45,072 nucleotides of DNA, taken from positions 18,602 to 63,673 of the forward strand of contig CAZSWP010000020.1 of NCBI GenBank assembly GCA_964610875.1, in the 5' to 3' direction. The translations under genes were made by a program, and so were the position numbers. This DNA comes from an uncultured archaeon. Lineage in GTDB: Archaea; Asgardarchaeota; Thorarchaeia; Thorarchaeales; Thorarchaeaceae. The notes beneath the pieces were generated by a model. That model worked only from the letters and a program-made list of their open reading frames with translations. It was not told the origin of the DNA and ran no database searches. Shown here piece by piece: positions 1-45,072 of the stretch. How positions within the stretch are numbered: the first letter of the stretch is position 1; every line of letters starts with the position of its first letter.

Positions 1-3000
1 TGAGTAGAAGAAACAGCCCAGAAAATGACAATACACAGAGCTGGATTACAATGATATTTGAAAGAATAGATTCAATTCTTACATCGAAACTACTTCTTAG
101 CGAGATAAAAGTTATGACAGTGAAAATGACTAGACAGATTTGTAATAAATAAGGAACATTTACTATCTTAAAAAGAAGAATCCAAGATGCTGAAGCAATC
201 ATTATAGAACGAAGTAGACCTAAGAGTTCATAATAGTCATCCAATCGATATTCAATATCTGGTGTAACTCTGATAAGTTCTAGACATACCAAAGGAGCAA
301 ACAATATTGCTGCGGAAGTATAGGGATAGATTATGAAGAAAAGCGAATATGCAGTCGCAATGGAAAAGGTGTACCAGAAAAGCCATCGCCAGTTTGTATT
401 GGGAATTGCAAGCAGTAGTGATTCAATTGCAATAAAGGCTCCAAGTGCAAGCCAAATTGAAATCGTAGGTAGTATGAAATAGTAGAATAACATGCCAAGT
501 AATGAAGTCGTGATCAATGGATACGATATTTTGGCAATTAGATTTCTTGAGAGAAGAGGAGCAGAGAGCATACCAAAACCAAGAACTCCGATTAATACTT
601 TCATTTGTGGTTCAGCATAGATTGAATCAAGCCAAGAGATGAATAAACTTGATAATCCAAGGATTGCAGGGTATCGGCTTTTTTTGATATAACCTACAAG
701 TGGTGAAAACAGTGTAAGAACGAAGAGACCAATTGCCGCACTATAAAGAACCGACTGCATTAATGGATAGTCCGTGATGTAGAACCAACAGATAATACCG
801 CCAAGCAATGAAAACAGAGTAGAAGCTAGTGAAAGAATGTGGGTATACTCACGACGTCGGAGCACCAAGGAGGGAATCCAAAAGAACAGGAAGAAGAATA
901 CAAAATAGACAATGCTAGTTAGTGGATTCAACATTGGTAGTATCGGGAAGGCTAGTTGAAGTACAAGATATGAGATAACTAGACTTGAAACACCAACTGC
1001 TACTACAATATGCTTTGCAAAGTAGAGTATGAACACTCTGATGCCAAAAGCAATAGCAGATGCAGTAGCAAAAAGTACACGGGCATACTCACGATAAGCT
1101 ACTGGAAGGGGTATTAGAAAGACCGCCAAGATAACGAACGGAATGTTACTTCCAGTCAGTATAAAGAAAATTATCGCACCAGAGGGAACGCAAAGTAAGA
1201 GATATCCAATGGTGGTGATTTTAACCAGTCCCTTTCGTTGCCTGTATGGTAACAATCCTAATCCAAGAAAGAATATGCTGGAAGAGAGAGATAGTTCAAA
1301 TGAGGTAACTGCAGATAGTGTGTAGAAAATTGCTGATGATATGAAACTCAGGATGGACAGCCATGTTATTTGCACAATTGTATTTCTGATATCTGATTCA
1401 TAGGCTCCATAAGGAATTAGAAGTATTCCCAAAAAGATGGAAGAGCAAAGTGTAATTCGTGACAAAAGAAGAAGCCAACTAAGCAAAAGAAATGATGTAA
1501 AAGAAAGTGAAACAGCAAGGGCAATCAAACCACCATAGACAACTCTTGTCCAACCCTTTTGTTTGTGATATATTGATGGTAGAAATAGGAAGAAGAAAAC
1601 ACTACCAACAATTGCAACAGCAGTAAGCAAATTGTACCCATATGAGAGATGTATTGTGAAATACCCAACATTTGAAAGAATTAGCAATAGAACGACTGCG
1701 TATGCAACCAAGATAAAACGCATAAGCATAACACCAATGAAAACAACACCTCTGTATAACACTCCACCAATCCGAATTAGACCACGTTTAACAAAAGAGC
1801 CAGCTCTGATCACTCCTCTTTTTACCCATTTACCAAATTGTGTCAGCGAGCTCTGCAGTATTCTTCCACTCTTGATGTATTCCTGATGAAGTATCCCTAG
1901 TAGGAGAAAGAAGATAGCGAGAAAGGTTGGTGCATATTGGGGCATGAATGTAATGATTGCTTCAAAAGTCCAGATAATATATGAAACACCAACTACCCCT
2001 ATTAGATACAACGGTGAAATTTTCCATCTTGATATTCCCAATTTCTGGGCAATTCCAAACAACAGGAACCAGCAAGCTGCATAAGAAAATGACATCAGTG
2101 GGGATTGTAGAAAGATACTGGAAGCAGTCCAAAATGTGAATAAAGAAGACCCTGCGATAATTGCACTAAGTACAACCAGAATCAGATTTACTCTGGACCT
2201 AAGTGACCTTATTGCTCCAAATCCAAGTAATCCAATCGATGATGAAACTAAAAGAGCAGTTGAGAGAATTCCCAATTCGGGCATCGCAAGAGGTAGGATG
2301 AGAGGATAGACGAATTGAATCACCAGGAGTGTAACAATTACGTTAATCAATGCGCCAACATGAATTGGATGTTGAAAGACCCAAATTCTAAAACGTTTTC
2401 CAAGAAACAATAAACGTTCCCAAGCACGTCTTAGAGATCTTCTGACTTCATGATAGAGACCAGTTATTCCTGATATGAACAGAATGATTGAAGCGATAAC
2501 GGAAGTATATGTTGGCAATAAGTAGAATTGCGTCCAGAAGAAGAGTGCTAGAGATGCATCTATCACCAAAACCAAACCGATTCGCTTCACATAGACTCTT
2601 TCACGGACATGTCTCAATCGTCCACCCAATCTGACAAAAACGGGAATTGGAATTGAAACTAAGAGTGAAAAGAGAATTCCTATAGGCCCAAATAACGAAA
2701 TGAAATTTGAATCAGGAGTCCAGACGGATCCAGCAAAATAAATGAAGAGAAGTGGGAGAAATAGTGCTGTTATGAATAAGCCAAAAGCAGATGCCAAATG
2801 GGCATGTTCCCTCTCAATCAGCCATTCTGGAATAAATTCGAAAGACGTATCGACCTCAAAGGAAGAAGTAACTGTTTCTGGTTTTTCTTCCGGAACGATT
2901 TCAACACCCATTACCTCCAGAATACCTTCTTTCTCTTCCATTTCCTCACGAGGGGACTTCTCGATTTTCTTTGATGCCCATTTTCTATCTATCCGATATA

Positions 3001-3712
3001 GACTCTGAGAGAAACCTAACAACATAAGACCAAAAGCAATTCCAATAATTGATGCCATAGTTAGTGGATTCAAAGAAGGATCTGCTACAATAAAGAGGTC
3101 TGCAGCAAGTAGTGCAACACTGATTGATATCAAAGCAGTACTAGGTATTCCTAGATAGGAGTTCTTTGTGAGCCCATGATAAAATAGAAAATATCCTGAA
3201 AAAAGTAGAAGGAAAGCCGCTGGAACAGCAAACATAGACAATGCAAAAGAGCTTGCCATAAAGGAACCAAATAGTGGCCCAGAGAAAATCACAGCACCAA
3301 TAAAGAAATTCAATAGAACTCTAGAAACCTCATGTCTGAATTCATTACTTCTTTCCAACCCCTTTGTAATCATTAATGCACAGATGAAAAATATGTGAAT
3401 GCACAGAATAACTGCTTCAAGAGTTCCTAAATATAGAGAGATTGAAGTTACAGACACAGCTGATGCAATATAAAGAAGCGTAGAACCTATGGTGGGTCTT
3501 CTTGATTTTATGACAAGAATGCCAGCTATACCTAAACCGATAGAGCCACTGAAGATTGCTCGTAGAAAATCATCTTGTATAACAGGTTGTAGTAGGAAAT
3601 TCAGAGCTAATAGCACAGCGGCAGGTATAATGATGATTAGCACAATGAACCGTGCTAGATTCTGCATTATGTCTGCAACTCGTACAGCTTTCTCAGTCCC
3701 TCTATCATTCAT
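1..3712 (-). CDS. Very large polytopic membrane protein (>1230 aa), 3' end outside the window
   Basis: Not in the ORF track, presumably because it has no stop inside the window. Manual reading from ATG 3712 gives MNDRGTEKAVRVADIMQNLARFIVLIIIIPAAVLLALNF. Spot checks at ~2600 (FVRLGGRLRHVRERVYVKR) and 2-58 (NIIVIQLCVLSFSGLFLLL) are in the same frame. It is dominated by hydrophobic helices with one acidic loop (~2820-2960). Confidence 0.85.
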   Translation of the reverse strand, partial: MNDRGTEKAVRVADIMQNLARFIVLIIIIPAAVLLALNFLLQPVIQDDFLRAIFSGSIGLGIAGILVIKSRRPTIGSTLLYIASAVSVTSISLYLGTLEAVILCIHIFFICALMITKGLERSNEFRHEVSRVLLNFFIGAVIFSGPLFGSFMASSFALSMFAVPAAFLLLFSGYFLFYHGLTKNSYLGIPSTALISISVALLAADLFIVADPSLNPLTMASIIGIAFGLMLLGFSQSLYRIDRKWASKKIEKSPREEMEEKEGILEVMGVEIVPEEKPETVTSSFEVDTSFEFIPEWLIEREHAHLASAFGLFITALFLPLLFIYFAGSVWTPDSNFISLFGPIGILFSLLVSIPIPVFVRLGGRLRHVRERVYVKRIGLVLVIDASLALFFWTQFYLLPTYTSVIASIILFISGITGLYHEVRRSLRRAWERLLFLGKRFRIWVFQHPIHVGALINVIVTLLVIQFVYPLILPLAMPELGILSTALLVSSSIGLLGFGAIRSLRSRVNLILVVLSAIIAGSSLFTFWTASSIFLQSPLMSFSYAACWFLLFGIAQKLGISRWKISPLYLIGVVGVSYIIWTFEAIITFMPQYAPTFLAIFFLLLGILHQEYIKSGRILQSSLTQFGKWVKRGVIRAGSFVKRGLIRIGGVLYRGVVFIGVMLMRFILVAYAVVLLLILSNVGYFTIHLSYGYNLLTAVAIVGSVFFFLFLPSIYHKQKGWTRVVYGGLIALAVSLSFTSFLLLSWLLLLSRITLCSSIFLGILLIPYGAYESDIRNTIVQITWLSILSFISSAIFYTLSAVTSFELSLSSSIFFLGLGLLPYRQRKGLVKITTIGYLLLCVPSGAIIFFILTGSNIPFVILAVFLIPLPVAYREYARVLFATASAIAFGIRVFILYFAKHIVVAVGVSSLVISYLVLQLAFPILPMLNPLTSIVYFVFFFLFFWIPSLVLRRREYTHILSLASTLFSLLGGIICWFYITDYPLMQSVLYSAAIGLFVLTLFSPLVGYIKKSRYPAILGLSSLFISWLDSIYAEPQMKVLIGVLGFGMLSAPLLSRNLIAKISYPLITTSLLGMLFYYFILPTISIWLALGAFIAIESLLLAIPNTNWRWLFWYTFSIATAYSLFFIIYPYTSAAILFAPLVCLELIRVTPDIEYRLDDYYELLGLLRSIMIASASWILLFKIVNVPYLLQICLVIFTVITFISLRSSFDVRIESILSNIIVIQLCVLSFSGLFLLL

Positions 3713-3944
3713 GTAGTTCGCTTGCTCCTGATTGATTCCTTTCTCAGGTGGTGCGGCGTGCGAGAGTTAAAGGAACCAACTCATTAACATGAAACTCTCC
3801 GCCATGTAATGTTTAGAAACCTACATTAATAACTTCGCTTCGTTTGGCGAACTCTTTTATCAGAAATTTCACAGGAATAAGTACAGGTACATTAATGGGT
3901 AGGAAACCATAATGTGAAACCACCAGATTAGAAGAGGGAAGAAA

Positions 3945-4436
3945 ATGCCCGAAATGGTTGAATGTAGGTACTGTGGGAGCGCAAACCCGATTGATGCAAC
4001 AGAGTGCAAGAAGTGTGGCGCAAGCCTCGCTGATGCAGTAGTGCAGCTATATTGTGATAAATGTGGGACTGCACTGCCAGATGGCACAGACACTGCTGGA
4101 AAATGTATCGTATGTGGTAAGGAAGTCTATCTGTGTTCAAAGCACCGAGCTAAGGTCATTGATGATGAAATATACTGCAAAGAACATGAGTCAGAGTGTT
4201 TTATTGCAACCGCAGTATTTGGTACACCTATACATCCGGAAATTGACATTCTTCGAGAGATGCGTGACACCTGGATGTTAGCCAATCCGTTGGGGAAGAT
4301 AGCCGTATACTCATACTATCAGATATCTCCACCAATTGCTAGGAGAGCTAGAAGGAATCCTCTATTACGAGAGATTCTATGTAAAACGATAGTAAGACCT
4401 GCGCTAAGATTTGCAAGTAGATTACTAGAAAGATAG
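3945..4436 (+). CDS. Zinc-ribbon protein with C-terminal CFI-box-CTERM-like domain
   Basis: CxxC pairs (CRYC, CKKC, CDKC, CIVC) and CxxH pairs (CSKH, CKEH), then CFIATAVFG...LREMRD...GKIAVYSYYQISPPIA, which matches the CFI-box-CTERM pattern. Confidence 0.8.
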   Translation: MPEMVECRYCGSANPIDATECKKCGASLADAVVQLYCDKCGTALPDGTDTAGKCIVCGKEVYLCSKHRAKVIDDEIYCKEHESECFIATAVFGTPIHPEIDILREMRDTWMLANPLGKIAVYSYYQISPPIARRARRNPLLREILCKTIVRPALRFASRLLER

Positions 4437-4453
4437 AGGAGAAGAATAAGAAC

Positions 4454-5347
4454 TTGAGAAACACAGAAGTTAATCAAGTTCCAACACCTATTACAATTCT
4501 CAGAGGATATCTCAGATTATGTGGTTTTTCTTGGACAGATATAGATCGTATAATCAATCTTGCAATAGAAAGAAACAAAGGAATTTTACCATCTTTAGGT
4601 TTGCTTTTGGATATTGCTAAAAATTCCTGTTTCATTTCATACTCAAAGAAGACAATCGAAAATCTTGAAACCTTGTTATTTTACAAAGAATATCGAGAGC
4701 AAGCAAGGACGAAGACTCCAATCATACTCATAATTCAAGGAGCATCAGCAACTGGAAAATCAGTTATGACGTTTCAGATGATGCAAAATCTTGGAGCAAC
4801 GAGAGTGATTGGAACAGATACGATAAGACAGCTTCTGAGAACAATAAGAACCAAAGATGAAGTGCCTGAGCTCTTTACTCATACATATCAAGCGTATCAA
4901 TATAGACAATCCGGAGATGAAAAACTTGACCGAATCATCAGAGGATTTCTTGCACAGACTGAACTAATCGAGCCAACTGTCAGGGATTTTATTTCACGAC
5001 TTGAAAGAGAAGGAACCGAAGCTATTGTGGAGGGAGTACACCTGTCACCAGGAAATTATAGGAAGATTGGAAAGGGTATACTAGAAGTGGTATTAGATCC
5101 AATTTCATCATTCCATCAAGCTATGTTCCTGAATAAAGGAACTTCAGGGTTAAGAACTGTTAGTGAAGATCTTTCTAGAAGAGAAGAGGAATATGAGAAT
5201 ACAAGATTGATTCAGGAGTACATAATCAAACAAGCTAAATCAAAAAAGATTTCTACAGTAAGGTTTCAAGATTTCCAACGTCTCGAGATTGAAATCAATG
5301 AGCTAATCATAAAGAAGATGAAAGAGTTGGTCATAGTAAATGAATAA
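4454..5347 (+). CDS. 2-phosphoglycerate kinase-like P-loop kinase
   Basis: Walker A GASATGKS, IGTDTIRQLLR and IVEGVHL are typical of the archaeal 2-PGK family. TTG start. Confidence 0.75.
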   Translation: MRNTEVNQVPTPITILRGYLRLCGFSWTDIDRIINLAIERNKGILPSLGLLLDIAKNSCFISYSKKTIENLETLLFYKEYREQARTKTPIILIIQGASATGKSVMTFQMMQNLGATRVIGTDTIRQLLRTIRTKDEVPELFTHTYQAYQYRQSGDEKLDRIIRGFLAQTELIEPTVRDFISRLEREGTEAIVEGVHLSPGNYRKIGKGILEVVLDPISSFHQAMFLNKGTSGLRTVSEDLSRREEEYENTRLIQEYIIKQAKSKKISTVRFQDFQRLEIEINELIIKKMKELVIVNE

Positions 5348-5388
5348 ATGGATAGTATACAATTATCGAGGTCTGTGAGGAGGATCTC

Positions 5389-5931
5389 ATGTCATGTCAA
5401 CAATTACAATTCGTCATTCTTATCCTTCTTCCAATGTCTTTGTTTATACCTTCTGTATCTGCTCAGAATACATTGAATCCCAATGAAACACTTGAAGACC
5501 AATTTCTTTGGGGACATAAAGATCTTCGTTACTCACCCGATTTATATCAGGTCAATCTTACGGCCGGGCACTGGACAATTGTAATAAATACACCTATGCA
5601 ATTGAATGTAAAAATAACTGTAGCAAACGATAGTCAAATGAACAATGCTATTGCACAGAATGGATTTTGGACTGCTCGGTCAGCAGACTTTGAATTATCC
5701 CAGAATGCTACAATCTATATTCTAGTTGAGGAAGGCTCAGTAAATGGTGATACTTTCGGCTCATATGATATTGGCGTCTATGATGATGCATATTTTGCCA
5801 CCACAACTTCAGCAGAATTTCCACGCATATCTCCAATTATAGTAATTGGTGTGTTTTTAGGAGCTATTGTTTTCTTTTTGACTGTGAGTTACTTATTTGT
5901 TAGATATCAGTCTGTGAAAGGAACGCTGTAG
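5389..5931 (+). CDS. Secreted or membrane-anchored hypothetical protein
   Basis: Signal peptide ending VSA-Q, a beta-rich domain, a short TTTS linker and a C-terminal TM helix. GAGGAGG SD upstream. Confidence 0.75.
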   Translation: MSCQQLQFVILILLPMSLFIPSVSAQNTLNPNETLEDQFLWGHKDLRYSPDLYQVNLTAGHWTIVINTPMQLNVKITVANDSQMNNAIAQNGFWTARSADFELSQNATIYILVEEGSVNGDTFGSYDIGVYDDAYFATTTSAEFPRISPIIVIGVFLGAIVFFLTVSYLFVRYQSVKGTL

Positions 5932-5966
5932 TTCCAAGAAAATCATAGAGCATGCAGAGGAAGTAT

Positions 5967-6281
5967 TCATCCCAATTTGGCAAGAATGCTATCTTTTGTA
6001 AAATTTCCAAGTTCGATGATCTTCTCCAAAATGTCCTCAATTGTAGTTGGCCGAATGGGAATCAGTTTTAGTTTCTTTGTTTTGGTCACTAACAAAGATA
6101 ATGTGGAATCATCTATCCCGAGAGATGTCAGTTCCTTCTTTATTTCTGATTCATCTAAGGAACTGATGAAAACTTTTGCAGCAGAAGAGAATGCATCTTG
6201 GCCCTCTGACTCATAGATCCCAATTAAATCCTGAATAGCAGTTTCCATTCCTTGAAGTATATCCTTTATTGACATATTCAA
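5967..6281 (-). CDS. Small helical hypothetical protein
   Basis: 104-aa ORF that fills the gap between genes and has protein-like composition. Confidence 0.6.
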   Translation of the reverse strand: MNMSIKDILQGMETAIQDLIGIYESEGQDAFSSAAKVFISSLDESEIKKELTSLGIDDSTLSLLVTKTKKLKLIPIRPTTIEDILEKIIELGNFTKDSILAKLG

Positions 6282-6382
6282 CAGAATCAGTATGTTATTT
6301 ATTCTCTATATCTCTATTGTGAAAGATGGTTTTAACGGTTCTTTGGCGTGGAATTTATGTGATTTAGTATCAATTAGCTGAA

Positions 6383-7810
6383 ATGGAGAAAGATGCAGTG
6401 AGCTGGAAGAATGAGTCATTAGATAGGTTGTTTAATCCAAAGTCCATTGCAGTGATAGGAGCCTCTGACAAAATAGATAGGCTGGGTTTTCTAGCTTTGG
6501 AATCACTCCGAGATTTTCAAGGAATAACTTATCCAATCAATCCTCGATTGAAAGAAGTCAAGGGATTGAAATGTTACTCCTCTATAATTGAACTACCAGA
6601 AACACCAGACTTAGCGTTGATATGTATTCAAGGTTCCCAGGTGATACCTGCAATCGAAGATTGTAAAAAAGTAGGTACTCGTGCTGCAGTAATCTATGCT
6701 GCTGGGTTTAAAGAGCTAAATGAGGAGGGAGAGAAAAATCAGCAGAGATTGAAACGTTTACTAGACTCGGGAAAGATTGCAGTCATTGGGCCAAATTGTC
6801 TTGGAGCAGGTAATCTACAGGTCTCTCTGAATGCAACTTTCTTTCCATATCCATTACCACCAAATATGGGAAACGTTTCTCTAGTTAGTCAGAGTGGTGG
6901 AGTGACTGGTTTGATGCTCTATCAAGCTGTTGACTCCAAGGTTGGAATATCCAAATTCGCTAGTGTAGGAAATAGAGTGAATATTGGTTTTCATGATATG
7001 CTAAGATATCTCAGAGATGATGATGAAACAGATGTCATCTGTCTATTTGTTGAAGGGACTGATAAAGGTCGAAAAATGTATAGAGAGATCAAACAAACTA
7101 CAAAGAGAAAACCAGTGTTGATGTACAAGGTAGGAACTACACCTTCAGCAAAGGACGCAGCATTGAGTCACACAGGTAGTCTCGCAGGGGAATATCAAAT
7201 CTATTCAAGTGCAATCAAACAAGCTGGTGGTATTGAGGTTCATAACACGACGGAGATGATGGACACTGCGAAAATATTTGCAGCATACTCAAAATTGCCA
7301 TCATCAAAGAGAGTCGCCATAATCACTCATACACTGGGTGTTGCCCTTATCGCTGCACAGACACTAGAAGAGAATAGCACTCTTCTGCCCTTACCAGAAG
7401 AGAAGATTGTGAGATTGGTAAGAGAATCATTGAAGATGCCAGATGACTTTTCTGTGAAGAACCCGATTGACCTTTTGGCAACAGGTTGGGCAAGACCGGA
7501 GATCTTCGGTGATATCTTTAGTCATCTTGTCGATTCGAAAAGATATGATTCGATTGTAGCTGTATTCTCTCCCAATTACAGAGAAGGCATTGGCGGGGGT
7601 GTTCCCGTATGTCAAATGGTTAGCGCCACAAAGGAATCTGATAAAATAGTAATTGCAAAACTTGCATCACCTATTCTGAGAGAACCTCCAGGAATGAGAG
7701 AATTAGAAAATGAAGGCATCCCCTGTTTCAATAACCCACAGAGAGCAGGGAAAGCTTTAGCCAATGTATTGAATTTTTCTTCAAGAGCTGCAAATCATTC
7801 GGACCATTGA
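6383..7810 (+). CDS. Acyl-CoA synthetase (ADP/NDP-forming) alpha subunit, AcdA family
   Basis: LFNPKSIAVIGAS CoA-binding start, IGPNCLG, VSQSGG, SVGN, phospho-His motif SHTGSLAG and NPIDL. No ATP-grasp (beta) domain. Confidence 0.9.
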   Translation: MEKDAVSWKNESLDRLFNPKSIAVIGASDKIDRLGFLALESLRDFQGITYPINPRLKEVKGLKCYSSIIELPETPDLALICIQGSQVIPAIEDCKKVGTRAAVIYAAGFKELNEEGEKNQQRLKRLLDSGKIAVIGPNCLGAGNLQVSLNATFFPYPLPPNMGNVSLVSQSGGVTGLMLYQAVDSKVGISKFASVGNRVNIGFHDMLRYLRDDDETDVICLFVEGTDKGRKMYREIKQTTKRKPVLMYKVGTTPSAKDAALSHTGSLAGEYQIYSSAIKQAGGIEVHNTTEMMDTAKIFAAYSKLPSSKRVAIITHTLGVALIAAQTLEENSTLLPLPEEKIVRLVRESLKMPDDFSVKNPIDLLATGWARPEIFGDIFSHLVDSKRYDSIVAVFSPNYREGIGGGVPVCQMVSATKESDKIVIAKLASPILREPPGMRELENEGIPCFNNPQRAGKALANVLNFSSRAANHSDH

Positions 7811-8040
7811 GTATTGGAAAACTCAATAGCATTCATCACTTTAGTAGTGAAATCATGATTATCACATTCAAAGGTATACATGACAAATCCTTGGTATGAA
7901 AAGAAATGCATCCGTCTCACATGATAAACTATCGTAGGTTGTGCTACTTGCACAAGCTCGAGAAATTCATTTCGTCTAAACTTCACCCTATAACTGCTTG
8001 AATGAAGAGCTGCTGCGGCTCCACCGCCTGCATACGCCAT
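7795..8040 (-). CDS. Small hypothetical protein with Gly/Ala-rich N-terminus
   Basis: MAYAGGGAAAALHSSSYRVKF...FSYQGFVMYT. Start likely the second Met (8040). Its 3' end overlaps the acyl-CoA synthetase gene by 16 nt. Confidence 0.65.
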   Translation of the reverse strand: MAYAGGGAAAALHSSSYRVKFRRNEFLELVQVAQPTIVYHVRRMHFFSYQGFVMYTFECDNHDFTTKVMNAIEFSNTQWSE

Positions 8041-8118
8041 TGTTATCAATAATGGATACAATCAAGTTCAGAGTTAAACTATATTTGCATCTCTTCATTT
8101 TCTTGCCTTGATTCTTAT

Positions 8119-8469
8119 TCACCACTCATCGGAAAAAAACACAATCCATGCCACAACAGCTTCCAGATTACTATTGGGGTCTTCATCAAGTCTGAACATT
8201 GTTGAGCCAGAGGAATTAGTTATTGATTTCGATGAGAATCGAAAGCGAGTAGAACCAGAGCTGCTCATAACCGATCGACTATCATATCGTGCAATAGTAC
8301 TACCTGAGCTATTAGTCACTGATCCACTTCTAATTCGTCCAATTGTGCTACCAGATGAGTTTGCAACTGTATCAGAGGATATTCTACCTATTGTACTGCC
8401 AGAAGAATTGGTCACATAGTCACCTTTTATGTAACCAATGGTAGAACCACTACTATTCATGATTCTCAT
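8119..8469 (-). CDS. 16-aa tandem-repeat protein (six [V/I]x[N/S]SSGSTxxxx units), resembles beta-flower repeat proteins
   Basis: SSGST recurs six times at 16-aa spacing with diverged codons. Ends in a hydrophobic tail (AVVAWIVFF). Confidence 0.75.
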   Translation of the reverse strand: MRIMNSSGSTIGYIKGDYVTNSSGSTIGRISSDTVANSSGSTIGRIRSGSVTNSSGSTIARYDSRSVMSSSGSTRFRFSSKSITNSSGSTMFRLDEDPNSNLEAVVAWIVFFSDEW

Positions 8470-8545
8470 AATTCATCATACGCCAGAGAACTAGTGCAGT
8501 TTTCAACATTGAGTGTATAAACAACTAAAGATTTGAAACTAGGTT

Positions 8546-9187
8546 CTATCGCCAGTCATCACCAAATGCAGGTTTCAATTGATTTGGAATTGGGTCATCC
8601 ATCCAAGGAAGAGCCTTCTCCTTTATTCTACCACCTAGAATTGCCACTCTCTTACCGAGTTCTTTTGCCGCTTCAATAGCTTCAGTATCTCCTCGAATAT
8701 CACCCGGATGAAGAGCAAATCCCTGAGGCCACATATAGACACCTGGAATAATCATCTCCTTTACATACATGAAAAACATCAATTCTTGAAGAACAGTATC
8801 AGAACCTGAACGTCTAGCTACACTTATAGCTCCACCGACTTTTCCTCTCAGATTTACAAACCGCCCAACACGGTCTATAAAATTCTTCATCAAAGTGGGA
8901 ACTGTAGCATAGTAAGAAGGTGCACCAAATATGATTCCATCAGCCTGCTTTAACTCCTCAACAACTGAATTCAGGTCATCGTCTTGAGCGCATTCACCAA
9001 GTTCTGTACATCGCCAGTCTTGAGCACAATTCCTCAAATTAAGTTCTGAAAGATCAATAAGTTGAATTTTTGCACCGACTTCTTTTGCCGCTCCGAGAGC
9101 CTCTTGAACAAGAATGTTCGTATTTGCTCCACCTCTTGGGCTACCTGAGAAACCTAGGACATATGATGTCAATTCTGTTCCATCCAC
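8546..9187 (-). CDS. Iron-sulfur flavoprotein / multimeric flavodoxin (Isf/WrbA-like)
   Basis: GFSGSPRGGANT FMN-binding loop, CAQDWRCTELGEC cluster motif, ADGIIFGAPSY, MKNFIDR, LRGKVGG. Confidence 0.88.
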   Translation of the reverse strand: MDGTELTSYVLGFSGSPRGGANTNILVQEALGAAKEVGAKIQLIDLSELNLRNCAQDWRCTELGECAQDDDLNSVVEELKQADGIIFGAPSYYATVPTLMKNFIDRVGRFVNLRGKVGGAISVARRSGSDTVLQELMFFMYVKEMIIPGVYMWPQGFALHPGDIRGDTEAIEAAKELGKRVAILGGRIKEKALPWMDDPIPNQLKPAFGDDWR

Positions 9188-9281
9188 TGTCTGATGTAAT
9201 CCATCTCTCTGTTTAGTTTTCTGTTTACGCTTAATATCAAGTCAATTTACTTTGCTCGCAGAATACTACCAGTATCATTTG

Positions 9282-10781
9282 CTATGGTATTACTGCACTT
9301 GCTGCAGGATATGCGAAATCAAGCACGAATGATGCAAATGGGAATAACACGAACATTAGGATGACACATATCATCACCGCTACAAGTGGAGCACGTGCAA
9401 TCTTGAGTTTCCCATTTTCTTTTGCTTCAGAGAAGTACATTCTTCGCACAACTCTCAGATAATATCCGAGAGAGAAGACTGCATTCAATGCACCGATGAC
9501 GGCTAGCCAGATGAGGTCAGCCTCGACTGCACTCATAAATACCATGAACTTAGGCAAGAAACCAGCAGTGGGGGGTATTCCAGCTAGAGCGAACATGAAC
9601 ACACCCATAGCACCTGCCAAGAGAGGTGATCTCTCTTGTAGTCCTTCTAGTTCATCATATGACACACGCTTCCCAATCTCAATAGAAATCGCAAATACCA
9701 AAATGAAAGCTCCAGCTTTCATTAGAGCGTGAATGAATGCAAGGAAGAACGCGGATGCAAGACCATACTCAGTTCCAACAGCAATACCTATCATGAGATA
9801 ACCCATTGTTGCAATACTTGAATATGCAAGCATTCGCAGAATATCTTTCTCAGCAAGTGCAAGAAGATTTCCTATTATCATCGTCAACACTGAAACAACA
9901 ACTATCAACCATGACCACTCAAGTTGTGCAACGAAGAAGCCTACCATGAATATCCTGACAAGCGCACTAATCCCAGTCTTCTTTGTTGCGCCAGAGAGAT
10001 ATGCAGTGACACTGCCGTCAGCTGTACTATAAGTATCAGGAACCCACATCCATCCTGGAAAGATGCCAATTTTGAATCCAAAAGCAATGATGAAGAAGAC
10101 CATTGCAAGTAGTAGGGTGTATGCCGAAGTCTCCATTGTTGTTGACCCCCAGATCGTATTAACAATAAGTGCAATCTCTGACAACGCAGTAGCACCGGTA
10201 ACTCCAAACACTAATGCAATACCCAAAATCATGAACATTGTTGAAACAAGACCCATGACAAAATATTTCGTTGCACCATCAATTGCTCCTCTATCAGGAC
10301 CAAGTGCAACGAGAATATAGGTTGGTGTTGACATCATCTCCCAAGCCAGGAATAGAGCTACCAGGTCCGTAGCCATGACCACCCAGATTGCACCTGCAAA
10401 TGATATCAACAAGAGAAAATCATACGGTCCTTTATTACCTCCATAGAGGGTTGAAGATAGCATTACCAAGAATGCAATTATCAGGATGATGTAGATGAAG
10501 AAATCTGCAAAAGCATCCCTTACGAAAAGTCCACCAAAAGATGAACCATAGACAACAGGGTCGAACATAAGGAGTTCAAACCATGCTAGAATAATACCAG
10601 CAATACTGACTGGTAACGGATTTGCCTTCAATCCGACCGCAAGAGATAGTGAAGCAAAGATGATCAATGTGAGTGCTGGAAGTGATCCAATCCAAGCTTC
10701 AGGTACTATTTGCAGAATGAGGTCTCTCAAAGGTGCTAGTATTGTCTGTAACCAAGTGATGAATGAAGTTAATGTCTGCAT
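9282..10781 (-). CDS. nuoN: Complex I-like subunit N (antiporter-like)
   Basis: AWEMMSTPTY, GATKYF, FKIGIFPGWMWVPDTY, RMLAYSSI, LAGIPPTAGFLPKF. Last membrane subunit, with a TAATG overlap to nuoM. Confidence 0.92.
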   Translation of the reverse strand: MQTLTSFITWLQTILAPLRDLILQIVPEAWIGSLPALTLIIFASLSLAVGLKANPLPVSIAGIILAWFELLMFDPVVYGSSFGGLFVRDAFADFFIYIILIIAFLVMLSSTLYGGNKGPYDFLLLISFAGAIWVVMATDLVALFLAWEMMSTPTYILVALGPDRGAIDGATKYFVMGLVSTMFMILGIALVFGVTGATALSEIALIVNTIWGSTTMETSAYTLLLAMVFFIIAFGFKIGIFPGWMWVPDTYSTADGSVTAYLSGATKKTGISALVRIFMVGFFVAQLEWSWLIVVVSVLTMIIGNLLALAEKDILRMLAYSSIATMGYLMIGIAVGTEYGLASAFFLAFIHALMKAGAFILVFAISIEIGKRVSYDELEGLQERSPLLAGAMGVFMFALAGIPPTAGFLPKFMVFMSAVEADLIWLAVIGALNAVFSLGYYLRVVRRMYFSEAKENGKLKIARAPLVAVMICVILMFVLFPFASFVLDFAYPAASAVIP

Positions 10782-12289
10782 TATGGAATGCCTCCTGCAA
10801 TGAGTTCTGCAACAGGTGCAACAAGTATCAAGATTAAGTCAGGCCAGATACCAAGGATAAGTACAGGAATCATCATCAGAATAGGTGCAACGAGGTCACT
10901 CCAAGGTGCCTCATGAAGTTCCTTTTCGGGATCTGGGTCAGAAAACACAATGCGATTTAGTGTCCATAGAAGATAACCAACAGTAATGAATATTCCAAAG
11001 ACAATGAAGGCAGTCCAGATGTAAACAATAACAGAACCAAAGAGAACTAGTACTTCAGCGATGAAGCCACTGAATCCAGGTAGTCCAAACGCAGCAAAAG
11101 ATGCCAAGATGAGTAATGCTGACATCTTTGGTGCTTTACTCATAAGACCAGTCACTTCTGGAATCTCTCGTGTACCTGCTGCATATTTCATCTGTCCAGC
11201 CATGATAAACATCACAGATATGATGGTTCCATGAGACACCATCATGAAGACCGCACCTTGAATTGCTAATTCTGTACCAACAGCAACTCCAAGCAATACC
11301 CATGCCATGTGATTGATTGATGTGTAAGCAACCATACTCTTCAAGTCAGTCTGAGCCATTGCAGTAAAAGCAGCATAGATACAGGTGAAGATGGCAAGAG
11401 CTGCGAATGGAATACTAAGCCGTGCAAATGCATCAGGGACCATCCAGAGACCTAAACGAACGAAAGCATATCCACCCATTTTTAGTAAGATTCCAGCAAG
11501 TATCACAGACCCAGGTGTCGGTGCTTTTACGTGCGCATATGGAAGCCAGTTGTGCATTGGCCATACAGGCAGTTTCACACCAGCTCCTGCAAATACTGAA
11601 AGAGCAAATCCAATCTGAACCATTGGTGCAAGACCAATAGAACGAAGTGCAATCATATTGAATGTGTTAGGTTCGGCAATGAAGTAGAGTGCAAAGAATC
11701 CGACCATCATGATAGCTGAACCGAGATGCGTGTAAATGAAGAACTTAACAGCAGCGTGTTGACAACCCTCTTCGCCCCATTGTCCGATTACAAAGAACAT
11801 AGGAATCAGTACTAACTCCCAGAAGATGAAGAAGGCAAATAGGTCAAGTGACATGAAGACTCCAAGTAAGCCAGATTGTAGAATCATTAAGAGACCGTAG
11901 TAGAAACCTTCAGACTTTTTGATATGGTTCGAACTAATGACCGCGATGAACATCACCAAGTTGGAGAGGAAAATCATCGCTACTGAGATTCCATCGACGC
12001 CAAGCATAATCGAGGTCTCTGTTACGAATATTCTACCCAATGATAACTCCCATATGAACTGCATACCGAGATAGGGATCTGCAGAATCAATTGGTGAAGT
12101 ATCGAGAGCTAGTGCAAGCACAATAGCCAATCCTAGCTCGATTGCGGTTATTAGAAGAACAAGTACTCTTGCAGCTTTTCCGCGAAGCAATATTGCCAGT
12201 GCACCAGCGATTATCGGAAGGATTAACATGAAGGGCAGGATATCCATTGGAAGGAGCCCGAGAATTGTCTGTACTATGGCAAACTGCAT
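10781..12289 (-). CDS. nuoM: Complex I-like subunit M
   Basis: GVDGIS, FWELVLIPMF, AVKFFIYT, VKLPVWPMHNWLPYAHVKAPTPGSVILAGILLKMGGY, MVSHG, LPGFSGFIAE. Confidence 0.93.
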   Translation of the reverse strand: MQFAIVQTILGLLPMDILPFMLILPIIAGALAILLRGKAARVLVLLITAIELGLAIVLALALDTSPIDSADPYLGMQFIWELSLGRIFVTETSIMLGVDGISVAMIFLSNLVMFIAVISSNHIKKSEGFYYGLLMILQSGLLGVFMSLDLFAFFIFWELVLIPMFFVIGQWGEEGCQHAAVKFFIYTHLGSAIMMVGFFALYFIAEPNTFNMIALRSIGLAPMVQIGFALSVFAGAGVKLPVWPMHNWLPYAHVKAPTPGSVILAGILLKMGGYAFVRLGLWMVPDAFARLSIPFAALAIFTCIYAAFTAMAQTDLKSMVAYTSINHMAWVLLGVAVGTELAIQGAVFMMVSHGTIISVMFIMAGQMKYAAGTREIPEVTGLMSKAPKMSALLILASFAAFGLPGFSGFIAEVLVLFGSVIVYIWTAFIVFGIFITVGYLLWTLNRIVFSDPDPEKELHEAPWSDLVAPILMMIPVLILGIWPDLILILVAPVAELIAGGIP

Positions 12290-12290
12290 T

Positions 12291-14504
12291 CTAGAGCACC
12301 CCCATTGTGACGAGAATTACAAGCACCATTATTCCGATTCCGAAGATGATGACTGCAACATAATCATTCACACGACCTGTTTGAATTGTTTGTCCATCTG
12401 ACGATGCATCAACAGCAATAGTGGACACACCCTCAGCGAAAGCATCAACCACATTGTCATCAAACCAGCGTATCCTCCTTGCAAGTTCCTTAGCGGTAGC
12501 AGCTGATTTGAAGTCTATTCCGTCTATGATAATATTGTCAACCTTCACGCGCCACCATTCTGCAAAGTTGAGGAACTTATTCAGAATCCAGAAATATGCC
12601 TCATTGATGTACCATCTATGACGCAGGAAATTGTAGATCTTTCTCCTAAATCCGGACTCTGGAATTATTGTGTTTTGTTTGTCTGCGTTCTTGATGTAAA
12701 TCATGTACCCGGGGATTCCACCCAATGCAAGTGCACCCAGTGTAATGATGAAAGGAATGAAGCCTTCACCAAATTTCACGAGAATCATTTCTTCAACAAA
12801 TATCTGAGTCCATGTGTGAGTAGTCCCGAGTAACAAATTCTGAATGAACGGGAAGAATACAAATGCCGCAACAGAGAATGCAGCAAGAATGTAGAGTGGA
12901 ACCATCATCGCCGGACCAGGGTCATGTGGCGCATTATGATAATCCTCGTGAGATTCTTCTTCAGGGTTTGACTCCTTCTCACTTTCAGAATGTTCAGAAC
13001 CAGCTTCTTCATGATTCAATGTCCCATAGAAAGTCATCCCCATGAGTCGTAAGCTGTAGAAGATTGTACATGCTGCAGCAAGAACTGCAAACGCAAAGAG
13101 TATCCAACCAATAGGTTCATGAAGTGCAAGTTCGTAAGCATATTCAATTATTGAGTCCTTCGACCAGAATCCAGAAAATGGTGGAATTCCAGCAAGTGCA
13201 AGTACTCCAACCCACATCACGATGAAGGTCTTTCTCATATGTTTCTTGAGACCTCCCATTTTTGTGATGTATTTCGTATGAAGTGCGTGAATTACACCAC
13301 CTGAGGCAAGGAAGAGTAATGCCTTGAAAGCACCATGGGCCACTATATGTAGAACTCCACCTATGTAGGCATGTTCGTAATGAGCTAAGAGACCTCCAGT
13401 ACCCATTGCCAACATCATGTATCCAAGTTGACTGAGAGTAGAGAAGGCTAGCACTTGTTTGAGCTCATTAGATACCATTCCCATAGTTGCAGTCATGAGA
13501 GCCGTGACAGCACCGATGACTGCCACTATGATGAAGAATGTGGTAGCCGCTTCCAATCCGACATATTGTAGTATATTGAAAGCATGCTCTTCTCCATGTT
13601 CGCCGCTTCCTGAGGCAGCAACCATTGTGATGAGAAATCTTGCTGTGATGTAGACCCCAGCCTTCACCATTGTAGCAGCATGAATAAGAGCTGAAACCGA
13701 AGTAGGTCCAGCCATAGCTTCAGGAAGCCAAATTTGCAATGGAGCCTGTCCAGACTTACCAATTGCACCCATGAAGATAAGCAAGAACGTTGGCACAAGC
13801 ATTCCGATGCCAGCCATCACCTGCCACCAGTCTTGGGCATTGCTTGCCATATCAGTGAAGGAGAAGGTGCCAGTGAAGAAGAAGAGGAGAAGGATTCCTC
13901 CCAACATGAATGCGTCACCAATGCGAGTGACGATGAAAGCTTTTGTTCCACAGTGAGTGTTGTACTCACCCTCTGTTTCGAAGTTCAAGAGAGGATTATC
14001 AGTTTCGATATCTGTAGGATCTTTCTCTGGAGGAGTACGTTTGTCGTTCCAAAAGCCAATCAGACCATACGAACAGAAACCCATTATCTCCCAGCCAATG
14101 AATGCAATGAGTAAATTGTTGCTCAACACAAGTGTGAGCATACCACCTCCAAAAGCCAACATTAGGAAGAAGAATCGGTCACGGTCTTCCTCACCTGCCA
14201 TGTACTCGGTAGAATAAACATAGATGAGGAAACAGAGTGTGCTTGATAGTACACCCATGATTACTGAAAGCGGATCAAGAAGGACTTCAAAGTTCAGTCC
14301 AAGAGACTCTATCCAAATCCAACTCGTTCTTTCGGTAGTTCCTATATCTAAAAGGAGTGACCAGCAGAGAATCATGGTTATTCCCATAAGGATTGCAGGA
14401 GTCCAGTCCCGTAGTCGTTCATTGAACTTGCCAACCAGTGGCACTAGTATTGAACCTGCAAGAGGTATCACGAAGATGAGATAGTATGGTAGTCCAAGTA
14501 ACAT
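12291..14504 (-). CDS. nuoL: Complex I-like subunit L with extended C-terminal transverse helix
   Basis: GWEIMGFCSY, KAFIVTRIGD, GKSGQAPLQIWLPEAMAGPTSVSALIHAATMV, HGAFKALLF, GFWSKD, and C-terminal QTGRVNDY plus a final TM helix. Confidence 0.95.
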   Translation of the reverse strand: MLLGLPYYLIFVIPLAGSILVPLVGKFNERLRDWTPAILMGITMILCWSLLLDIGTTERTSWIWIESLGLNFEVLLDPLSVIMGVLSSTLCFLIYVYSTEYMAGEEDRDRFFFLMLAFGGGMLTLVLSNNLLIAFIGWEIMGFCSYGLIGFWNDKRTPPEKDPTDIETDNPLLNFETEGEYNTHCGTKAFIVTRIGDAFMLGGILLLFFFTGTFSFTDMASNAQDWWQVMAGIGMLVPTFLLIFMGAIGKSGQAPLQIWLPEAMAGPTSVSALIHAATMVKAGVYITARFLITMVAASGSGEHGEEHAFNILQYVGLEAATTFFIIVAVIGAVTALMTATMGMVSNELKQVLAFSTLSQLGYMMLAMGTGGLLAHYEHAYIGGVLHIVAHGAFKALLFLASGGVIHALHTKYITKMGGLKKHMRKTFIVMWVGVLALAGIPPFSGFWSKDSIIEYAYELALHEPIGWILFAFAVLAAACTIFYSLRLMGMTFYGTLNHEEAGSEHSESEKESNPEEESHEDYHNAPHDPGPAMMVPLYILAAFSVAAFVFFPFIQNLLLGTTHTWTQIFVEEMILVKFGEGFIPFIITLGALALGGIPGYMIYIKNADKQNTIIPESGFRRKIYNFLRHRWYINEAYFWILNKFLNFAEWWRVKVDNIIIDGIDFKSAATAKELARRIRWFDDNVVDAFAEGVSTIAVDASSDGQTIQTGRVNDYVAVIIFGIGIMVLVILVTMGVL

Positions 14505-14515
14505 CGTTCTTCACC

Positions 14516-16030
14516 TCACCCCAGAATCCCGGAAACAGCTTCTACTGCTGGCTGAATTATGTCCAGAGCCAGACCTGGGAATATTCCAAATAGCACAATA
14601 AGCACACCAAGAATAATCATAGGTATAGTCATAGAGCGAGGTGCTTCCACAATGTTCTCCAACTCTTCAGGATGGGGTCCGAGGAACACGCGCCACAGAA
14701 ATCTAAGCATATATCCGGCACTCACGATTGAGCTTGAAACTGCAAGTATTGTCAATATCAAAAATTCAGGTCTTGCAAGTATACCTCCAGAGAGAATAAC
14801 AGCCTGAAAACCTCCATAGAACATCATCCACTCACTTGCGAAACCGGACAATGGTGGACTCCCTGCAATACTCAAAGCACCAATAGCCGCAGCGAATGCT
14901 GTGATGGGCATTTTATTCGAGAGACCTCCCAATTTAGAAACGTCTCGTAATTTCGTCCGGTGGATGACCGCTCCTGCAGTCATAAACAAGAGACCCTTTG
15001 AGAATGCATGATTAATGAGATGGAAGAGACCTCCAGCAATACCAAATGTTGTGTACATTCCTAGTGCAAAAAGCACGTAGCCCATCTGTGATACCGAAGA
15101 ATAAGCAAGAAGCCGCTTGATATCCATCTGAGCAAGTGCCATGAAGCCACCGTAGAACATAGTCAGTACACCGATCACACCAACCCAGAATGAAAGGGCT
15201 GCTGCGGCAGGACCTAGAGTAATCATACCGAATCTAACAAGGGCATACGCACCAGTTTCAATCATTGCACCTGAAAGCAGAACAGAGATAGGTGTTGGTG
15301 CCTCAGCGTGGACTGGAGGAAGCCACCAGTGAATCGGAAAAACAGCCATCTTCACTAGAAATCCAGCAGCCAATAGAACGAAGATTAGTTTGAGCATTTC
15401 AATCTGACCTATGTAGGTGGGCAACATACTGGTGATGACCTGAAGCTCAAATGAACCAGTAAAGAAGTATAGTAACCCAAACCCGACAAGAATACAGACT
15501 GCACCAGACTGAGTGTAAAGCCAGAACTTCATAGCCGTTCTTTTCCTAGTTTCTGGAAGACCCCAGAATAGGATGAGAAAGTAGCTGGGAACAAGCATGA
15601 GCTCCCAAGCAATGAAGAACTCAAGTAAATTGGTTGCAAGAGTCACCCATTGCATTCCCATTAGAAAGAACAATTGATTCGCAAAGAAAGTTGGTTTGCT
15701 GTGCTCATGTTCTGTGTATCCTACAGCATAGACAACTGACAGAAAACCAAGAACTACCACTGCGAAAGTTATGGGAAAAGCAATGCCATCAAGAAATAGA
15801 CCGAACTCACCAAGGACTGTAGACCATGTCATAGATTCTAAAGCAACACCACCTTCTACCATCACCCTGTAAAAGGGAGGAAACATAAGAACCATGCTTA
15901 TTCCAGAGAAGAAAACTGCAATCTTACCAGAACTATTCTCTAAACGACCTTTCAATAGATAGATCAGAAGACCACCAATGAACAACACTACAAGCGAAAA
16001 TGTCATGAATGGTAGTTCGATCATCTGCAT
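14516..16030 (-). CDS. Additional (fourth) antiporter-like subunit, NuoM/MrpD/HyfB-like
   Basis: AWELMLVPSY, VKMAVFPIHWWLPPVHAEAPTPIS, KRLLAYSSVSQMGY, HLINHAFSKGLLF, GFASEW. Start most likely ATG 16030 (TAATG overlap with the nuoI stop, GGAGG SD upstream). Confidence 0.9.
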   Translation of the reverse strand: MQMIELPFMTFSLVVLFIGGLLIYLLKGRLENSSGKIAVFFSGISMVLMFPPFYRVMVEGGVALESMTWSTVLGEFGLFLDGIAFPITFAVVVLGFLSVVYAVGYTEHEHSKPTFFANQLFFLMGMQWVTLATNLLEFFIAWELMLVPSYFLILFWGLPETRKRTAMKFWLYTQSGAVCILVGFGLLYFFTGSFELQVITSMLPTYIGQIEMLKLIFVLLAAGFLVKMAVFPIHWWLPPVHAEAPTPISVLLSGAMIETGAYALVRFGMITLGPAAAALSFWVGVIGVLTMFYGGFMALAQMDIKRLLAYSSVSQMGYVLFALGMYTTFGIAGGLFHLINHAFSKGLLFMTAGAVIHRTKLRDVSKLGGLSNKMPITAFAAAIGALSIAGSPPLSGFASEWMMFYGGFQAVILSGGILARPEFLILTILAVSSSIVSAGYMLRFLWRVFLGPHPEELENIVEAPRSMTIPMIILGVLIVLFGIFPGLALDIIQPAVEAVSGILG

Positions 16031-16461
16031 TAACGGAACCTCCTCCCACGCCATTCAAGTGGCTCTCTTTCGAGATTTGTTATCTTATCAGGCCCATATA
16101 CTAAATCTTCTCGGTCCGCTTCACTCAAATCGACAATCGGAGTGTGGAACAAGGCGTCGAATCTACAAGCTTCTACGCAATGACCGCAGAAAATGCATCG
16201 AGTATAGTTGAAATACAGTGCTGCATCTCTCTCATATTTCTGATCATTTTTGTCAATTCTAATTGCTACTACGGGACATGCTCGAACACATTGACCACAA
16301 GCTGTGCAATTCTCACGAATATGTATATGCCGACCTCTTGTGCGCTCAGGATACTCTCTGTCTTCAAAGGGATAGAAGTACGTGAAAGGTCTCTTGAACA
16401 CTTGCCTGAATACATGTTTCAAGACAGTGAATATGTCGTCTAAAACGTCAAAGAATCCCAT
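16030..16461 (-). CDS. nuoI: Complex I-like subunit I (2x[4Fe-4S])
   Basis: TYFYPFE, RTRGRH, CTACGQCVRACP and CIFCGHCVEACR. Confidence 0.93.
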   Translation of the reverse strand: MGFFDVLDDIFTVLKHVFRQVFKRPFTYFYPFEDREYPERTRGRHIHIRENCTACGQCVRACPVVAIRIDKNDQKYERDAALYFNYTRCIFCGHCVEACRFDALFHTPIVDLSEADREDLVYGPDKITNLEREPLEWRGRRFR

Positions 16462-16465
16462 TTTG

Positions 16466-17617
16466 TTAACCTCCTGGAATCGCTATTATGGCAGCTAAGC
16501 CAGGTATGTATGCAATAACGAGCAACACGATGACTATGTTCAATATTGACAAGGGTAGTAGATACTTCCAGCAATAATGCACAATCTGATCCTGACGTAA
16601 TCTGTAGAATGATGATGATACTGTCACGAACACAAAGAATACAATCAAGAATTTGATGATGAAGTTCACCACTCCTGGAAGAAATGGTACGCCATAGAAT
16701 CCACCAAGGAAGAAGGTAACAATGAGTGCTGAGTATAGCATCTGTTCAGCAAACTCTGCAAAATACGTCAGAGTGAAATAAATGCCAGAAAACTCGGTTC
16801 GCCATCCAAAGATGATCTCAGAGTCTGCAACGGGTGCATCAAAGGGAAATATTCCAACAGAAGCGATTGAAGCCACTAAGAAAGTTGCAAAGTTGATTGG
16901 CAGCAAAACAATGAACCATAAAGAATGCTGAGCAAGAGCAATTCCCATTACACTTAGAGACCCTGCTAACAATGCTGGACCAACAGATGAAATAATCAGA
17001 GGTATCTCAGCTGCAAATTGATTGTTCGCTGCTCTGAAACCACCTATCAAAGTATATTTTGAACCACTTGTCCAACCTGCTAGTAAAGCAATAACTGGAA
17101 CCGCAGTAAGAAAGGCAAAGATGAGTACTAGGCTCACTGAAAGGTCAGCAATGAACCAATCGGTGTCCCATGGAATGAATGCAAATGGCAGCAGAACAAC
17201 TATGAGTAGTAAAGATGGAAGGAACCGATACATCCATCGTCGGGCATTCTTAGGAATAATTACTTCCTTGGCAACTAGTTTAATTGCATCCGCAAACAGT
17301 TGCAAACCACCATATTTACCCATATGAAAAGGTCCTCTTCTCAGCTGAATCCTTCCCCAGAGTTTTCTTGTGAACCAGACAGCATAGATTAATGTCATTA
17401 CTATGAAGACCAGTCCCGGGAAGATGATGGCTTTGAATAGAAATCCAATATTTGTTATGGCTAATCCCCAGACATAGAGGAATAGGTCCCAAATGTAAAG
17501 AAGCACAGCCTTTAGAATTCCCCAAATCCAGAGTATTACACCATACAACCAACTCGGGATTCCTGCTAACCAATCAATAATCCAATCAAACTGCAAAGCA
17601 ACACAACCCCCAATCAT
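16466..17617 (-). CDS. nuoH: Complex I-like subunit H
   Basis: RKLWGRIQLRRGP, GLQLFADAIKLVAKE, SKYTLIGGFRA, PFDAPVADSE, RLRQDQ. Start uncertain: ATG 17617 in an ATGA overlap with nuoD, or TTG 17596. Confidence 0.92.
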   Translation of the reverse strand: MIGGCVALQFDWIIDWLAGIPSWLYGVILWIWGILKAVLLYIWDLFLYVWGLAITNIGFLFKAIIFPGLVFIVMTLIYAVWFTRKLWGRIQLRRGPFHMGKYGGLQLFADAIKLVAKEVIIPKNARRWMYRFLPSLLLIVVLLPFAFIPWDTDWFIADLSVSLVLIFAFLTAVPVIALLAGWTSGSKYTLIGGFRAANNQFAAEIPLIISSVGPALLAGSLSVMGIALAQHSLWFIVLLPINFATFLVASIASVGIFPFDAPVADSEIIFGWRTEFSGIYFTLTYFAEFAEQMLYSALIVTFFLGGFYGVPFLPGVVNFIIKFLIVFFVFVTVSSSFYRLRQDQIVHYCWKYLLPLSILNIVIVLLVIAYIPGLAAIIAIPGG

Positions 17618-18750
17618 CTGTCCCACCATCCTACATAGGGGTCTAGACTTCCAAATATTGCAATGAAGTCTGCAAATCTAGAACCGGGTACTAAATGCTT
17701 CAAGGAATAATACGAATTTAAACAGGGACCACGTATCTTTGCTCTCCATGGAGTCTGTGCTTTCTCCTGAGTCTTTAGCCAAACTGAGGTTATTCCACGA
17801 GTGCCTTCGACTCGACCGTAAGCTTCACCTTCTGGAAGCCGATTTGCTTTTGCTCGAGCTTTTCTGTCAACTATCTCACCTTCAGGAACTTGTGGAAGAA
17901 GCTGTCTTATTATGCTTGCAGCAGTTTCGACTTCTTTGAAACGTTGAACCATCCTGTCATACGCGTCGCTTTCTCCAGGATGCTCAGGATTTTCAGTTAT
18001 AGGAACTTCCCAATCAGCTAGATCATAAGCCAAGTTAGGATCTGGCATATCTTTACGGAGGTCCATTGGGATTCCACAGGCCTTAACATTTGGACCAGAT
18101 AAGCCCCATCTTATCGCTTGTTTACCACTAAAGCGAGCAACACCATCAGTTCGTTCTCTAAATGTAGGACTACCCATAAGCATGTCCTTGAACTTTGGAA
18201 GTTGCTTCTCAAATCGATCGAGAGCTAACTCAAGTTTTTTGACTGATTTCTCAGTGAAATCAAATCGTACACCACCTGGCGTGTTATACGATACAGTATG
18301 TCGAGAACCAGTTAATTCCTCAAATGCATCAAGGAAGAACTCTCTGTCAACCCAAGGCCATAACAGCATTGTGAAGAATCCAAGTTCTGCGGAAAATTGT
18401 CCCCACCAAAACTGCATACTATGTATCCTTGATGCCTCCATCATTATCGTACGCATAATTTTGGCTCGTTCAGGCACTTCAAGTCCAGCAATCTTCTCTA
18501 CTGCTGAAATGTATGGATATTCTGAAAGAAATGCCTCTAGCATGCAAAGTCGCTCAAGAATCATTGAACCCTGCCTGAAAGTTCTGAACTCAAGACACTT
18601 CTCAGCAGATCGATGGAAGTAGCCCGCTTGCGGATCACATTCCACAATGTAGTCCCCGACCAATGTCAGCTTTGCAGCCCAACCATGAGCTGAAACATGC
18701 TGCGGGCCGAACCAGATATCAATTGCTTCATCAAGAATATCAGGAGTCAT
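17614..18750 (-). CDS. nuoD: Complex I-like subunit D (no Ni-Fe ligands)
   Basis: FGPQHVSAHG, GYFHRSAEK, EASRIHS, TGSR, GLSGP, EGTRG, C-terminal SLDPYVGWWDR. No CxxC pairs. Confidence 0.93.
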   Translation of the reverse strand: MTPDILDEAIDIWFGPQHVSAHGWAAKLTLVGDYIVECDPQAGYFHRSAEKCLEFRTFRQGSMILERLCMLEAFLSEYPYISAVEKIAGLEVPERAKIMRTIMMEASRIHSMQFWWGQFSAELGFFTMLLWPWVDREFFLDAFEELTGSRHTVSYNTPGGVRFDFTEKSVKKLELALDRFEKQLPKFKDMLMGSPTFRERTDGVARFSGKQAIRWGLSGPNVKACGIPMDLRKDMPDPNLAYDLADWEVPITENPEHPGESDAYDRMVQRFKEVETAASIIRQLLPQVPEGEIVDRKARAKANRLPEGEAYGRVEGTRGITSVWLKTQEKAQTPWRAKIRGPCLNSYYSLKHLVPGSRFADFIAIFGSLDPYVGWWDR

Positions 18751-19283
18751 CAGTCATCACCTTCGTTCTTTCGGGTCGGTCTTGGTTTAGGTTGTGGAAG
18801 CCCAGATTCTTCCAATCTGCTTCTGTCAGTTTGAAAGCTCTTTCTGAGAGGATACTTACCCTCTAATTCTTCAGGAAGTAAGAGTAATCGTAAGTCGGGA
18901 TGATCTTCGAACAGAATGCCAAACATCTCATGGGTCTCTCGCTCATGCCATTCAAGACCAGGAAAAATATCAGAAATCGTAGGCACGGTCAAATCAGACT
19001 CGTCAAGATTTATTCGAAGTTGAATTAGCAATCCATCTAAGCGAGAATAGAAGATGTAAATGACATCGAATTTACCATCGCCAAGGTCAACACCAAATAC
19101 TAACTCTGGAAAGATTAGCTTGATTTCCTCATCGAGCAAGTTGACAATATCGCGAAGGTCAGCTCTATCAATGACTAGTTCAAATGCATTACCCTCGAGG
19201 GCTCTATAACTAGCAGAAGTGTATTTGTTAGTGAGTTTGCGACCAAGAGTAGCAGCATTTTGTTTCGATGTCCCTTCACTCAT
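18750..19283 (-). CDS. nuoC: Complex I-like subunit C
   Basis: VPTISDIFPGLEWHERETHEMFGILFEDHPDLRLLLL...YPLRK. Confidence 0.93.
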   Translation of the reverse strand: MSEGTSKQNAATLGRKLTNKYTSASYRALEGNAFELVIDRADLRDIVNLLDEEIKLIFPELVFGVDLGDGKFDVIYIFYSRLDGLLIQLRINLDESDLTVPTISDIFPGLEWHERETHEMFGILFEDHPDLRLLLLPEELEGKYPLRKSFQTDRSRLEESGLPQPKPRPTRKNEGDD

Positions 19284-19596
19284 TAATTACTAACTCCTTT
19301 TGTATGGGATGGCCGAAGTCAACAGTTCCATATCGTTTATTGTACATCAACATTAGAACCAATGCTAATGCAGTATGTGCAGCTGAAACAGATATGATTA
19401 GGATTATCAGCCCCTGTCCTGTGAACGAAAAGACATTGTTATATAGTGCAAACGCAACAAGTGCAATATTCGCACCATTTGCCATTATCTCAGCAGAGAT
19501 GAGGATGCGAATGAGATTTCTTTTGACCATCATTCCATATGCACCCATTCCAACTAGAATGAAAGCAACAACGAGATACCAAGATAATGGAATCAT
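19276..19596 (-). CDS. nuoK: Complex I-like subunit K
   Basis: Three TM helices, KRNLIRILISAEIMANG, GQGL, VSAAHTALAL. Confidence 0.9.
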   Translation of the reverse strand: MIPLSWYLVVAFILVGMGAYGMMVKRNLIRILISAEIMANGANIALVAFALYNNVFSFTGQGLIILIISVSAAHTALALVLMLMYNKRYGTVDFGHPIQKELVINE

Positions 19597-20240
19597 TGTT
19601 CATCACCCTCCAGTGTGGTAGCTTCGATCTCTACCACTACCTCATTATCATCAGAAGGGTCTGCTTCAATGCCAAACTCACCTTCAATTGATGCGAGCTC
19701 TTCTGCTTTTTCCATCTGAAGAATAGCAATGGACCCAACAATTGACGTGATGAGAATTATTGCAATAATCTGAACATAGATACCATGATCATCCCAGAGC
19801 CAGACGGCTAAATCATGTAAACTCTGAGATATGTCTGGAGAGCCAGCAGGAATAACTTCGGGCCAAGGAAATATAATAGCCAGCACTGCTGAGAGCCCAA
19901 TTACCACACCAGTTAATGCTAAACCGAGTATTCTCGCTCGCCGAGACGCAAATTCCTCGAGCGTTCTATCTTGGGCGCGAGGGAGAAGCAAAACAGCAAA
20001 GATAATGAGGGCACTGATGCCGCCCGTATAGACTGCGATTTGCATCCCCGCAATGAACGGGGCATCTAGAAGTAGAAAGAATCCAGATACAAAAGATGCC
20101 ATAAATCCAAAGAAGAAAGCTGCATATACGATGTCCTTATGCTCAAGTGCAAGATATGCTAAGAATATAACAATGCTTGCTATTAGGATGAATTCAAACT
20201 GCTCAAATAATTCGATTGCCGGATCTACCTCTTGAAGCAT
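19593..20240 (-). CDS. nuoJ: Complex I-like subunit J
   Basis: LLDAPFIAGMQIAVYTGGISALIIFAVLL. Start moved to ATG 20240 (GGTGAT SD just after the nuoA stop). Confidence 0.9.
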   Translation of the reverse strand: MLQEVDPAIELFEQFEFILIASIVIFLAYLALEHKDIVYAAFFFGFMASFVSGFFLLLDAPFIAGMQIAVYTGGISALIIFAVLLLPRAQDRTLEEFASRRARILGLALTGVVIGLSAVLAIIFPWPEVIPAGSPDISQSLHDLAVWLWDDHGIYVQIIAIILITSIVGSIAILQMEKAEELASIEGEFGIEADPSDDNEVVVEIEATTLEGDEQ

Positions 20241-20250
20241 GATTATCACC

Positions 20251-20685
20251 CTATTTACCGTGCTGCTCCTTTTCCCGTGCTGCTTTTGCTTCACGATATA
20301 GTTGTAGTGTTTCTTGTCCACTGAGAAATGCTTGCGGTAGCATCTTCATGGCATATCCAATACCACCCATAATAATCACGAGAAATATCAGTGTCTGCCA
20401 CACAACTATTGGTTCAAAACGGAGCTCTGAAGAGGCTAAGAGCCACAAGAAAGCACCCATGACATCAACAACAACAAACAAGATTGTGTACACGAAGTAG
20501 TTGTAGGGATATGACACACGGGCAGTCCCAATTGGTACCTCACCACATTCGTAGGTGGATGTCTTTTCTGAATTTTGCAAAACATGTGGTCGTAAAACCC
20601 ATGAAGCTAAGAGCATTATAATCACTAAAGCTATGGCCAATAATCCCCACACGATCACGGGTACGAAGTCTACGAAGAGCCTCAT
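20251..20685 (-). CDS. nuoA: Complex I-like subunit A
   Basis: Three TM helices, EKTSTYECGEVPIG, YFVYTILFVVVDV. Confidence 0.92.
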   Translation of the reverse strand: MRLFVDFVPVIVWGLLAIALVIIMLLASWVLRPHVLQNSEKTSTYECGEVPIGTARVSYPYNYFVYTILFVVVDVMGAFLWLLASSELRFEPIVVWQTLIFLVIIMGGIGYAMKMLPQAFLSGQETLQLYREAKAAREKEQHGK

Positions 20686-20966
20686 TCTCTCAACCCACCA
20701 TCACTCTTGTTTGTTGAAATCGTGGTATGTCTTTGTTCAGGACCATTTTTCATGGTCCATTCTTTGAACTTCATGAAAAGTAAATGAGAGAACTCAATCA
20801 CACGGTTGCATGTTTTTGTTTTCTTTCGTTTTTTTTTCATTACAGTTCATGTAAGGTTGTAACCGGAGAACTTTACGGGGTGATAAAAACACTTCGGGCG
20901 GAATACTCAAAGAAGTTAAATGTTGGATTATAATTTCTAAGAACGGCGAAGCCGAGGACGAGAATC

Positions 20967-21323
20967 ATGTTTGATTTGAGATGGTATCAAAGGGGCACAT
21001 TCTTCTATTATCTTGGATTAATTGTGGGAGCCGCATTCTGTGGGGCCTTTTACGGTGTTATTCTTATGGCATCTCTACCACTTACGTTGTTCAACTATAT
21101 GATGCTTGGGTCTAGTGGAGTGGTTCTTCTTGGTTCTCTGTTATTTGCTCATCTTCATGGTAGAAAGCCACGCCTTTTCCTAACAATACTAACTGCAATA
21201 CCTGCTGGAGTCTTTGGATTTCTCAGCGTGAAATTATTTCCCGGACTTGGACTTGTCTATTTCGGATGGTTGATGTTTGGAATTCTAATCTTATCATCTG
21301 TGTATTCGTGGACAAATGAGTGA
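20967..21323 (+). CDS. Small 4-TM membrane protein
   Basis: 118 aa with four hydrophobic segments. Converges on the next gene with a 2-nt gap. Confidence 0.7.
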   Translation: MFDLRWYQRGTFFYYLGLIVGAAFCGAFYGVILMASLPLTLFNYMMLGSSGVVLLGSLLFAHLHGRKPRLFLTILTAIPAGVFGFLSVKLFPGLGLVYFGWLMFGILILSSVYSWTNE

Positions 21324-21325
21324 AC

Positions 21326-21805
21326 TCAATCTGTAGTTTCTGTAGAAGTAATTGGTTCACCTTCTTCTTCAACTAATTCTTCTTGACCTGGTGGATAATG
21401 AAGTTTTGAAGTATCAATTATTCCAGGACTTGTACTCTCTTCCACTGGTGGAAACATCATTATCGCTATTGCGATAAGAAATGCTGACCCTGCGCCCCAA
21501 GTAGTGATAAGTGTGCTTGAGTCTAGTGCCCAATCATGATATATGAAAACAACTATTGCATAGAGCAGAGTTAATACGCCAGAGATTGACATCATCAATG
21601 ATTTGATTTTCCCTGTATCGGGTTTCAGAAATCCAGTATATAGAATCAACAGTAGCAGTGGACCTCCAAGTACAGCTAGAAGTAATGTAATACTTCCAAT
21701 CGTACCTGTCATCCAAGTATAGAAGAAGCTGAAATAATAGGCACTGAGAAGCATTACACCCATCCAAATCATGCAATAGTGAGAACTGTCCTCGCGAAGT
21801 CTCAT
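21326..21805 (-). CDS. 4-TM membrane protein with acidic C-tail, translationally coupled to the FAD-NuoB fusion
   Basis: ATGA overlap with the fusion gene at 21802-21805, four hydrophobic segments, tail QEELVEEEGE. Confidence 0.75.
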   Translation of the reverse strand: MRLREDSSHYCMIWMGVMLLSAYYFSFFYTWMTGTIGSITLLLAVLGGPLLLLILYTGFLKPDTGKIKSLMMSISGVLTLLYAIVVFIYHDWALDSSTLITTWGAGSAFLIAIAIMMFPPVEESTSPGIIDTSKLHYPPGQEELVEEEGEPITSTETTD

Positions 21806-23742
21806 TTCATCATCCCCACTGAGTCTTGATTCTCATGCTTTTGTTGCCAGTGTGTAGTACCAGCACGAATCTTGTTTTGAAGTATAATATGCGCTCTCAC
21901 AAAGTCTGAAGGTTTGGGAGGACACCCTGGAATGTAAACATCAACAGGCACCACTTTATCAGGCGGTGTCATGAGTGAATATCCATCATAGAACATTCCT
22001 CCGCTAGCAGCGCATTGGCCAAAGGAGATAACAAACTTTGGTTCAGGTAGTTGCTCGTATATTCTTCGGAGGCGAGGCGTCATCTTCTTTGTGAGAGAGC
22101 CGGAGATCCATAGAACATCACATTGTCTCGGTCCAAATAGTGGCAACATTCCAAATCTCTCGATGTCCCATCTTGATGCAACAGCTGCTGCACCATCAGC
22201 CATACAACATCCAAGTCCGTATTGAACTGGCCATGGACTATGAGCACGACCCCATCGCAATAGCCATTTTACGGGTGGTAGATTCTGTACCCATTTCAGC
22301 AGAATAGGTGCAATGCGACCAAAGCCGTTTCTAAACAAATCATACCCAATCCACATGAAGTACTTACCAACCCGAATCATGAACGGCAGCCAGAATGCAA
22401 ACACCTTACCTGGGTTAGAGACCTCATTTGGGTCATACTTGAGCTTGGCAACTCGTATTTTTGCAAGCCGTTTCTTGCCAAAGTACTGAGAGGCATAGTT
22501 AGCGAACCAAATACCGGTTGAATGCACATGACCTCCGTGACGTTGAGCAATCTTAAAGATGACAAAACTTTGTGACCATGAGAGAAGATAGAATGGTCGG
22601 CGCTCATCTTCGAGGAAGTACCCCATCATCGTCGCACCACTCTTAGAAGTTATATAACCATCAATTCCAGCTTCAGCAGATGCCTGCTCAAATTGGAAAT
22701 CATCAAGTATTGCGTGGAGGTTCTCAAGGGGGGCAAATGCCTGACCCACAACTAATGTCGGACCTACTTTCTTAATCTTCATTGGATAGAATCTATCATG
22801 CCACTCATGATCTGCTACATGTTCATCATAAACAGTGCCTCTGAATTCATCAACTACCTCTCTGAATGTCTGTTCACCAGCTTCTACTTCTGCGGGAGAC
22901 CCTTCGTAAGCAACTAAGAGAACACAATGATAAACAGGATAGGGGAACGGTTCTTCCTCCTCCCAAGCTTGTTTCTTTAGATCTGTATACTTGCTCTCTT
23001 CAAACTTCATAGTATATGGAAGAGGTCCTCTCTCTAGCATATGCTCAATTGCCATTGTTAATTGGTAATTTTCTTCGAAGCTTGCTACAAGTGGACGAAT
23101 TTCAGTCGTCTTCTTAATCTTGATTTTTACCTCTGTAATGATACCGAGGATACCTTCGGTATCGCAGAAAAGATCGGTGTCTTTTGTTATGATGAGCTGA
23201 CCTGTTGGAAGTACTACCTGAAACTCAAGCACATTTTCGTTGACATTACCATATTTCAGGCTACCAATACCATCTCCACCTTGTGCCACCCATCCACCAA
23301 CTGAAGCTGAAATTCCAGAAGAAGGATAACATCGTAAATCTAACCCTTGACGATTCAATTCATGCTGAAGGTCCTGCCATGTTATTCCTGGCTCAACAGT
23401 AGCAGTGAGATTTTCTCCATCAATGTCAATGATATTATCCATTCTGCGCATGTCAACAATAATTCCGCCCTTTCGAGGGATTGCTCCACCATATCCGCTA
23501 GTGCCTGCAGCTCTTGGTACTAGAGGTATTTTCTCTTTGTTTGCAAATTTATAGAGTTTCATAATCTCTTCAGGATTAACTGGTTGGACAGCCGCATCAG
23601 GAGTGTTATTGATGAACCATCCTACCTGTTTTGGTAGAGATCCTACATCTGTCTTGAAGAGATGGAGTTCATGTTTAGCAGTGACCAGTCGGGCTCCAAA
23701 TATTTCTTCTAGAGCATCTAACTGCTTTTTTTTCAGACCCAT
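21802..23742 (-). CDS. nuoB: Fusion of FAD-binding (GlcD/Dld, VAO-type) oxidoreductase and complex I subunit B
   Basis: aa ~1-450: PDAAVQP, VPRAAGTSGYGG, TVEPG, ASVGGWVAQGGDGIGSLKYG, EGILGIITE, YDPNEVSNPGK. aa ~490-646: PWPVQYGLGCC, DIERFG, PRQCDVLWISG, YEQLPEPKFVISFGQCAASGG, VDVYIPGCPPKP. One uninterrupted ORF. Confidence 0.93.
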   Translation of the reverse strand: MGLKKKQLDALEEIFGARLVTAKHELHLFKTDVGSLPKQVGWFINNTPDAAVQPVNPEEIMKLYKFANKEKIPLVPRAAGTSGYGGAIPRKGGIIVDMRRMDNIIDIDGENLTATVEPGITWQDLQHELNRQGLDLRCYPSSGISASVGGWVAQGGDGIGSLKYGNVNENVLEFQVVLPTGQLIITKDTDLFCDTEGILGIITEVKIKIKKTTEIRPLVASFEENYQLTMAIEHMLERGPLPYTMKFEESKYTDLKKQAWEEEEPFPYPVYHCVLLVAYEGSPAEVEAGEQTFREVVDEFRGTVYDEHVADHEWHDRFYPMKIKKVGPTLVVGQAFAPLENLHAILDDFQFEQASAEAGIDGYITSKSGATMMGYFLEDERRPFYLLSWSQSFVIFKIAQRHGGHVHSTGIWFANYASQYFGKKRLAKIRVAKLKYDPNEVSNPGKVFAFWLPFMIRVGKYFMWIGYDLFRNGFGRIAPILLKWVQNLPPVKWLLRWGRAHSPWPVQYGLGCCMADGAAAVASRWDIERFGMLPLFGPRQCDVLWISGSLTKKMTPRLRRIYEQLPEPKFVISFGQCAASGGMFYDGYSLMTPPDKVVPVDVYIPGCPPKPSDFVRAHIILQNKIRAGTTHWQQKHENQDSVGMMK

Positions 23743-23948
23743 TGATAGCTCTCCATGGTATTGGTTTCTTAAGCTACATTTGAGCCGAGAGGAAAGTTAT
23801 GGCATAAAAACCCTGCGAGAAAAGAAGAAATCCTATAGTTACTTTCTGAATTGCCATAAGGGCAAACATATTTGAGGTCGTCAGTAATTCGAACAATAAC
23901 TGAGACAGTAGAATAAGATACAATGTTCAGTCAAAGGAGAAACAACGA

Positions 23949-25178
23949 ATGCGGTTTCCTTCACTTGATGCCCGTGAACTCCAAGAAATGGCCTTTACCT
24001 GCGCACAATGTAGCTTTTGTCAGGTTGGAAATGGGGCGTGTCCAACATACAAAGTGAAACGGCTTGACAGCTATTCTGGGAAAGGTAAGATGCTTCTTGC
24101 TCGTGCGTTAATGCAAAACAGACTCAGTGAGAAAGAGGGATTAGAAGGTCTCAAGGATGCAGTCTTTGGATGCACACTCTGTGGAGGTTGTGAGGAAGTC
24201 TGTCAGGTTGATATTCCCTTTGTAAAAATCTATCAATTATTGCGACATGATTTCTTGAAACTTGGTATGTGGCCAGAAGGGCTTGTTCTAGCCAGAGATA
24301 CGCTACTGAAGTCAAACAACATTCAAGGTCAACCACAGATGGACAGATTGGAGGGATGGTCATATTGGGCACCAGATGAAGACATGATTCTTGATGCTGA
24401 AAGGAGAAAAGCAAAGACTGCATTCTTTGTTGGGTGTGCTTCATCGTTTAAAGGAGTTTCAATTCAATCAACTATAGCCATGGCTTTGATTATGAATAAG
24501 ATTGATGAAGGATTCACTATGCTTGGCGAAGAGGAATATTGCTGTGGAGCTCCAATGATAATGAGTGGAGATTTTGAAACAGCTAGGGCTCTTGCACTTC
24601 ATAATATCGAAGAGTATCAAAAGTTAGGCGTAGAACACGTTGTGACTAATTGTCCAGGTTGTTACAAGATGTGGGATCATGAATATCATGAGTTTCTTGA
24701 TATTGACCCACCATTTGAGATCCATTATGGTCCAGCATATTTTGCTGAATTATTGGATAATGGAAGATTCAATGGGCTTCTCACTAATCCATTAGATAAG
24801 ACAATAACATTTCATGATGGGTGTGACGCTGGACGCAATACCGGTTTCTTTGAAGAGCCAAGAAAGGTTCTAGAATATATTCCGGGCATCATTTTTGAAG
24901 AACTACCACACAACAAGAATAATTGCTACTGTTGTGGCTCAGGCGGCGTGTTACGGGCAATTGACAATGAATTTGCTGGTAATATCAGCGAACTGAAGGC
25001 TAAGGATATAGATGCCACTAACGCAGAAGTCGTATTATCAGGATGTCCCTCATGCGTCGAATACATGCACAGTCAATTACCAACAGCGGGAGTGAATGTA
25101 GTTTCAAAGGACATTATTGTGATGCTTGCTGAATCTATGGGATTCACGTGGGAAGGACTAGATGAGGTCTACGGCTGA
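23949..25178 (+). CDS. HdrD/GlcF-like Fe-S oxidoreductase (2x[4Fe-4S] plus two CCG domains)
   Basis: CAQCSFC...CP and CTLCGGCEEVC, then FVGC...YCCG...TNCPGC and HDGC...YCCGSGG...SGCPSC. Confidence 0.92.
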   Translation: MRFPSLDARELQEMAFTCAQCSFCQVGNGACPTYKVKRLDSYSGKGKMLLARALMQNRLSEKEGLEGLKDAVFGCTLCGGCEEVCQVDIPFVKIYQLLRHDFLKLGMWPEGLVLARDTLLKSNNIQGQPQMDRLEGWSYWAPDEDMILDAERRKAKTAFFVGCASSFKGVSIQSTIAMALIMNKIDEGFTMLGEEEYCCGAPMIMSGDFETARALALHNIEEYQKLGVEHVVTNCPGCYKMWDHEYHEFLDIDPPFEIHYGPAYFAELLDNGRFNGLLTNPLDKTITFHDGCDAGRNTGFFEEPRKVLEYIPGIIFEELPHNKNNCYCCGSGGVLRAIDNEFAGNISELKAKDIDATNAEVVLSGCPSCVEYMHSQLPTAGVNVVSKDIIVMLAESMGFTWEGLDEVYG

Positions 25179-26227
25179 GGTGGAGGTCGAAGAAGACCAC
25201 GTAGAAAGTATAAGACGATTCCAAACATCACTGCACCAATCACCGTTATGAAGAAGACATCTAAGTTAAGATTCGCAACAATGAATGCGAATGACATGAA
25301 TAGTCCTACTAGCAAATGGACCATCACAGTGGCAACATTGGCGGGGACAAGTCTTGGAATTTCATCATAATATTTCCATGCGGTACCAACACCAATCGCT
25401 GCCAAGGGGAGAGTGATGAAGGAATATAAGACCCAGATAGTTGTGTAACTGAATGCTATTGGTAATAGAATCGACAAATAGGTGCAAAGCATTAGAAATG
25501 CATAACCTCGAGATGCTCTTTTCTTTCCTAACCGGACAACAATGGTTCTCTTTCCCGCACCTCGATCAGCACGATAATCCGGAAATTCGTTAATATAGAG
25601 TATAGCACTGATTAATATTGCAATTGGAAGTGAATAAAGAATAGGTGTGATCTTTAACTCCATTGTTTGGACATAGTATGCTCCCAAGACCATTAGAACT
25701 CCAAAGTTGAGTCCGATGAAAACCTCCCCAATACCTCGCTTAACAAATCTGAAGGGAGGAGCGGTGTAGAAAAAGCCCGAACCTGCACCGATAACTCCAA
25801 GGACGATAATTATGATGCCTCTTTGATATGCCAAGTATAAACCAATCAAACCACCAATAGCAAAAAACACCATAGCTCCAATGAATACTTCACGAGGGGA
25901 TAAATAGCCAAGTTGTATGGTCCTACTGCCTCCTGTAAACGGTCGGATGAACTCCACATTGATATCATCAGTTCCTGTTTCATCCTCTGAATGGTCAAAG
26001 TAATCATTTGAAACGTTTGCTCCAAGATGAAGACAAACACCTGCAATGAGTGTTAGAATGAAATAGTCAAAGAAGAACACGCTTACTTCATACCAAGCAA
26101 CTGCTGTCCCCAGAATAACAGGAATGATACTTGCAGTAAGAAAAGGTGCTCTGAGTTCCATAATCCAAGCTTTCAACTTACTTGGTTTTTCCTCCACTCG
26201 GTTTTCTGAAAGCTTGTCTTCAGCCAA
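25169..26227 (-). CDS. menA: 1,4-dihydroxy-2-naphthoate polyprenyltransferase (MenA/UBIAD1 family)
   Basis: LRAPFLTAS, NDYFDH...DD...PFTGGSR, FYTAPP, GIGE, INEFPDYRADRGAGKRTIVVRLG. TTG start; 10-nt convergent overlap with the HdrD-like gene. Confidence 0.88.
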   Translation of the reverse strand: MAEDKLSENRVEEKPSKLKAWIMELRAPFLTASIIPVILGTAVAWYEVSVFFFDYFILTLIAGVCLHLGANVSNDYFDHSEDETGTDDINVEFIRPFTGGSRTIQLGYLSPREVFIGAMVFFAIGGLIGLYLAYQRGIIIIVLGVIGAGSGFFYTAPPFRFVKRGIGEVFIGLNFGVLMVLGAYYVQTMELKITPILYSLPIAILISAILYINEFPDYRADRGAGKRTIVVRLGKKRASRGYAFLMLCTYLSILLPIAFSYTTIWVLYSFITLPLAAIGVGTAWKYYDEIPRLVPANVATVMVHLLVGLFMSFAFIVANLNLDVFFITVIGAVMFGIVLYFLRGLLRPPPQP

Positions 26228-26384
26228 ATGAGAATCCTCGACAGTAATTATGTGAGATGCACTGCTAGTTTCATAGAAAAGGCTTCCCTATAACCTTACA
26301 ATAAACTGCTCTTGAAGGAACTACTATATATGGAGATATGTTCTCTGAAACGTAGCATACGGTTGAAATATGGAGTATCAATGA

Positions 26385-27443
26385 ATGCATGAAGAAGAGA
26401 TGACCAATGGCGGTCCATCTTCAAAGAGGATGGATATGAGAGAGAAGAGGACAATAGGCCATGCAAAAGTCATCGATGACCTAATGCAAATCGAAGATAT
26501 CAGAGTCCGGCTTGATTTGATTAATGAAAGAATCAATGATTTTGTTGATAGAACTATGGGTAGTCCCATTGAGCTTTATTCAACAGCATATCATCTAATC
26601 AAAGCAGGAGGTAAAAGACTTCGTTCGTTACTATTCGTTTTATCATCAGAAGCAGCTGGAGGAACCATTGAGAAGGCACTACCCTTTGCATTGGCAATTG
26701 AGTTGACACAAACAGCCAGTCTCATCCATGATGATATTATGGATGAGGATGAAGTCCGTCGAGGAACAGAAGTCACTCATAAAAAATTCGGAAAAAAAAT
26801 GGCACTCATTGCAGGCGACCTTCTAATTGCACAAGCAGTACATCTTGCTGGACAAAATGCATCCTCAAAGATGATTGAGATGCTAGCAGAAGAAGCCATC
26901 AGTATGTGTGAAGGGCAAGCTCAAGATTTGATGATAAAACTTGATTTAGTTGATTCAGTTAGAATTGATACATATATTGACATGATTGGAAAGAAAACAG
27001 CGGCATTCTTCAAAGCAGCTGGAAGAATGGGAGTAACACTTGCAGAAGCATCTTCAGAAATTGAAACAGCAATAGTCAACTATTGTGAGAATATAGGATA
27101 CGCATTCCAAATTCGTGATGACATTTTGAATATTGTTTCATCAGAAAAAACCACAGGGAAATCTTCCAAATCGGATATTATTGCAGGAAGATGTAATTAT
27201 GTACTATTATTGACAAGTGAGTCACTTAATGAAACTGATAGAAATGAATACTTGCAAGCAGTACAGCAAGCCAATATTCACGAGGCCCTTCAATTCGTGG
27301 AACAGACAGATGCAATACGCCAAGCGGGAAACATGGTTGAGGAATATGTTGATGCTGCAAAGAGAGCCCTCTCAGGACATTCCAGTATTCAAAAAGAGCT
27401 TCTTTTCATACTCGCAGATTTTATGCTAACTCGAATTCACTAA
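26385..27443 (+). CDS. Trans-polyprenyl diphosphate synthase, predicted medium/long-chain
   Basis: GGKRLR, first Asp-rich motif ASLIHDDIMDEDEVRRG, GQAQD, KKTA, second motif FQIRDDILN. Confidence 0.9.
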   Translation: MHEEEMTNGGPSSKRMDMREKRTIGHAKVIDDLMQIEDIRVRLDLINERINDFVDRTMGSPIELYSTAYHLIKAGGKRLRSLLFVLSSEAAGGTIEKALPFALAIELTQTASLIHDDIMDEDEVRRGTEVTHKKFGKKMALIAGDLLIAQAVHLAGQNASSKMIEMLAEEAISMCEGQAQDLMIKLDLVDSVRIDTYIDMIGKKTAAFFKAAGRMGVTLAEASSEIETAIVNYCENIGYAFQIRDDILNIVSSEKTTGKSSKSDIIAGRCNYVLLLTSESLNETDRNEYLQAVQQANIHEALQFVEQTDAIRQAGNMVEEYVDAAKRALSGHSSIQKELLFILADFMLTRIH

Positions 27444-28546
27444 TTCTCCTCGGTTTGAAATAAACTGTCTATGTTTGATAAAACACGCTCGAGCATCAAA
27501 GCCTGAGACTTCAACGTATTCCCATGTTTTCTGACATTGACCCAAATCTCAGTCAGCTCCTTAGCGCCTACTTTCACTGCACTTTCAGGCAATTGTGTGA
27601 CCCAGAAAATACCCTGTGGAAATTCTAGTATTCTGTCAACCAGTAGACGGATGTTGTCCTCATAGATGTCAATCACTTTCGCCATTGATTGAAGATTAGA
27701 TTTTGTAAGTTGAATGAATTTCTTAATCAAGGGATGGTTTCTAAGATCAGGGCGTAGTACCCAAGAGCTCTTTATCAAAGGAGGTCCTGAACGATCCAAC
27801 AAAGATTTTGGATAACCACTTGCTCCTATGATGATTTCAAAATGGGATTGCGATTCTTCATTCAATGCACTTGACATTTCAATAACTGATTCGATATATT
27901 CTGTTAGAGTATCTCCCTTCTCCTTTTTCCATTCCTTCTCAGAAATATCGTTGTGTCTTTTGGCAGTGATATCAATACCCATTGACTTCATCTTATCCAA
28001 GGCATGTTCACATTTCTCAACAGCTTCGTCTAATCGCTTTGGAGTCTGGAGTTCCTCAAGTTTTGAAATGTCAATATACTGCATGTCAATCCGCTCATGA
28101 ACTCTGCTTACCAACTCCCATTCTACAGTATCAAGGACTTCTTCGAAATTCCCGTTATCGCCGAATTTTTTGATATCGCTCCTTATCGAGCCAGACTCTT
28201 CAGGAGCAGTGAGCGTGAAGATTCGATTCATCATATTTGTAATCATAACACGATGCGCTTTCCCTCTACGTACAATGATATTTTGTTCCTCCAGATTTGA
28301 CAAAATATCAAACATATCAGAACCCCGAAGAAGGATTGGTTCCATAGAAATTTCGTTCTCGAAATAAGCTGGAAGGTTCTCACCTTTTATATAATCCTCA
28401 GTGAGTTTTCCTGTCAAAAGTACATAGAGACACAGCTCGCTAAGTTTCTTCACCGCTTCAACTGCAGCAGCGCTAGAATAACCGCCTTCAAGTAAAATCT
28501 TACGCGCGGAGTCTGGAGTGGATATGAAATCTTCTGCATAACTCAT
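27440..28546 (-). CDS. Soluble helical hypothetical protein
   Basis: Long ORF, start likely MSYAEDF (28546). No motif recognised. Confidence 0.7.
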   Translation of the reverse strand: MSYAEDFISTPDSARKILLEGGYSSAAAVEAVKKLSELCLYVLLTGKLTEDYIKGENLPAYFENEISMEPILLRGSDMFDILSNLEEQNIIVRRGKAHRVMITNMMNRIFTLTAPEESGSIRSDIKKFGDNGNFEEVLDTVEWELVSRVHERIDMQYIDISKLEELQTPKRLDEAVEKCEHALDKMKSMGIDITAKRHNDISEKEWKKEKGDTLTEYIESVIEMSSALNEESQSHFEIIIGASGYPKSLLDRSGPPLIKSSWVLRPDLRNHPLIKKFIQLTKSNLQSMAKVIDIYEDNIRLLVDRILEFPQGIFWVTQLPESAVKVGAKELTEIWVNVRKHGNTLKSQALMLERVLSNIDSLFQTEEN

Positions 28547-28633
28547 GAGTTTACATCCTTGCAGGTTCAAATGTAATATGTAGAAAAACATGAAAATCGA
28601 CTATATAGCAGTAGTTTGTATTACTATCATAAG

Positions 28634-29830
28634 TCAAGGTAGGTACTGTGCGGCAAAACTGGCAATTGGAGTAAGAGGAGAGAGAACTACGGGAAGACGA
28701 CACCTAACAACTGATTCTAAACCATGAGTTCCTGTGATGCTCATTGCGATGGATGTTAGAGTATCTGAACTCATGACAATATCTGCTACTCGAAGAATCA
28801 TGAGTGCTGTATATAGTTCTGTACCAATCTCAGTCTTCCATTGTTCTTCATACTTTGATAGAGGAACGTCATATTCAATGTGGTCAGAAACACACTGCCC
28901 GGCAATCTCTCCAGCAACTAAAGCAGTGGGGATGCCACCACCGTTTGAGGCCATAACATGTCCAGCTGCATCACCAGCAAGGATTGCATTTGAAGTGTAT
29001 GTTCTGTCTAAAGGGCCTCCCACAGGGATGAGCGCAGAAACTCTGGATTCAATCTTCATATTAGCAACGTGAGGTTTGACTTGTGGATGGTTAAGAAGCA
29101 TAGCAAGATGATTGCGTAGTGATACCCCCTCAAGAGAATGCGATCTTCTCAAACCCAATCCAATATTTACCATTCCATTACCTTTTGGAATCACCCAAGC
29201 ATACCCGCCAGGTGCTGCTTGACTACCAAAGAACATGAGAACTTCATCATTACTAAAACTCGTATCACTCAGAATGTATTGCATTGCAAAGCTCATGTCA
29301 CGTGTCCGATTCCTATAAGAAAGACCAAGACTCTTGGCTACTATTGAACTGGGACCATCAGCACCAATAATTGCCTTTGCTGTTATTCGGTGTTGTTTCG
29401 CAATATTATTTACTACCAACGAGTGAGGTCCTGAGAAGCCGAGAAATCTAGTTTTTGTACGCAATTCTGCCCCAGCTTGAATTGCTTTTTCCGTAAGCGA
29501 TTTGTCAAATGATTCCCGGTCTATTACATTCATAGCAAAAGGGAAACTGTATCTTTTTCCATTTGGAGCTATAGTAGAAATCACGTTGCTGCGATTTGTA
29601 ATGAAAGCTGATTCTACACGCACAAGCCGTGGTGCACGTTTAGAAGAAGGAAATAATCTAATTATCTCACGAGGAGTAGGTAGCAGCTCACCACATTGTA
29701 TAGGAAGACCAATCTCCTGTCGACGGTCTATCAGAAGAGTACGATATCCATTGGTTGCCAGAACAAACGCTGCAGTACTTCCCGCAGGTCCTGCACCAAT
29801 AACAGCAACATCATAATCGTATTCAACCAT
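28634..29830 (-). CDS. Geranylgeranyl reductase-family FAD oxidoreductase
   Basis: VIGAGPAGS, QCGE, DRESFD, IGADG, GGYAWVIP, AGDAAG, NGGGI. Confidence 0.9.
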   Translation of the reverse strand: MVEYDYDVAVIGAGPAGSTAAFVLATNGYRTLLIDRRQEIGLPIQCGELLPTPREIIRLFPSSKRAPRLVRVESAFITNRSNVISTIAPNGKRYSFPFAMNVIDRESFDKSLTEKAIQAGAELRTKTRFLGFSGPHSLVVNNIAKQHRITAKAIIGADGPSSIVAKSLGLSYRNRTRDMSFAMQYILSDTSFSNDEVLMFFGSQAAPGGYAWVIPKGNGMVNIGLGLRRSHSLEGVSLRNHLAMLLNHPQVKPHVANMKIESRVSALIPVGGPLDRTYTSNAILAGDAAGHVMASNGGGIPTALVAGEIAGQCVSDHIEYDVPLSKYEEQWKTEIGTELYTALMILRVADIVMSSDTLTSIAMSITGTHGLESVVRCRLPVVLSPLTPIASFAAQYLP

Positions 29831-29969
29831 ATTCAGACCTTCAACTCGTTCTGTTGAATTTTCGGTTTATCAGGGATAAGAGTGTATCCACAGATAGTGT
29901 CTTGTGAATGATATGAGGCGATGCCATTATTAGTGAGCCTGACGAAAATCCGACGAGTAGGGAAGTGCA

Positions 29970-32573
29970 TTGAAGAAACAAACGCCTATGCAAAGACAGT
30001 ATCTGGAGCTAAAACGCCAGCACCCCGATAGTATCTTGATGTTTAGGTTAGGCGACTTCTATGAGATGTTTAATGAAGATGCGAAGGTTGCTAGTGAGAT
30101 TCTTGATATTGTGCTCACATCTCGTGGCGAAGGTGTAGATCGATGGCCCATGTGTGGAGTCCCACATCATTCTGTTGAAGGATACATAGCAAAGCTGCTT
30201 AATTCTGGACACACAGTGGCATTGGCAGACCAAGTAGAAGATGCATCAGAAGCTAAAGGGCTTGTGAAGAGAGAAGTTGTTCGAGTAATAACTCCAGGAA
30301 CTATTCTGGAGTCCAACATGCTTGAAGAAGCATCGAACAATTATCTTATAGCTTTCATTCTCTACAATGACATAGTTGGAATCGCAGCCGCGGATGTTTC
30401 AACCGGTGAATTTCTTGCCACAGAAATTAAAGGGGCACTTTTAGATGACAAGTTCATCAATGAAATATTCAGACTGAATCCCTCAGAAATTCTCATCCCA
30501 AATGAATACAGCAAGAATCAGAGATTATTAGAGAAACTCGTAGAAACTGGAGCAAGGTTAACTTATCGCGTTGACTCGGATTTCTCAGCTAAGACAGCAG
30601 AAGATAGAATCCATGAACACTTCGGTGTCGCCACAATTGAAGGATTTGGCTTGAAAGACAAGAGAATTGCACTGGGAGCTGTGGGTGCAGTAATGGCATA
30701 TCTGACTGAAGTCTATAGAGGTAGCCCGTTAACGGTCAATGCAATCCGAACATATTCCATTGAGAGCCATATGATTGTTGATAGCACAACTCAACGTAAT
30801 CTGGAATTAATTCGCAATGCAAGAGAAAATACGACAAGGGGAACGCTTCTTGAGGTACTCTCTTCTACAGTGACGCCAATGGGTAGGAGAAAGCTCAAAC
30901 AATGGATACTCCAGCCGCTACAAGATATCCCAGAGATTGAGAAACGTTTGAATGCTGTTGATGAACTTGCACGGAACGCTATGAGCAGAAAGGAACTCAC
31001 AAAGAGTTTGAGAAATCTTGGAGATTTAGAACGTATTGTGAGTAGAGTAGTATTTGGTACAGGCGGTGCAAGAGACCTTCTAGCACTAAGAATTGCACTC
31101 GGCAGAATTCCCAATATAGAGAAAGCACTTGGTCAGTTTAAAGCGGAAATGTTGATTCAGTATGCAGACTTTATTGACCCATGTGAAGAACTATACAAAA
31201 CCCTAGAGAAAGCAATCGTCGACGATCCACCAGTTTCAGCACGAGATGGAGGTATCATCAAAGAAGGATATTCCAAAGAGCTTGATTCACTGAAGAGTTC
31301 CATATCTTCTGACAAGAAATGGATTGCATCACTACAGAATAAGGAACGCCGAAGAACAGGCATTAAGTCGTTAAAGGTAGGCTACAATAAAGTCTTCGGA
31401 TATTATATTGAAGTTACTAAATCAAATCTCAGCAGTGTCCCATCCGAATATGAGAGAAAACAGACACTGACCAGTGCAGAGCGATACATCACACCTGAAC
31501 TAAAAGAGAAAGAAGCCACTGTACTTGCTGGCGAAGAGAAGATCAATAATCTGGAATACCAACTCTTTGAAGAACTCCGTACCAAGGTCAAGGAATCTTT
31601 AGAAAGTCTAAGACTGAACTCTGTAGCTATTGCTACCACTGATGTTTTGAATTCACTTGCGGAAACCGCCATTACTCGCAGGTATACCCGTCCAAAATTA
31701 ACCGATGGAACCAGGATAAAGATCACTGATGGAAGACATCCATCTCTAGAGGTGATGCTGGGTCCAAATGAATTCGTCCCCAACAGTGTGGATATAGGTG
31801 ATGGTGGAACTACACTCATGATTGTGACTGGTCCAAACATGGCGGGGAAAAGTACGTACATGCGTCAGATTGCCCTCATCGTACTACTCTCCCAAATGGG
31901 TTCGTTCGTGCCTGCAAAGAATGCGGAGATTGGGATTGTTGATAGGATTTTCACACGTGTAGGTGCATTCGATGACCTCACCGCAAGACAGAGTACTTTC
32001 ATGGTTGAGATGATTGAAACTGCAAACATCTTGAACAATGCTACAGAGAAGAGTCTTGTAGTTCTTGATGAAATTGGTCGAGGAACTTCAACCTTCGATG
32101 GAATGGCCTTAGCTTGGGCAGTAGCTGAGAGAATTGTCCAGATGAAGACCCGTACATTATTCGCTACTCATTTCCATCAGCTCACTGATATGGCATCATC
32201 CTATCTTGGTGTGAAGAATGTACATACGCTAGCAAGAGAAACGGGAGATTCAATCGTGTTCCTCCATAAGGTTGTAGATGGAGGAACGGACAGAAGCTAT
32301 GGGGTGCATGTAGCGGCTCTGGCAGGGGTGCCTGAACCAGTTGTGGACCGAGCTAAGAAACTCCTCAGTCAACTTGAGAAGGAGAATCTAACAGTCATTG
32401 AAAGCTATGATAGTGAAACGAAAGAGACAGCTCAGACAAGTCTGGAGTCATTAATGGTCGATGACCCCATTGTTGAACTCATCAAACATATGGATCTTGA
32501 TAGAACTACACCAATAGAGGCTCTCACCAAACTGAAGGAATTACAGGATGAAGCAAAAAGGAGAGAAGAATAA
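29970..32573 (+). CDS. mutS: DNA mismatch repair protein MutS (MutS1)
   Basis: TPMQRQY, FRLGDFYEMF, GPNMAGKST, STFMVEM, LDEIGRGTST, FATHF, SYGVHVA. Confidence 0.97.
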   Translation: MKKQTPMQRQYLELKRQHPDSILMFRLGDFYEMFNEDAKVASEILDIVLTSRGEGVDRWPMCGVPHHSVEGYIAKLLNSGHTVALADQVEDASEAKGLVKREVVRVITPGTILESNMLEEASNNYLIAFILYNDIVGIAAADVSTGEFLATEIKGALLDDKFINEIFRLNPSEILIPNEYSKNQRLLEKLVETGARLTYRVDSDFSAKTAEDRIHEHFGVATIEGFGLKDKRIALGAVGAVMAYLTEVYRGSPLTVNAIRTYSIESHMIVDSTTQRNLELIRNARENTTRGTLLEVLSSTVTPMGRRKLKQWILQPLQDIPEIEKRLNAVDELARNAMSRKELTKSLRNLGDLERIVSRVVFGTGGARDLLALRIALGRIPNIEKALGQFKAEMLIQYADFIDPCEELYKTLEKAIVDDPPVSARDGGIIKEGYSKELDSLKSSISSDKKWIASLQNKERRRTGIKSLKVGYNKVFGYYIEVTKSNLSSVPSEYERKQTLTSAERYITPELKEKEATVLAGEEKINNLEYQLFEELRTKVKESLESLRLNSVAIATTDVLNSLAETAITRRYTRPKLTDGTRIKITDGRHPSLEVMLGPNEFVPNSVDIGDGGTTLMIVTGPNMAGKSTYMRQIALIVLLSQMGSFVPAKNAEIGIVDRIFTRVGAFDDLTARQSTFMVEMIETANILNNATEKSLVVLDEIGRGTSTFDGMALAWAVAERIVQMKTRTLFATHFHQLTDMASSYLGVKNVHTLARETGDSIVFLHKVVDGGTDRSYGVHVAALAGVPEPVVDRAKKLLSQLEKENLTVIESYDSETKETAQTSLESLMVDDPIVELIKHMDLDRTTPIEALTKLKELQDEAKRREE

Positions 32574-32648
32574 TGTCACATTCTTCTCTCATATCGCAAT
32601 CAATGGAATACACTGATGTAAGTGTATTTCAAGGAATGGTATTATTGA

Positions 32649-33191
32649 TTAGAGTCGCTCAGTCTTCACAGACATTATTGCACCGCAATGTGTACATCGG
32701 ACTGAATCAGGTCCAACCCACTCCACTTCTTTAGGATCTACTGGTGCACCACACTTGAAGCAATTCTCAGGCACCTTTCTGGTCACCATTACTTCTCGTT
32801 CGATTGTTCTTACTCCACCGGTACTAGACTCAGATCTATAGAACACGCCACTTCTTATTGTACCATTAATTTTACCCGACGCAATGGCACCATAAAGAGC
32901 ATCTGAAGCCTTTGGTGTATTAACACCAGCGAGTTCAGCAAGCTCCTGAACTGAGATTTGTTCGTGACCTCTTGCTATACCTACCACCCTACCTGTAGTT
33001 GACAATTGTGTTCGTCGTTTTGAAGCCATATACGCGAATATCCCAGCAATTGCGAAAATGATGATAGCGACTATCCACATCTGACCTTCGCTCATGATCA
33101 TTGTGGTGATTCCACCAGCTAGCATGATAAATGCAAGCAGTGTAAACATACAGAATGTACAATCTTGACAATCCTCTGATGACAATCTCAA
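32649..33191 (-). CDS. Two-TM membrane protein with winged-helix/PCI-like domain and C-terminal Zn ribbon
   Basis: Two N-terminal TM helices, ISVQELAELAGVNTPKASDALYGAIASGKINGTI, CFKC...CTHC. Confidence 0.75.
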   Translation of the reverse strand: MRLSSEDCQDCTFCMFTLLAFIMLAGGITTMIMSEGQMWIVAIIIFAIAGIFAYMASKRRTQLSTTGRVVGIARGHEQISVQELAELAGVNTPKASDALYGAIASGKINGTIRSGVFYRSESSTGGVRTIEREVMVTRKVPENCFKCGAPVDPKEVEWVGPDSVRCTHCGAIMSVKTERL

Positions 33192-33310
33192 TTCCTCCTC
33201 ATTTTGTGTATAATTACCAAAAAGTGCAGTACGCAGAACCCCTCATGAATCACTCGTTTCTATGTAGAAGGATATTTCACCTTAGAATCCACTCAAACTA
33301 CTCAATCATT

Positions 33311-33508
33311 TTAGTATACCCATTCTCCATCATTCTTCACTCCTTGTAGAATTCCTTTGTTACATCTTCGTCGCAGATTTGACTCTATAGAACTATCATG
33401 GCCTTCAGCCCTCGATTCTTTGGATACAAGTTCATTCATGATGTCTTCTAGAGTTCTTTTGTTAGGTAGCTTGAAGTAACCCTTTTGATAGGTGCGTTGA
33501 GTTCCCTT
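33311..33508 (-). pseudogene. Possible remnant of a winged-helix domain
   Basis: Open minus frame bounded by TAA at 33509-33511, reading YQKGYFKLPNKRTLEDIMNELVSKESRAEGHDSSIESNLRRRCNKGILQGVKNDGEWVY*. It is wHTH-like, but there is no start codon before the protein-like part. Confidence 0.35.
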
Positions 33509-33685
33509 TTAGTGCGACCACTGATTTGAGAACTTCTCTTATCCATAAGGAGAAGCATGTCAATAGATATGATGAATTCTCACTTTTACTGAGCTCATTG
33601 TCCAATCGCTTTTGTCTAATATTCTAAGTGAAGCTATATATGGTAGATACTTGATGAGTTCATGTAATTCATGGAGGATGTTTTC

Positions 33686-34351
33686 ATGGACCCTATTATT
33701 GCACCATCAATTCTCTCAGCAAATTTTGCTAGACTTGAAGATGATATCAAAGCTGCTGAGAAAGGGGGAGCAGACTACTTTCACATCGATGTGATGGATG
33801 GTCACTTTGTTCCAAACATTTCATACGGCCCAATTATGGCTGAAACAATGAAGCGGATCACTGATGTTCCACTTGATGCACATCTCATGATTACGAATCC
33901 GGACAAATACATACCTGCGTTTGTCGATGCTGGAGTAGAACTCATTTACCCACACATTGAGGCTTCTTATGATGTCTATCGCACAGTTCAGCTAATTACA
34001 GACCTTGGTGCCGAAGCAGGAATAACGCTTAATCCGGGTACGCCAGTGGATTGGGTCATTCCATTGTTGGATCGGCTTGATGCTATTCTTTTGATGAGTG
34101 TATGCCCAGGATTTGGGGGACAAGAATTCATTCCAAATACAATGAATAAGATCAAAGACCTTCGTCAGATTCTTGACGACCATAAACCAAAGTGCAGAAT
34201 TGCCGTAGATGGAGGAGTCACCCTTGACAATATTCAATATCTTATGAAGGCCGGTGCAGATTTCTTCGTTGCAGGTTCGGCCATATTCAAAGCGGACGAT
34301 ATAGAAGCTGAAGTCAAAGCTTTCAAGAAAAAGATGGGTACTCTTGATTAG
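33686..34351 (+). CDS. rpe: Ribulose-5-phosphate 3-epimerase
   Basis: IAPSILSANF, HIDVMDGHFVPNIS, DAHLMI, MSVCPGFGGQ, VDGG. Start 33686 (GGAGG upstream) or 33671. Confidence 0.96.
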   Translation: MDPIIAPSILSANFARLEDDIKAAEKGGADYFHIDVMDGHFVPNISYGPIMAETMKRITDVPLDAHLMITNPDKYIPAFVDAGVELIYPHIEASYDVYRTVQLITDLGAEAGITLNPGTPVDWVIPLLDRLDAILLMSVCPGFGGQEFIPNTMNKIKDLRQILDDHKPKCRIAVDGGVTLDNIQYLMKAGADFFVAGSAIFKADDIEAEVKAFKKKMGTLD

Positions 34352-34429
34352 CGTAGTTCCACACAGACAGCAAGATTAATGACTCATTGAAAACGCCAAA
34401 TAGATAGAATTACGTTTGAGCTGAGTACA

Positions 34430-35083
34430 ATGAAGTTCTTTATAGACACCGCAAATGTTGACGCAATTAGAAGAGCATATGAGAGAGGAATGGTGGATGG
34501 AGTAACCACTAATCCCTCACTCGTATCTAAGGAAGGGAAAGATTTTCGAAAGATAGTAGATGAGATAGCCTCCTTTGTCAAAGGACCTATCAGTCTCGAA
34601 GTAGTAGCCGAAGATGCTGAAGGAATGATGAAAGAAGCACGAGATCTCAACAGTTGGATCGATAATGCTGCCATCAAAATACCGATGACATGGGAAGGTC
34701 TCAAAGCTGTAAAGATGTGCGCAGATGAAGGGATACAAACCAATGTCACACTGTGTTTCAGTGCCAATCAAGCCCTTCTTGCTGCAAAGGCGGGAGCATC
34801 TTTCGTATCTCCTTTCATTGGCAGACTTGATGACGTGGGACACACTGGAATGCAGCTAGTGTCTGAGATTGTAGAGATCTATGCCAACTATGGATTTACA
34901 ACTGAAGTAATTGTAGCGAGTATCAGACACCCTATACACGTCTTGGAAGCTGCAACACTAGGAGCAGACATCGCAACAATTCCACCATCAGTTCTGGACA
35001 AGATGGTTAATCATCCATTAACAGACATCGGAATAGAAAGATTCCTAGCTGATTGGGAGAAAGTAAAGAAATTGGATATTTGA
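34430..35083 (+). CDS. tal: Transaldolase (short FSA/TalC-type)
   Basis: FIDTAN, GVTTNPS, Schiff-base [20 protein letters not shown]. Glu in ISLEV and Phe in SPF are the transaldolase-type residues, not the FSA-type ones. Confidence 0.92.
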
Positions 35084-35149
35084 AGGAGAACGGATGCATT
35101 CCATCTCTCAAGGTTTAACACTTACCACATATAGCAAGAAAGATATTGT

Positions 35150-36733
35150 ATGGCATGTATCGAAAAGGTGGTTGATATGAGGATAGAGTCTGACCTTGTC
35201 ATTGTAAATGGAAATATTCACACAATGGATCCTACGAAACCTCATGCTACAGCTCTCGCTGTGAAGAGCTATAAGATCATAGCTGTTGGATCTGATGAAG
35301 ATGTGCTCGATTTAGTCCCTCATGCCAAAAAAGTAATTGACATGGGAGGGAAAACGATAATTCCGGGTTTTGTGGATGGACACACTCATCTGACTTCTAC
35401 TGGTGTGAGATATTTCCAAGTCCATTTGCATGATGTTTCTTCTCTGGAAGAAGCAATAACTGCTTTAAAAAGCGGTGCTGAGCAAAAGGAAGTGGGTGAA
35501 TGGGTAATTGGATGGGGATATGATGAAAGTAAGTGGAAAAACAGACGGTATTTGACTGCAAAGGATTTAGACACGGTCAGTAAGAAACATCCTGTTTGTG
35601 CCATCAGAGTCGATGGTCATCTCATGTCACTCAATACACTAGGTTTAGACAAAATAGGGATAGATTTGAATCAAGAAGGTGTGGACAAGGATAAGAAAGG
35701 AAACCCAACAGGAATCCTTAGAGACATAGATGATATGTATAAAGGCATTAGAGCTAGTCCAGAAGAGACCTATGAAGGTGCAATAATGGGGACCCGCATT
35801 GCAGCGAGTCTGGGAATCACAACCGCCATTGATAATATTGCACATGGTCAGCTACGACAGATAAGAGAAGCTGAACACAAGAATCTTCTCAATGCAAGGA
35901 TTGTTGTTAATATTCCAGACGACCTTCTCAGTAATCTAGTAAAAATTGGGATTACATCTGGAATGGGCACACCACTATCCAGAATTGGTGGTCTGAAGAT
36001 ATTCACAGATGGATCGATAGGTGCGAAAACCGCAGCAGTCAACGAACCGTATCTTTGTGAGAAGGACAACAAAGGTAGGCTACTCTACGAAAAGAAGAAA
36101 TTCCAAAGGGTCATCAAGAAGGCCATTGGAGCAGGAATTCAGACAGTGACACATGCTATCGGTGATAGAGCCATTGAGATGATACTAACCGCTTTTGAGG
36201 AACTCTCTGATGAAGAAAAGGCGATTGTGAGAACACAACGTCATAGAATTGAACATGCAGAAATGATATCAGAAGTACAAATTCGTAGGGCGGCTGCTCT
36301 TGGAATTATTCTCTCCATGCAACCAAACTTTGTGGGAGAATGGCAGCTCGAGGGAGGTATGTATGATGAGAGGTTTGGTCCGGAGCGAGTAAAGTATCTA
36401 AACAACTTCCGGGTTGTGCTTGACAATGGAGCCCGTCTCTGTTTTGGTTCTGATGGAATGCCACTTGGTCCACTCTATGGTATTTGGTGTGCAACCACTC
36501 ATCTAAATCCCAAAGTGCAGCTCACCGTAGAAGAAGCACTCAGATGTTACACTCTAGAGAGTGCATATGCATCTTTTCTGGAACATACTGTTGGTAGTAT
36601 CATGGAAGGTAAGCGAGCTGATTTTGTCGTTTTGTCAAAAGACATTCTAAGAACTCCTCCAAATATGATCAAAGATATTCAGATAGAGAGGACGTTTCTT
36701 GGTGGGGAAGCAGTATACGAGAGTCATGCATGA
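35150..36733 (+). CDS. Amidohydrolase family 3 (YtcJ-like) metallohydrolase
   Basis: PGFVDGHTH, KIFTDGSIG, HAIGDRA, RIEHAE, FGSD, GKRADFVVL. Start may be 35177 (MRIESDL). Confidence 0.9.
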   Translation: MACIEKVVDMRIESDLVIVNGNIHTMDPTKPHATALAVKSYKIIAVGSDEDVLDLVPHAKKVIDMGGKTIIPGFVDGHTHLTSTGVRYFQVHLHDVSSLEEAITALKSGAEQKEVGEWVIGWGYDESKWKNRRYLTAKDLDTVSKKHPVCAIRVDGHLMSLNTLGLDKIGIDLNQEGVDKDKKGNPTGILRDIDDMYKGIRASPEETYEGAIMGTRIAASLGITTAIDNIAHGQLRQIREAEHKNLLNARIVVNIPDDLLSNLVKIGITSGMGTPLSRIGGLKIFTDGSIGAKTAAVNEPYLCEKDNKGRLLYEKKKFQRVIKKAIGAGIQTVTHAIGDRAIEMILTAFEELSDEEKAIVRTQRHRIEHAEMISEVQIRRAAALGIILSMQPNFVGEWQLEGGMYDERFGPERVKYLNNFRVVLDNGARLCFGSDGMPLGPLYGIWCATTHLNPKVQLTVEEALRCYTLESAYASFLEHTVGSIMEGKRADFVVLSKDILRTPPNMIKDIQIERTFLGGEAVYESHA

Positions 36734-36744
36734 AGTGAAGAAAG

Positions 36745-38538
36745 ATGGGGAAAATCAGAGTCCTCGATGAATCACTTGTAGCTCTAATATCAGCAGGAGA
36801 AGCAGTGGAGAATCCAGCATCGATAGTAAAAGAATTGATTGAAAATGCCTTAGACGCTGAAGCCACAAAGATTGAGATTGAAATTGAAAATGGAGGTATC
36901 AAATCAATCAAAGTGTCTGACAACGGTTCAGGAATCCTGAAAGAAGACACACCACTTATCACTCTACGTCACTCGACCAGTAAGATTTCGTCTAGAGATG
37001 ACCTTGAACAAATATTCACCTATGGATTCCGAGGTGAAGCATTAGCAAGTATAGCGGCTGTTGGAAATCTCGAGATAATAACAAGACATGAGTCTGAAGA
37101 AATAGGCACTAAAATAATAGCTCGTGCAGGAGAGATTCCTTCCACAACAGAAGCAGCTAGACCCCATGGAACTACAGTAATTGTAACAGAACTCTTTGGA
37201 AAAGTACCCGCACGTAAGAAGCATCTTTCCGATGCAAGAGTAGAGAGTCAGAGAATCTTTGATGTCATCATGAGGCATGCTATCATTCGCAATGATGTTG
37301 GATTTAGATTTCTCAGAGATGGGAACACGTATCTTGACTGTCCACCAAATCATTCAAGGATTGAACGTGCATTAGCACTCTGGGGAATGGATGTAGCTGA
37401 GTGTCTAATCGAGATTCATATCAATGAGGATAATGTCATACTTAATGGCTTCATTGGAGACCCATCTATTACACGAGGAAACCGCTCCCGTGAGTACTTC
37501 TCAGTCAGGAAGAGACCTATAGAGGAACAACGTTTTGGAATTGCTGTTGAAGAAGCATACTCAACACTGTTAATGAAAGGCAGGTTTCCTTTCTGTGTAA
37601 TTGACATCGATATTGATGCAAAGAAGGTGGATCCCAATGTTCATCCAACCAAAAGAGAGGTGCGTATCCAAGATATCGATATGATTGCAGAGATAATTCG
37701 CACAACAATTCGACAAGTACTTGCTGAAACACCACCACCTGAAATAACCGAGTCACTTGAAGATTTCAGTGATACTACGCTAACCGGAAAGGTTGCTAGT
37801 GAAACTGAATCCTCGACATCAATACAACTGAAGGATTCACGGCTAATTGAGGAGATGAAAATTCATACTGCTGAGGTAAAGCATCCTCTAGAATACGAAG
37901 CTGAAGAATTAGGCGGCGCTTATCGAATCCTAGGTACAACTAATGAATTGTACATTATTCTTGCTACTGATAACGGTTTACTTATTGTGGACCAACATGC
38001 AGCCCATGAGAGGGTTCTCTATGAGAAATTACGAGATGAAGTAAATTCAGGTACAGTTGTGGTCCAAGAATTGCTAGAACCAATTGTTCTGAAGCTCGAT
38101 TCTACAGACGCAGAAAGAATCACAGAACTCTCCTCTACTCTTGAATCACTTGGTTATGAGATCAGCAGTTTTGGTGGAAATGAGATTCTCATATCTTCAC
38201 TGCCTGAAATTCTGGGAAGACGTGCCGATGAACAAGAGTTGATAGCATTGATAGACAGAATGCTACTGCTAGGTGAGAAGGCTGCTTCAGTCACGTTCAT
38301 GGATGATTTTGTTAAACTAACCGCTTGTCATTCAGCGATCAGAGCTGGTGAAACACTCGGTGAAGATAAGATTAGAGAATTGCTAGGTAGCTTAATTAAA
38401 ACTGAGAACCGATATCGATGCTGTCATGGAAGACCGGTTTCTGTTAGAATAAGCAGACGTGAGCTGGATGATAGATTCGGGAGGCTCGGTTCTGATGCCC
38501 TAGAGCGATATCGAGCTCGACATGGTATCAAGAAATAG
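36745..38538 (+). CDS. mutL: DNA mismatch repair endonuclease MutL
   Basis: VKELIENALDA, DNGSGI, GFRGEALAS, DPNVHPTKREV, endonuclease motif DQHAAHERVLYE, QELLEP, ACH, CCHGRP. Confidence 0.96.
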   Translation: MGKIRVLDESLVALISAGEAVENPASIVKELIENALDAEATKIEIEIENGGIKSIKVSDNGSGILKEDTPLITLRHSTSKISSRDDLEQIFTYGFRGEALASIAAVGNLEIITRHESEEIGTKIIARAGEIPSTTEAARPHGTTVIVTELFGKVPARKKHLSDARVESQRIFDVIMRHAIIRNDVGFRFLRDGNTYLDCPPNHSRIERALALWGMDVAECLIEIHINEDNVILNGFIGDPSITRGNRSREYFSVRKRPIEEQRFGIAVEEAYSTLLMKGRFPFCVIDIDIDAKKVDPNVHPTKREVRIQDIDMIAEIIRTTIRQVLAETPPPEITESLEDFSDTTLTGKVASETESSTSIQLKDSRLIEEMKIHTAEVKHPLEYEAEELGGAYRILGTTNELYIILATDNGLLIVDQHAAHERVLYEKLRDEVNSGTVVVQELLEPIVLKLDSTDAERITELSSTLESLGYEISSFGGNEILISSLPEILGRRADEQELIALIDRMLLLGEKAASVTFMDDFVKLTACHSAIRAGETLGEDKIRELLGSLIKTENRYRCCHGRPVSVRISRRELDDRFGRLGSDALERYRARHGIKK

Positions 38539-38580
38539 TGTTGATTTAAGAATTTAATTCATCCGTAAAATTAAACTGTC

Positions 38581-38590
38581 TTTATGTATA
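38581..38590 (+). promoter_or_regulatory. Candidate archaeal TATA box for the surface protein gene
   Basis: TTTATGTATA preceded by an A-rich stretch, ~85 nt upstream of ATG 38675, which has an AGGAG SD. Confidence 0.35.
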
Positions 38591-38674
38591 ACACAAACTA
38601 GCCAAAGCTGGCATTGACGTCACCTGCAAGCGACTTTCGCAAGCCTTTCGCGTGGTGCTAAGAGGAGAATTCAT

Positions 38675-41440
38675 ATGAAGCATGCTAAGTTAATTTTCAT
38701 ACTATCTTTGGGAATGCTATTGATAATTTCAAGCTCCATTTCTGGGAGTTTGGATACTACTGTATCAATTGAGAATGAAATGGAGAGTAGGGGTATAGTT
38801 GCCTATACGCCATATCCAGTTATTGATATTGCAAATGACTCAGATTTTCATGAGCAAGCGACTATTGCAGGCTGGGAGGGAACTGGAGCAATAGATGAAC
38901 CCTATCTCATTAAGGGATACAATATCACTAATGATGGGACTTGTATCTATATTCGCAATGTCACTCAGACTTACTTCAAAATTACTGGTTGCTACTTTGC
39001 GGAGAACAGTTCTTCATCAGGATATGCGGTTAGATTCAATAATGTTTCAACAGGAATCATTGAGAATACAACAGTTTATGCAAATAATTACGGATTCTTC
39101 ATTCAGGATTCTTACAATATCAAGATTGACAATTGTACCTTTTTGGACACCAGTAATTATGCAATCTATCTCTGGAATAGTGAGTATACCCAAGTGACTG
39201 ATATTGACGCCTATGACTGCTATTCAGGACTATTCGCAGCAAATACGAATTACACAACTGTTACAGATGCTTGGATACAAGATTGTCCCTATGTTGGAAT
39301 CTATGTCGAGTGGTCAAATTATTTCCAAATCTACGATTCAACCGTATATTCGAACGATCTAGGTGGAATGGATATTGAACAATCACCAAATACAACAGTA
39401 AACAACTGTAATGTATCATATAATGAAGGTCATGGAATCTATCTTTACGAATCCGAGTATAGCACAATAGAAGATTCAGACTTTGAGGGAAATTACTACC
39501 TTTCTGATATGCGATGTGGCATCTTGGTAGAAGGTGGACATAATGTTTCGATCCTGAATAATGTTTTTGATGATAATACAGAGAACGGAATCACACTGAT
39601 ATCAACTCCTGATGTAAAGATAAAACACAATCATATCACAAACAACTATATTCACGGAATCTACCTCCAGAGTTCTCATTCCGCATATCTCGAAAACAAT
39701 ACCATCTTGAATAATGGAGAGGGTCTTAGCTCAGTTAAGCACTGTGGGATATATAGTGAGTATTCACATGATGGGGAAATCTATAACTGTACCATAGCAT
39801 ATAACATAGAAGATGGAATCCATTTGGATTCTTCCAATGGGTGGCAGATACACCACTGCAATGTAAGCAGTAATAATAGACATGGTATCTATCTTCAGTA
39901 TTGTGAAAATGATACATTCTATGAGAATGTAATTCACGACAATATTGGTGATATGGGATTTCATCTCGTCGGTCAATGTGGAGTAAACATTTATGATTCG
40001 AGCTATCTCGTATTTGATGAAAACGTGATCTATGGGAATACTAACAATGGAATAGCCATCACTGAGTGTACTTTCAGTAATTTCACAAATAACAAAATAT
40101 TCGAGAATTCATTCTCAGGTTTAGTTGTCGATAGAGGAAATAACCTCACGATTTCTGATAATGAGATCTATGGTCAAGAAAGGGGATTATATCTTGAAGA
40201 TTCTCATAATAACACAATCACTAGGAACATTATCTATGACAACGACTATGGACTTACTTTGAATGACTGTGAAAACACAACTCTGTACTACAATGACATA
40301 GGCTGGAACGAGTTCGATAATGTTGCAGACAATACTGGTCAGAACAATACATGGGATGATGGAATAAGCATAGGGAACTGGTACAGCAATTATACAGGAA
40401 GTGGAACTTTTACTATTCCGGGTGATACTGGTTCTATAGACCATTATCCATCCAGAAGCCTCTATGCTGGATATGCTGAAGACATCACCTATCAGCTAGG
40501 CTCAACCGGAAATGTGCTTGAGTGGAACTGCAGTGCATTGAACGGTTGGAAAGTCATGGTTTACAAGGATGGAGTTTCCCACATTAATGACACGTGGGAT
40601 GGAACAGACCTACAGCTTAACGTCGATAGATTCGAGATAGGGGAGTTCAACATTACTGTGTTCTTCTATCATGTTTCTGGACATCATGTGAAAGCAACTG
40701 CATTCGTGACCGTGATTGATACGGTGAGTCCTTTCTGGACAACATTTCCAGATTTCTTGATCACTGAGTTGGGCGAAGACTTCAGATATGACGTTAATGC
40801 ATCAGATCCGTCAGGATTGGACCATTGGTGGATTAATGACAACTACTGGTTCACCATTGATGAGAATGGCGTGGTTACTAACAACCGTGAGCTTGAGATG
40901 ATGAACTATAATCTCAGTGTTTATGTGAATGATACTCTTGGATGGTGGTCAGTGATTTCATTCACAGTTTTAGTTCAAGACAACAATGCACCAACAATAG
41001 TCAGCGCACCTGATGATGTTAAGTATGAAGTCGGTGATACAGGTAATGTCCTAGAATGGCAATTCTCAGATTTTGACCCTGATTCGTATATCATATATCG
41101 AAACGGCACTCAATATGGTTTCAGTAATTGGGTAAGTAATTCTGACACGTTCACAATCTCAGTGGATGGACTGGCCGTTGGTGTACATAATTACACAATT
41201 GTTGTATTTGATGGATCAGGTAATTCAGCCAGTCATACTGTTTGGGTCACCGTAACAGAAGCTACTACAACAGATACAACAACTACAACAACTGATGACA
41301 CCAACGGAGATACTACTACCGACACTGCAGGACCACCCATAGATCCGACAGGTCTTGGGCTTGCTGTAGCTGGGCTCGGAGCAGGAGTGGTAATTGTAAT
41401 CGTTATAATCTACTACGGAAAGAAGAAAGCAAGTGGATGA
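38675..41440 (+). CDS. Cell-surface right-handed parallel beta-helix (NosD/CASH-type) protein with Ig-like domains and C-terminal anchor
   Basis: Signal peptide, many N...GI(Y)L repeats, GNWYSNY, Ig-like modules, Thr-rich linker, TM helix and KKK tail. Many N-x-S/T sequons. Confidence 0.9.
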   Translation: MKHAKLIFILSLGMLLIISSSISGSLDTTVSIENEMESRGIVAYTPYPVIDIANDSDFHEQATIAGWEGTGAIDEPYLIKGYNITNDGTCIYIRNVTQTYFKITGCYFAENSSSSGYAVRFNNVSTGIIENTTVYANNYGFFIQDSYNIKIDNCTFLDTSNYAIYLWNSEYTQVTDIDAYDCYSGLFAANTNYTTVTDAWIQDCPYVGIYVEWSNYFQIYDSTVYSNDLGGMDIEQSPNTTVNNCNVSYNEGHGIYLYESEYSTIEDSDFEGNYYLSDMRCGILVEGGHNVSILNNVFDDNTENGITLISTPDVKIKHNHITNNYIHGIYLQSSHSAYLENNTILNNGEGLSSVKHCGIYSEYSHDGEIYNCTIAYNIEDGIHLDSSNGWQIHHCNVSSNNRHGIYLQYCENDTFYENVIHDNIGDMGFHLVGQCGVNIYDSSYLVFDENVIYGNTNNGIAITECTFSNFTNNKIFENSFSGLVVDRGNNLTISDNEIYGQERGLYLEDSHNNTITRNIIYDNDYGLTLNDCENTTLYYNDIGWNEFDNVADNTGQNNTWDDGISIGNWYSNYTGSGTFTIPGDTGSIDHYPSRSLYAGYAEDITYQLGSTGNVLEWNCSALNGWKVMVYKDGVSHINDTWDGTDLQLNVDRFEIGEFNITVFFYHVSGHHVKATAFVTVIDTVSPFWTTFPDFLITELGEDFRYDVNASDPSGLDHWWINDNYWFTIDENGVVTNNRELEMMNYNLSVYVNDTLGWWSVISFTVLVQDNNAPTIVSAPDDVKYEVGDTGNVLEWQFSDFDPDSYIIYRNGTQYGFSNWVSNSDTFTISVDGLAVGVHNYTIVVFDGSGNSASHTVWVTVTEATTTDTTTTTTDDTNGDTTTDTAGPPIDPTGLGLAVAGLGAGVVIVIVIIYYGKKKASG

Positions 41441-41449
41441 AGGAGTTTT

Positions 41450-41489
41450 GCTTCAGTAGAATTGAACTACTGAAGCTTTTTCTTTTTTT
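41450..41489 (+). terminator. Hairpin plus poly-T terminator between convergent genes
   Basis: Perfect 10-bp inverted repeat GCTTCAGTAG (41450-41459) / CTACTGAAGC (41467-41476), followed by TTTTTCTTTTTTT. Confidence 0.75.
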
Positions 41490-41490
41490 C

Positions 41491-42153
41491 TCAATTTAGA
41501 TAAAACACCAGCCAGATGAAAATCATAAGCATTGGAATGAACAACATATAATCAAATACATGATCCAATGGAATGAACTTGGTATATTTTAAGGTGTAAG
41601 CCGAAGTTTCTTCCTCAGAATAAATTGATGCTCTTTCCAAATAATCATGCATTCTTTGACGAATCAAAGCATTATCTTGCATCTTCTTCTTTGTGCAAAA
41701 TAAAATGAAGGGCAATGCAATGAGAGCATATAATGTAGGAAGAAGCAACAATGAAAGTAGGAGATTACCTCTATTCCATGTGTACATATCATAGAGAAAG
41801 AGAGGTATTACAAGTGAAACTAATGGAATAATAGCTGGAGCCCAGCCTCGTCTAAAGTCTGCGAAAATATAGTTAGCCCTGATTTCATAGGCTAATTTAG
41901 CAAGTACATTTTTTATCCCTTTCTCAACGGATATATCATGAATGACCAAAGAAAGGGTACCTTCATCCTCATATTCATAATCCACAAGGGTTTGATTTTC
42001 AGGTGCAACTTCGTTATAAGTTAGGTCAACAGCCTGTACAAAGTCATCTTCATTAAGATTCATTGTTGTGTACAGTGTCCTAATCCTTTCTTCATATTTC
42101 GTCTTTTCATCTTCGTTCAAATTATCACCCACTATATCAATCCCAGATATCAT
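41491..42153 (-). CDS. Three-TM membrane protein, paralog of 42287..42937
   Basis: EGTLSLV...GIKNVLAKLAYEIRANYIF...RR...PAIIP, C-terminal FIPMLMIFIWLVFYLN. Confidence 0.8.
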   Translation of the reverse strand: MISGIDIVGDNLNEDEKTKYEERIRTLYTTMNLNEDDFVQAVDLTYNEVAPENQTLVDYEYEDEGTLSLVIHDISVEKGIKNVLAKLAYEIRANYIFADFRRGWAPAIIPLVSLVIPLFLYDMYTWNRGNLLLSLLLLPTLYALIALPFILFCTKKKMQDNALIRQRMHDYLERASIYSEEETSAYTLKYTKFIPLDHVFDYMLFIPMLMIFIWLVFYLN

Positions 42154-42286
42154 AGAGGATTGGCAAAAGTTCTTTCTATTATCCTATCAATCCACTGATT
42201 CAACAAATTTGCATGTTTAATTTCATGCATCATTTTTACTAGATATTATATATTGGTTGCAAATGCTGCTTGACTTAGGGATATGT

Positions 42287-42937
42287 CTAAGGATTCATAT
42301 TGAGGTAAAAGACCATCCACATGAATATCGAAAAGAGTGGCACAAACAACACATATTCTACAAAATGATATAGAGGTAATCTATTCGTAATTGTTGATAC
42401 AAGTTCATCTATCTCGTTTCTACGATAGATCTCCGCTTTAACCAAGCATTCTTGAAGTCTATTTCTCACAAAATTATTATCTTCTTGTTTTTTCTTTGAG
42501 AGAATTAGAAGCAGAGGAAGTGTGATGAGTGCATACAAAATGGGCCCTAGGAGAAGTGATAGACCTAAGTCACCTAATGCAACCTCACCGAAAAGCATCA
42601 TTGGGGGAATGAAGGTGATTATCGGGAGAATTGCAGGGATTGTTGACCTCCTATGAGGGACAAAGATGTGCTTTGCTTTGAAATCCCATGCGAATTTTGC
42701 CAACATGTATTTTACACCCATCTCAAGGGAAGAGTATTGGAGAACAATCTCCAAAGTTCCATCTCTTAGGAAAACAAAACTTACATCATTTTTTGAAGAA
42801 TCCGAAACAGGTTGATAATTTAATGATACATCTTTGATTTGGTATTCATTTATCTTATCAAGACCCATCCTATTTAAAGAATCCAATATCAATTCTTCAG
42901 ATTTTTCGTGATTAGTAGCAAAATGGTTAGCAGTCAT
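42287..42937 (-). CDS. Three-TM membrane protein, paralog of 41491..42153
   Basis: DGTLEIV...GVKYMLAKFAWDFKAKHIF...RR...PAILP, C-terminal FVPLFSIFMWMVFYLN. Confidence 0.8.
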   Translation of the reverse strand: MTANHFATNHEKSEELILDSLNRMGLDKINEYQIKDVSLNYQPVSDSSKNDVSFVFLRDGTLEIVLQYSSLEMGVKYMLAKFAWDFKAKHIFVPHRRSTIPAILPIITFIPPMMLFGEVALGDLGLSLLLGPILYALITLPLLLILSKKKQEDNNFVRNRLQECLVKAEIYRRNEIDELVSTITNRLPLYHFVEYVLFVPLFSIFMWMVFYLNMNP

Positions 42938-43053
42938 CTTTCTTCACTCACCTTGATACTCCAATTTCTTCTATATATTTGGGGGTGTAAATCCAGCAAA
43001 GAACTCTTGGAGTAATGAAATTCATATTCCTTACCCCAAGAGTATGCCATTTA

Positions 43054-45072
43054 CTACCACTGTGCATGCTTCATCTCAATACCAGTACGCAGCAGTAGTT
43101 GCATACCTACACCCAGTGTTGCAATGAATTTCTGTGCCAATGAATATGCAGTGCTTGGATTTTCACCAGTGACTGTCACTGTATCACCTACAGCAGAATA
43201 GTTGCCGAATATCACTTTTGTGACCAATGCAGAAGATATTCCTGCAGCAATAACTGCTGTTAGGAACTCTAGAACAATCTCAGCTGAGTCAGGGATACCA
43301 TTTGTTGCATTCTCATCTGCACCGACCATTATTATTGGGATAAGCACTTCACTGATGGCAAATATTGTCAGACAGCCGCTTAAAATTGCACTAAATACTG
43401 TCATTCTTTTTTGTTTCCAAGAAACTCCAGCATTCGCGGCTTTTGAGGCTTTTATATAACACCAAATAGCAATTCCAAATACAAATAGGGAGAGTATGAA
43501 ACCAACTGGAATTCCTAACATTGGGAACAACCAAAGGCTCGTGCCAAATAGCATTCCAATGTAATCCAGAATCCAAGCTATGAGAATGTATATGATGATA
43601 GAACCAATAATTGAGGTTAGTGCAGCAAGAACTGCTCGTAGTGGTCTTGAGATAGCTTCATTCTTCAGAATGAAATTACCAATCAATTTCTGAACTAACT
43701 TGTCTATCAACCATCCAACAAACAACGCAAATAGAAATACTACTAATCCCACTAGAACAGGAACTATGTTGAAAATATAGAATACCACTGATGATTTATC
43801 AGAGATGTCATCCGCATGAGCCTGTATCTTGACTCTATGAGCACCATTGTCAAGATTATCATTAGCTAATCCTCCAATGTTCGTCAATGCGTCAAAGGAT
43901 TCCTCATAGGTCACTCTAAGAATTGTTCCATCTTCAACTAGCAGAGGGTCTCCAACAGGAGTCGCCTCCTGATATTTTCCATTGTCGATATTGACCTTAC
44001 ATCCGATATTGGTTGCATCACTAGGATAGTCAACCGTCCATCTAACTTTAACCTCTGGAACATTGTGGAAGTATTCACCAGGCTCAGGAGTTAGGACCAT
44101 AATATTGAGGTCAGTCGGATTGCTTCTTCGTGGAGGAGTTGTGTAGTCATCTTCAGCTGGTGTATGAGTTTCTTTGATTACTGTAGGATCTCCACTCAAA
44201 CCCTTTCCAAATGTATCGAATACACCTACTAAACCATCATCTGAATCAATACCAGCTGATTTAATACTGAATTCACTTTCTCGATTTGGAGCGTCGGAGT
44301 ATTCTATTTGTGTAGTATCCGAATCAATAGAAATATCATTCTCAGTATGAATGTAAGGTATGGGGATTGTAATTTCCACTTGACCAAAAGGCCAGATTGT
44401 AACATTGACTTTATGCAATCGTATTGATGGATATGATATCCTTCTAATCTTCAATGTCTGGTCCTGCAGTTTTGCTTCAGCCATAAGAAATGCCAAGCAC
44501 CCAAAAGTAAGGAACTCTAAAGCCACATTCACTGCTGATAGCAACATTAGTGGAAGCATGAAGAGTGGTGAGTTACCACCTTCAGTCTTTCCACCACCTT
44601 CAAGCACTTCAGAAGAAGTATAAGGAATAGCCTCAGGTTTCGTTTCTGCAAAGAGACTTGTACCTCCATACCACGCTTCTATATCATAATCACCTTCATC
44701 ACTTGGAGACCATTGATAATATGCTTCGCCAAATGAATCAGTGATTAAATCAAAGGCAGAATAGCTTCCATCAGCATCATATATTGACAAGACTACATAC
44801 TTGTTAGACAAAGGACTACCGTCAGCATCTGTAAGCTGAACATGAATTGTATTCTCAGTATTCGTTTTCATTGTTTCAGGTACTTGTAGTAGTAATTTTG
44901 TTTCCTCATATGCAAAGAATGATTCTGAGCATGATAGGCTCTCATAGACTCGATTTTGTTTAACAGTAATTGAAACCTCATGGGGACCAGCCTGTAAATT
45001 ATCTGGAAGCATGCTTAGGATAGAGTCGAAACCATCGTTTCCATTGAATGCACCAATTGCATGACCGTCTAC
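43054..45072 (-). CDS. C-terminal part of a large Ig-like-domain / multi-TM protein, 5' end outside the window
   Basis: The frame is open upstream of the tracked ATG 45012 to the window edge (VDGHAIGAFNGNDGFDSILS). It contains an Ig-like module (QLTDADGSPL...TDSFGEA...GDYDIEAWYGG), a hydrophobic segment, a second beta domain and 5-6 TM helices. Confidence 0.85.
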   Translation of the reverse strand, partial: VDGHAIGAFNGNDGFDSILSMLPDNLQAGPHEVSITVKQNRVYESLSCSESFFAYEETKLLLQVPETMKTNTENTIHVQLTDADGSPLSNKYVVLSIYDADGSYSAFDLITDSFGEAYYQWSPSDEGDYDIEAWYGGTSLFAETKPEAIPYTSSEVLEGGGKTEGGNSPLFMLPLMLLSAVNVALEFLTFGCLAFLMAEAKLQDQTLKIRRISYPSIRLHKVNVTIWPFGQVEITIPIPYIHTENDISIDSDTTQIEYSDAPNRESEFSIKSAGIDSDDGLVGVFDTFGKGLSGDPTVIKETHTPAEDDYTTPPRRSNPTDLNIMVLTPEPGEYFHNVPEVKVRWTVDYPSDATNIGCKVNIDNGKYQEATPVGDPLLVEDGTILRVTYEESFDALTNIGGLANDNLDNGAHRVKIQAHADDISDKSSVVFYIFNIVPVLVGLVVFLFALFVGWLIDKLVQKLIGNFILKNEAISRPLRAVLAALTSIIGSIIIYILIAWILDYIGMLFGTSLWLFPMLGIPVGFILSLFVFGIAIWCYIKASKAANAGVSWKQKRMTVFSAILSGCLTIFAISEVLIPIIMVGADENATNGIPDSAEIVLEFLTAVIAAGISSALVTKVIFGNYSAVGDTVTVTGENPSTAYSLAQKFIATLGVGMQLLLRTGIEMKHAQW

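Follow-up and report, generated by a model that had tools for sequence, protein, structure and literature searches.

The locus described here encodes a headless complex I with four antiporter subunits, whose sole NuoB is the C-terminal domain of a flavoprotein, and next to it an HdrD-like protein predicted to be the partner of the flavin domain. With a probability of about 0.55, we interpret it as a ferredoxin/menaquinone pump and a separate, quinone-level flavin/HdrD enzyme tethered to the pump at NuoB.

Locus and flavoprotein-NuoB fusion

The window (the whole stretch of DNA that was analysed, 45,072 nucleotides) comes from a 95%-complete Thorarchaeote genome. Each gene lies where an earlier note had placed it (Table 1), including all 11 subunits of a headless complex I (A, B, C, D, H, I, J, K, L, M, N), the extra antiporter subunit (referred to as X), the divergent HdrD/GlcF-like gene, menA, the prenyl synthase and the GGR-family gene. 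The pump genes run in the order NuoA-J-K-C-D-H-I-X-L-M-N on the minus strand. A single operon for the whole region is ruled out by several transcription units on alternating strands; a scan with a sigma-70 promoter model, which is unsuited to archaea, gave chance-level results. The FMN reductase gene was also rejected as a part of the system, as its adjacency to nuoN is inconsistent in relatives, and judging from gene order it probably lies outside it.

Table 1. Features of the locus, with positions in the window.
Feature	Position	Strand	Remark
FMN reductase / iron-sulfur-flavoprotein-like gene	8546..9187	-	
nuoN	9282..10781	-	
nuoM	10781..12289	-	
nuoL	12291..14504	-	
NuoL lateral (HL) helix, aa 631-710	12375..12614	-	79 residues
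Extra antiporter subunit X, NuoM-like	14516..16054	-	
nuoI, short, two 4Fe-4S motifs, without additional input domain	16030..16461	-	
nuoH	16466..17629	-	
nuoD	17614..18750	-	no NiFe site
nuoC	18750..19283	-	
nuoK	19276..19596	-	
nuoJ	19593..20321	-	real start probably ~27 codons into listed ORF
nuoA	20251..20685	-	
Small membrane protein divergent from nuoA	20967..21323	+	37/41 loci
Small membrane protein overlapping fusion stop codon	21326..21805	-	42/42 evaluable loci
Flavoprotein-NuoB fusion, 646 aa, sole NuoB of the four-antiporter complex	21802..23742	-	fused copies one clade in both domain trees
NuoB domain of fusion, aa 491-630	21853..22272	-	tandem C512-C513, C577, C607
Amphipathic helical linker of fusion, aa 451-490	22273..22392	-	
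FAD domain of fusion, GlcD/Dld/AGPS fold, aa 1-450	22393..23742	-	FAD motifs intact
HdrD/GlcF-like protein, divergent from fusion gene	23949..25178	+	two cubane and two complete CCG motifs
menA (DHNA prenyltransferase)	25169..26227	-	TIGR00751 above cut-off
Trans-prenyl diphosphate synthase, second copy in genome	26385..27443	+	
GGR-family flavoprotein reductase, MenJ/DGGR-like, putative	28634..29830	-	

The fusion of a relocated nuoB to an FAD oxidoreductase, as claimed earlier, proved genuine. One frame contains FAD_binding_4 (residues 48-185), FAD-oxidase_C (218-447) and NuoB (492-630) domains, and the NuoB part scores above the TIGR01957 and NF005012 cut-offs and keeps all four N2 cysteines in the tandem arrangement of complex I, not that of hydrogenases or MBS. 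A genome scan found close relatives of the fusion at 46 loci (70-78% identity, nearly all labelled Thorarchaeota), most of them aligning full-length, which rules out a sequencing artefact; in quick trees the fused copies form one clade for the FAD domain and one for the NuoB domain. Our search of freely readable main texts found no description of a NuoB fused to a flavoprotein, and the fusion looks undescribed so far. The linker helix is likely a membrane-surface anchor, and a similar tail is also present on unfused flavoprotein homologues. In the AlphaFold monomer the flavin domain is confident and the NuoB domain and the domain arrangement are low (pLDDT <50 at 489-541), with no confident placement of NuoB relative to the flavin domain.

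A genome-wide search for a free canonical nuoB yielded a sole free-standing candidate, which is ruled out by its hydrogenase-type CxxC and its place in a group 4 [NiFe] hydrogenase set. Five further NuoB matches in the genome come from open frames 271-316 aa long; gene neighborhoods were inspected for two of them, and both belong to soluble hydrogenase operons. Of the two small membrane proteins encoded between nuoA and the fusion gene, the one overlapping its stop codon matched no Pfam, NCBIfam or Atlas family and is a possible accessory subunit; the other matched no known family, and its gene stays by nuoA where the fusion gene sits apart.

Comparison across Thorarchaeia supports the view that the parts form a conserved unit, and the linkage seen in the window extends to relatives. 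Fusion and complex occur together in 12 of 16 genera and neither occurs in the remaining four; hdrD adjoins the fusion gene in 38 of 41 evaluable loci; and a prenyl synthase (22/26 loci) and a GGR-family gene (17/25) are conserved nearby. The menA gene lies at most 10 kb away in 21 of 28 loci and is missing from the 10-kb flank in the other seven while hdrD stays. One genus (g14) keeps the flavoprotein, hdrD, menA, prenyl synthase and GGR genes without the pump.

Quinone site and antiporter arm

NuoD keeps the His18/His22 loop, with His22 equivalent to Nqo4 His38, and Cys69; Met70 stands at the position of Nqo4 Tyr87. A sequence-based mapping puts Tyr372 at the position of MbsL Cys385, where it might substitute for the missing quinone-binding Tyr. 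The two CxxC motifs of the group 4 [NiFe] hydrogenase large subunit are absent from this NuoD and are both carried by a second Nuo-like set in the genome; a group 4 hydrogenase or MBS identity of the fusion-bearing complex is ruled out on motifs. The MBS of Pyrococcus furiosus is the second-best PDB match of NuoD, and both keep the Cys85 equivalent and lack the Tyr87 equivalent (PMC7684303). However, MBS has two antiporters, a Na+ module, an MbsJ with non-tandem cysteines (CxxC) and no His38 equivalent (PMC7684303), whereas the complex described here has NuoA/J/K/L/M/N, a tandem-Cys NuoB and His22, and lacks a Cys385 equivalent.

The best model for X is that of NuoM (TIGR01972, above cut-off). 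X is 32% identical to the NuoM protein, and in a quick tree it forms its own clade, shared with other Asgard complexes, within an unresolved M-side group. It keeps TM5 Glu151, TM7 Lys235, His349 and TM12 Glu408, and has Glu266 at the TM8 Lys position of NuoM/L/N, so that a fifth charge is not assured. The HL helix of NuoL is longer than the 53 residues of three-antiporter complexes by one added 26-aa unit, and among related archaeal complexes its length is 53, 79 and 107 residues for three, four and five antiporter subunits, in line with the match between HL length and subunit number described previously (PMC7684303; PMC8165549). As a bacterial three-antiporter locus (L159) also has a long HL, its length alone is no proof of a fourth pump (see also PMC9040806). 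Taken together, X is probably an integral fourth antiporter of the arm, and about five charges may be pumped per two electrons.

A fourth antiporter, together with a NuoL lateral helix lengthened by a 26-aa insertion, is known from the 2M complex I, as outlined in PMC9040806 on the basis of Chadwick et al. (2018, ISME J 12:2668), and both features are shared by Complex_I_3 of Ca. Manganitrophaceae. In contrast to these, X is no recent nuoM duplicate and has Glu at the TM8 Lys position, and the Thorarchaeia complex is archaeal, headless and has a NuoB that bears a flavoenzyme. The literature already contains the four-pump design as well as an HdrD/GlcD module associated with Fpo, so the locus, earlier noted as a candidate new respiratory system, is not wholly new.

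Flavin/HdrD pair, carrier and electron sinks

The FAD domain has the VAO/PCMH fold and FAD motifs of GlcD and D-lactate dehydrogenase, and carries the subfamily motifs W314-x-x-R317, D379-E380-R381 and H407-S-T-G. The metal-site motifs HxxDGNxH and EHG of 2-hydroxy-acid dehydrogenases are absent from it and from 149 of its 150 top matches, and its score against the GlcD model is 144 (cut-off 568). A D-lactate/glycolate dehydrogenase label is therefore ruled out by the missing His/His/Glu metal site, and the substrate is presumably not that of a metal-dependent 2-hydroxy acid dehydrogenase. With GlcD/GlcF, the D-lactate dehydrogenases LctD and LDHD, and AGPS, a lipid-substrate enzyme among its nearest folds, it shares the fold (TM-score by target 0.83-0.86 to LDHD), the FAD motifs, a conserved Trp-x-x-Arg and a CCG iron-sulfur partner, but identity is only ~21% and it has its own motifs, an amphipathic C-terminal tail and the NuoB fusion.

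The HdrD-like protein is of the HdrD/GlcF/GlpC type, and its best NCBIfam match is TfrB, below cut-off. The claim that it works with the flavin module was strengthened by a complex model with the FAD domain, which scored 0.91 (best of 3 controls, 0.00), above a mark that 58 of 80 solved complexes attain but only 2 of 110 mismatched pairs, rates that apply only roughly here. Runs share at least 94% of contacts, partner pLDDT is at least 89, and the closest contacts join FAD-domain residues 142-145 to the first cubane motif of the predicted partner. The score may be owed to a resemblance to naturally fused proteins, and an HdrD paralogue might do equally well. An HdrD-like domain is fused onto 52 of the 148 top FAD-domain homologues.

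Homologues of the flavoprotein occur in varied settings, of which those outside Asgard come from about ten hand-picked loci. In Hydrothermarchaeota, the same subfamily is fused to NrfD and is also located after petB/petD, and a flavoprotein/HdrD pair clusters with a B12 radical-SAM enzyme, GGR and a methyltransferase. In Ca. Borrarchaeum an unfused flavoprotein gene lies 3.4 kb past nuoN and belongs to a series of co-directional genes that also includes hdrD, menA, GGR and prenyl synthase. One homologue adjoins UbiD and a thioesterase, GcvH/lipoate ligase genes stand beside some homologous pairs, and further homologues are without lipid- or quinone-biosynthesis neighbors.

As the earlier note had suggested, the carrier is likely of the menaquinone type, because menA is adjacent and an unlinked menG, also present in this genome, tracks the complex (22 of 29 sampled genomes of genera with it, 0 of 12 without). 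These genomes are kin, and the menG pattern perhaps traces to one event. Genes for naphthoquinone ring synthesis (MenD, MenB or MqnA/D) were not found in the genome, nor MqnA/D in the 41 genomes searched, so that the carrier would rely on salvage or differ from menaquinone. A heme-copper oxidase was found in 0 of 41 genomes, a bd oxidase in 1 of 41 and NrfD in 1 of 86; petB, multiheme cytochromes and, in this genome, the HdrE/NarI family were not found. The genome does encode seven GlcD-like/HdrD pairs, a glpABC cluster, and anchorless SdhAB and TfrAB adjoining fumarases. By textbook potentials, ferredoxin pays 4-5 charges with menaquinone as acceptor, F420 pays 3-4, and a -190 mV donor pays ~1.5.

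Proposed electron flow and alternatives

In the forward direction, electrons would pass from ferredoxin through NuoI and N2 in NuoB to the NuoB-D-H quinone cavity, coupled to about five charges per two electrons. The flavoprotein and its HdrD-like partner would sit at the membrane surface, tethered to NuoB next to the quinone entrance, and exchange electrons with menaquinone through FAD, cubane clusters and CCG clusters; the quinone would be obtained by salvage through MenA, the prenyl synthase, MenG and perhaps the GGR-like reductase. In reverse, electrons from high-potential substrates would pass to menaquinone through the flavin/HdrD enzyme and sister dehydrogenases; the long arm would then spend the ion gradient on raising them to ferredoxin, which would serve H2 production or the Wood-Ljungdahl pathway. 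A forward alternative would run from ferredoxin through menaquinone and HdrD/FAD to an acceptor, and is favored by the anchorless SdhAB/TfrAB, which could be sinks. We slightly favor reverse operation because of the rarity or absence of terminal oxidases, NrfD, NarI/HdrE, petB and multiheme cytochromes in the searches, the GlcD-like/HdrD pairs and glpABC, and the proposal that extra-pump complexes run in reverse with electrons going to ferredoxin (PMC9040806). We infer ferredoxin as partner, menaquinone as carrier, the stoichiometry and the direction. The lack of a quinone-binding Tyr in NuoD and of a confident NuoB-flavin placement speaks against the tethered-enzyme model.

The earlier note had instead read the flavin domain and HdrD as an input replacing NuoEFG, in which substrate electrons would enter the NuoI/NuoB wire toward menaquinone. 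This would agree with the absence of the NuoF family from the genome, with NuoF-family genes in 28 of 86 family genomes, including genera without the complex, that do not track it, with a strictly conserved fusion to a wire subunit, and with a flavoprotein substrate that could be low-potential. However, known complex I heads dock on NuoI, unlike a tether at the N-terminal membrane-surface helix of NuoB, and the predicted flavin contact is HdrD, not cluster N2. We consider the replacement unlikely because an FpoF-shaped gene exists elsewhere in the genome, the pair persists without the pump, homologues attach to NrfD and petB/D, and a hydroxy-acid-type donor, at -190 mV, cannot pay five charges. 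The part of the earlier claim that concerned NuoEFG stood as regards NuoF, whereas the claimed lack of fpoF is put in doubt by this gene on contig C22, which combines ferredoxin and FrhB domains and matches FpoF models over their length. That it encodes the real head, with fpoF being unlinked in Methanosarcina as well, would make the complex an Fqo-like F420H2:quinone oxidoreductase with an accessory flavoenzyme; its presence in 68 of 86 family genomes would suit this, but its score is far below cut-off (144 vs 475), it occurs in each of the 16 genera, even in the four that lack the complex, an Mtd-like gene nearby suits a soluble F420/ferredoxin role, and F420 pays too little for five charges, which leaves this reading very improbable.

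A quinone-independent route, with ferredoxin electrons entering the headless arm and leaving via HdrD to a disulfide or polysulfide, or via FAD to an organic acceptor, and with the fusion positioning HdrD, is quite unlikely. It has precedents in the models of headless Fpo with HdrD in Methanomassiliicoccales (PMC7374477) and of Fpo-associated HdrD/GlcD (PMC10667645), and it is in line with the two complete CCG motifs, the missing Tyr87 equivalent of NuoD, and the GcvH/lipoate ligase genes, which make a protein-bound dithiol a possible partner; against it stand the linked menA and co-distributed menG, the complex I-type His38 equivalent and tandem-Cys NuoB, and homologues tied to two proteins of quinone sites, NrfD and cytochrome b. 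Alternatively, the pair might be an enzyme that makes or tailors the lipid carrier, or might supply the GGR-like reductase with electrons; it would then be a passenger on NuoB, and the pump an ordinary four-antiporter complex fed by ferredoxin or F420. The AGPS-like fold, the Hydrothermarchaeota and UbiD/thioesterase neighborhoods, and the proximity of the pair to menA, prenyl synthase and GGR genes, seen in Ca. Borrarchaeum and in Thorarchaeia whether or not they have the pump, point that way, but the homologues without such neighbors, the loci that retain hdrD without menA nearby, and NrfD and NuoB fusions that suit electron transfer better render it improbable.

The tethered-enzyme reading has its closest relatives in the headless Fpo-like complex with HdrD of Methanomassiliicoccales (PMC7374477; PMC4153887), which likewise has 11 core subunits, no NuoEFG or linked FpoF, and proposed HdrD-like and GlcD-like partners, and in the Fpo-associated HdrD/GlcD proposed for Bathyarchaeia, Methanomethylicia and Korarchaeia (PMC10667645). 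There an association of unlinked genes is hypothesized and the arm has three antiporters, whereas Thorarchaeia have a covalent fusion with conserved adjacency, four antiporters and a flavin domain without the lactate/glycolate metal site. For Sifarchaeia and Jordarchaeia, an Asgard complex I without NuoEFG was proposed to pass electrons from ferredoxin to menaquinone, and many Dld genes adjoin hdrD; the consulted passages of that report interpret the flavoproteins as D-lactate dehydrogenases and mention no fusion, extra antiporters or complex I-Dld link (PMC9723677).

A further-reaching and tentative possibility is a single machine akin to a respirasome: a new flavoenzyme family, with its HdrD-like partner, would be firmly wired to the quinone site of a four-pump complex I and would power uphill ferredoxin reduction, or else take electrons from ferredoxin directly. 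If so, the module would be a portable adaptor that became attached independently to NuoB, to NrfD and next to cytochrome b, and the long-proposed Fpo-HdrD/GlcD association would have its first physical evidence in the fusion. The conservation of HdrD/GlcD with headless complex I in non-methanogenic archaea has been called puzzling (PMC10667645), and the conserved covalent fusion turns this hypothesis into a defined, expressible and assayable protein pair. Further, many archaeal proteins annotated as "D-lactate dehydrogenase" belong to a different enzyme, and related Asgard complexes with three, four and five antiporters offer a natural series for pumping stoichiometry. For Thorarchaeia themselves, the fusion locus points to a quinone-based energy circuit.

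Conservation and origin of the fused locus

The genome (3.75 Mb, 95% complete) carries on contig C20, on the minus strand of the window, a gene for a 646-aa flavoprotein-NuoB fusion, followed by a small membrane gene and a tightly packed nuoA-J-K-C-D-H-I-X-L-M-N run. The gene content first read from the sequence, namely nuoA, B, C, D, H, I, J, K, L, M and N with an extra antiporter subunit (X) and with NuoB fused to a flavoprotein, was thereby borne out. An HdrD/GlcF-like gene is divergent from the fusion, and beyond it lie menA, a prenyl synthase gene, a gene of no known family and a GGR-family reductase gene; because strands alternate on this side, the region comprises several transcription units, and a single operon was ruled out.

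Coordinates of features in the window, elsewhere in the same genome (C, contigs) and in comparison loci of other genomes (L)
Feature	Location	Strand	Remark
Flavoprotein-NuoB fusion	window 21802-23742	-	
Extra antiporter subunit X	window 14516-16054	-	
383-aa protein without known family	window 27440-28591	-	between prenyl synthase and GGR; same position in a few relatives
Small 5-fold beta-flower protein	window 8119-8469	-	short repeats
Predicted group 4 [NiFe] hydrogenase	C33:35275-41288, C34:341-1770, C54:1212-3921		three antiporter subunits; split across three contigs
Flavoprotein/HdrD pairs flanked by GcvH (and lipoate ligase) genes	L133:2522-6896, L097:8309-11345, C14:41771-46268		
Asgard complexes of I-X-L-M-N order	L120:3732-15042, L121:8184-19433		free nuoB
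NuoI-NuoB-NuoD triple fusion	L126:15268-17274		Ca. Borrarchaeum; 668 aa; MBS-type cysteines
Bacterial nuoL	L159:7879-9834		
Flavoprotein-NrfD operon	L058:7758-12604, L066		Hydrothermarchaeota
petB-petD-flavoprotein-hdrD run	L067:6825-15315		Hydrothermarchaeota
Unfused flavoprotein after nuoLMN	L123:1-8492, L135, L136		Ca. Borrarchaeum
Unfused flavoprotein of genus g14	L087:9382-10878, L088:9442-10941		
420-aa membrane protein and 161-aa protein	L021:6760-8512		also in many Thorarchaeia loci

Relatives of the fusion gene are nearly all labelled Thorarchaeota, and no fusion outside Thorarchaeia was found among 400 Asgard genomes or among the 150 best matches from 1.8 billion protein representatives. 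Across 46 loci, counted where evaluable, the small membrane gene lies 3' of the fusion in 42/42, and the other neighbours are nuoA (40/41), hdrD (38/41), the prenyl synthase gene (22/26), menA (21/28) and GGR (17/25); the linkage of the fusion, hdrD-like and menA genes to the nuo genes, on which the earlier note had made its reading depend, is thus conserved in relatives. Two genomes have the fusion parted from nuoA, by ~24 kb in one and by lying on different contigs in the other, and in both menA and hdrD remain beside it. The fusion co-occurs with an orthologous NuoD in 12 of the 16 genera compared, and both are absent from the other four. In the trees of both domains the fused copies group as a single clade, and the closest free NuoBs come from other lineages of Asgard archaea.

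One of the four genera without the complex, g14, has an unfused flavoprotein with hdrD, menA, prenyl synthase and GGR genes and no pump. The end of its flavoprotein tail looks like the first NuoB helix, which suggests a secondary loss, in which an older fusion would have been truncated when the pump was lost; whether by secondary loss or not, the flavoenzyme persists without the pump. In both g14 loci hdrD is co-directional with the flavoprotein gene, and in fused genomes it is inverted. Five loci (L018, L024, L040, L050 and L053) have a 1200-1500-aa gene between hdrD and the fusion, two of which, as read, start with CxxCH motifs. Elsewhere in Thorarchaeia, genes for a 420-aa membrane protein and a 161-aa protein, the latter by eye resembling a pyridoxamine-oxidase-type flavin-binding protein, often lie 3' of hdrD on the same strand; this pair is absent at the corresponding place in the window.

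The flavoenzyme, its predicted HdrD partner and the probable quinone carrier

The flavin domain has a confidently predicted fold like that of D-lactate dehydrogenase and AGPS. The His/His/Glu metal motifs are absent from it and from 149/150 top matches, and it carries conserved motifs of its own along with an amphipathic tail, on which basis we assign it to a distinct flavoprotein subfamily. About a third of its homologues (52/148) are fused to an HdrD-like domain. The predicted complex of the FAD domain with HdrD scored 0.91 (best control 0.00), a mark reached by 58/80 solved complexes and 2/110 mismatched pairs, although these counts are only roughly valid for this pair and its score may be raised by likeness to natural fusions; contact agreement between runs was at least 94% and partner pLDDT at least 89. 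In the model, residues 142-145 of the flavin domain make the closest contacts, meeting HdrD at its first cubane motif, and thus the flavin's wire is predicted to run into HdrD. Six further GlcD-like/HdrD pairs lie on contigs C4, C5, C14, C19, C36 and C48, none with canonical hydroxy-acid metal motifs, and that on C5 is inside a glycerol kinase/glpABC cluster.

Neighbourhoods of flavoprotein homologues were sampled in a small, hand-picked set. In Hydrothermarchaeota, a non-canonical flavoprotein is fused to the NrfD C-terminus in an operon whose other genes encode two multiheme cytochromes plus a DmsB-like Fe-S protein, and an HdrD-like gene lies 1 kb off; another locus combines petB, petD, flavoprotein and hdrD in one run, which converges on genes for a B12 radical-SAM enzyme, GGR and a methyltransferase, next to which is a prenyl synthase gene. 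In Ca. Borrarchaeum, the unfused flavoprotein directly follows nuoLMN of a complex I-like operon, and its run includes hdrD, an amine-oxidase-like gene, menA, GGR and prenyl synthase. Other homologues lie beside GcvH and lipoate ligase, or UbiD and thioesterase, or have no telling neighbours. GcvH genes flank several flavoprotein/HdrD pairs, and HdrD-like proteins might act as reoxidisers of lipoyl carriers.

In the genome, menA and an unlinked menG score over their cut-offs, and searches for menD, menB and mqnA/D found none, a pattern that fits DHNA salvage, as known in Lactiplantibacillus (PMC8837199). Sampled genomes of genera with the complex have menG in 22/29 cases vs. 0/12 for genera without it, although these genomes are related and a single event might account for the pattern; menA is found in three genera lacking the complex as well.

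The membrane arm and the probable quinone site

NuoL of the window gives two alignments to one and the same stretch of cyanobacterial NdhF. Its lateral helix (measured between the conserved Trp and the Gly that precedes the last helix) spans 79 residues, and the same span is 53 residues in NdhF as well as in the three-antiporter hydrogenase of this genome. Three other Asgard complexes of I-X-L-M-N order have 78-79 residues, and Ca. Borrarchaeum, whose complex contains two additional antiporter subunits, has 107 (in an operon pieced from two contig ends). Two complexes of this order and helix length (L120 and L121) have a NuoD in which both cysteines of the MBS type are present. For 2M complexes, a similar 26-aa insertion in the NuoL lateral helix is reported, with the warning that it may occur without an extra antiporter subunit (PMC9040806). 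Indeed, a bacterial nuoL has a 79-residue helix with only three antiporter genes visible in its locus, and therefore helix length alone is no proof of a fourth subunit. X itself, 32% identical to NuoM and in its own clade, retains Glu in TM5, Lys in TM7 and Glu in TM12 and, like its Asgard orthologues, has Glu at the TM8 Lys position. X is likely incorporated into the arm; of the earlier claim that more ions move per electron pair, the extra antiporter holds up, whereas a fifth charge moved via X, given that Glu, we only infer. Four- and five-antiporter complexes have been published (PMC9040806), and the four-pump arm belongs to this known type.

Unlike MBS, the complex keeps the complex I features of a tandem-Cys NuoB and a His38 equivalent in NuoD. 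In NuoD, Met stands in place of the Tyr87 equivalent and Tyr372 occupies the MbsL Cys385 position, an identical pair to that in its closest outside relative, and this may represent a tyrosine swap. Frames close in length to the Ca. Borrarchaeum NuoI-NuoB-NuoD fusion occur in several other Asgard genomes.

Electron input and direction

The NuoF family was searched in the 95%-complete genome and not found; across the family, NuoF-family genes occur in 28/86 genomes, independently of the complex. The only free NuoB-like gene lies on C34. It has a CxxC start and is partnered by a NuoD, encoded on C54, that carries the two NiFe motifs; from these motifs it is assigned, with K-L-M-N genes on C33, to a group 4 [NiFe] hydrogenase, and so the fused NuoB is the sole NuoB of the complex. 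The absence of NuoF and of a separate canonical nuoB therefore stood; however, an FpoF/FqoF-shaped gene lies on C22. This gene scores far under the FpoF cut-off and is present in 16/16 genera, whether they have the complex or not; as a rival input it is weak and does not refute the earlier note, and an FpoF-fed complex is highly improbable.

From textbook potentials, ferredoxin to menaquinone spans ~376 mV and pays for 4-5 charges, and a -190 mV donor for ~1.5; the four-antiporter arm therefore suits ferredoxin on NuoI and not a hydroxy-acid-type flavin. In established structures, known heads dock on NuoI, whereas the N-terminal end of NuoB is found at the surface of the membrane, close to where the quinone enters. 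The earlier note had the flavin module and HdrD replacing NuoEFG as electron input; with this geometry, the ~1.5 charges, the predicted wire into HdrD and the g14 enzyme without a pump, that proposal is unsupported and we consider it unlikely. Direct electron transfer to HdrD and a disulfide is quite unlikely, and the flavoprotein/HdrD pair as a biosynthetic passenger slightly more so. We prefer a reading, at a probability of roughly 0.55, in which flavin and HdrD make up an enzyme working at the quinone level and held by its tether next to the quinone site, while ferredoxin would meet the four-antiporter complex at NuoI.

As to direction, no terminal oxidase, NrfD, NarI, petB or multiheme cytochrome was found when looked for in the genome, which encodes seven GlcD-like/HdrD pairs as well as a cluster for glycerol-phosphate dehydrogenase; this gene complement favours reverse electron transport to ferredoxin. 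Anchorless SdhAB and TfrAB adjoin fumarases, and forward flow involving them is possible.

A headless Fpo working with HdrD (PMC7374477, PMC4153887) and an Fpo-associated HdrD/GlcD (PMC10667645) are published hypotheses, and headless complex I and many Dld-hdrD pairs are noted for Sifarchaeia and Jordarchaeia in passages of a genome study (PMC9723677). The passages covered of an Asgard complex I survey make no mention of this four-antiporter fused complex, and among papers accessible in a full-text collection we found none describing a flavoprotein-NuoB fusion. The anatomy of the fusion and the four-antiporter complex is real and conserved, and the covalent link of a flavoenzyme to NuoB, with an HdrD partner, is apparently undescribed so far.

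Follow-up and report, generated by a model that had tools for sequence, protein, structure and literature searches.

A Thorarchaeota complex I-like gene cassette encoding four antiporter-like subunits and a lengthened NuoL lateral helix

The genes described here encode a complex I-like enzyme of Thorarchaeota that would carry four antiporter-like pumps in its membrane arm, namely L, M and N (NuoL, NuoM and NuoN) and a fourth subunit, M', whose incorporation we infer. The lateral helix of NuoL is longer than that of its three-pump relatives by one module of 26 residues. From the gene content, the helix length and the behaviour of both across related clusters, we think that M' is built into the arm and spanned by the lengthened helix, and put the probability of this reading at roughly 0.6.

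The window, by which we mean the whole 45,072-nucleotide stretch analysed, comes from an assembly of 3.75 Mb that is 95% complete, and its DNA was found in microbial-mat metagenomes (three DNA runs of one study). Its minus strand holds the cassette as a single operon in the order GlcD-like::NuoB, a 159-residue open reading frame, A, J, K, C, D, H, I, M', L, M, N (Table 1). Eleven core subunits are present, and the operon contains no NuoE, NuoF or NuoG. nuoI and M' overlap by 25 nt, a spacer of 11 nt separates M' from nuoL, nuoL and nuoM lie 1 nt apart, and nuoM and nuoN overlap by 1 nt. Together, the four large subunits M', L, M and N comprise 2250 residues. For NuoN, the best-scoring family is NDH_I_N, at 310.2 bits and under the cut-off of 332.6. 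A second cluster, with the order J-K-L2-M2-N2, occurs elsewhere in the genome on contig C33.

Table 1. Genes and NuoL helix features of the cassette, in window positions, from the head of the operon downstream.
Feature	Coordinates	Strand	Basis
GlcD-like FAD domain fused to NuoB, operon head	21802..23742	minus	PF01565, PF02913, PF01058; NuoB models at residues 490-637
nuoA-J-K-C-D-H-I, upstream of M'	16030..20685	minus	ORFs, translations; same order in Thor loci
M', 512 aa, fourth antiporter-like subunit, between nuoI and nuoL	14516..16054	minus	PF00361
nuoL, 737 aa, antiporter-like subunit with lateral helix	12291..14504	minus	PF00361, PF00662, TIGR01974
TM15, residues 582-605, precedes lateral helix	12690..12761	minus	AF2 secondary structure
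Ruler segment of lateral helix, W631-G710, 80 residues	12375..12614	minus	
Helix module 1, residues 638-663, VDNIIIDGI at its end (12516-12542)	12516..12593	minus	
Helix module 2, residues 664-689, FDDNVVDAF at its end (12438-12464)	12438..12515	minus	
TM16, residues 711-733, anchor helix past lateral helix	12306..12374	minus	AF2 secondary structure
nuoM, 502 aa, Nuo-type M	10781..12289	minus	NDH_I_M 417.5 bits; in clade with E. coli NuoM
nuoN, 499 aa	9282..10781	minus	Nuo-type N clade

NuoL scores 455.5 bits against the TIGR01974 model (NDH_I_L), above its cut-off of 407.5, and thus belongs to the NuoL/ND5 family. Its best matches among solved structures are 6hum_F, 8e9g_L and 4he8_L, and orthologues with 64-77% identity carry the name Thorarchaeota. 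With canonical NuoL, Nqo12, NdhF1 and ND5 it shares the family, the fold, the succession of TM15, lateral helix and TM16, and the W-Y-x-D/N and Q-T-G anchors. The difference lies in the ruler, the segment that runs from a conserved Trp up to and including the QTG glycine: canonical proteins have 51-54 residues and one D-x4-D module, whereas the window protein has 80 residues and two modules. Lengths were taken between the MAFFT anchor columns W631 and G710, which replaced an unreliable measurement by regular expression; a measure based on the gap between hydropathy-predicted TM helices failed for about a quarter of the proteins. By this ruler, the paralogue L2 from the same genome (contig C33) measures 54 residues, T. 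elongatus NdhF1 54 and E. coli NuoL 51. An earlier note on this DNA had placed a doubled D-x4-D motif at positions 12375-12620 and proposed a net insertion of 26 residues, and both observations hold. The interval (minus strand) encodes NuoL residues 629-710, with WYINEAY at 631-637, VDNIIIDGI at 655-663, FDDNVVDAF at 681-689 and QTG at 708-710; the first aspartates of the two D-x4-D motifs, D656 and D682, are 26 residues apart, and the ruler resolves into 7+17+9+17+9+21 residues. Motif counting, phmmer and the MAFFT anchors agree on a net gain of 26 residues. In the phmmer alignment, a single NdhF1 stretch (6hum_F residues 595-612) pairs with both NuoL copies; judged against L2 and NdhF1, each of which has a single module, the net extra module is one of modules 1 and 2.

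The AF2 model of NuoL (pLDDT 84, pTM 0.83) has helices at residues 582-605, 619-628, 630-690, 698-706 and 711-733. From these helices and the alignment to the NdhF1 helix, the TM15, lateral amphipathic helix and TM16 of the NuoL family are all recognisable, and both modules fall within one continuous predicted helix (630-690) that contains no loop. Along this helix pLDDT drops from about 85 to 54, and over residues 681-710 it goes to 54 and then 40. Such low values are what one might expect if the extra 26 residues were a loop, a hairpin or an artefact of alignment and no true helix extension, and the resemblance of the two copies at just 2 of 26 residues would fit that explanation too. We nevertheless consider it very improbable, given that the net gain is independent of the alignment method, that AF2 places residues 630-690 in one helix, and that the length of this region varies in steps of 26-27 residues over 217 proteins, with a repeat in the family profile at exactly that offset.

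The two modules differ greatly from one another: the 2 residues just mentioned are accompanied by identity at 27 of 78 bases, and in a repeat test on the single sequence (BLOSUM, ungapped) the match was not significant, since 137 of 500 shuffles reached its score. A different picture emerged from the family. When a profile of twelve diverse members of the NuoL clade was matched against itself, an offset of 26 gave the unique best score of 17.6, with the next at -1.4, and 0 of 300 column shuffles reached 17.6. As the repeat is detected at the level of the profile and not in the single sequence, we take the module duplication, on sequence grounds, to be ancient and not recent.

The fourth subunit is a conserved component of the operon. 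M' scores 306 bits against NDH_I_M, and models for MrpA, HyfB and MbxH'-like proteins score nearly as high. Three charged residues, the Glu of TM5, the Lys of TM7 and the Glu of TM12, are retained by all 12 orthologues compared, and a Glu replaces the central Lys of TM8 in 10 of the 12, the window protein included. Our conservation sample comprised 85 loci, drawn from 201 genomes of the phylum; in it, the order M'-L-M-N holds for each orthologous Thor-family locus whose two flanks are present. The fourth antiporter gene that the earlier note had recognised in the operon thus proves, as M' between nuoI and nuoL, to be conserved across Thor loci, 19 in number. The same M'-L-M-N order occurs in four other Asgard families (loci L033, L048, L065 and L054/L058), and a search of 1.8 billion representatives returned as the nearest relatives outside the Thor family two proteins, P0124 and P0126, both encoded in K/H-M'-L-M-N clusters. 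The cassette accordingly combines a fourth antiporter-like gene among nuo genes with a NuoL helix lengthened by about 26 residues, two marks of the 2M-type (four-pump) complex, although the second of these is not specific.

To relate helix length to pump number, we compared L-like proteins and the clusters that encode them. Ruler lengths over 217 such proteins are quantised, at 27-29 (13 proteins), 51-57 (88), 78-84 (99) and 105-108 residues (12). Among 86 clusters with known gene content, two-pump clusters have helices of 27 (n = 8) or 80 residues (n = 3), three-pump clusters 54 (n = 32), 80 (n = 13) or 107 (n = 5), and four-pump clusters 80 (n = 23) or 107 (n = 2); named GTDB loci uncut by a contig end gave 34 with three pumps and 54 residues, 9 with three pumps and 80, and 7 with four pumps and 80. 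All clusters satisfy a lower bound, with a helix of at least (pumps - 1) x 27 residues, and often lie above this minimum. Every four-pump cluster (32 of 32) has a helix of at least 79 residues, and no short, 54-residue helix was found in a four-pump cluster among about 300 surveyed L proteins. Four-pump examples are L-M-M-N clusters with 80 residues in Nitrospira, Nitrospiraceae and Limisphaerales, M'-L-M-N clusters with 81 in Thaumarchaeota and Nitrososphaerales, and Bathyarchaeia, where M'-L-M is followed by a gap of about 3 kb and then N, again with 81 residues.

The converse does not hold. Helices of 80 or 107 residues occur in 27 of 93 three-pump clusters, about three in ten of those sampled; a fourth pump beneath the helix accordingly requires the greater length, but the greater length is not diagnostic of a fourth pump. 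Four Asgard families (f14, f20, f26 and f22) encode only L, M and N yet have a helix of 80 or 107 residues, the longer of which, in f22, belongs to a full A-to-N cassette; an Asgard genome of 93% completeness (G054) has just three PF00361 genes and a helix of 82. Of the bacterial representatives, the five that combine a long helix with full gene context all have only L, M and N, and nine named bacterial loci combine three pumps with an 80-residue helix. The earlier note had treated the longer helix as the hallmark of an extra pump, a view that these clusters contradict. By the logic of that note, close three-pump relatives should be shorter; they are so in the protein's own L lineage, at 54 residues, but not in all clusters elsewhere.

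Within the L2 lineage, the correspondence is far closer: the helix measures 27-28, 53-55 and 79-81 residues in clusters with two, three and four pumps, respectively. The few exceptions are L044/L051 (82), L074, L054/L058 (four pumps, 108) and P0154 (K-M'-L-N, 83). The ammonia oxidisers provide a natural control, in that the Nitrososphaerales locus L101, which reads H-I-J-K-M'-L-N and lacks M, has a helix of 55 residues, and its M'-L-M-N relatives L097 and L100 have 81. Phylogenetically independent contrasts between four- and three-pump clusters in the Asgard set number only two, too few for statistics.

We examined the ancestry of the subunits with trees built quickly (LG+G4 or FastTree). Group names were assigned once a first tree had been inspected, and we read the deep branching order with caution. 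The window L falls in a 26-member clade (support 92, FastTree of L cores), all members of which have 79-81 residues and, wherever the gene context is known, an M'. This clade is nested in the L2 lineage with 99% support. Among three-pump clusters, the closest relatives of the window L have the short helix, and those with 80 residues lie mostly in the Nuo-type L lineage. M' belongs to the M-class clade (98% support), where it groups with Mp and M2, the middle subunits of L2-type modules, and not with the Nuo-type M subunits. A grouping of M' and the cassette's own M was rejected (AU p ~1e-68), so that M' is not a duplicate of NuoM. Its place in these trees assigns M' to the M class and to the Mrp/hydrogenase-type lineage. 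The cassette as a whole looks chimeric, M' and L apparently deriving from that lineage and M and N being Nuo-type.

The M subunits of all archaeal M'-L-M-N cassettes form one clade with 99% support. A single clade of Thor-type and ammonia-oxidiser/Bathyarchaeia-type M' was rejected (AU p 6e-5), and the corresponding clade of L was weakly rejected (AU p 0.016), so that in the quick LG+G4 trees the four large subunits do not all share common descent with the ammonia-oxidiser-type cassette. Changes of helix class on the tree of 217 proteins number at least 41.

Four-pump complexes are not new. Chadwick et al. (2018, ISME J 12:2668) are reported to describe a '2M' complex I in ammonia-oxidising archaea of the Nitrososphaerales and to argue that an insertion of 26 residues lets the helix span the subunit gained, and a citing preprint (bioRxiv 10.1101/2021.05.03.442362) reports a duplicated subunit M for ammonia-oxidising archaea and Angelarchaeales, and describes the ammonia-oxidiser complex without NuoEFG. 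This published duplication, together with the M'-L-M-N clusters of Thaumarchaeota and Bathyarchaeia and their helix of 81 residues, shows that the window cassette is not the first archaeal case. The ammonia-oxidiser type (L097, L100; Bathyarchaeia L098/L099) has the K-M'-L-M-N order and a helix of about 81 residues, as does the window. It differs in that the Thor-type M' and L fall in a separate clade, in that the window belongs to another phylum (Asgard), and in that the window NuoB carries a GlcD-like flavoprotein fusion. Bacterial 2M complexes are known as well, with nuoL-M1-M2-N in Chloroflexi (PMC9040806, PMC7117926), and for bacteria too the literature has the 26-residue insertion reach across the additional subunit. 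Those of Nitrospira and Chloroflexi share with the window four antiporter-like genes and an 80-residue NuoL helix (L104, L156, L133), but their order is L-M-M-N and both of their M subunits are Nuo-type in the trees, whereas in the window the extra subunit is encoded ahead of L and falls in the Mp/M2 lineage.

Two further groups share parts of this architecture. The Asgard L2-Mp/M2-N2 modules, which are Mrp- or group-4-hydrogenase-like and include the cluster on C33, belong to the lineages of the window's L and M', and their helix modules are homologous. Such L2-type clusters have three pumps (L2-Mp-N2, 54 residues) or two (27 residues); in the window, by contrast, M' stands before L, and Nuo-type M and N take the place of N2. 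Complex I clusters with three pumps, no NADH module and a helix of 80 or 107 residues, from Ignavibacteria, Terriglobia, Binatia, Planctomycetota and Asgard families f14, f22 and f26, share the helix architecture of the window (for example P0192), but not its fourth antiporter gene. Our literature search found no paper on a four-pump complex I cassette of Thor or other Asgard archaea. The window cassette brings the known four-pump design to a new phylum, and has a distinct M'-L lineage and a flavoprotein-fused NuoB.

How might the extra module serve a fourth pump? At 1.5 Å per residue, a module of this kind extends about 39 Å, comparable to the width of a single antiporter-like subunit. We envisage the lateral helix as a tandem array of docking modules of 26-27 residues, of which the window NuoL has one more than the three-pump members of its L lineage. 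If helical, the additional module would add those 39 Å, just enough to reach from L over M', M and N to the TM16 anchor. M' would then most likely be present in stoichiometric amount, translocate ions and adjoin L beneath helix module 1, and the enzyme would pump one extra ion per cycle. The Mp subunits of L2-Mp-N2 modules, relatives of M', are encoded directly after L2, as NuoM is after NuoL.

The most serious alternative retains M' in the complex and takes the extra module as surplus. M' would then sit distal to L, as its place in the gene order could imply, held from the β-hairpin side, and the length of the helix would say nothing about it. One or two surplus modules are indeed present in 27 of the 93 three-pump clusters, P0154 combines M'-L-N with a helix of 83 residues, and M' precedes L in the operon. 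For this arrangement to hold, however, all L2-lineage clusters with an M' would need exactly one surplus module, although members of the lineage that lack M' have none (L2-Mp-N2, 54 residues; L2-N2, 27). Moreover, the ammonia-oxidiser pair of L101 and L097/L100 obeys the exact rule with nothing to spare, and in the parent clusters Mp-type subunits directly follow L2. Because of this demand for exactly one spare module, we find the arrangement less economical than an M' built in beneath the helix; it is unlikely, though by a smaller measure than any other departure from that reading.

A more radical possibility, which we regard as improbable, is that M' is no subunit of the enzyme at all but a co-transcribed component of an Mrp-like transporter that acts elsewhere, for instance together with the genome's other cluster (J-K-L2-M2-N2). 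The M2 of that cluster and M' share the Mp/M2 lineage (34% identity between the two), and the exchange of the TM8 Lys of M' for Glu could point the same way. Against this stand the position of M' within the operon, where reading frames overlap or nearly abut, the conservation of that position in Asgard families, Thaumarchaeota and Bathyarchaeia, and the fact that the second cluster has an M2 of its own. Moreover, we know of no single antiporter-like subunit of Mrp or complex I that functions alone.

The trees and length classes invite a broader, tentative proposal, which we hold to be less likely than not. The Thor-type cassette, with M' and L of Mrp/hydrogenase type and M and N of Nuo type, may be a third independent assembly of a four-pump enzyme, apart from the bacterial L-M-M-N and the ammonia-oxidiser/Bathyarchaeia types. 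The NuoL helix might, on the same proposal, be a modular ruler of 26-27-residue units that have been gained and lost dozens of times, setting the maximum and not the actual number of pumps, so that growth of the helix could precede recruitment of a pump.

For the interpretation of other genomes, our survey qualifies the rule in the literature: the 26-residue insertion is found in every four-pump cluster, but alone is no proof of a fourth pump. If M' is built into the arm, the number of ions moved per reaction cycle would rise from four to five in Thorarchaeota and several further Asgard lineages; alternatively, reverse electron flow against a steeper gradient may become possible. Either would bear on energy conservation in low-energy anaerobes related to the eukaryotic host lineage.

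The lateral helix of NuoL, which is built of 26-27-residue modules, carries surplus in several cassettes. Complete three-pump cassettes of Asgard family f22 (L067, L068, L071 and L072) and of bacteria (L116, L122, L129, L137, L146, L149, L151, L160 and L176) encode a NuoL with one or two surplus modules of 26-27 residues, giving a helix of 80 or 107 residues. Among M'-L-M-N clusters, where M' is the fourth antiporter-like subunit, the helix of L054 and L058 (Asgard family f12) reaches 108 residues, contains three D/E-x4-D-like units and exceeds the four-pump need by one module.

Other helix lengths were seen at two further loci. The L2-N2 cluster of L074 has a helix of 72 residues, in which the unit KLGNATKNFHQS[I/L]DK stands in tandem as two near-exact copies; a module appears to have been duplicated here recently, with the process still under way. 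The Nitrososphaerales cassette L101, arranged H-I-J-K-M'-L-N and devoid of a Nuo-type M, has a helix of 55 residues, as against 81 in its four-pump relatives.

Features of the window and of the surveyed loci, each in the coordinates of its own sequence
Feature	Locus	Position	Strand	Remarks
GlcD-like FAD oxidase::NuoB fusion	window	21802-23742	-	646 residues; PF01565 + PF02913 + PF01058; operon head
Conserved 159-residue ORF	window	21326-21805	-	between NuoB fusion and nuoA; no Pfam match
TM8 Glu codon of M'	window	15257-15259	-
NADPH-dependent FMN reductase-like gene	window	8546-9187	-	directly downstream of nuoN
J-K-L2-M2-N2, second membrane module of the same genome	L001 (G000:C33)	8276-14289		helix 54 residues
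L2-N2 cluster	L074	8806-10884	+
Nitrososphaerales cassette	L101	2834-7990	+
235-residue protein between nuoL and nuoM	L078	7813-8520	-	Asgard family f14; no Pfam match

At the head of the window's operon, the fusion of a GlcD-like oxidase with NuoB is conserved among the orthologous Thorarchaeota loci, with 70-83% identity. Within the operon, M' has a glutamate at the position where NuoM, NuoN and M2 have the central lysine of TM8. The same replacement occurs in 10 of 12 M' orthologues, drawn from four-gene clusters, and likewise in several Mp subunits from three-pump clusters. For the second membrane module of this genome, partner subunits were not seen because the cluster sits at a contig end.

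The protein encoded between nuoL and nuoM in L078 has hydrophobic segments at both its N- and C-terminal ends. Two small genes likewise separate L from M in the Chloroflexota cluster that encodes the representative L-like protein P0171. Together with the L078 protein, the products of these genes are candidates for extra subunits beneath a long helix.

Follow-up and report, generated by a model that had tools for sequence, protein, structure and literature searches.

The window analysed here is the whole 45,072-nucleotide stretch of DNA from an uncultured archaeon of the Thorarchaeia. On its minus strand, a 646-aa ORF (21802..23742, stop codon included) encodes a flavoprotein as its N-terminal two-thirds and, as its C-terminal third, the sole NuoB of a nuo cluster that lacks NuoEFG. 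The flavoprotein half (residues 1–447; 22402..23742, minus strand) comprises FAD_binding_4 and FAD-oxidase_C and is followed by a linker (22273..22401, minus strand) with two predicted amphipathic helices (residues 451–472 and 474–486) and by the NuoB half (residues 491–646; 21805..22272, minus strand). Only three Pfam families matched the ORF at E ≤ 0.01, namely FAD_binding_4 (residues 48–185, 2.9e-40), FAD-oxidase_C (residues 218–447, 1.4e-08, 35.2 bits with a cutoff of 21.2), and Oxidored_q6 (PF01058; residues 512–617, 1.1e-23, 83.8 bits with a cutoff of 27). The earlier note on this DNA had described such a single-frame joining of an FAD flavoenzyme to NuoB, which the ORF list and Pfam bear out, and its further features could likewise be located: the motif YDPNEVSNPGK that ends the flavoprotein region starts at residue 436, the amphipathic linker that it quoted occupies residues 448–490, and an intact NuoB with all four N2 cysteines is homologous to Nqo6/PSST from residue 491 (nt 22272) onwards. 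No second Oxidored_q6 gene exists in the window, in agreement with the claim of a sole nuoB at the locus, and a search for the combination of the three domains confirmed this architecture and found it to recur in Thorarchaeia.

The NuoB half clearly belongs to complex I, matching solved Nqo6/PSST with E ~1e-42 as compared to 1e-25 to 1e-29 for MbhJ, MbsJ, and HycG, and scoring above cutoff in the NCBIfam NuoB models (NF005012, 175.1 vs. 116; TIGR01957, 169.5 vs. 142.7). Its predicted N2 ligands, Cys512/513 (GLGCC; codons 22204–22209), Cys577 (GQC; 22012–22014), and Cys607 (GCPP; 21922–21924; all minus strand), align with those of Nqo6/PSST, while the fifth cysteine of this half, Cys541, is not at a ligand position. 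With a tandem Cys-Cys as opposed to CxxC serving as criterion for complex I versus hydrogenase type, the half is of the former type; the hydrogenase small subunit of the same genome has GSCNGC instead.

The remaining subunits are encoded on the minus strand 1.1 kb downstream of the fusion in a cluster without nuoB or nuoEFG (nuoA-J-K-C-D-H-I-M'-L-M-N; 9282..20685), with the same layout in a closed genome: nuoA (20251–20685), nuoJ (19593–20321), nuoK (19276–19596), nuoC (18750–19283), nuoD (17614–18750), nuoH (16466–17629), nuoI (16030–16461), an extra antiporter-like subunit (14516–16054), nuoL (12291–14504), nuoM (10781–12289), and nuoN (9282–10781). Four antiporter-like subunits are thus encoded, and neither NuoEFG nor FpoF was found with the complex among the genes of the window. 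An FMN_red gene (8546–9187) was considered as an input module at the end of the operon and dropped, since it is absent after nuoN in the closed genome. In contrast to usual complex I, nuoB has been moved from its place after nuoA, and its partner NuoD lacks the quinone-ligating Tyr in 59/59 orthologs (ER[LMI]C[ML] vs. the canonical RxDY), with Met or Leu in place of Tyr and Cys in place of the neighbouring Asp, although the His is retained (GPQHVSAHG). Because of the missing Tyr, the acceptor site of this pump is not a canonical quinone site. Six further Oxidored_q6 genes are present in the genome outside the window. One of them (contig C34, 173 aa) lies in a nuoA-B-C set that is probably continued by a nuoD-H-I set on contig C54; it was rejected as a second NuoB for the cluster, as the NuoD-like protein on C54 keeps all four cysteines of a full [NiFe] site, so that the C34 protein is probably a hydrogenase small subunit.

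The fusion is closely accompanied by genes for small membrane proteins. The start of a gene for a 159-aa protein with ~4 TM segments (21326..21805, minus strand) overlaps the fusion stop (ATGA), and its position is conserved in 12/12 loci; it belongs to no Pfam or NCBIfam family, and its atlas neighbours, all below 0.9, are family-less as well. A 118-aa protein, also with ~4 TM segments, is encoded on the plus strand between the fusion unit and nuoA (20967..21323) in 9/12 loci. On the other side, an HdrD/GlcF-like protein is encoded divergently from the fusion (23949..25178, plus strand), followed by a MenA-type DHNA polyprenyltransferase (25169..26227, minus strand; TIGR00751, 109.9 bits with a cutoff of 102.15), which is the only match to the MenA model found in the genome, a polyprenyl diphosphate synthase (26385..27443, plus strand), and a flavoprotein of the geranylgeranyl reductase (GGR) family with weak matches to MenJ and DGGGPL reductase (28634..29830, minus strand). 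The synthase shares synteny with MenA, the HdrD-like gene, and the flavoprotein, and does so in a nuo-less genus (g14) as well; the GGR gene is part of the same block. In the closed genome, however, MenA is not beside the locus. The genome, 95 % complete, yielded no MqnA and no MenB above cutoff, so that a naphthoquinone pathway can be recognised here solely by its prenylation and methylation end.

The HdrD-like protein combines two 4-Cys ferredoxin motifs with two CCG domains (Fer4_8 and two CCG stretches in Pfam). Its gene adjoins that of the flavoprotein in 9/12 loci, and all cluster cysteines are invariant in 12 sequences. A complex between flavoprotein and HdrD-like protein was predicted with an ipSAE of 0.86 as compared to 0.01 for the best control (the ipSAE mark is reached by 58/80 solved complexes and 2/110 mismatched pairs), with at least 94 % of contacts agreeing between runs and a partner pLDDT of at least 90. 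In this model, residues 13–88 of the HdrD-like protein, which include Cys18/21/24/31 and Cys75/78/81/85, dock on the FAD domain, while the linker remains outside of the interface. The HdrD-like protein is predicted to serve as the flavoprotein's own Fe-S exit wire. As to the acceptor, its best full-length NCBIfam match is the thiol-dependent TfrB (below cutoff), so that the exit could be a disulfide instead of a quinone, but the NCBIfam neighbours of the CCG protein also include the quinone-linked LdhH and GlpC.

A substrate is harder to assign. Foldseek placed the flavoprotein model closest to mLDHD (TM 0.83–0.85 over the target), followed by LctD (0.79) and AGPS (0.68), and a family-profile search of the PDB retrieved LctD (4.7e-67) and LDHD (5.8e-66); such a profile was needed, since searching the PDB with the cap domain (residues 290–450) as a single sequence gave nothing usable. 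The LDHD His-His-Glu metal site, for which we take H398, H405, and E442 of mouse LDHD to be the ligands, is absent: the H398 and H405 columns, the latter anchored by a deposited H405A mutant sequence, hold Gly in the fusion, and the Glu of the LDHD t-g-E-H-G motif sits in an insertion missing from the fusion's family. Free-standing members of the archaeal flavoprotein family lack the triad throughout as well, and its absence is accordingly not a loss tied to the fusion. In being a VAO/PCMH flavoprotein with LDHD-like fold that is paired with a protein of two ferredoxin motifs and two CCG domains, the thorarchaeial enzyme resembles GlcD/GlcF, Dld-HdrD, and YdiJ-type systems, and single-chain relatives that unite FAD, Fe-S, and CCG parts exist (860–1030 aa, 36–43 % identity to the flavoprotein). 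It differs from GlcD/Dld, however, by scores far below the GlcD cutoffs (TIGR00387, 144.2 vs. 567.9 bits; NF008408, 101 vs. 897), by the missing triad, by a predicted membrane-surface tail, and by its fusion to NuoB.

This tail is the linker of the fused proteins. It is helical in the predicted model and contains no TM segment, its hydrophobic moment reaches 0.57–0.58 with a protein mean of 0.22, and it is 84 % identical among fused orthologs as compared to 74–76 % for the flavoprotein domains. The same sequence forms the C-terminal tail of unfused flavoprotein orthologs in Thor genomes without this nuo cluster, from which it may be concluded that the flavoprotein works without NuoB. In genus g14, for example, the unfused orthologs (498–499 aa, 56–57 % identity) keep the whole tail and the gene order GGR/prenyl synthase/UbiA-family prenyltransferase/HdrD-like/flavoprotein, with no nuo genes there; the ortholog of this prenyltransferase in the window is the MenA-type one. 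In genera without the fusion, the sole complex-I-like cluster is a distant one (NuoB 39–43 %, NuoD 33–36 %). A sister nuo cluster of roughly 50–60 % identity also exists, and it includes a free nuoB.

The fused form is found in a single frame in ~52 of 87 Thorarchaeia species genomes and 12 of 17 genera, including one closed 3.16-Mb chromosome, with ORF lengths of 644–667 aa, whereas among 1.84 billion representative proteins the combination of flavoprotein and NuoB occurred in one cluster only. Fusion and orthologous NuoD share the identical 12 genera and are both missing in the other five, and no fusion-bearing genome among the Thorarchaeia species genomes has a free, high-identity (orthologous) NuoB. 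Strong purifying selection acts on every part of the fusion, linker included; as synonymous sites are saturated in 40–53 of 55 pairs and dN/dS is hence unreliable, amino acid identity by region was used alone. Subject to possible cleavage after translation, these sequence comparisons lend good support to the earlier note's view that the flavoenzyme is an obligate 1:1 part of the complex, given also that the cluster has no other nuoB, and the opposite case that it had named, parts always encoded separately in orthologs beside another nuoB, was not seen. The junction itself (22250–22420), for which a read check had been suggested, showed no break: a Logan contig (22098–22545; low depth and probably from the source sample) covers the linker with zero differences. 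The stretch was located on short contigs in two DNA runs of low depth, both from a single study of a microbial mat and probably the source sample; no RNA run is listed for it. In the NuoB fusions known so far, the partners are the adjacent core subunits C and D (PMC11237513, PMC12361115), and in contrast to these NuoBC, NuoBCD, and NuoCD proteins, the thorarchaeial NuoB, otherwise a complete domain with the tandem-Cys ligand set of NuoB/Nqo6/PSST (NDUFS7)/NdhK encoded with A, C, D, and H–N, bears a 447-aa flavoenzyme on its N-terminus. No published description of a flavoenzyme-NuoB fusion was found in the literature searched on Thorarchaeota, archaeal fusions, or complex I and its variants, and the arrangement thus apparently is a conserved and hitherto undescribed one of a single large Thor clade.

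Taken together, we favour, with a probability of roughly one half, a self-contained membrane-surface dehydrogenase that is tethered at the quinone entrance of the pump and shares local quinone/quinol with it, its FAD not being wired directly to N2. This dehydrogenase would consist of the flavoprotein plus the HdrD-like protein encoded divergently from it, with electrons passing from the substrate via FAD, two [4Fe-4S] clusters, and the CCG-domain clusters to a lipophilic acceptor. The likeliest candidate for this acceptor is a prenylated naphthoquinone to whose synthesis the adjacent MenA would contribute. Since the amphipathic tail that formerly anchored the enzyme to the membrane would now continue directly into the first helix of NuoB, the enzyme would be moored in a 1:1 ratio at the 'heel', where quinone enters a pump of the ferredoxin type. 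This pump may run from ferredoxin to quinone or, driven by the membrane potential, from quinol to ferredoxin. The exclusive co-distribution of fusion and nuo cluster in 12 genera, the autonomy of the flavoprotein in the nuo-less g14 with its tail and synteny, the predicted docking of the HdrD-like protein, its adjacent gene and the natural single-chain relatives, the MenA equivalog match, the LdhH and GlpC neighbours, and the amphipathic linker all point in this direction, as does the geometry of the NuoB homologue NDUFS7, whose amphipathic helix α1 lies on the membrane surface at the opening of the CoQ tunnel (PMC8762328). The absence of the quinone Tyr from NuoD, the failure to find MqnA or a MenB above cutoff, the location of MenA away from the locus in the closed genome, the TfrB match of the HdrD-like protein, and the missing LDHD triad speak against it.

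An alternative, which we regard as unlikely, would wire the flavoprotein, alone or together with the HdrD-like protein, into the Fe-S chain of NuoI and NuoB, either as an input replacing NuoEFG or FpoF or as an output from N2. The earlier note had indeed taken the flavoenzyme to be the electron input or output of the complex, and the complex without either head, the conserved covalent 1:1 stoichiometry, and the clade-wide loss of the canonical quinone Tyr, because of which electrons at N2 may need another route, are all in favour of such a role. A functional link between a head-less Fpo-like complex and HdrD homologues has reportedly been proposed for Methanomassiliicoccales. There, an 11-subunit complex without input module co-occurs with HdrD homologues in the absence of HdrE (PMC4153887), which provides a further parallel; however, this link is only a proposal that involves neither flavoprotein nor fusion, and the thorarchaeial HdrD-like protein is predicted to bind the flavoprotein and not the pump. 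The F420H2 dehydrogenases Fpo and Fqo likewise carry a flavin module (FpoF/FqoF) on an archaeal 11-subunit complex I homologue without NuoEFG. FpoF, however, depends on F420 and is a subunit of its own, with a presumed docking site at the top of the Fe-S chain, whereas the thorarchaeial flavoprotein is covalently attached at the membrane-side N-terminus of NuoB, has a separate predicted Fe-S partner, and shows no domain like the F420-reducing hydrogenase beta subunit (Pfam, E ≤ 0.01) and no NCBIfam FpoF/FrhB match. Direct wiring is in fact not supported by these analyses, on several grounds. The flavoprotein occurs with the same tail in relatives without this nuo cluster, and its own predicted Fe-S exit sits on the FAD domain. 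In complex I structures, N2 lies buried between NuoB and NuoD. By standard potentials, a couple of the 2-hydroxyacid type (near −190 mV) would be too weak a donor to drive a pump with four antiporter-like subunits. Finally, the attachment site at the N-terminal helix of NuoB would lie on the membrane side by the mouth of the Q tunnel, far from the entry end at NuoI (PMC8762328).

Rather improbable, in our estimate, is a thiol/disulfide-coupled enzyme in which flavoprotein and HdrD-like protein would pass substrate electrons at the CCG clusters to a cofactor resembling a heterodisulfide, without any quinone, the tether providing mere co-localisation or regulation. The same was proposed for Dld-HdrD pairs of Sifarchaeia and Jordarchaeia by Sun et al. 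(2021), who found such pairs to be numerous among related Asgard lineages (PMC9723677); the text and examined supplements of this study make no mention of a NuoB fusion. In NCBIfam, the partner matches TfrB best over its full length and DsrK and HdrB more weakly, which agrees with thiol chemistry, but all three scores are far below cutoff, and a conserved membrane-surface tail would be unneeded by a soluble thiol-linked enzyme. The synteny with MenA and prenyl synthase in two genera also argues against it, and such a model gives no reason for fusing the enzyme to NuoB.

It appears improbable that the flavoprotein domain chiefly supports the structure or assembly of the heel and has little or no catalytic activity. 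Precedents are NDUFA9, the 39-kDa SDR-fold subunit of mitochondrial complex I that is positioned over the CoQ-tunnel opening by the amphipathic helices of NDUFS7 (PMC8762328), just where a domain tethered to helix α1 of NuoB would be expected, and GLDH, which turned up among the sequence matches in an entry for plant complex I (7a24_z). GLDH is a VAO-family protein bound to assembly intermediates of plant complex I. The position of the thorarchaeial flavoprotein would thus be shared with NDUFA9, which differs, however, in its Rossmann/NADPH fold and non-covalent attachment and is regarded as structural or regulatory. While the absent His-His-Glu site would suit a non-catalytic role, it is missing family-wide in archaea, orthologs share 76 % identity in the cap domain despite saturated synonymous sites, the partner stays adjacent with invariant Fe-S cysteines, and orthologs persist without nuo. 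An assembly chimera or a sequencing frameshift joining two separate genes, as might be suspected from the low-coverage metagenome bin (3–5x in the runs) and from one relative (G023) whose gene is split by a frameshift near residue 433, is practically excluded and was rejected, as the same frame recurs in ~45 protein clusters and ~52 genomes of independent studies including the closed chromosome, the Logan contig crosses the linker unchanged, and the G023 break is within the flavoprotein, away from the junction.

The dehydrogenase moored at the quinone entrance would have consequences beyond this locus. Complex I and its relatives are generally considered to acquire functions through the exchange of separate modules, with covalent fusions previously known only among B, C, and D. 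In the thorarchaeial protein, the subunit with the last cluster before the acceptor site carries a substrate-level flavoenzyme as a permanent part, and the pump is itself unusual: it lacks an input head, has one additional antiporter-like subunit, and its NuoD is devoid of the quinone Tyr. As NCBI names the protein just NuoB, metabolic reconstructions register a normal complex I subunit and overlook the dehydrogenase. The fusion belongs to Asgard archaea, whose energy metabolism is relevant to models of eukaryote origin. A bolder and speculative extension, which we consider improbable, is a closed redox loop in which the tethered enzyme and the remodelled Q-cavity of the five-site pump swap one captive lipophilic carrier and so form a reversible, membrane-potential-coupled substrate:ferredoxin oxidoreductase. 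If true, the Asgard archaeon would live syntrophically and use an ion gradient for reverse electron transport, by which electrons are lifted from a substrate at the 2-hydroxyacid level onto ferredoxin and H2; in the opposite direction, ion pumping would be driven by ferredoxin as it reduces the oxidised substrate. Should the tether indeed provide local quinone channelling or a unit for reverse electron transport, it would represent a new design principle for respiratory complexes and a testable handle on the energy conservation of these uncultured anaerobes.

The fusion is a single ORF of 646 aa (21802-23742, minus strand), in which Pfam places FAD_binding_4 at residues 48-185, FAD-oxidase_C at 218-447, and Oxidored_q6 at 512-617, and in which homology to NuoB starts at residue 491 (nt 22272). 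The NuoB half scores above the cutoffs of the NCBIfam NuoB subfamily models, and among solved structures the C-terminal part matched PSST, Nqo6, and NdhK at E about 1e-42 and the hydrogenase-type MbsJ, MbhJ, and HycG more weakly (1e-29 to 1e-25); the N2 ligands align with the tandem Cys512/513, Cys577, and Cys607. By these searches and alignments, the coordinates, motifs, and linker described in an earlier note on this DNA are correct. The fusion is furthermore real and clade-wide. In a word-indexed search, the three domains recurred together in about 45 clusters (644-667 aa, 71-78% identical), the named ones being nearly all labelled Thorarchaeota and one Hodarchaeota, some on contigs of up to 3.1 Mb. 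When 1.84 billion representatives were searched exhaustively with HMMER, both halves occurred together in just one cluster at 50% identity. Of 87 genomes representing species of the class, about 52, from 12 genera, encode the whole fusion in one open frame, and further pieces lie where contigs end; the layout of the window recurs in a closed 3.16-Mb chromosome. The junction is also spanned, with zero differences across the linker, by a contig of a public run, which is weak evidence because the run is probably the source sample. NCBI labels such proteins simply NuoB. In one relative, the ortholog (G023:C5:93253-95189) is interrupted near residue 433, within the flavoprotein cap and not the linker, and reads as two frames that overlap; it is a pseudogene or contains a frameshift from sequencing.

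Downstream, the fusion is translationally coupled (ATGA overlap) to a gene for a 159-aa membrane protein, followed by one for a 118-aa membrane protein on the opposite strand and then by nuoA-J-K-C-D-H-I, an extra antiporter-like gene, and nuoL-M-N. This cluster contains neither another nuoB, as the earlier note had observed, nor nuoEFG. Orthologs of the window NuoD occur in 60 of the 87 genomes, all in exactly the 12 fusion-carrying genera and in none of the 16 genomes of the other five; in fusion-less genomes the sole counterpart is a distant cluster (NuoB 39-43%, NuoD 33-36%). A free high-identity NuoB was found in none of the 87 genomes, which supports the claim of an obligate 1:1 subunit, provided that the protein stays uncleaved. 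The best other Oxidored_q6 gene of the source genome lies in a nuoA-B-C set at a contig edge (C34:341-1770) that probably belongs with a nuoD-H-I set adjoining pyruvate:ferredoxin oxidoreductase genes (C54:1212-3921). The NuoD of this second, small complex-I-like set retains RICGIC and DPCFSC, and thus all four [NiFe] cysteines, which marks the set as a group-4 [NiFe] hydrogenase module; no antiporter-like genes stand alongside on the stretch seen. The window itself encodes four Proton_antipo_M proteins instead of three (9282-16054, minus strand; 512, 737, 502, and 499 aa, the 737-aa NuoL being long), which fits an arm longer by one pump module. The FMN_red/WrbA-like flavoprotein directly after nuoN (8546-9187, minus strand) probably does not belong to the unit, being absent from this position in the closed relative.

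The flavoprotein (residues 1-445 modelled by AlphaFold at pLDDT about 90) has mouse D-lactate dehydrogenase (TM 0.83-0.85), LctD, and alkyl-DHAP synthase as Foldseek neighbours, and its family profile aligns over full length with LctD and LDHD (E about 1e-66). Calling it a D-lactate dehydrogenase is nevertheless an over-call: Gly replaces both H398 and H405 of LDHD, which we take to be metal ligands (the H405 column being fixed by a deposited H405A mutant), the Glu of the LDHD E-H-G motif lies in an insertion missing from this family, and the score is far below the GlcD equivalog cutoff. A likely partner is encoded divergently (23949-25178) by an HdrD-like gene with two ferredoxin motifs and two CCG domains, whose cluster cysteines are all invariant and which is next to the fusion gene at 9 of 12 loci; in flavoprotein relatives at 36-43% identity, such a module is joined in one chain. 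Complex prediction scored the pair at 0.86 (best control, 0.01). In the calibration, which applies only roughly because custom alignments were used for the pair, 58 of 80 solved complexes attained the mark, as did 2 of 110 mismatched pairs. At least 94% of contacts agreed between runs (HdrD-like pLDDT at least 90); the HdrD-like protein contacts the FAD-binding domain through its Fe-S motif segment (residues 13-88), and the linker takes no part in the interface. The models thus support binding, and if it holds, the flavin has an exit route that bypasses NuoB. In the closed chromosome (L035:1-9808), the 10 kb upstream of the fusion's HdrD-like gene hold two more paralogous FAD_binding_4/CCG gene pairs, together with PNPOx-like and amine-oxidase-like genes, making the locus a hot spot of such modules; many 573-aa paralogs are extended at the C-terminus by hydrophobic sequence.

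The linker combines a high hydrophobic moment with the lack of a transmembrane segment, and is modelled as two helices continuous with the first helix of NuoB. This helix corresponds to NDUFS7 alpha1 of mitochondrial complex I, which is among the amphipathic helices deforming the membrane at the CoQ-tunnel opening and has the dehydrogenase-fold subunit NDUFA9 as its neighbour (PMC8762328). By this analogy, the flavoprotein/HdrD-like enzyme would sit at the quinone-entry heel, and not at the NuoI end that would receive ferredoxin or an input module. Direct wiring of the flavoprotein into the Fe-S chain, as electron input or output, was the second half of the earlier interpretation; the conserved covalent link to NuoB speaks for it, yet with the predicted HdrD-like exit and a tether toward the heel it is not supported and appears unlikely, whereas the obligate fused subunit is supported.

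RxDY is the NuoD motif of quinone-reducing enzymes. The window NuoD (17614-18750, minus strand), whose [NiFe] site is lost save for one Cys, instead has ERLCML, without the quinone-ligating Tyr, and DPYVGWWDR at the C-terminus. All 59 Thor orthologs show ER[LMI]C[ML], making the acceptor chemistry of the pump itself unusual, and a sister group at about 50% identity has RLSM; the closest solved protein with a motif of this kind is MbsL (6u8y) of the Pyrococcus sulfane-sulfur reductase. Next to the fusion locus, a UbiA-family gene exceeds the MenA equivalog cutoff as the sole MenA-model match found in the genome and is grouped with genes for a prenyl synthase and a reductase of the GGR family, a synteny kept in g14, the genus with the unfused flavoprotein; in the closed genome MenA is not adjacent. 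The source genome has a strong UbiE-like gene, MqnA was not found in it, and MenB had no match at cutoff. Between the prenyl synthase and GGR-family genes lies a 383-aa ORF (27440-28591, minus strand) with no Pfam or NCBIfam match. From related Asgard lineages, Sun et al. 2021 (PMC9723677) reported menaquinone genes, a complex I without its head, and numerous Dld-HdrD pairs, for which they proposed a heterodisulfide link; they make no mention of a NuoB fusion. A thiol-linked flavoprotein pair would accord with that proposal, and the MenA-type neighbour points elsewhere; we consider it rather doubtful, a shade more so than direct wiring.

The closest unfused flavoproteins, those of g14 (498-499 aa, 56-57% identity), lie in a GGR/prenyl synthase/UbiA/HdrD-like/flavoprotein block without nuo genes. 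Their C-terminal tail already comprises the complete linker and ends at ...PPLKW[I/L], the point at which homology to NuoB sets in. The nearest relatives of the nuo cluster, metagenome contigs from outside Thorarchaeia (L034, L036; NuoD about 50%, NuoB 60%), encode a free 185-aa NuoB in a separate nuoA-nuoB pair, with a B12-radical-SAM gene after it; nuoJKCDHINLMN form an operon of their own, whose odd order is shared with Thor, hinting at an origin of the cluster outside the class. The fusion is therefore derived from two partners that were once separate; g14 may predate it or may have lost the NuoB part, the junction being compatible with either.

A mainly structural role of the flavoprotein is the least probable of these functional readings. 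All parts are constrained among 11 fused orthologs (FAD domain 74%, cap 76%, linker 84%, NuoB 91% identity, with synonymous sites saturated), the linker more strongly than the enzyme. No description of the fusion was found in the literature searched. With a probability of roughly one half, we favour the reading that the flavoprotein and its HdrD-like partner form a self-contained membrane-surface dehydrogenase, which would be moored at the quinone entrance of the pump.
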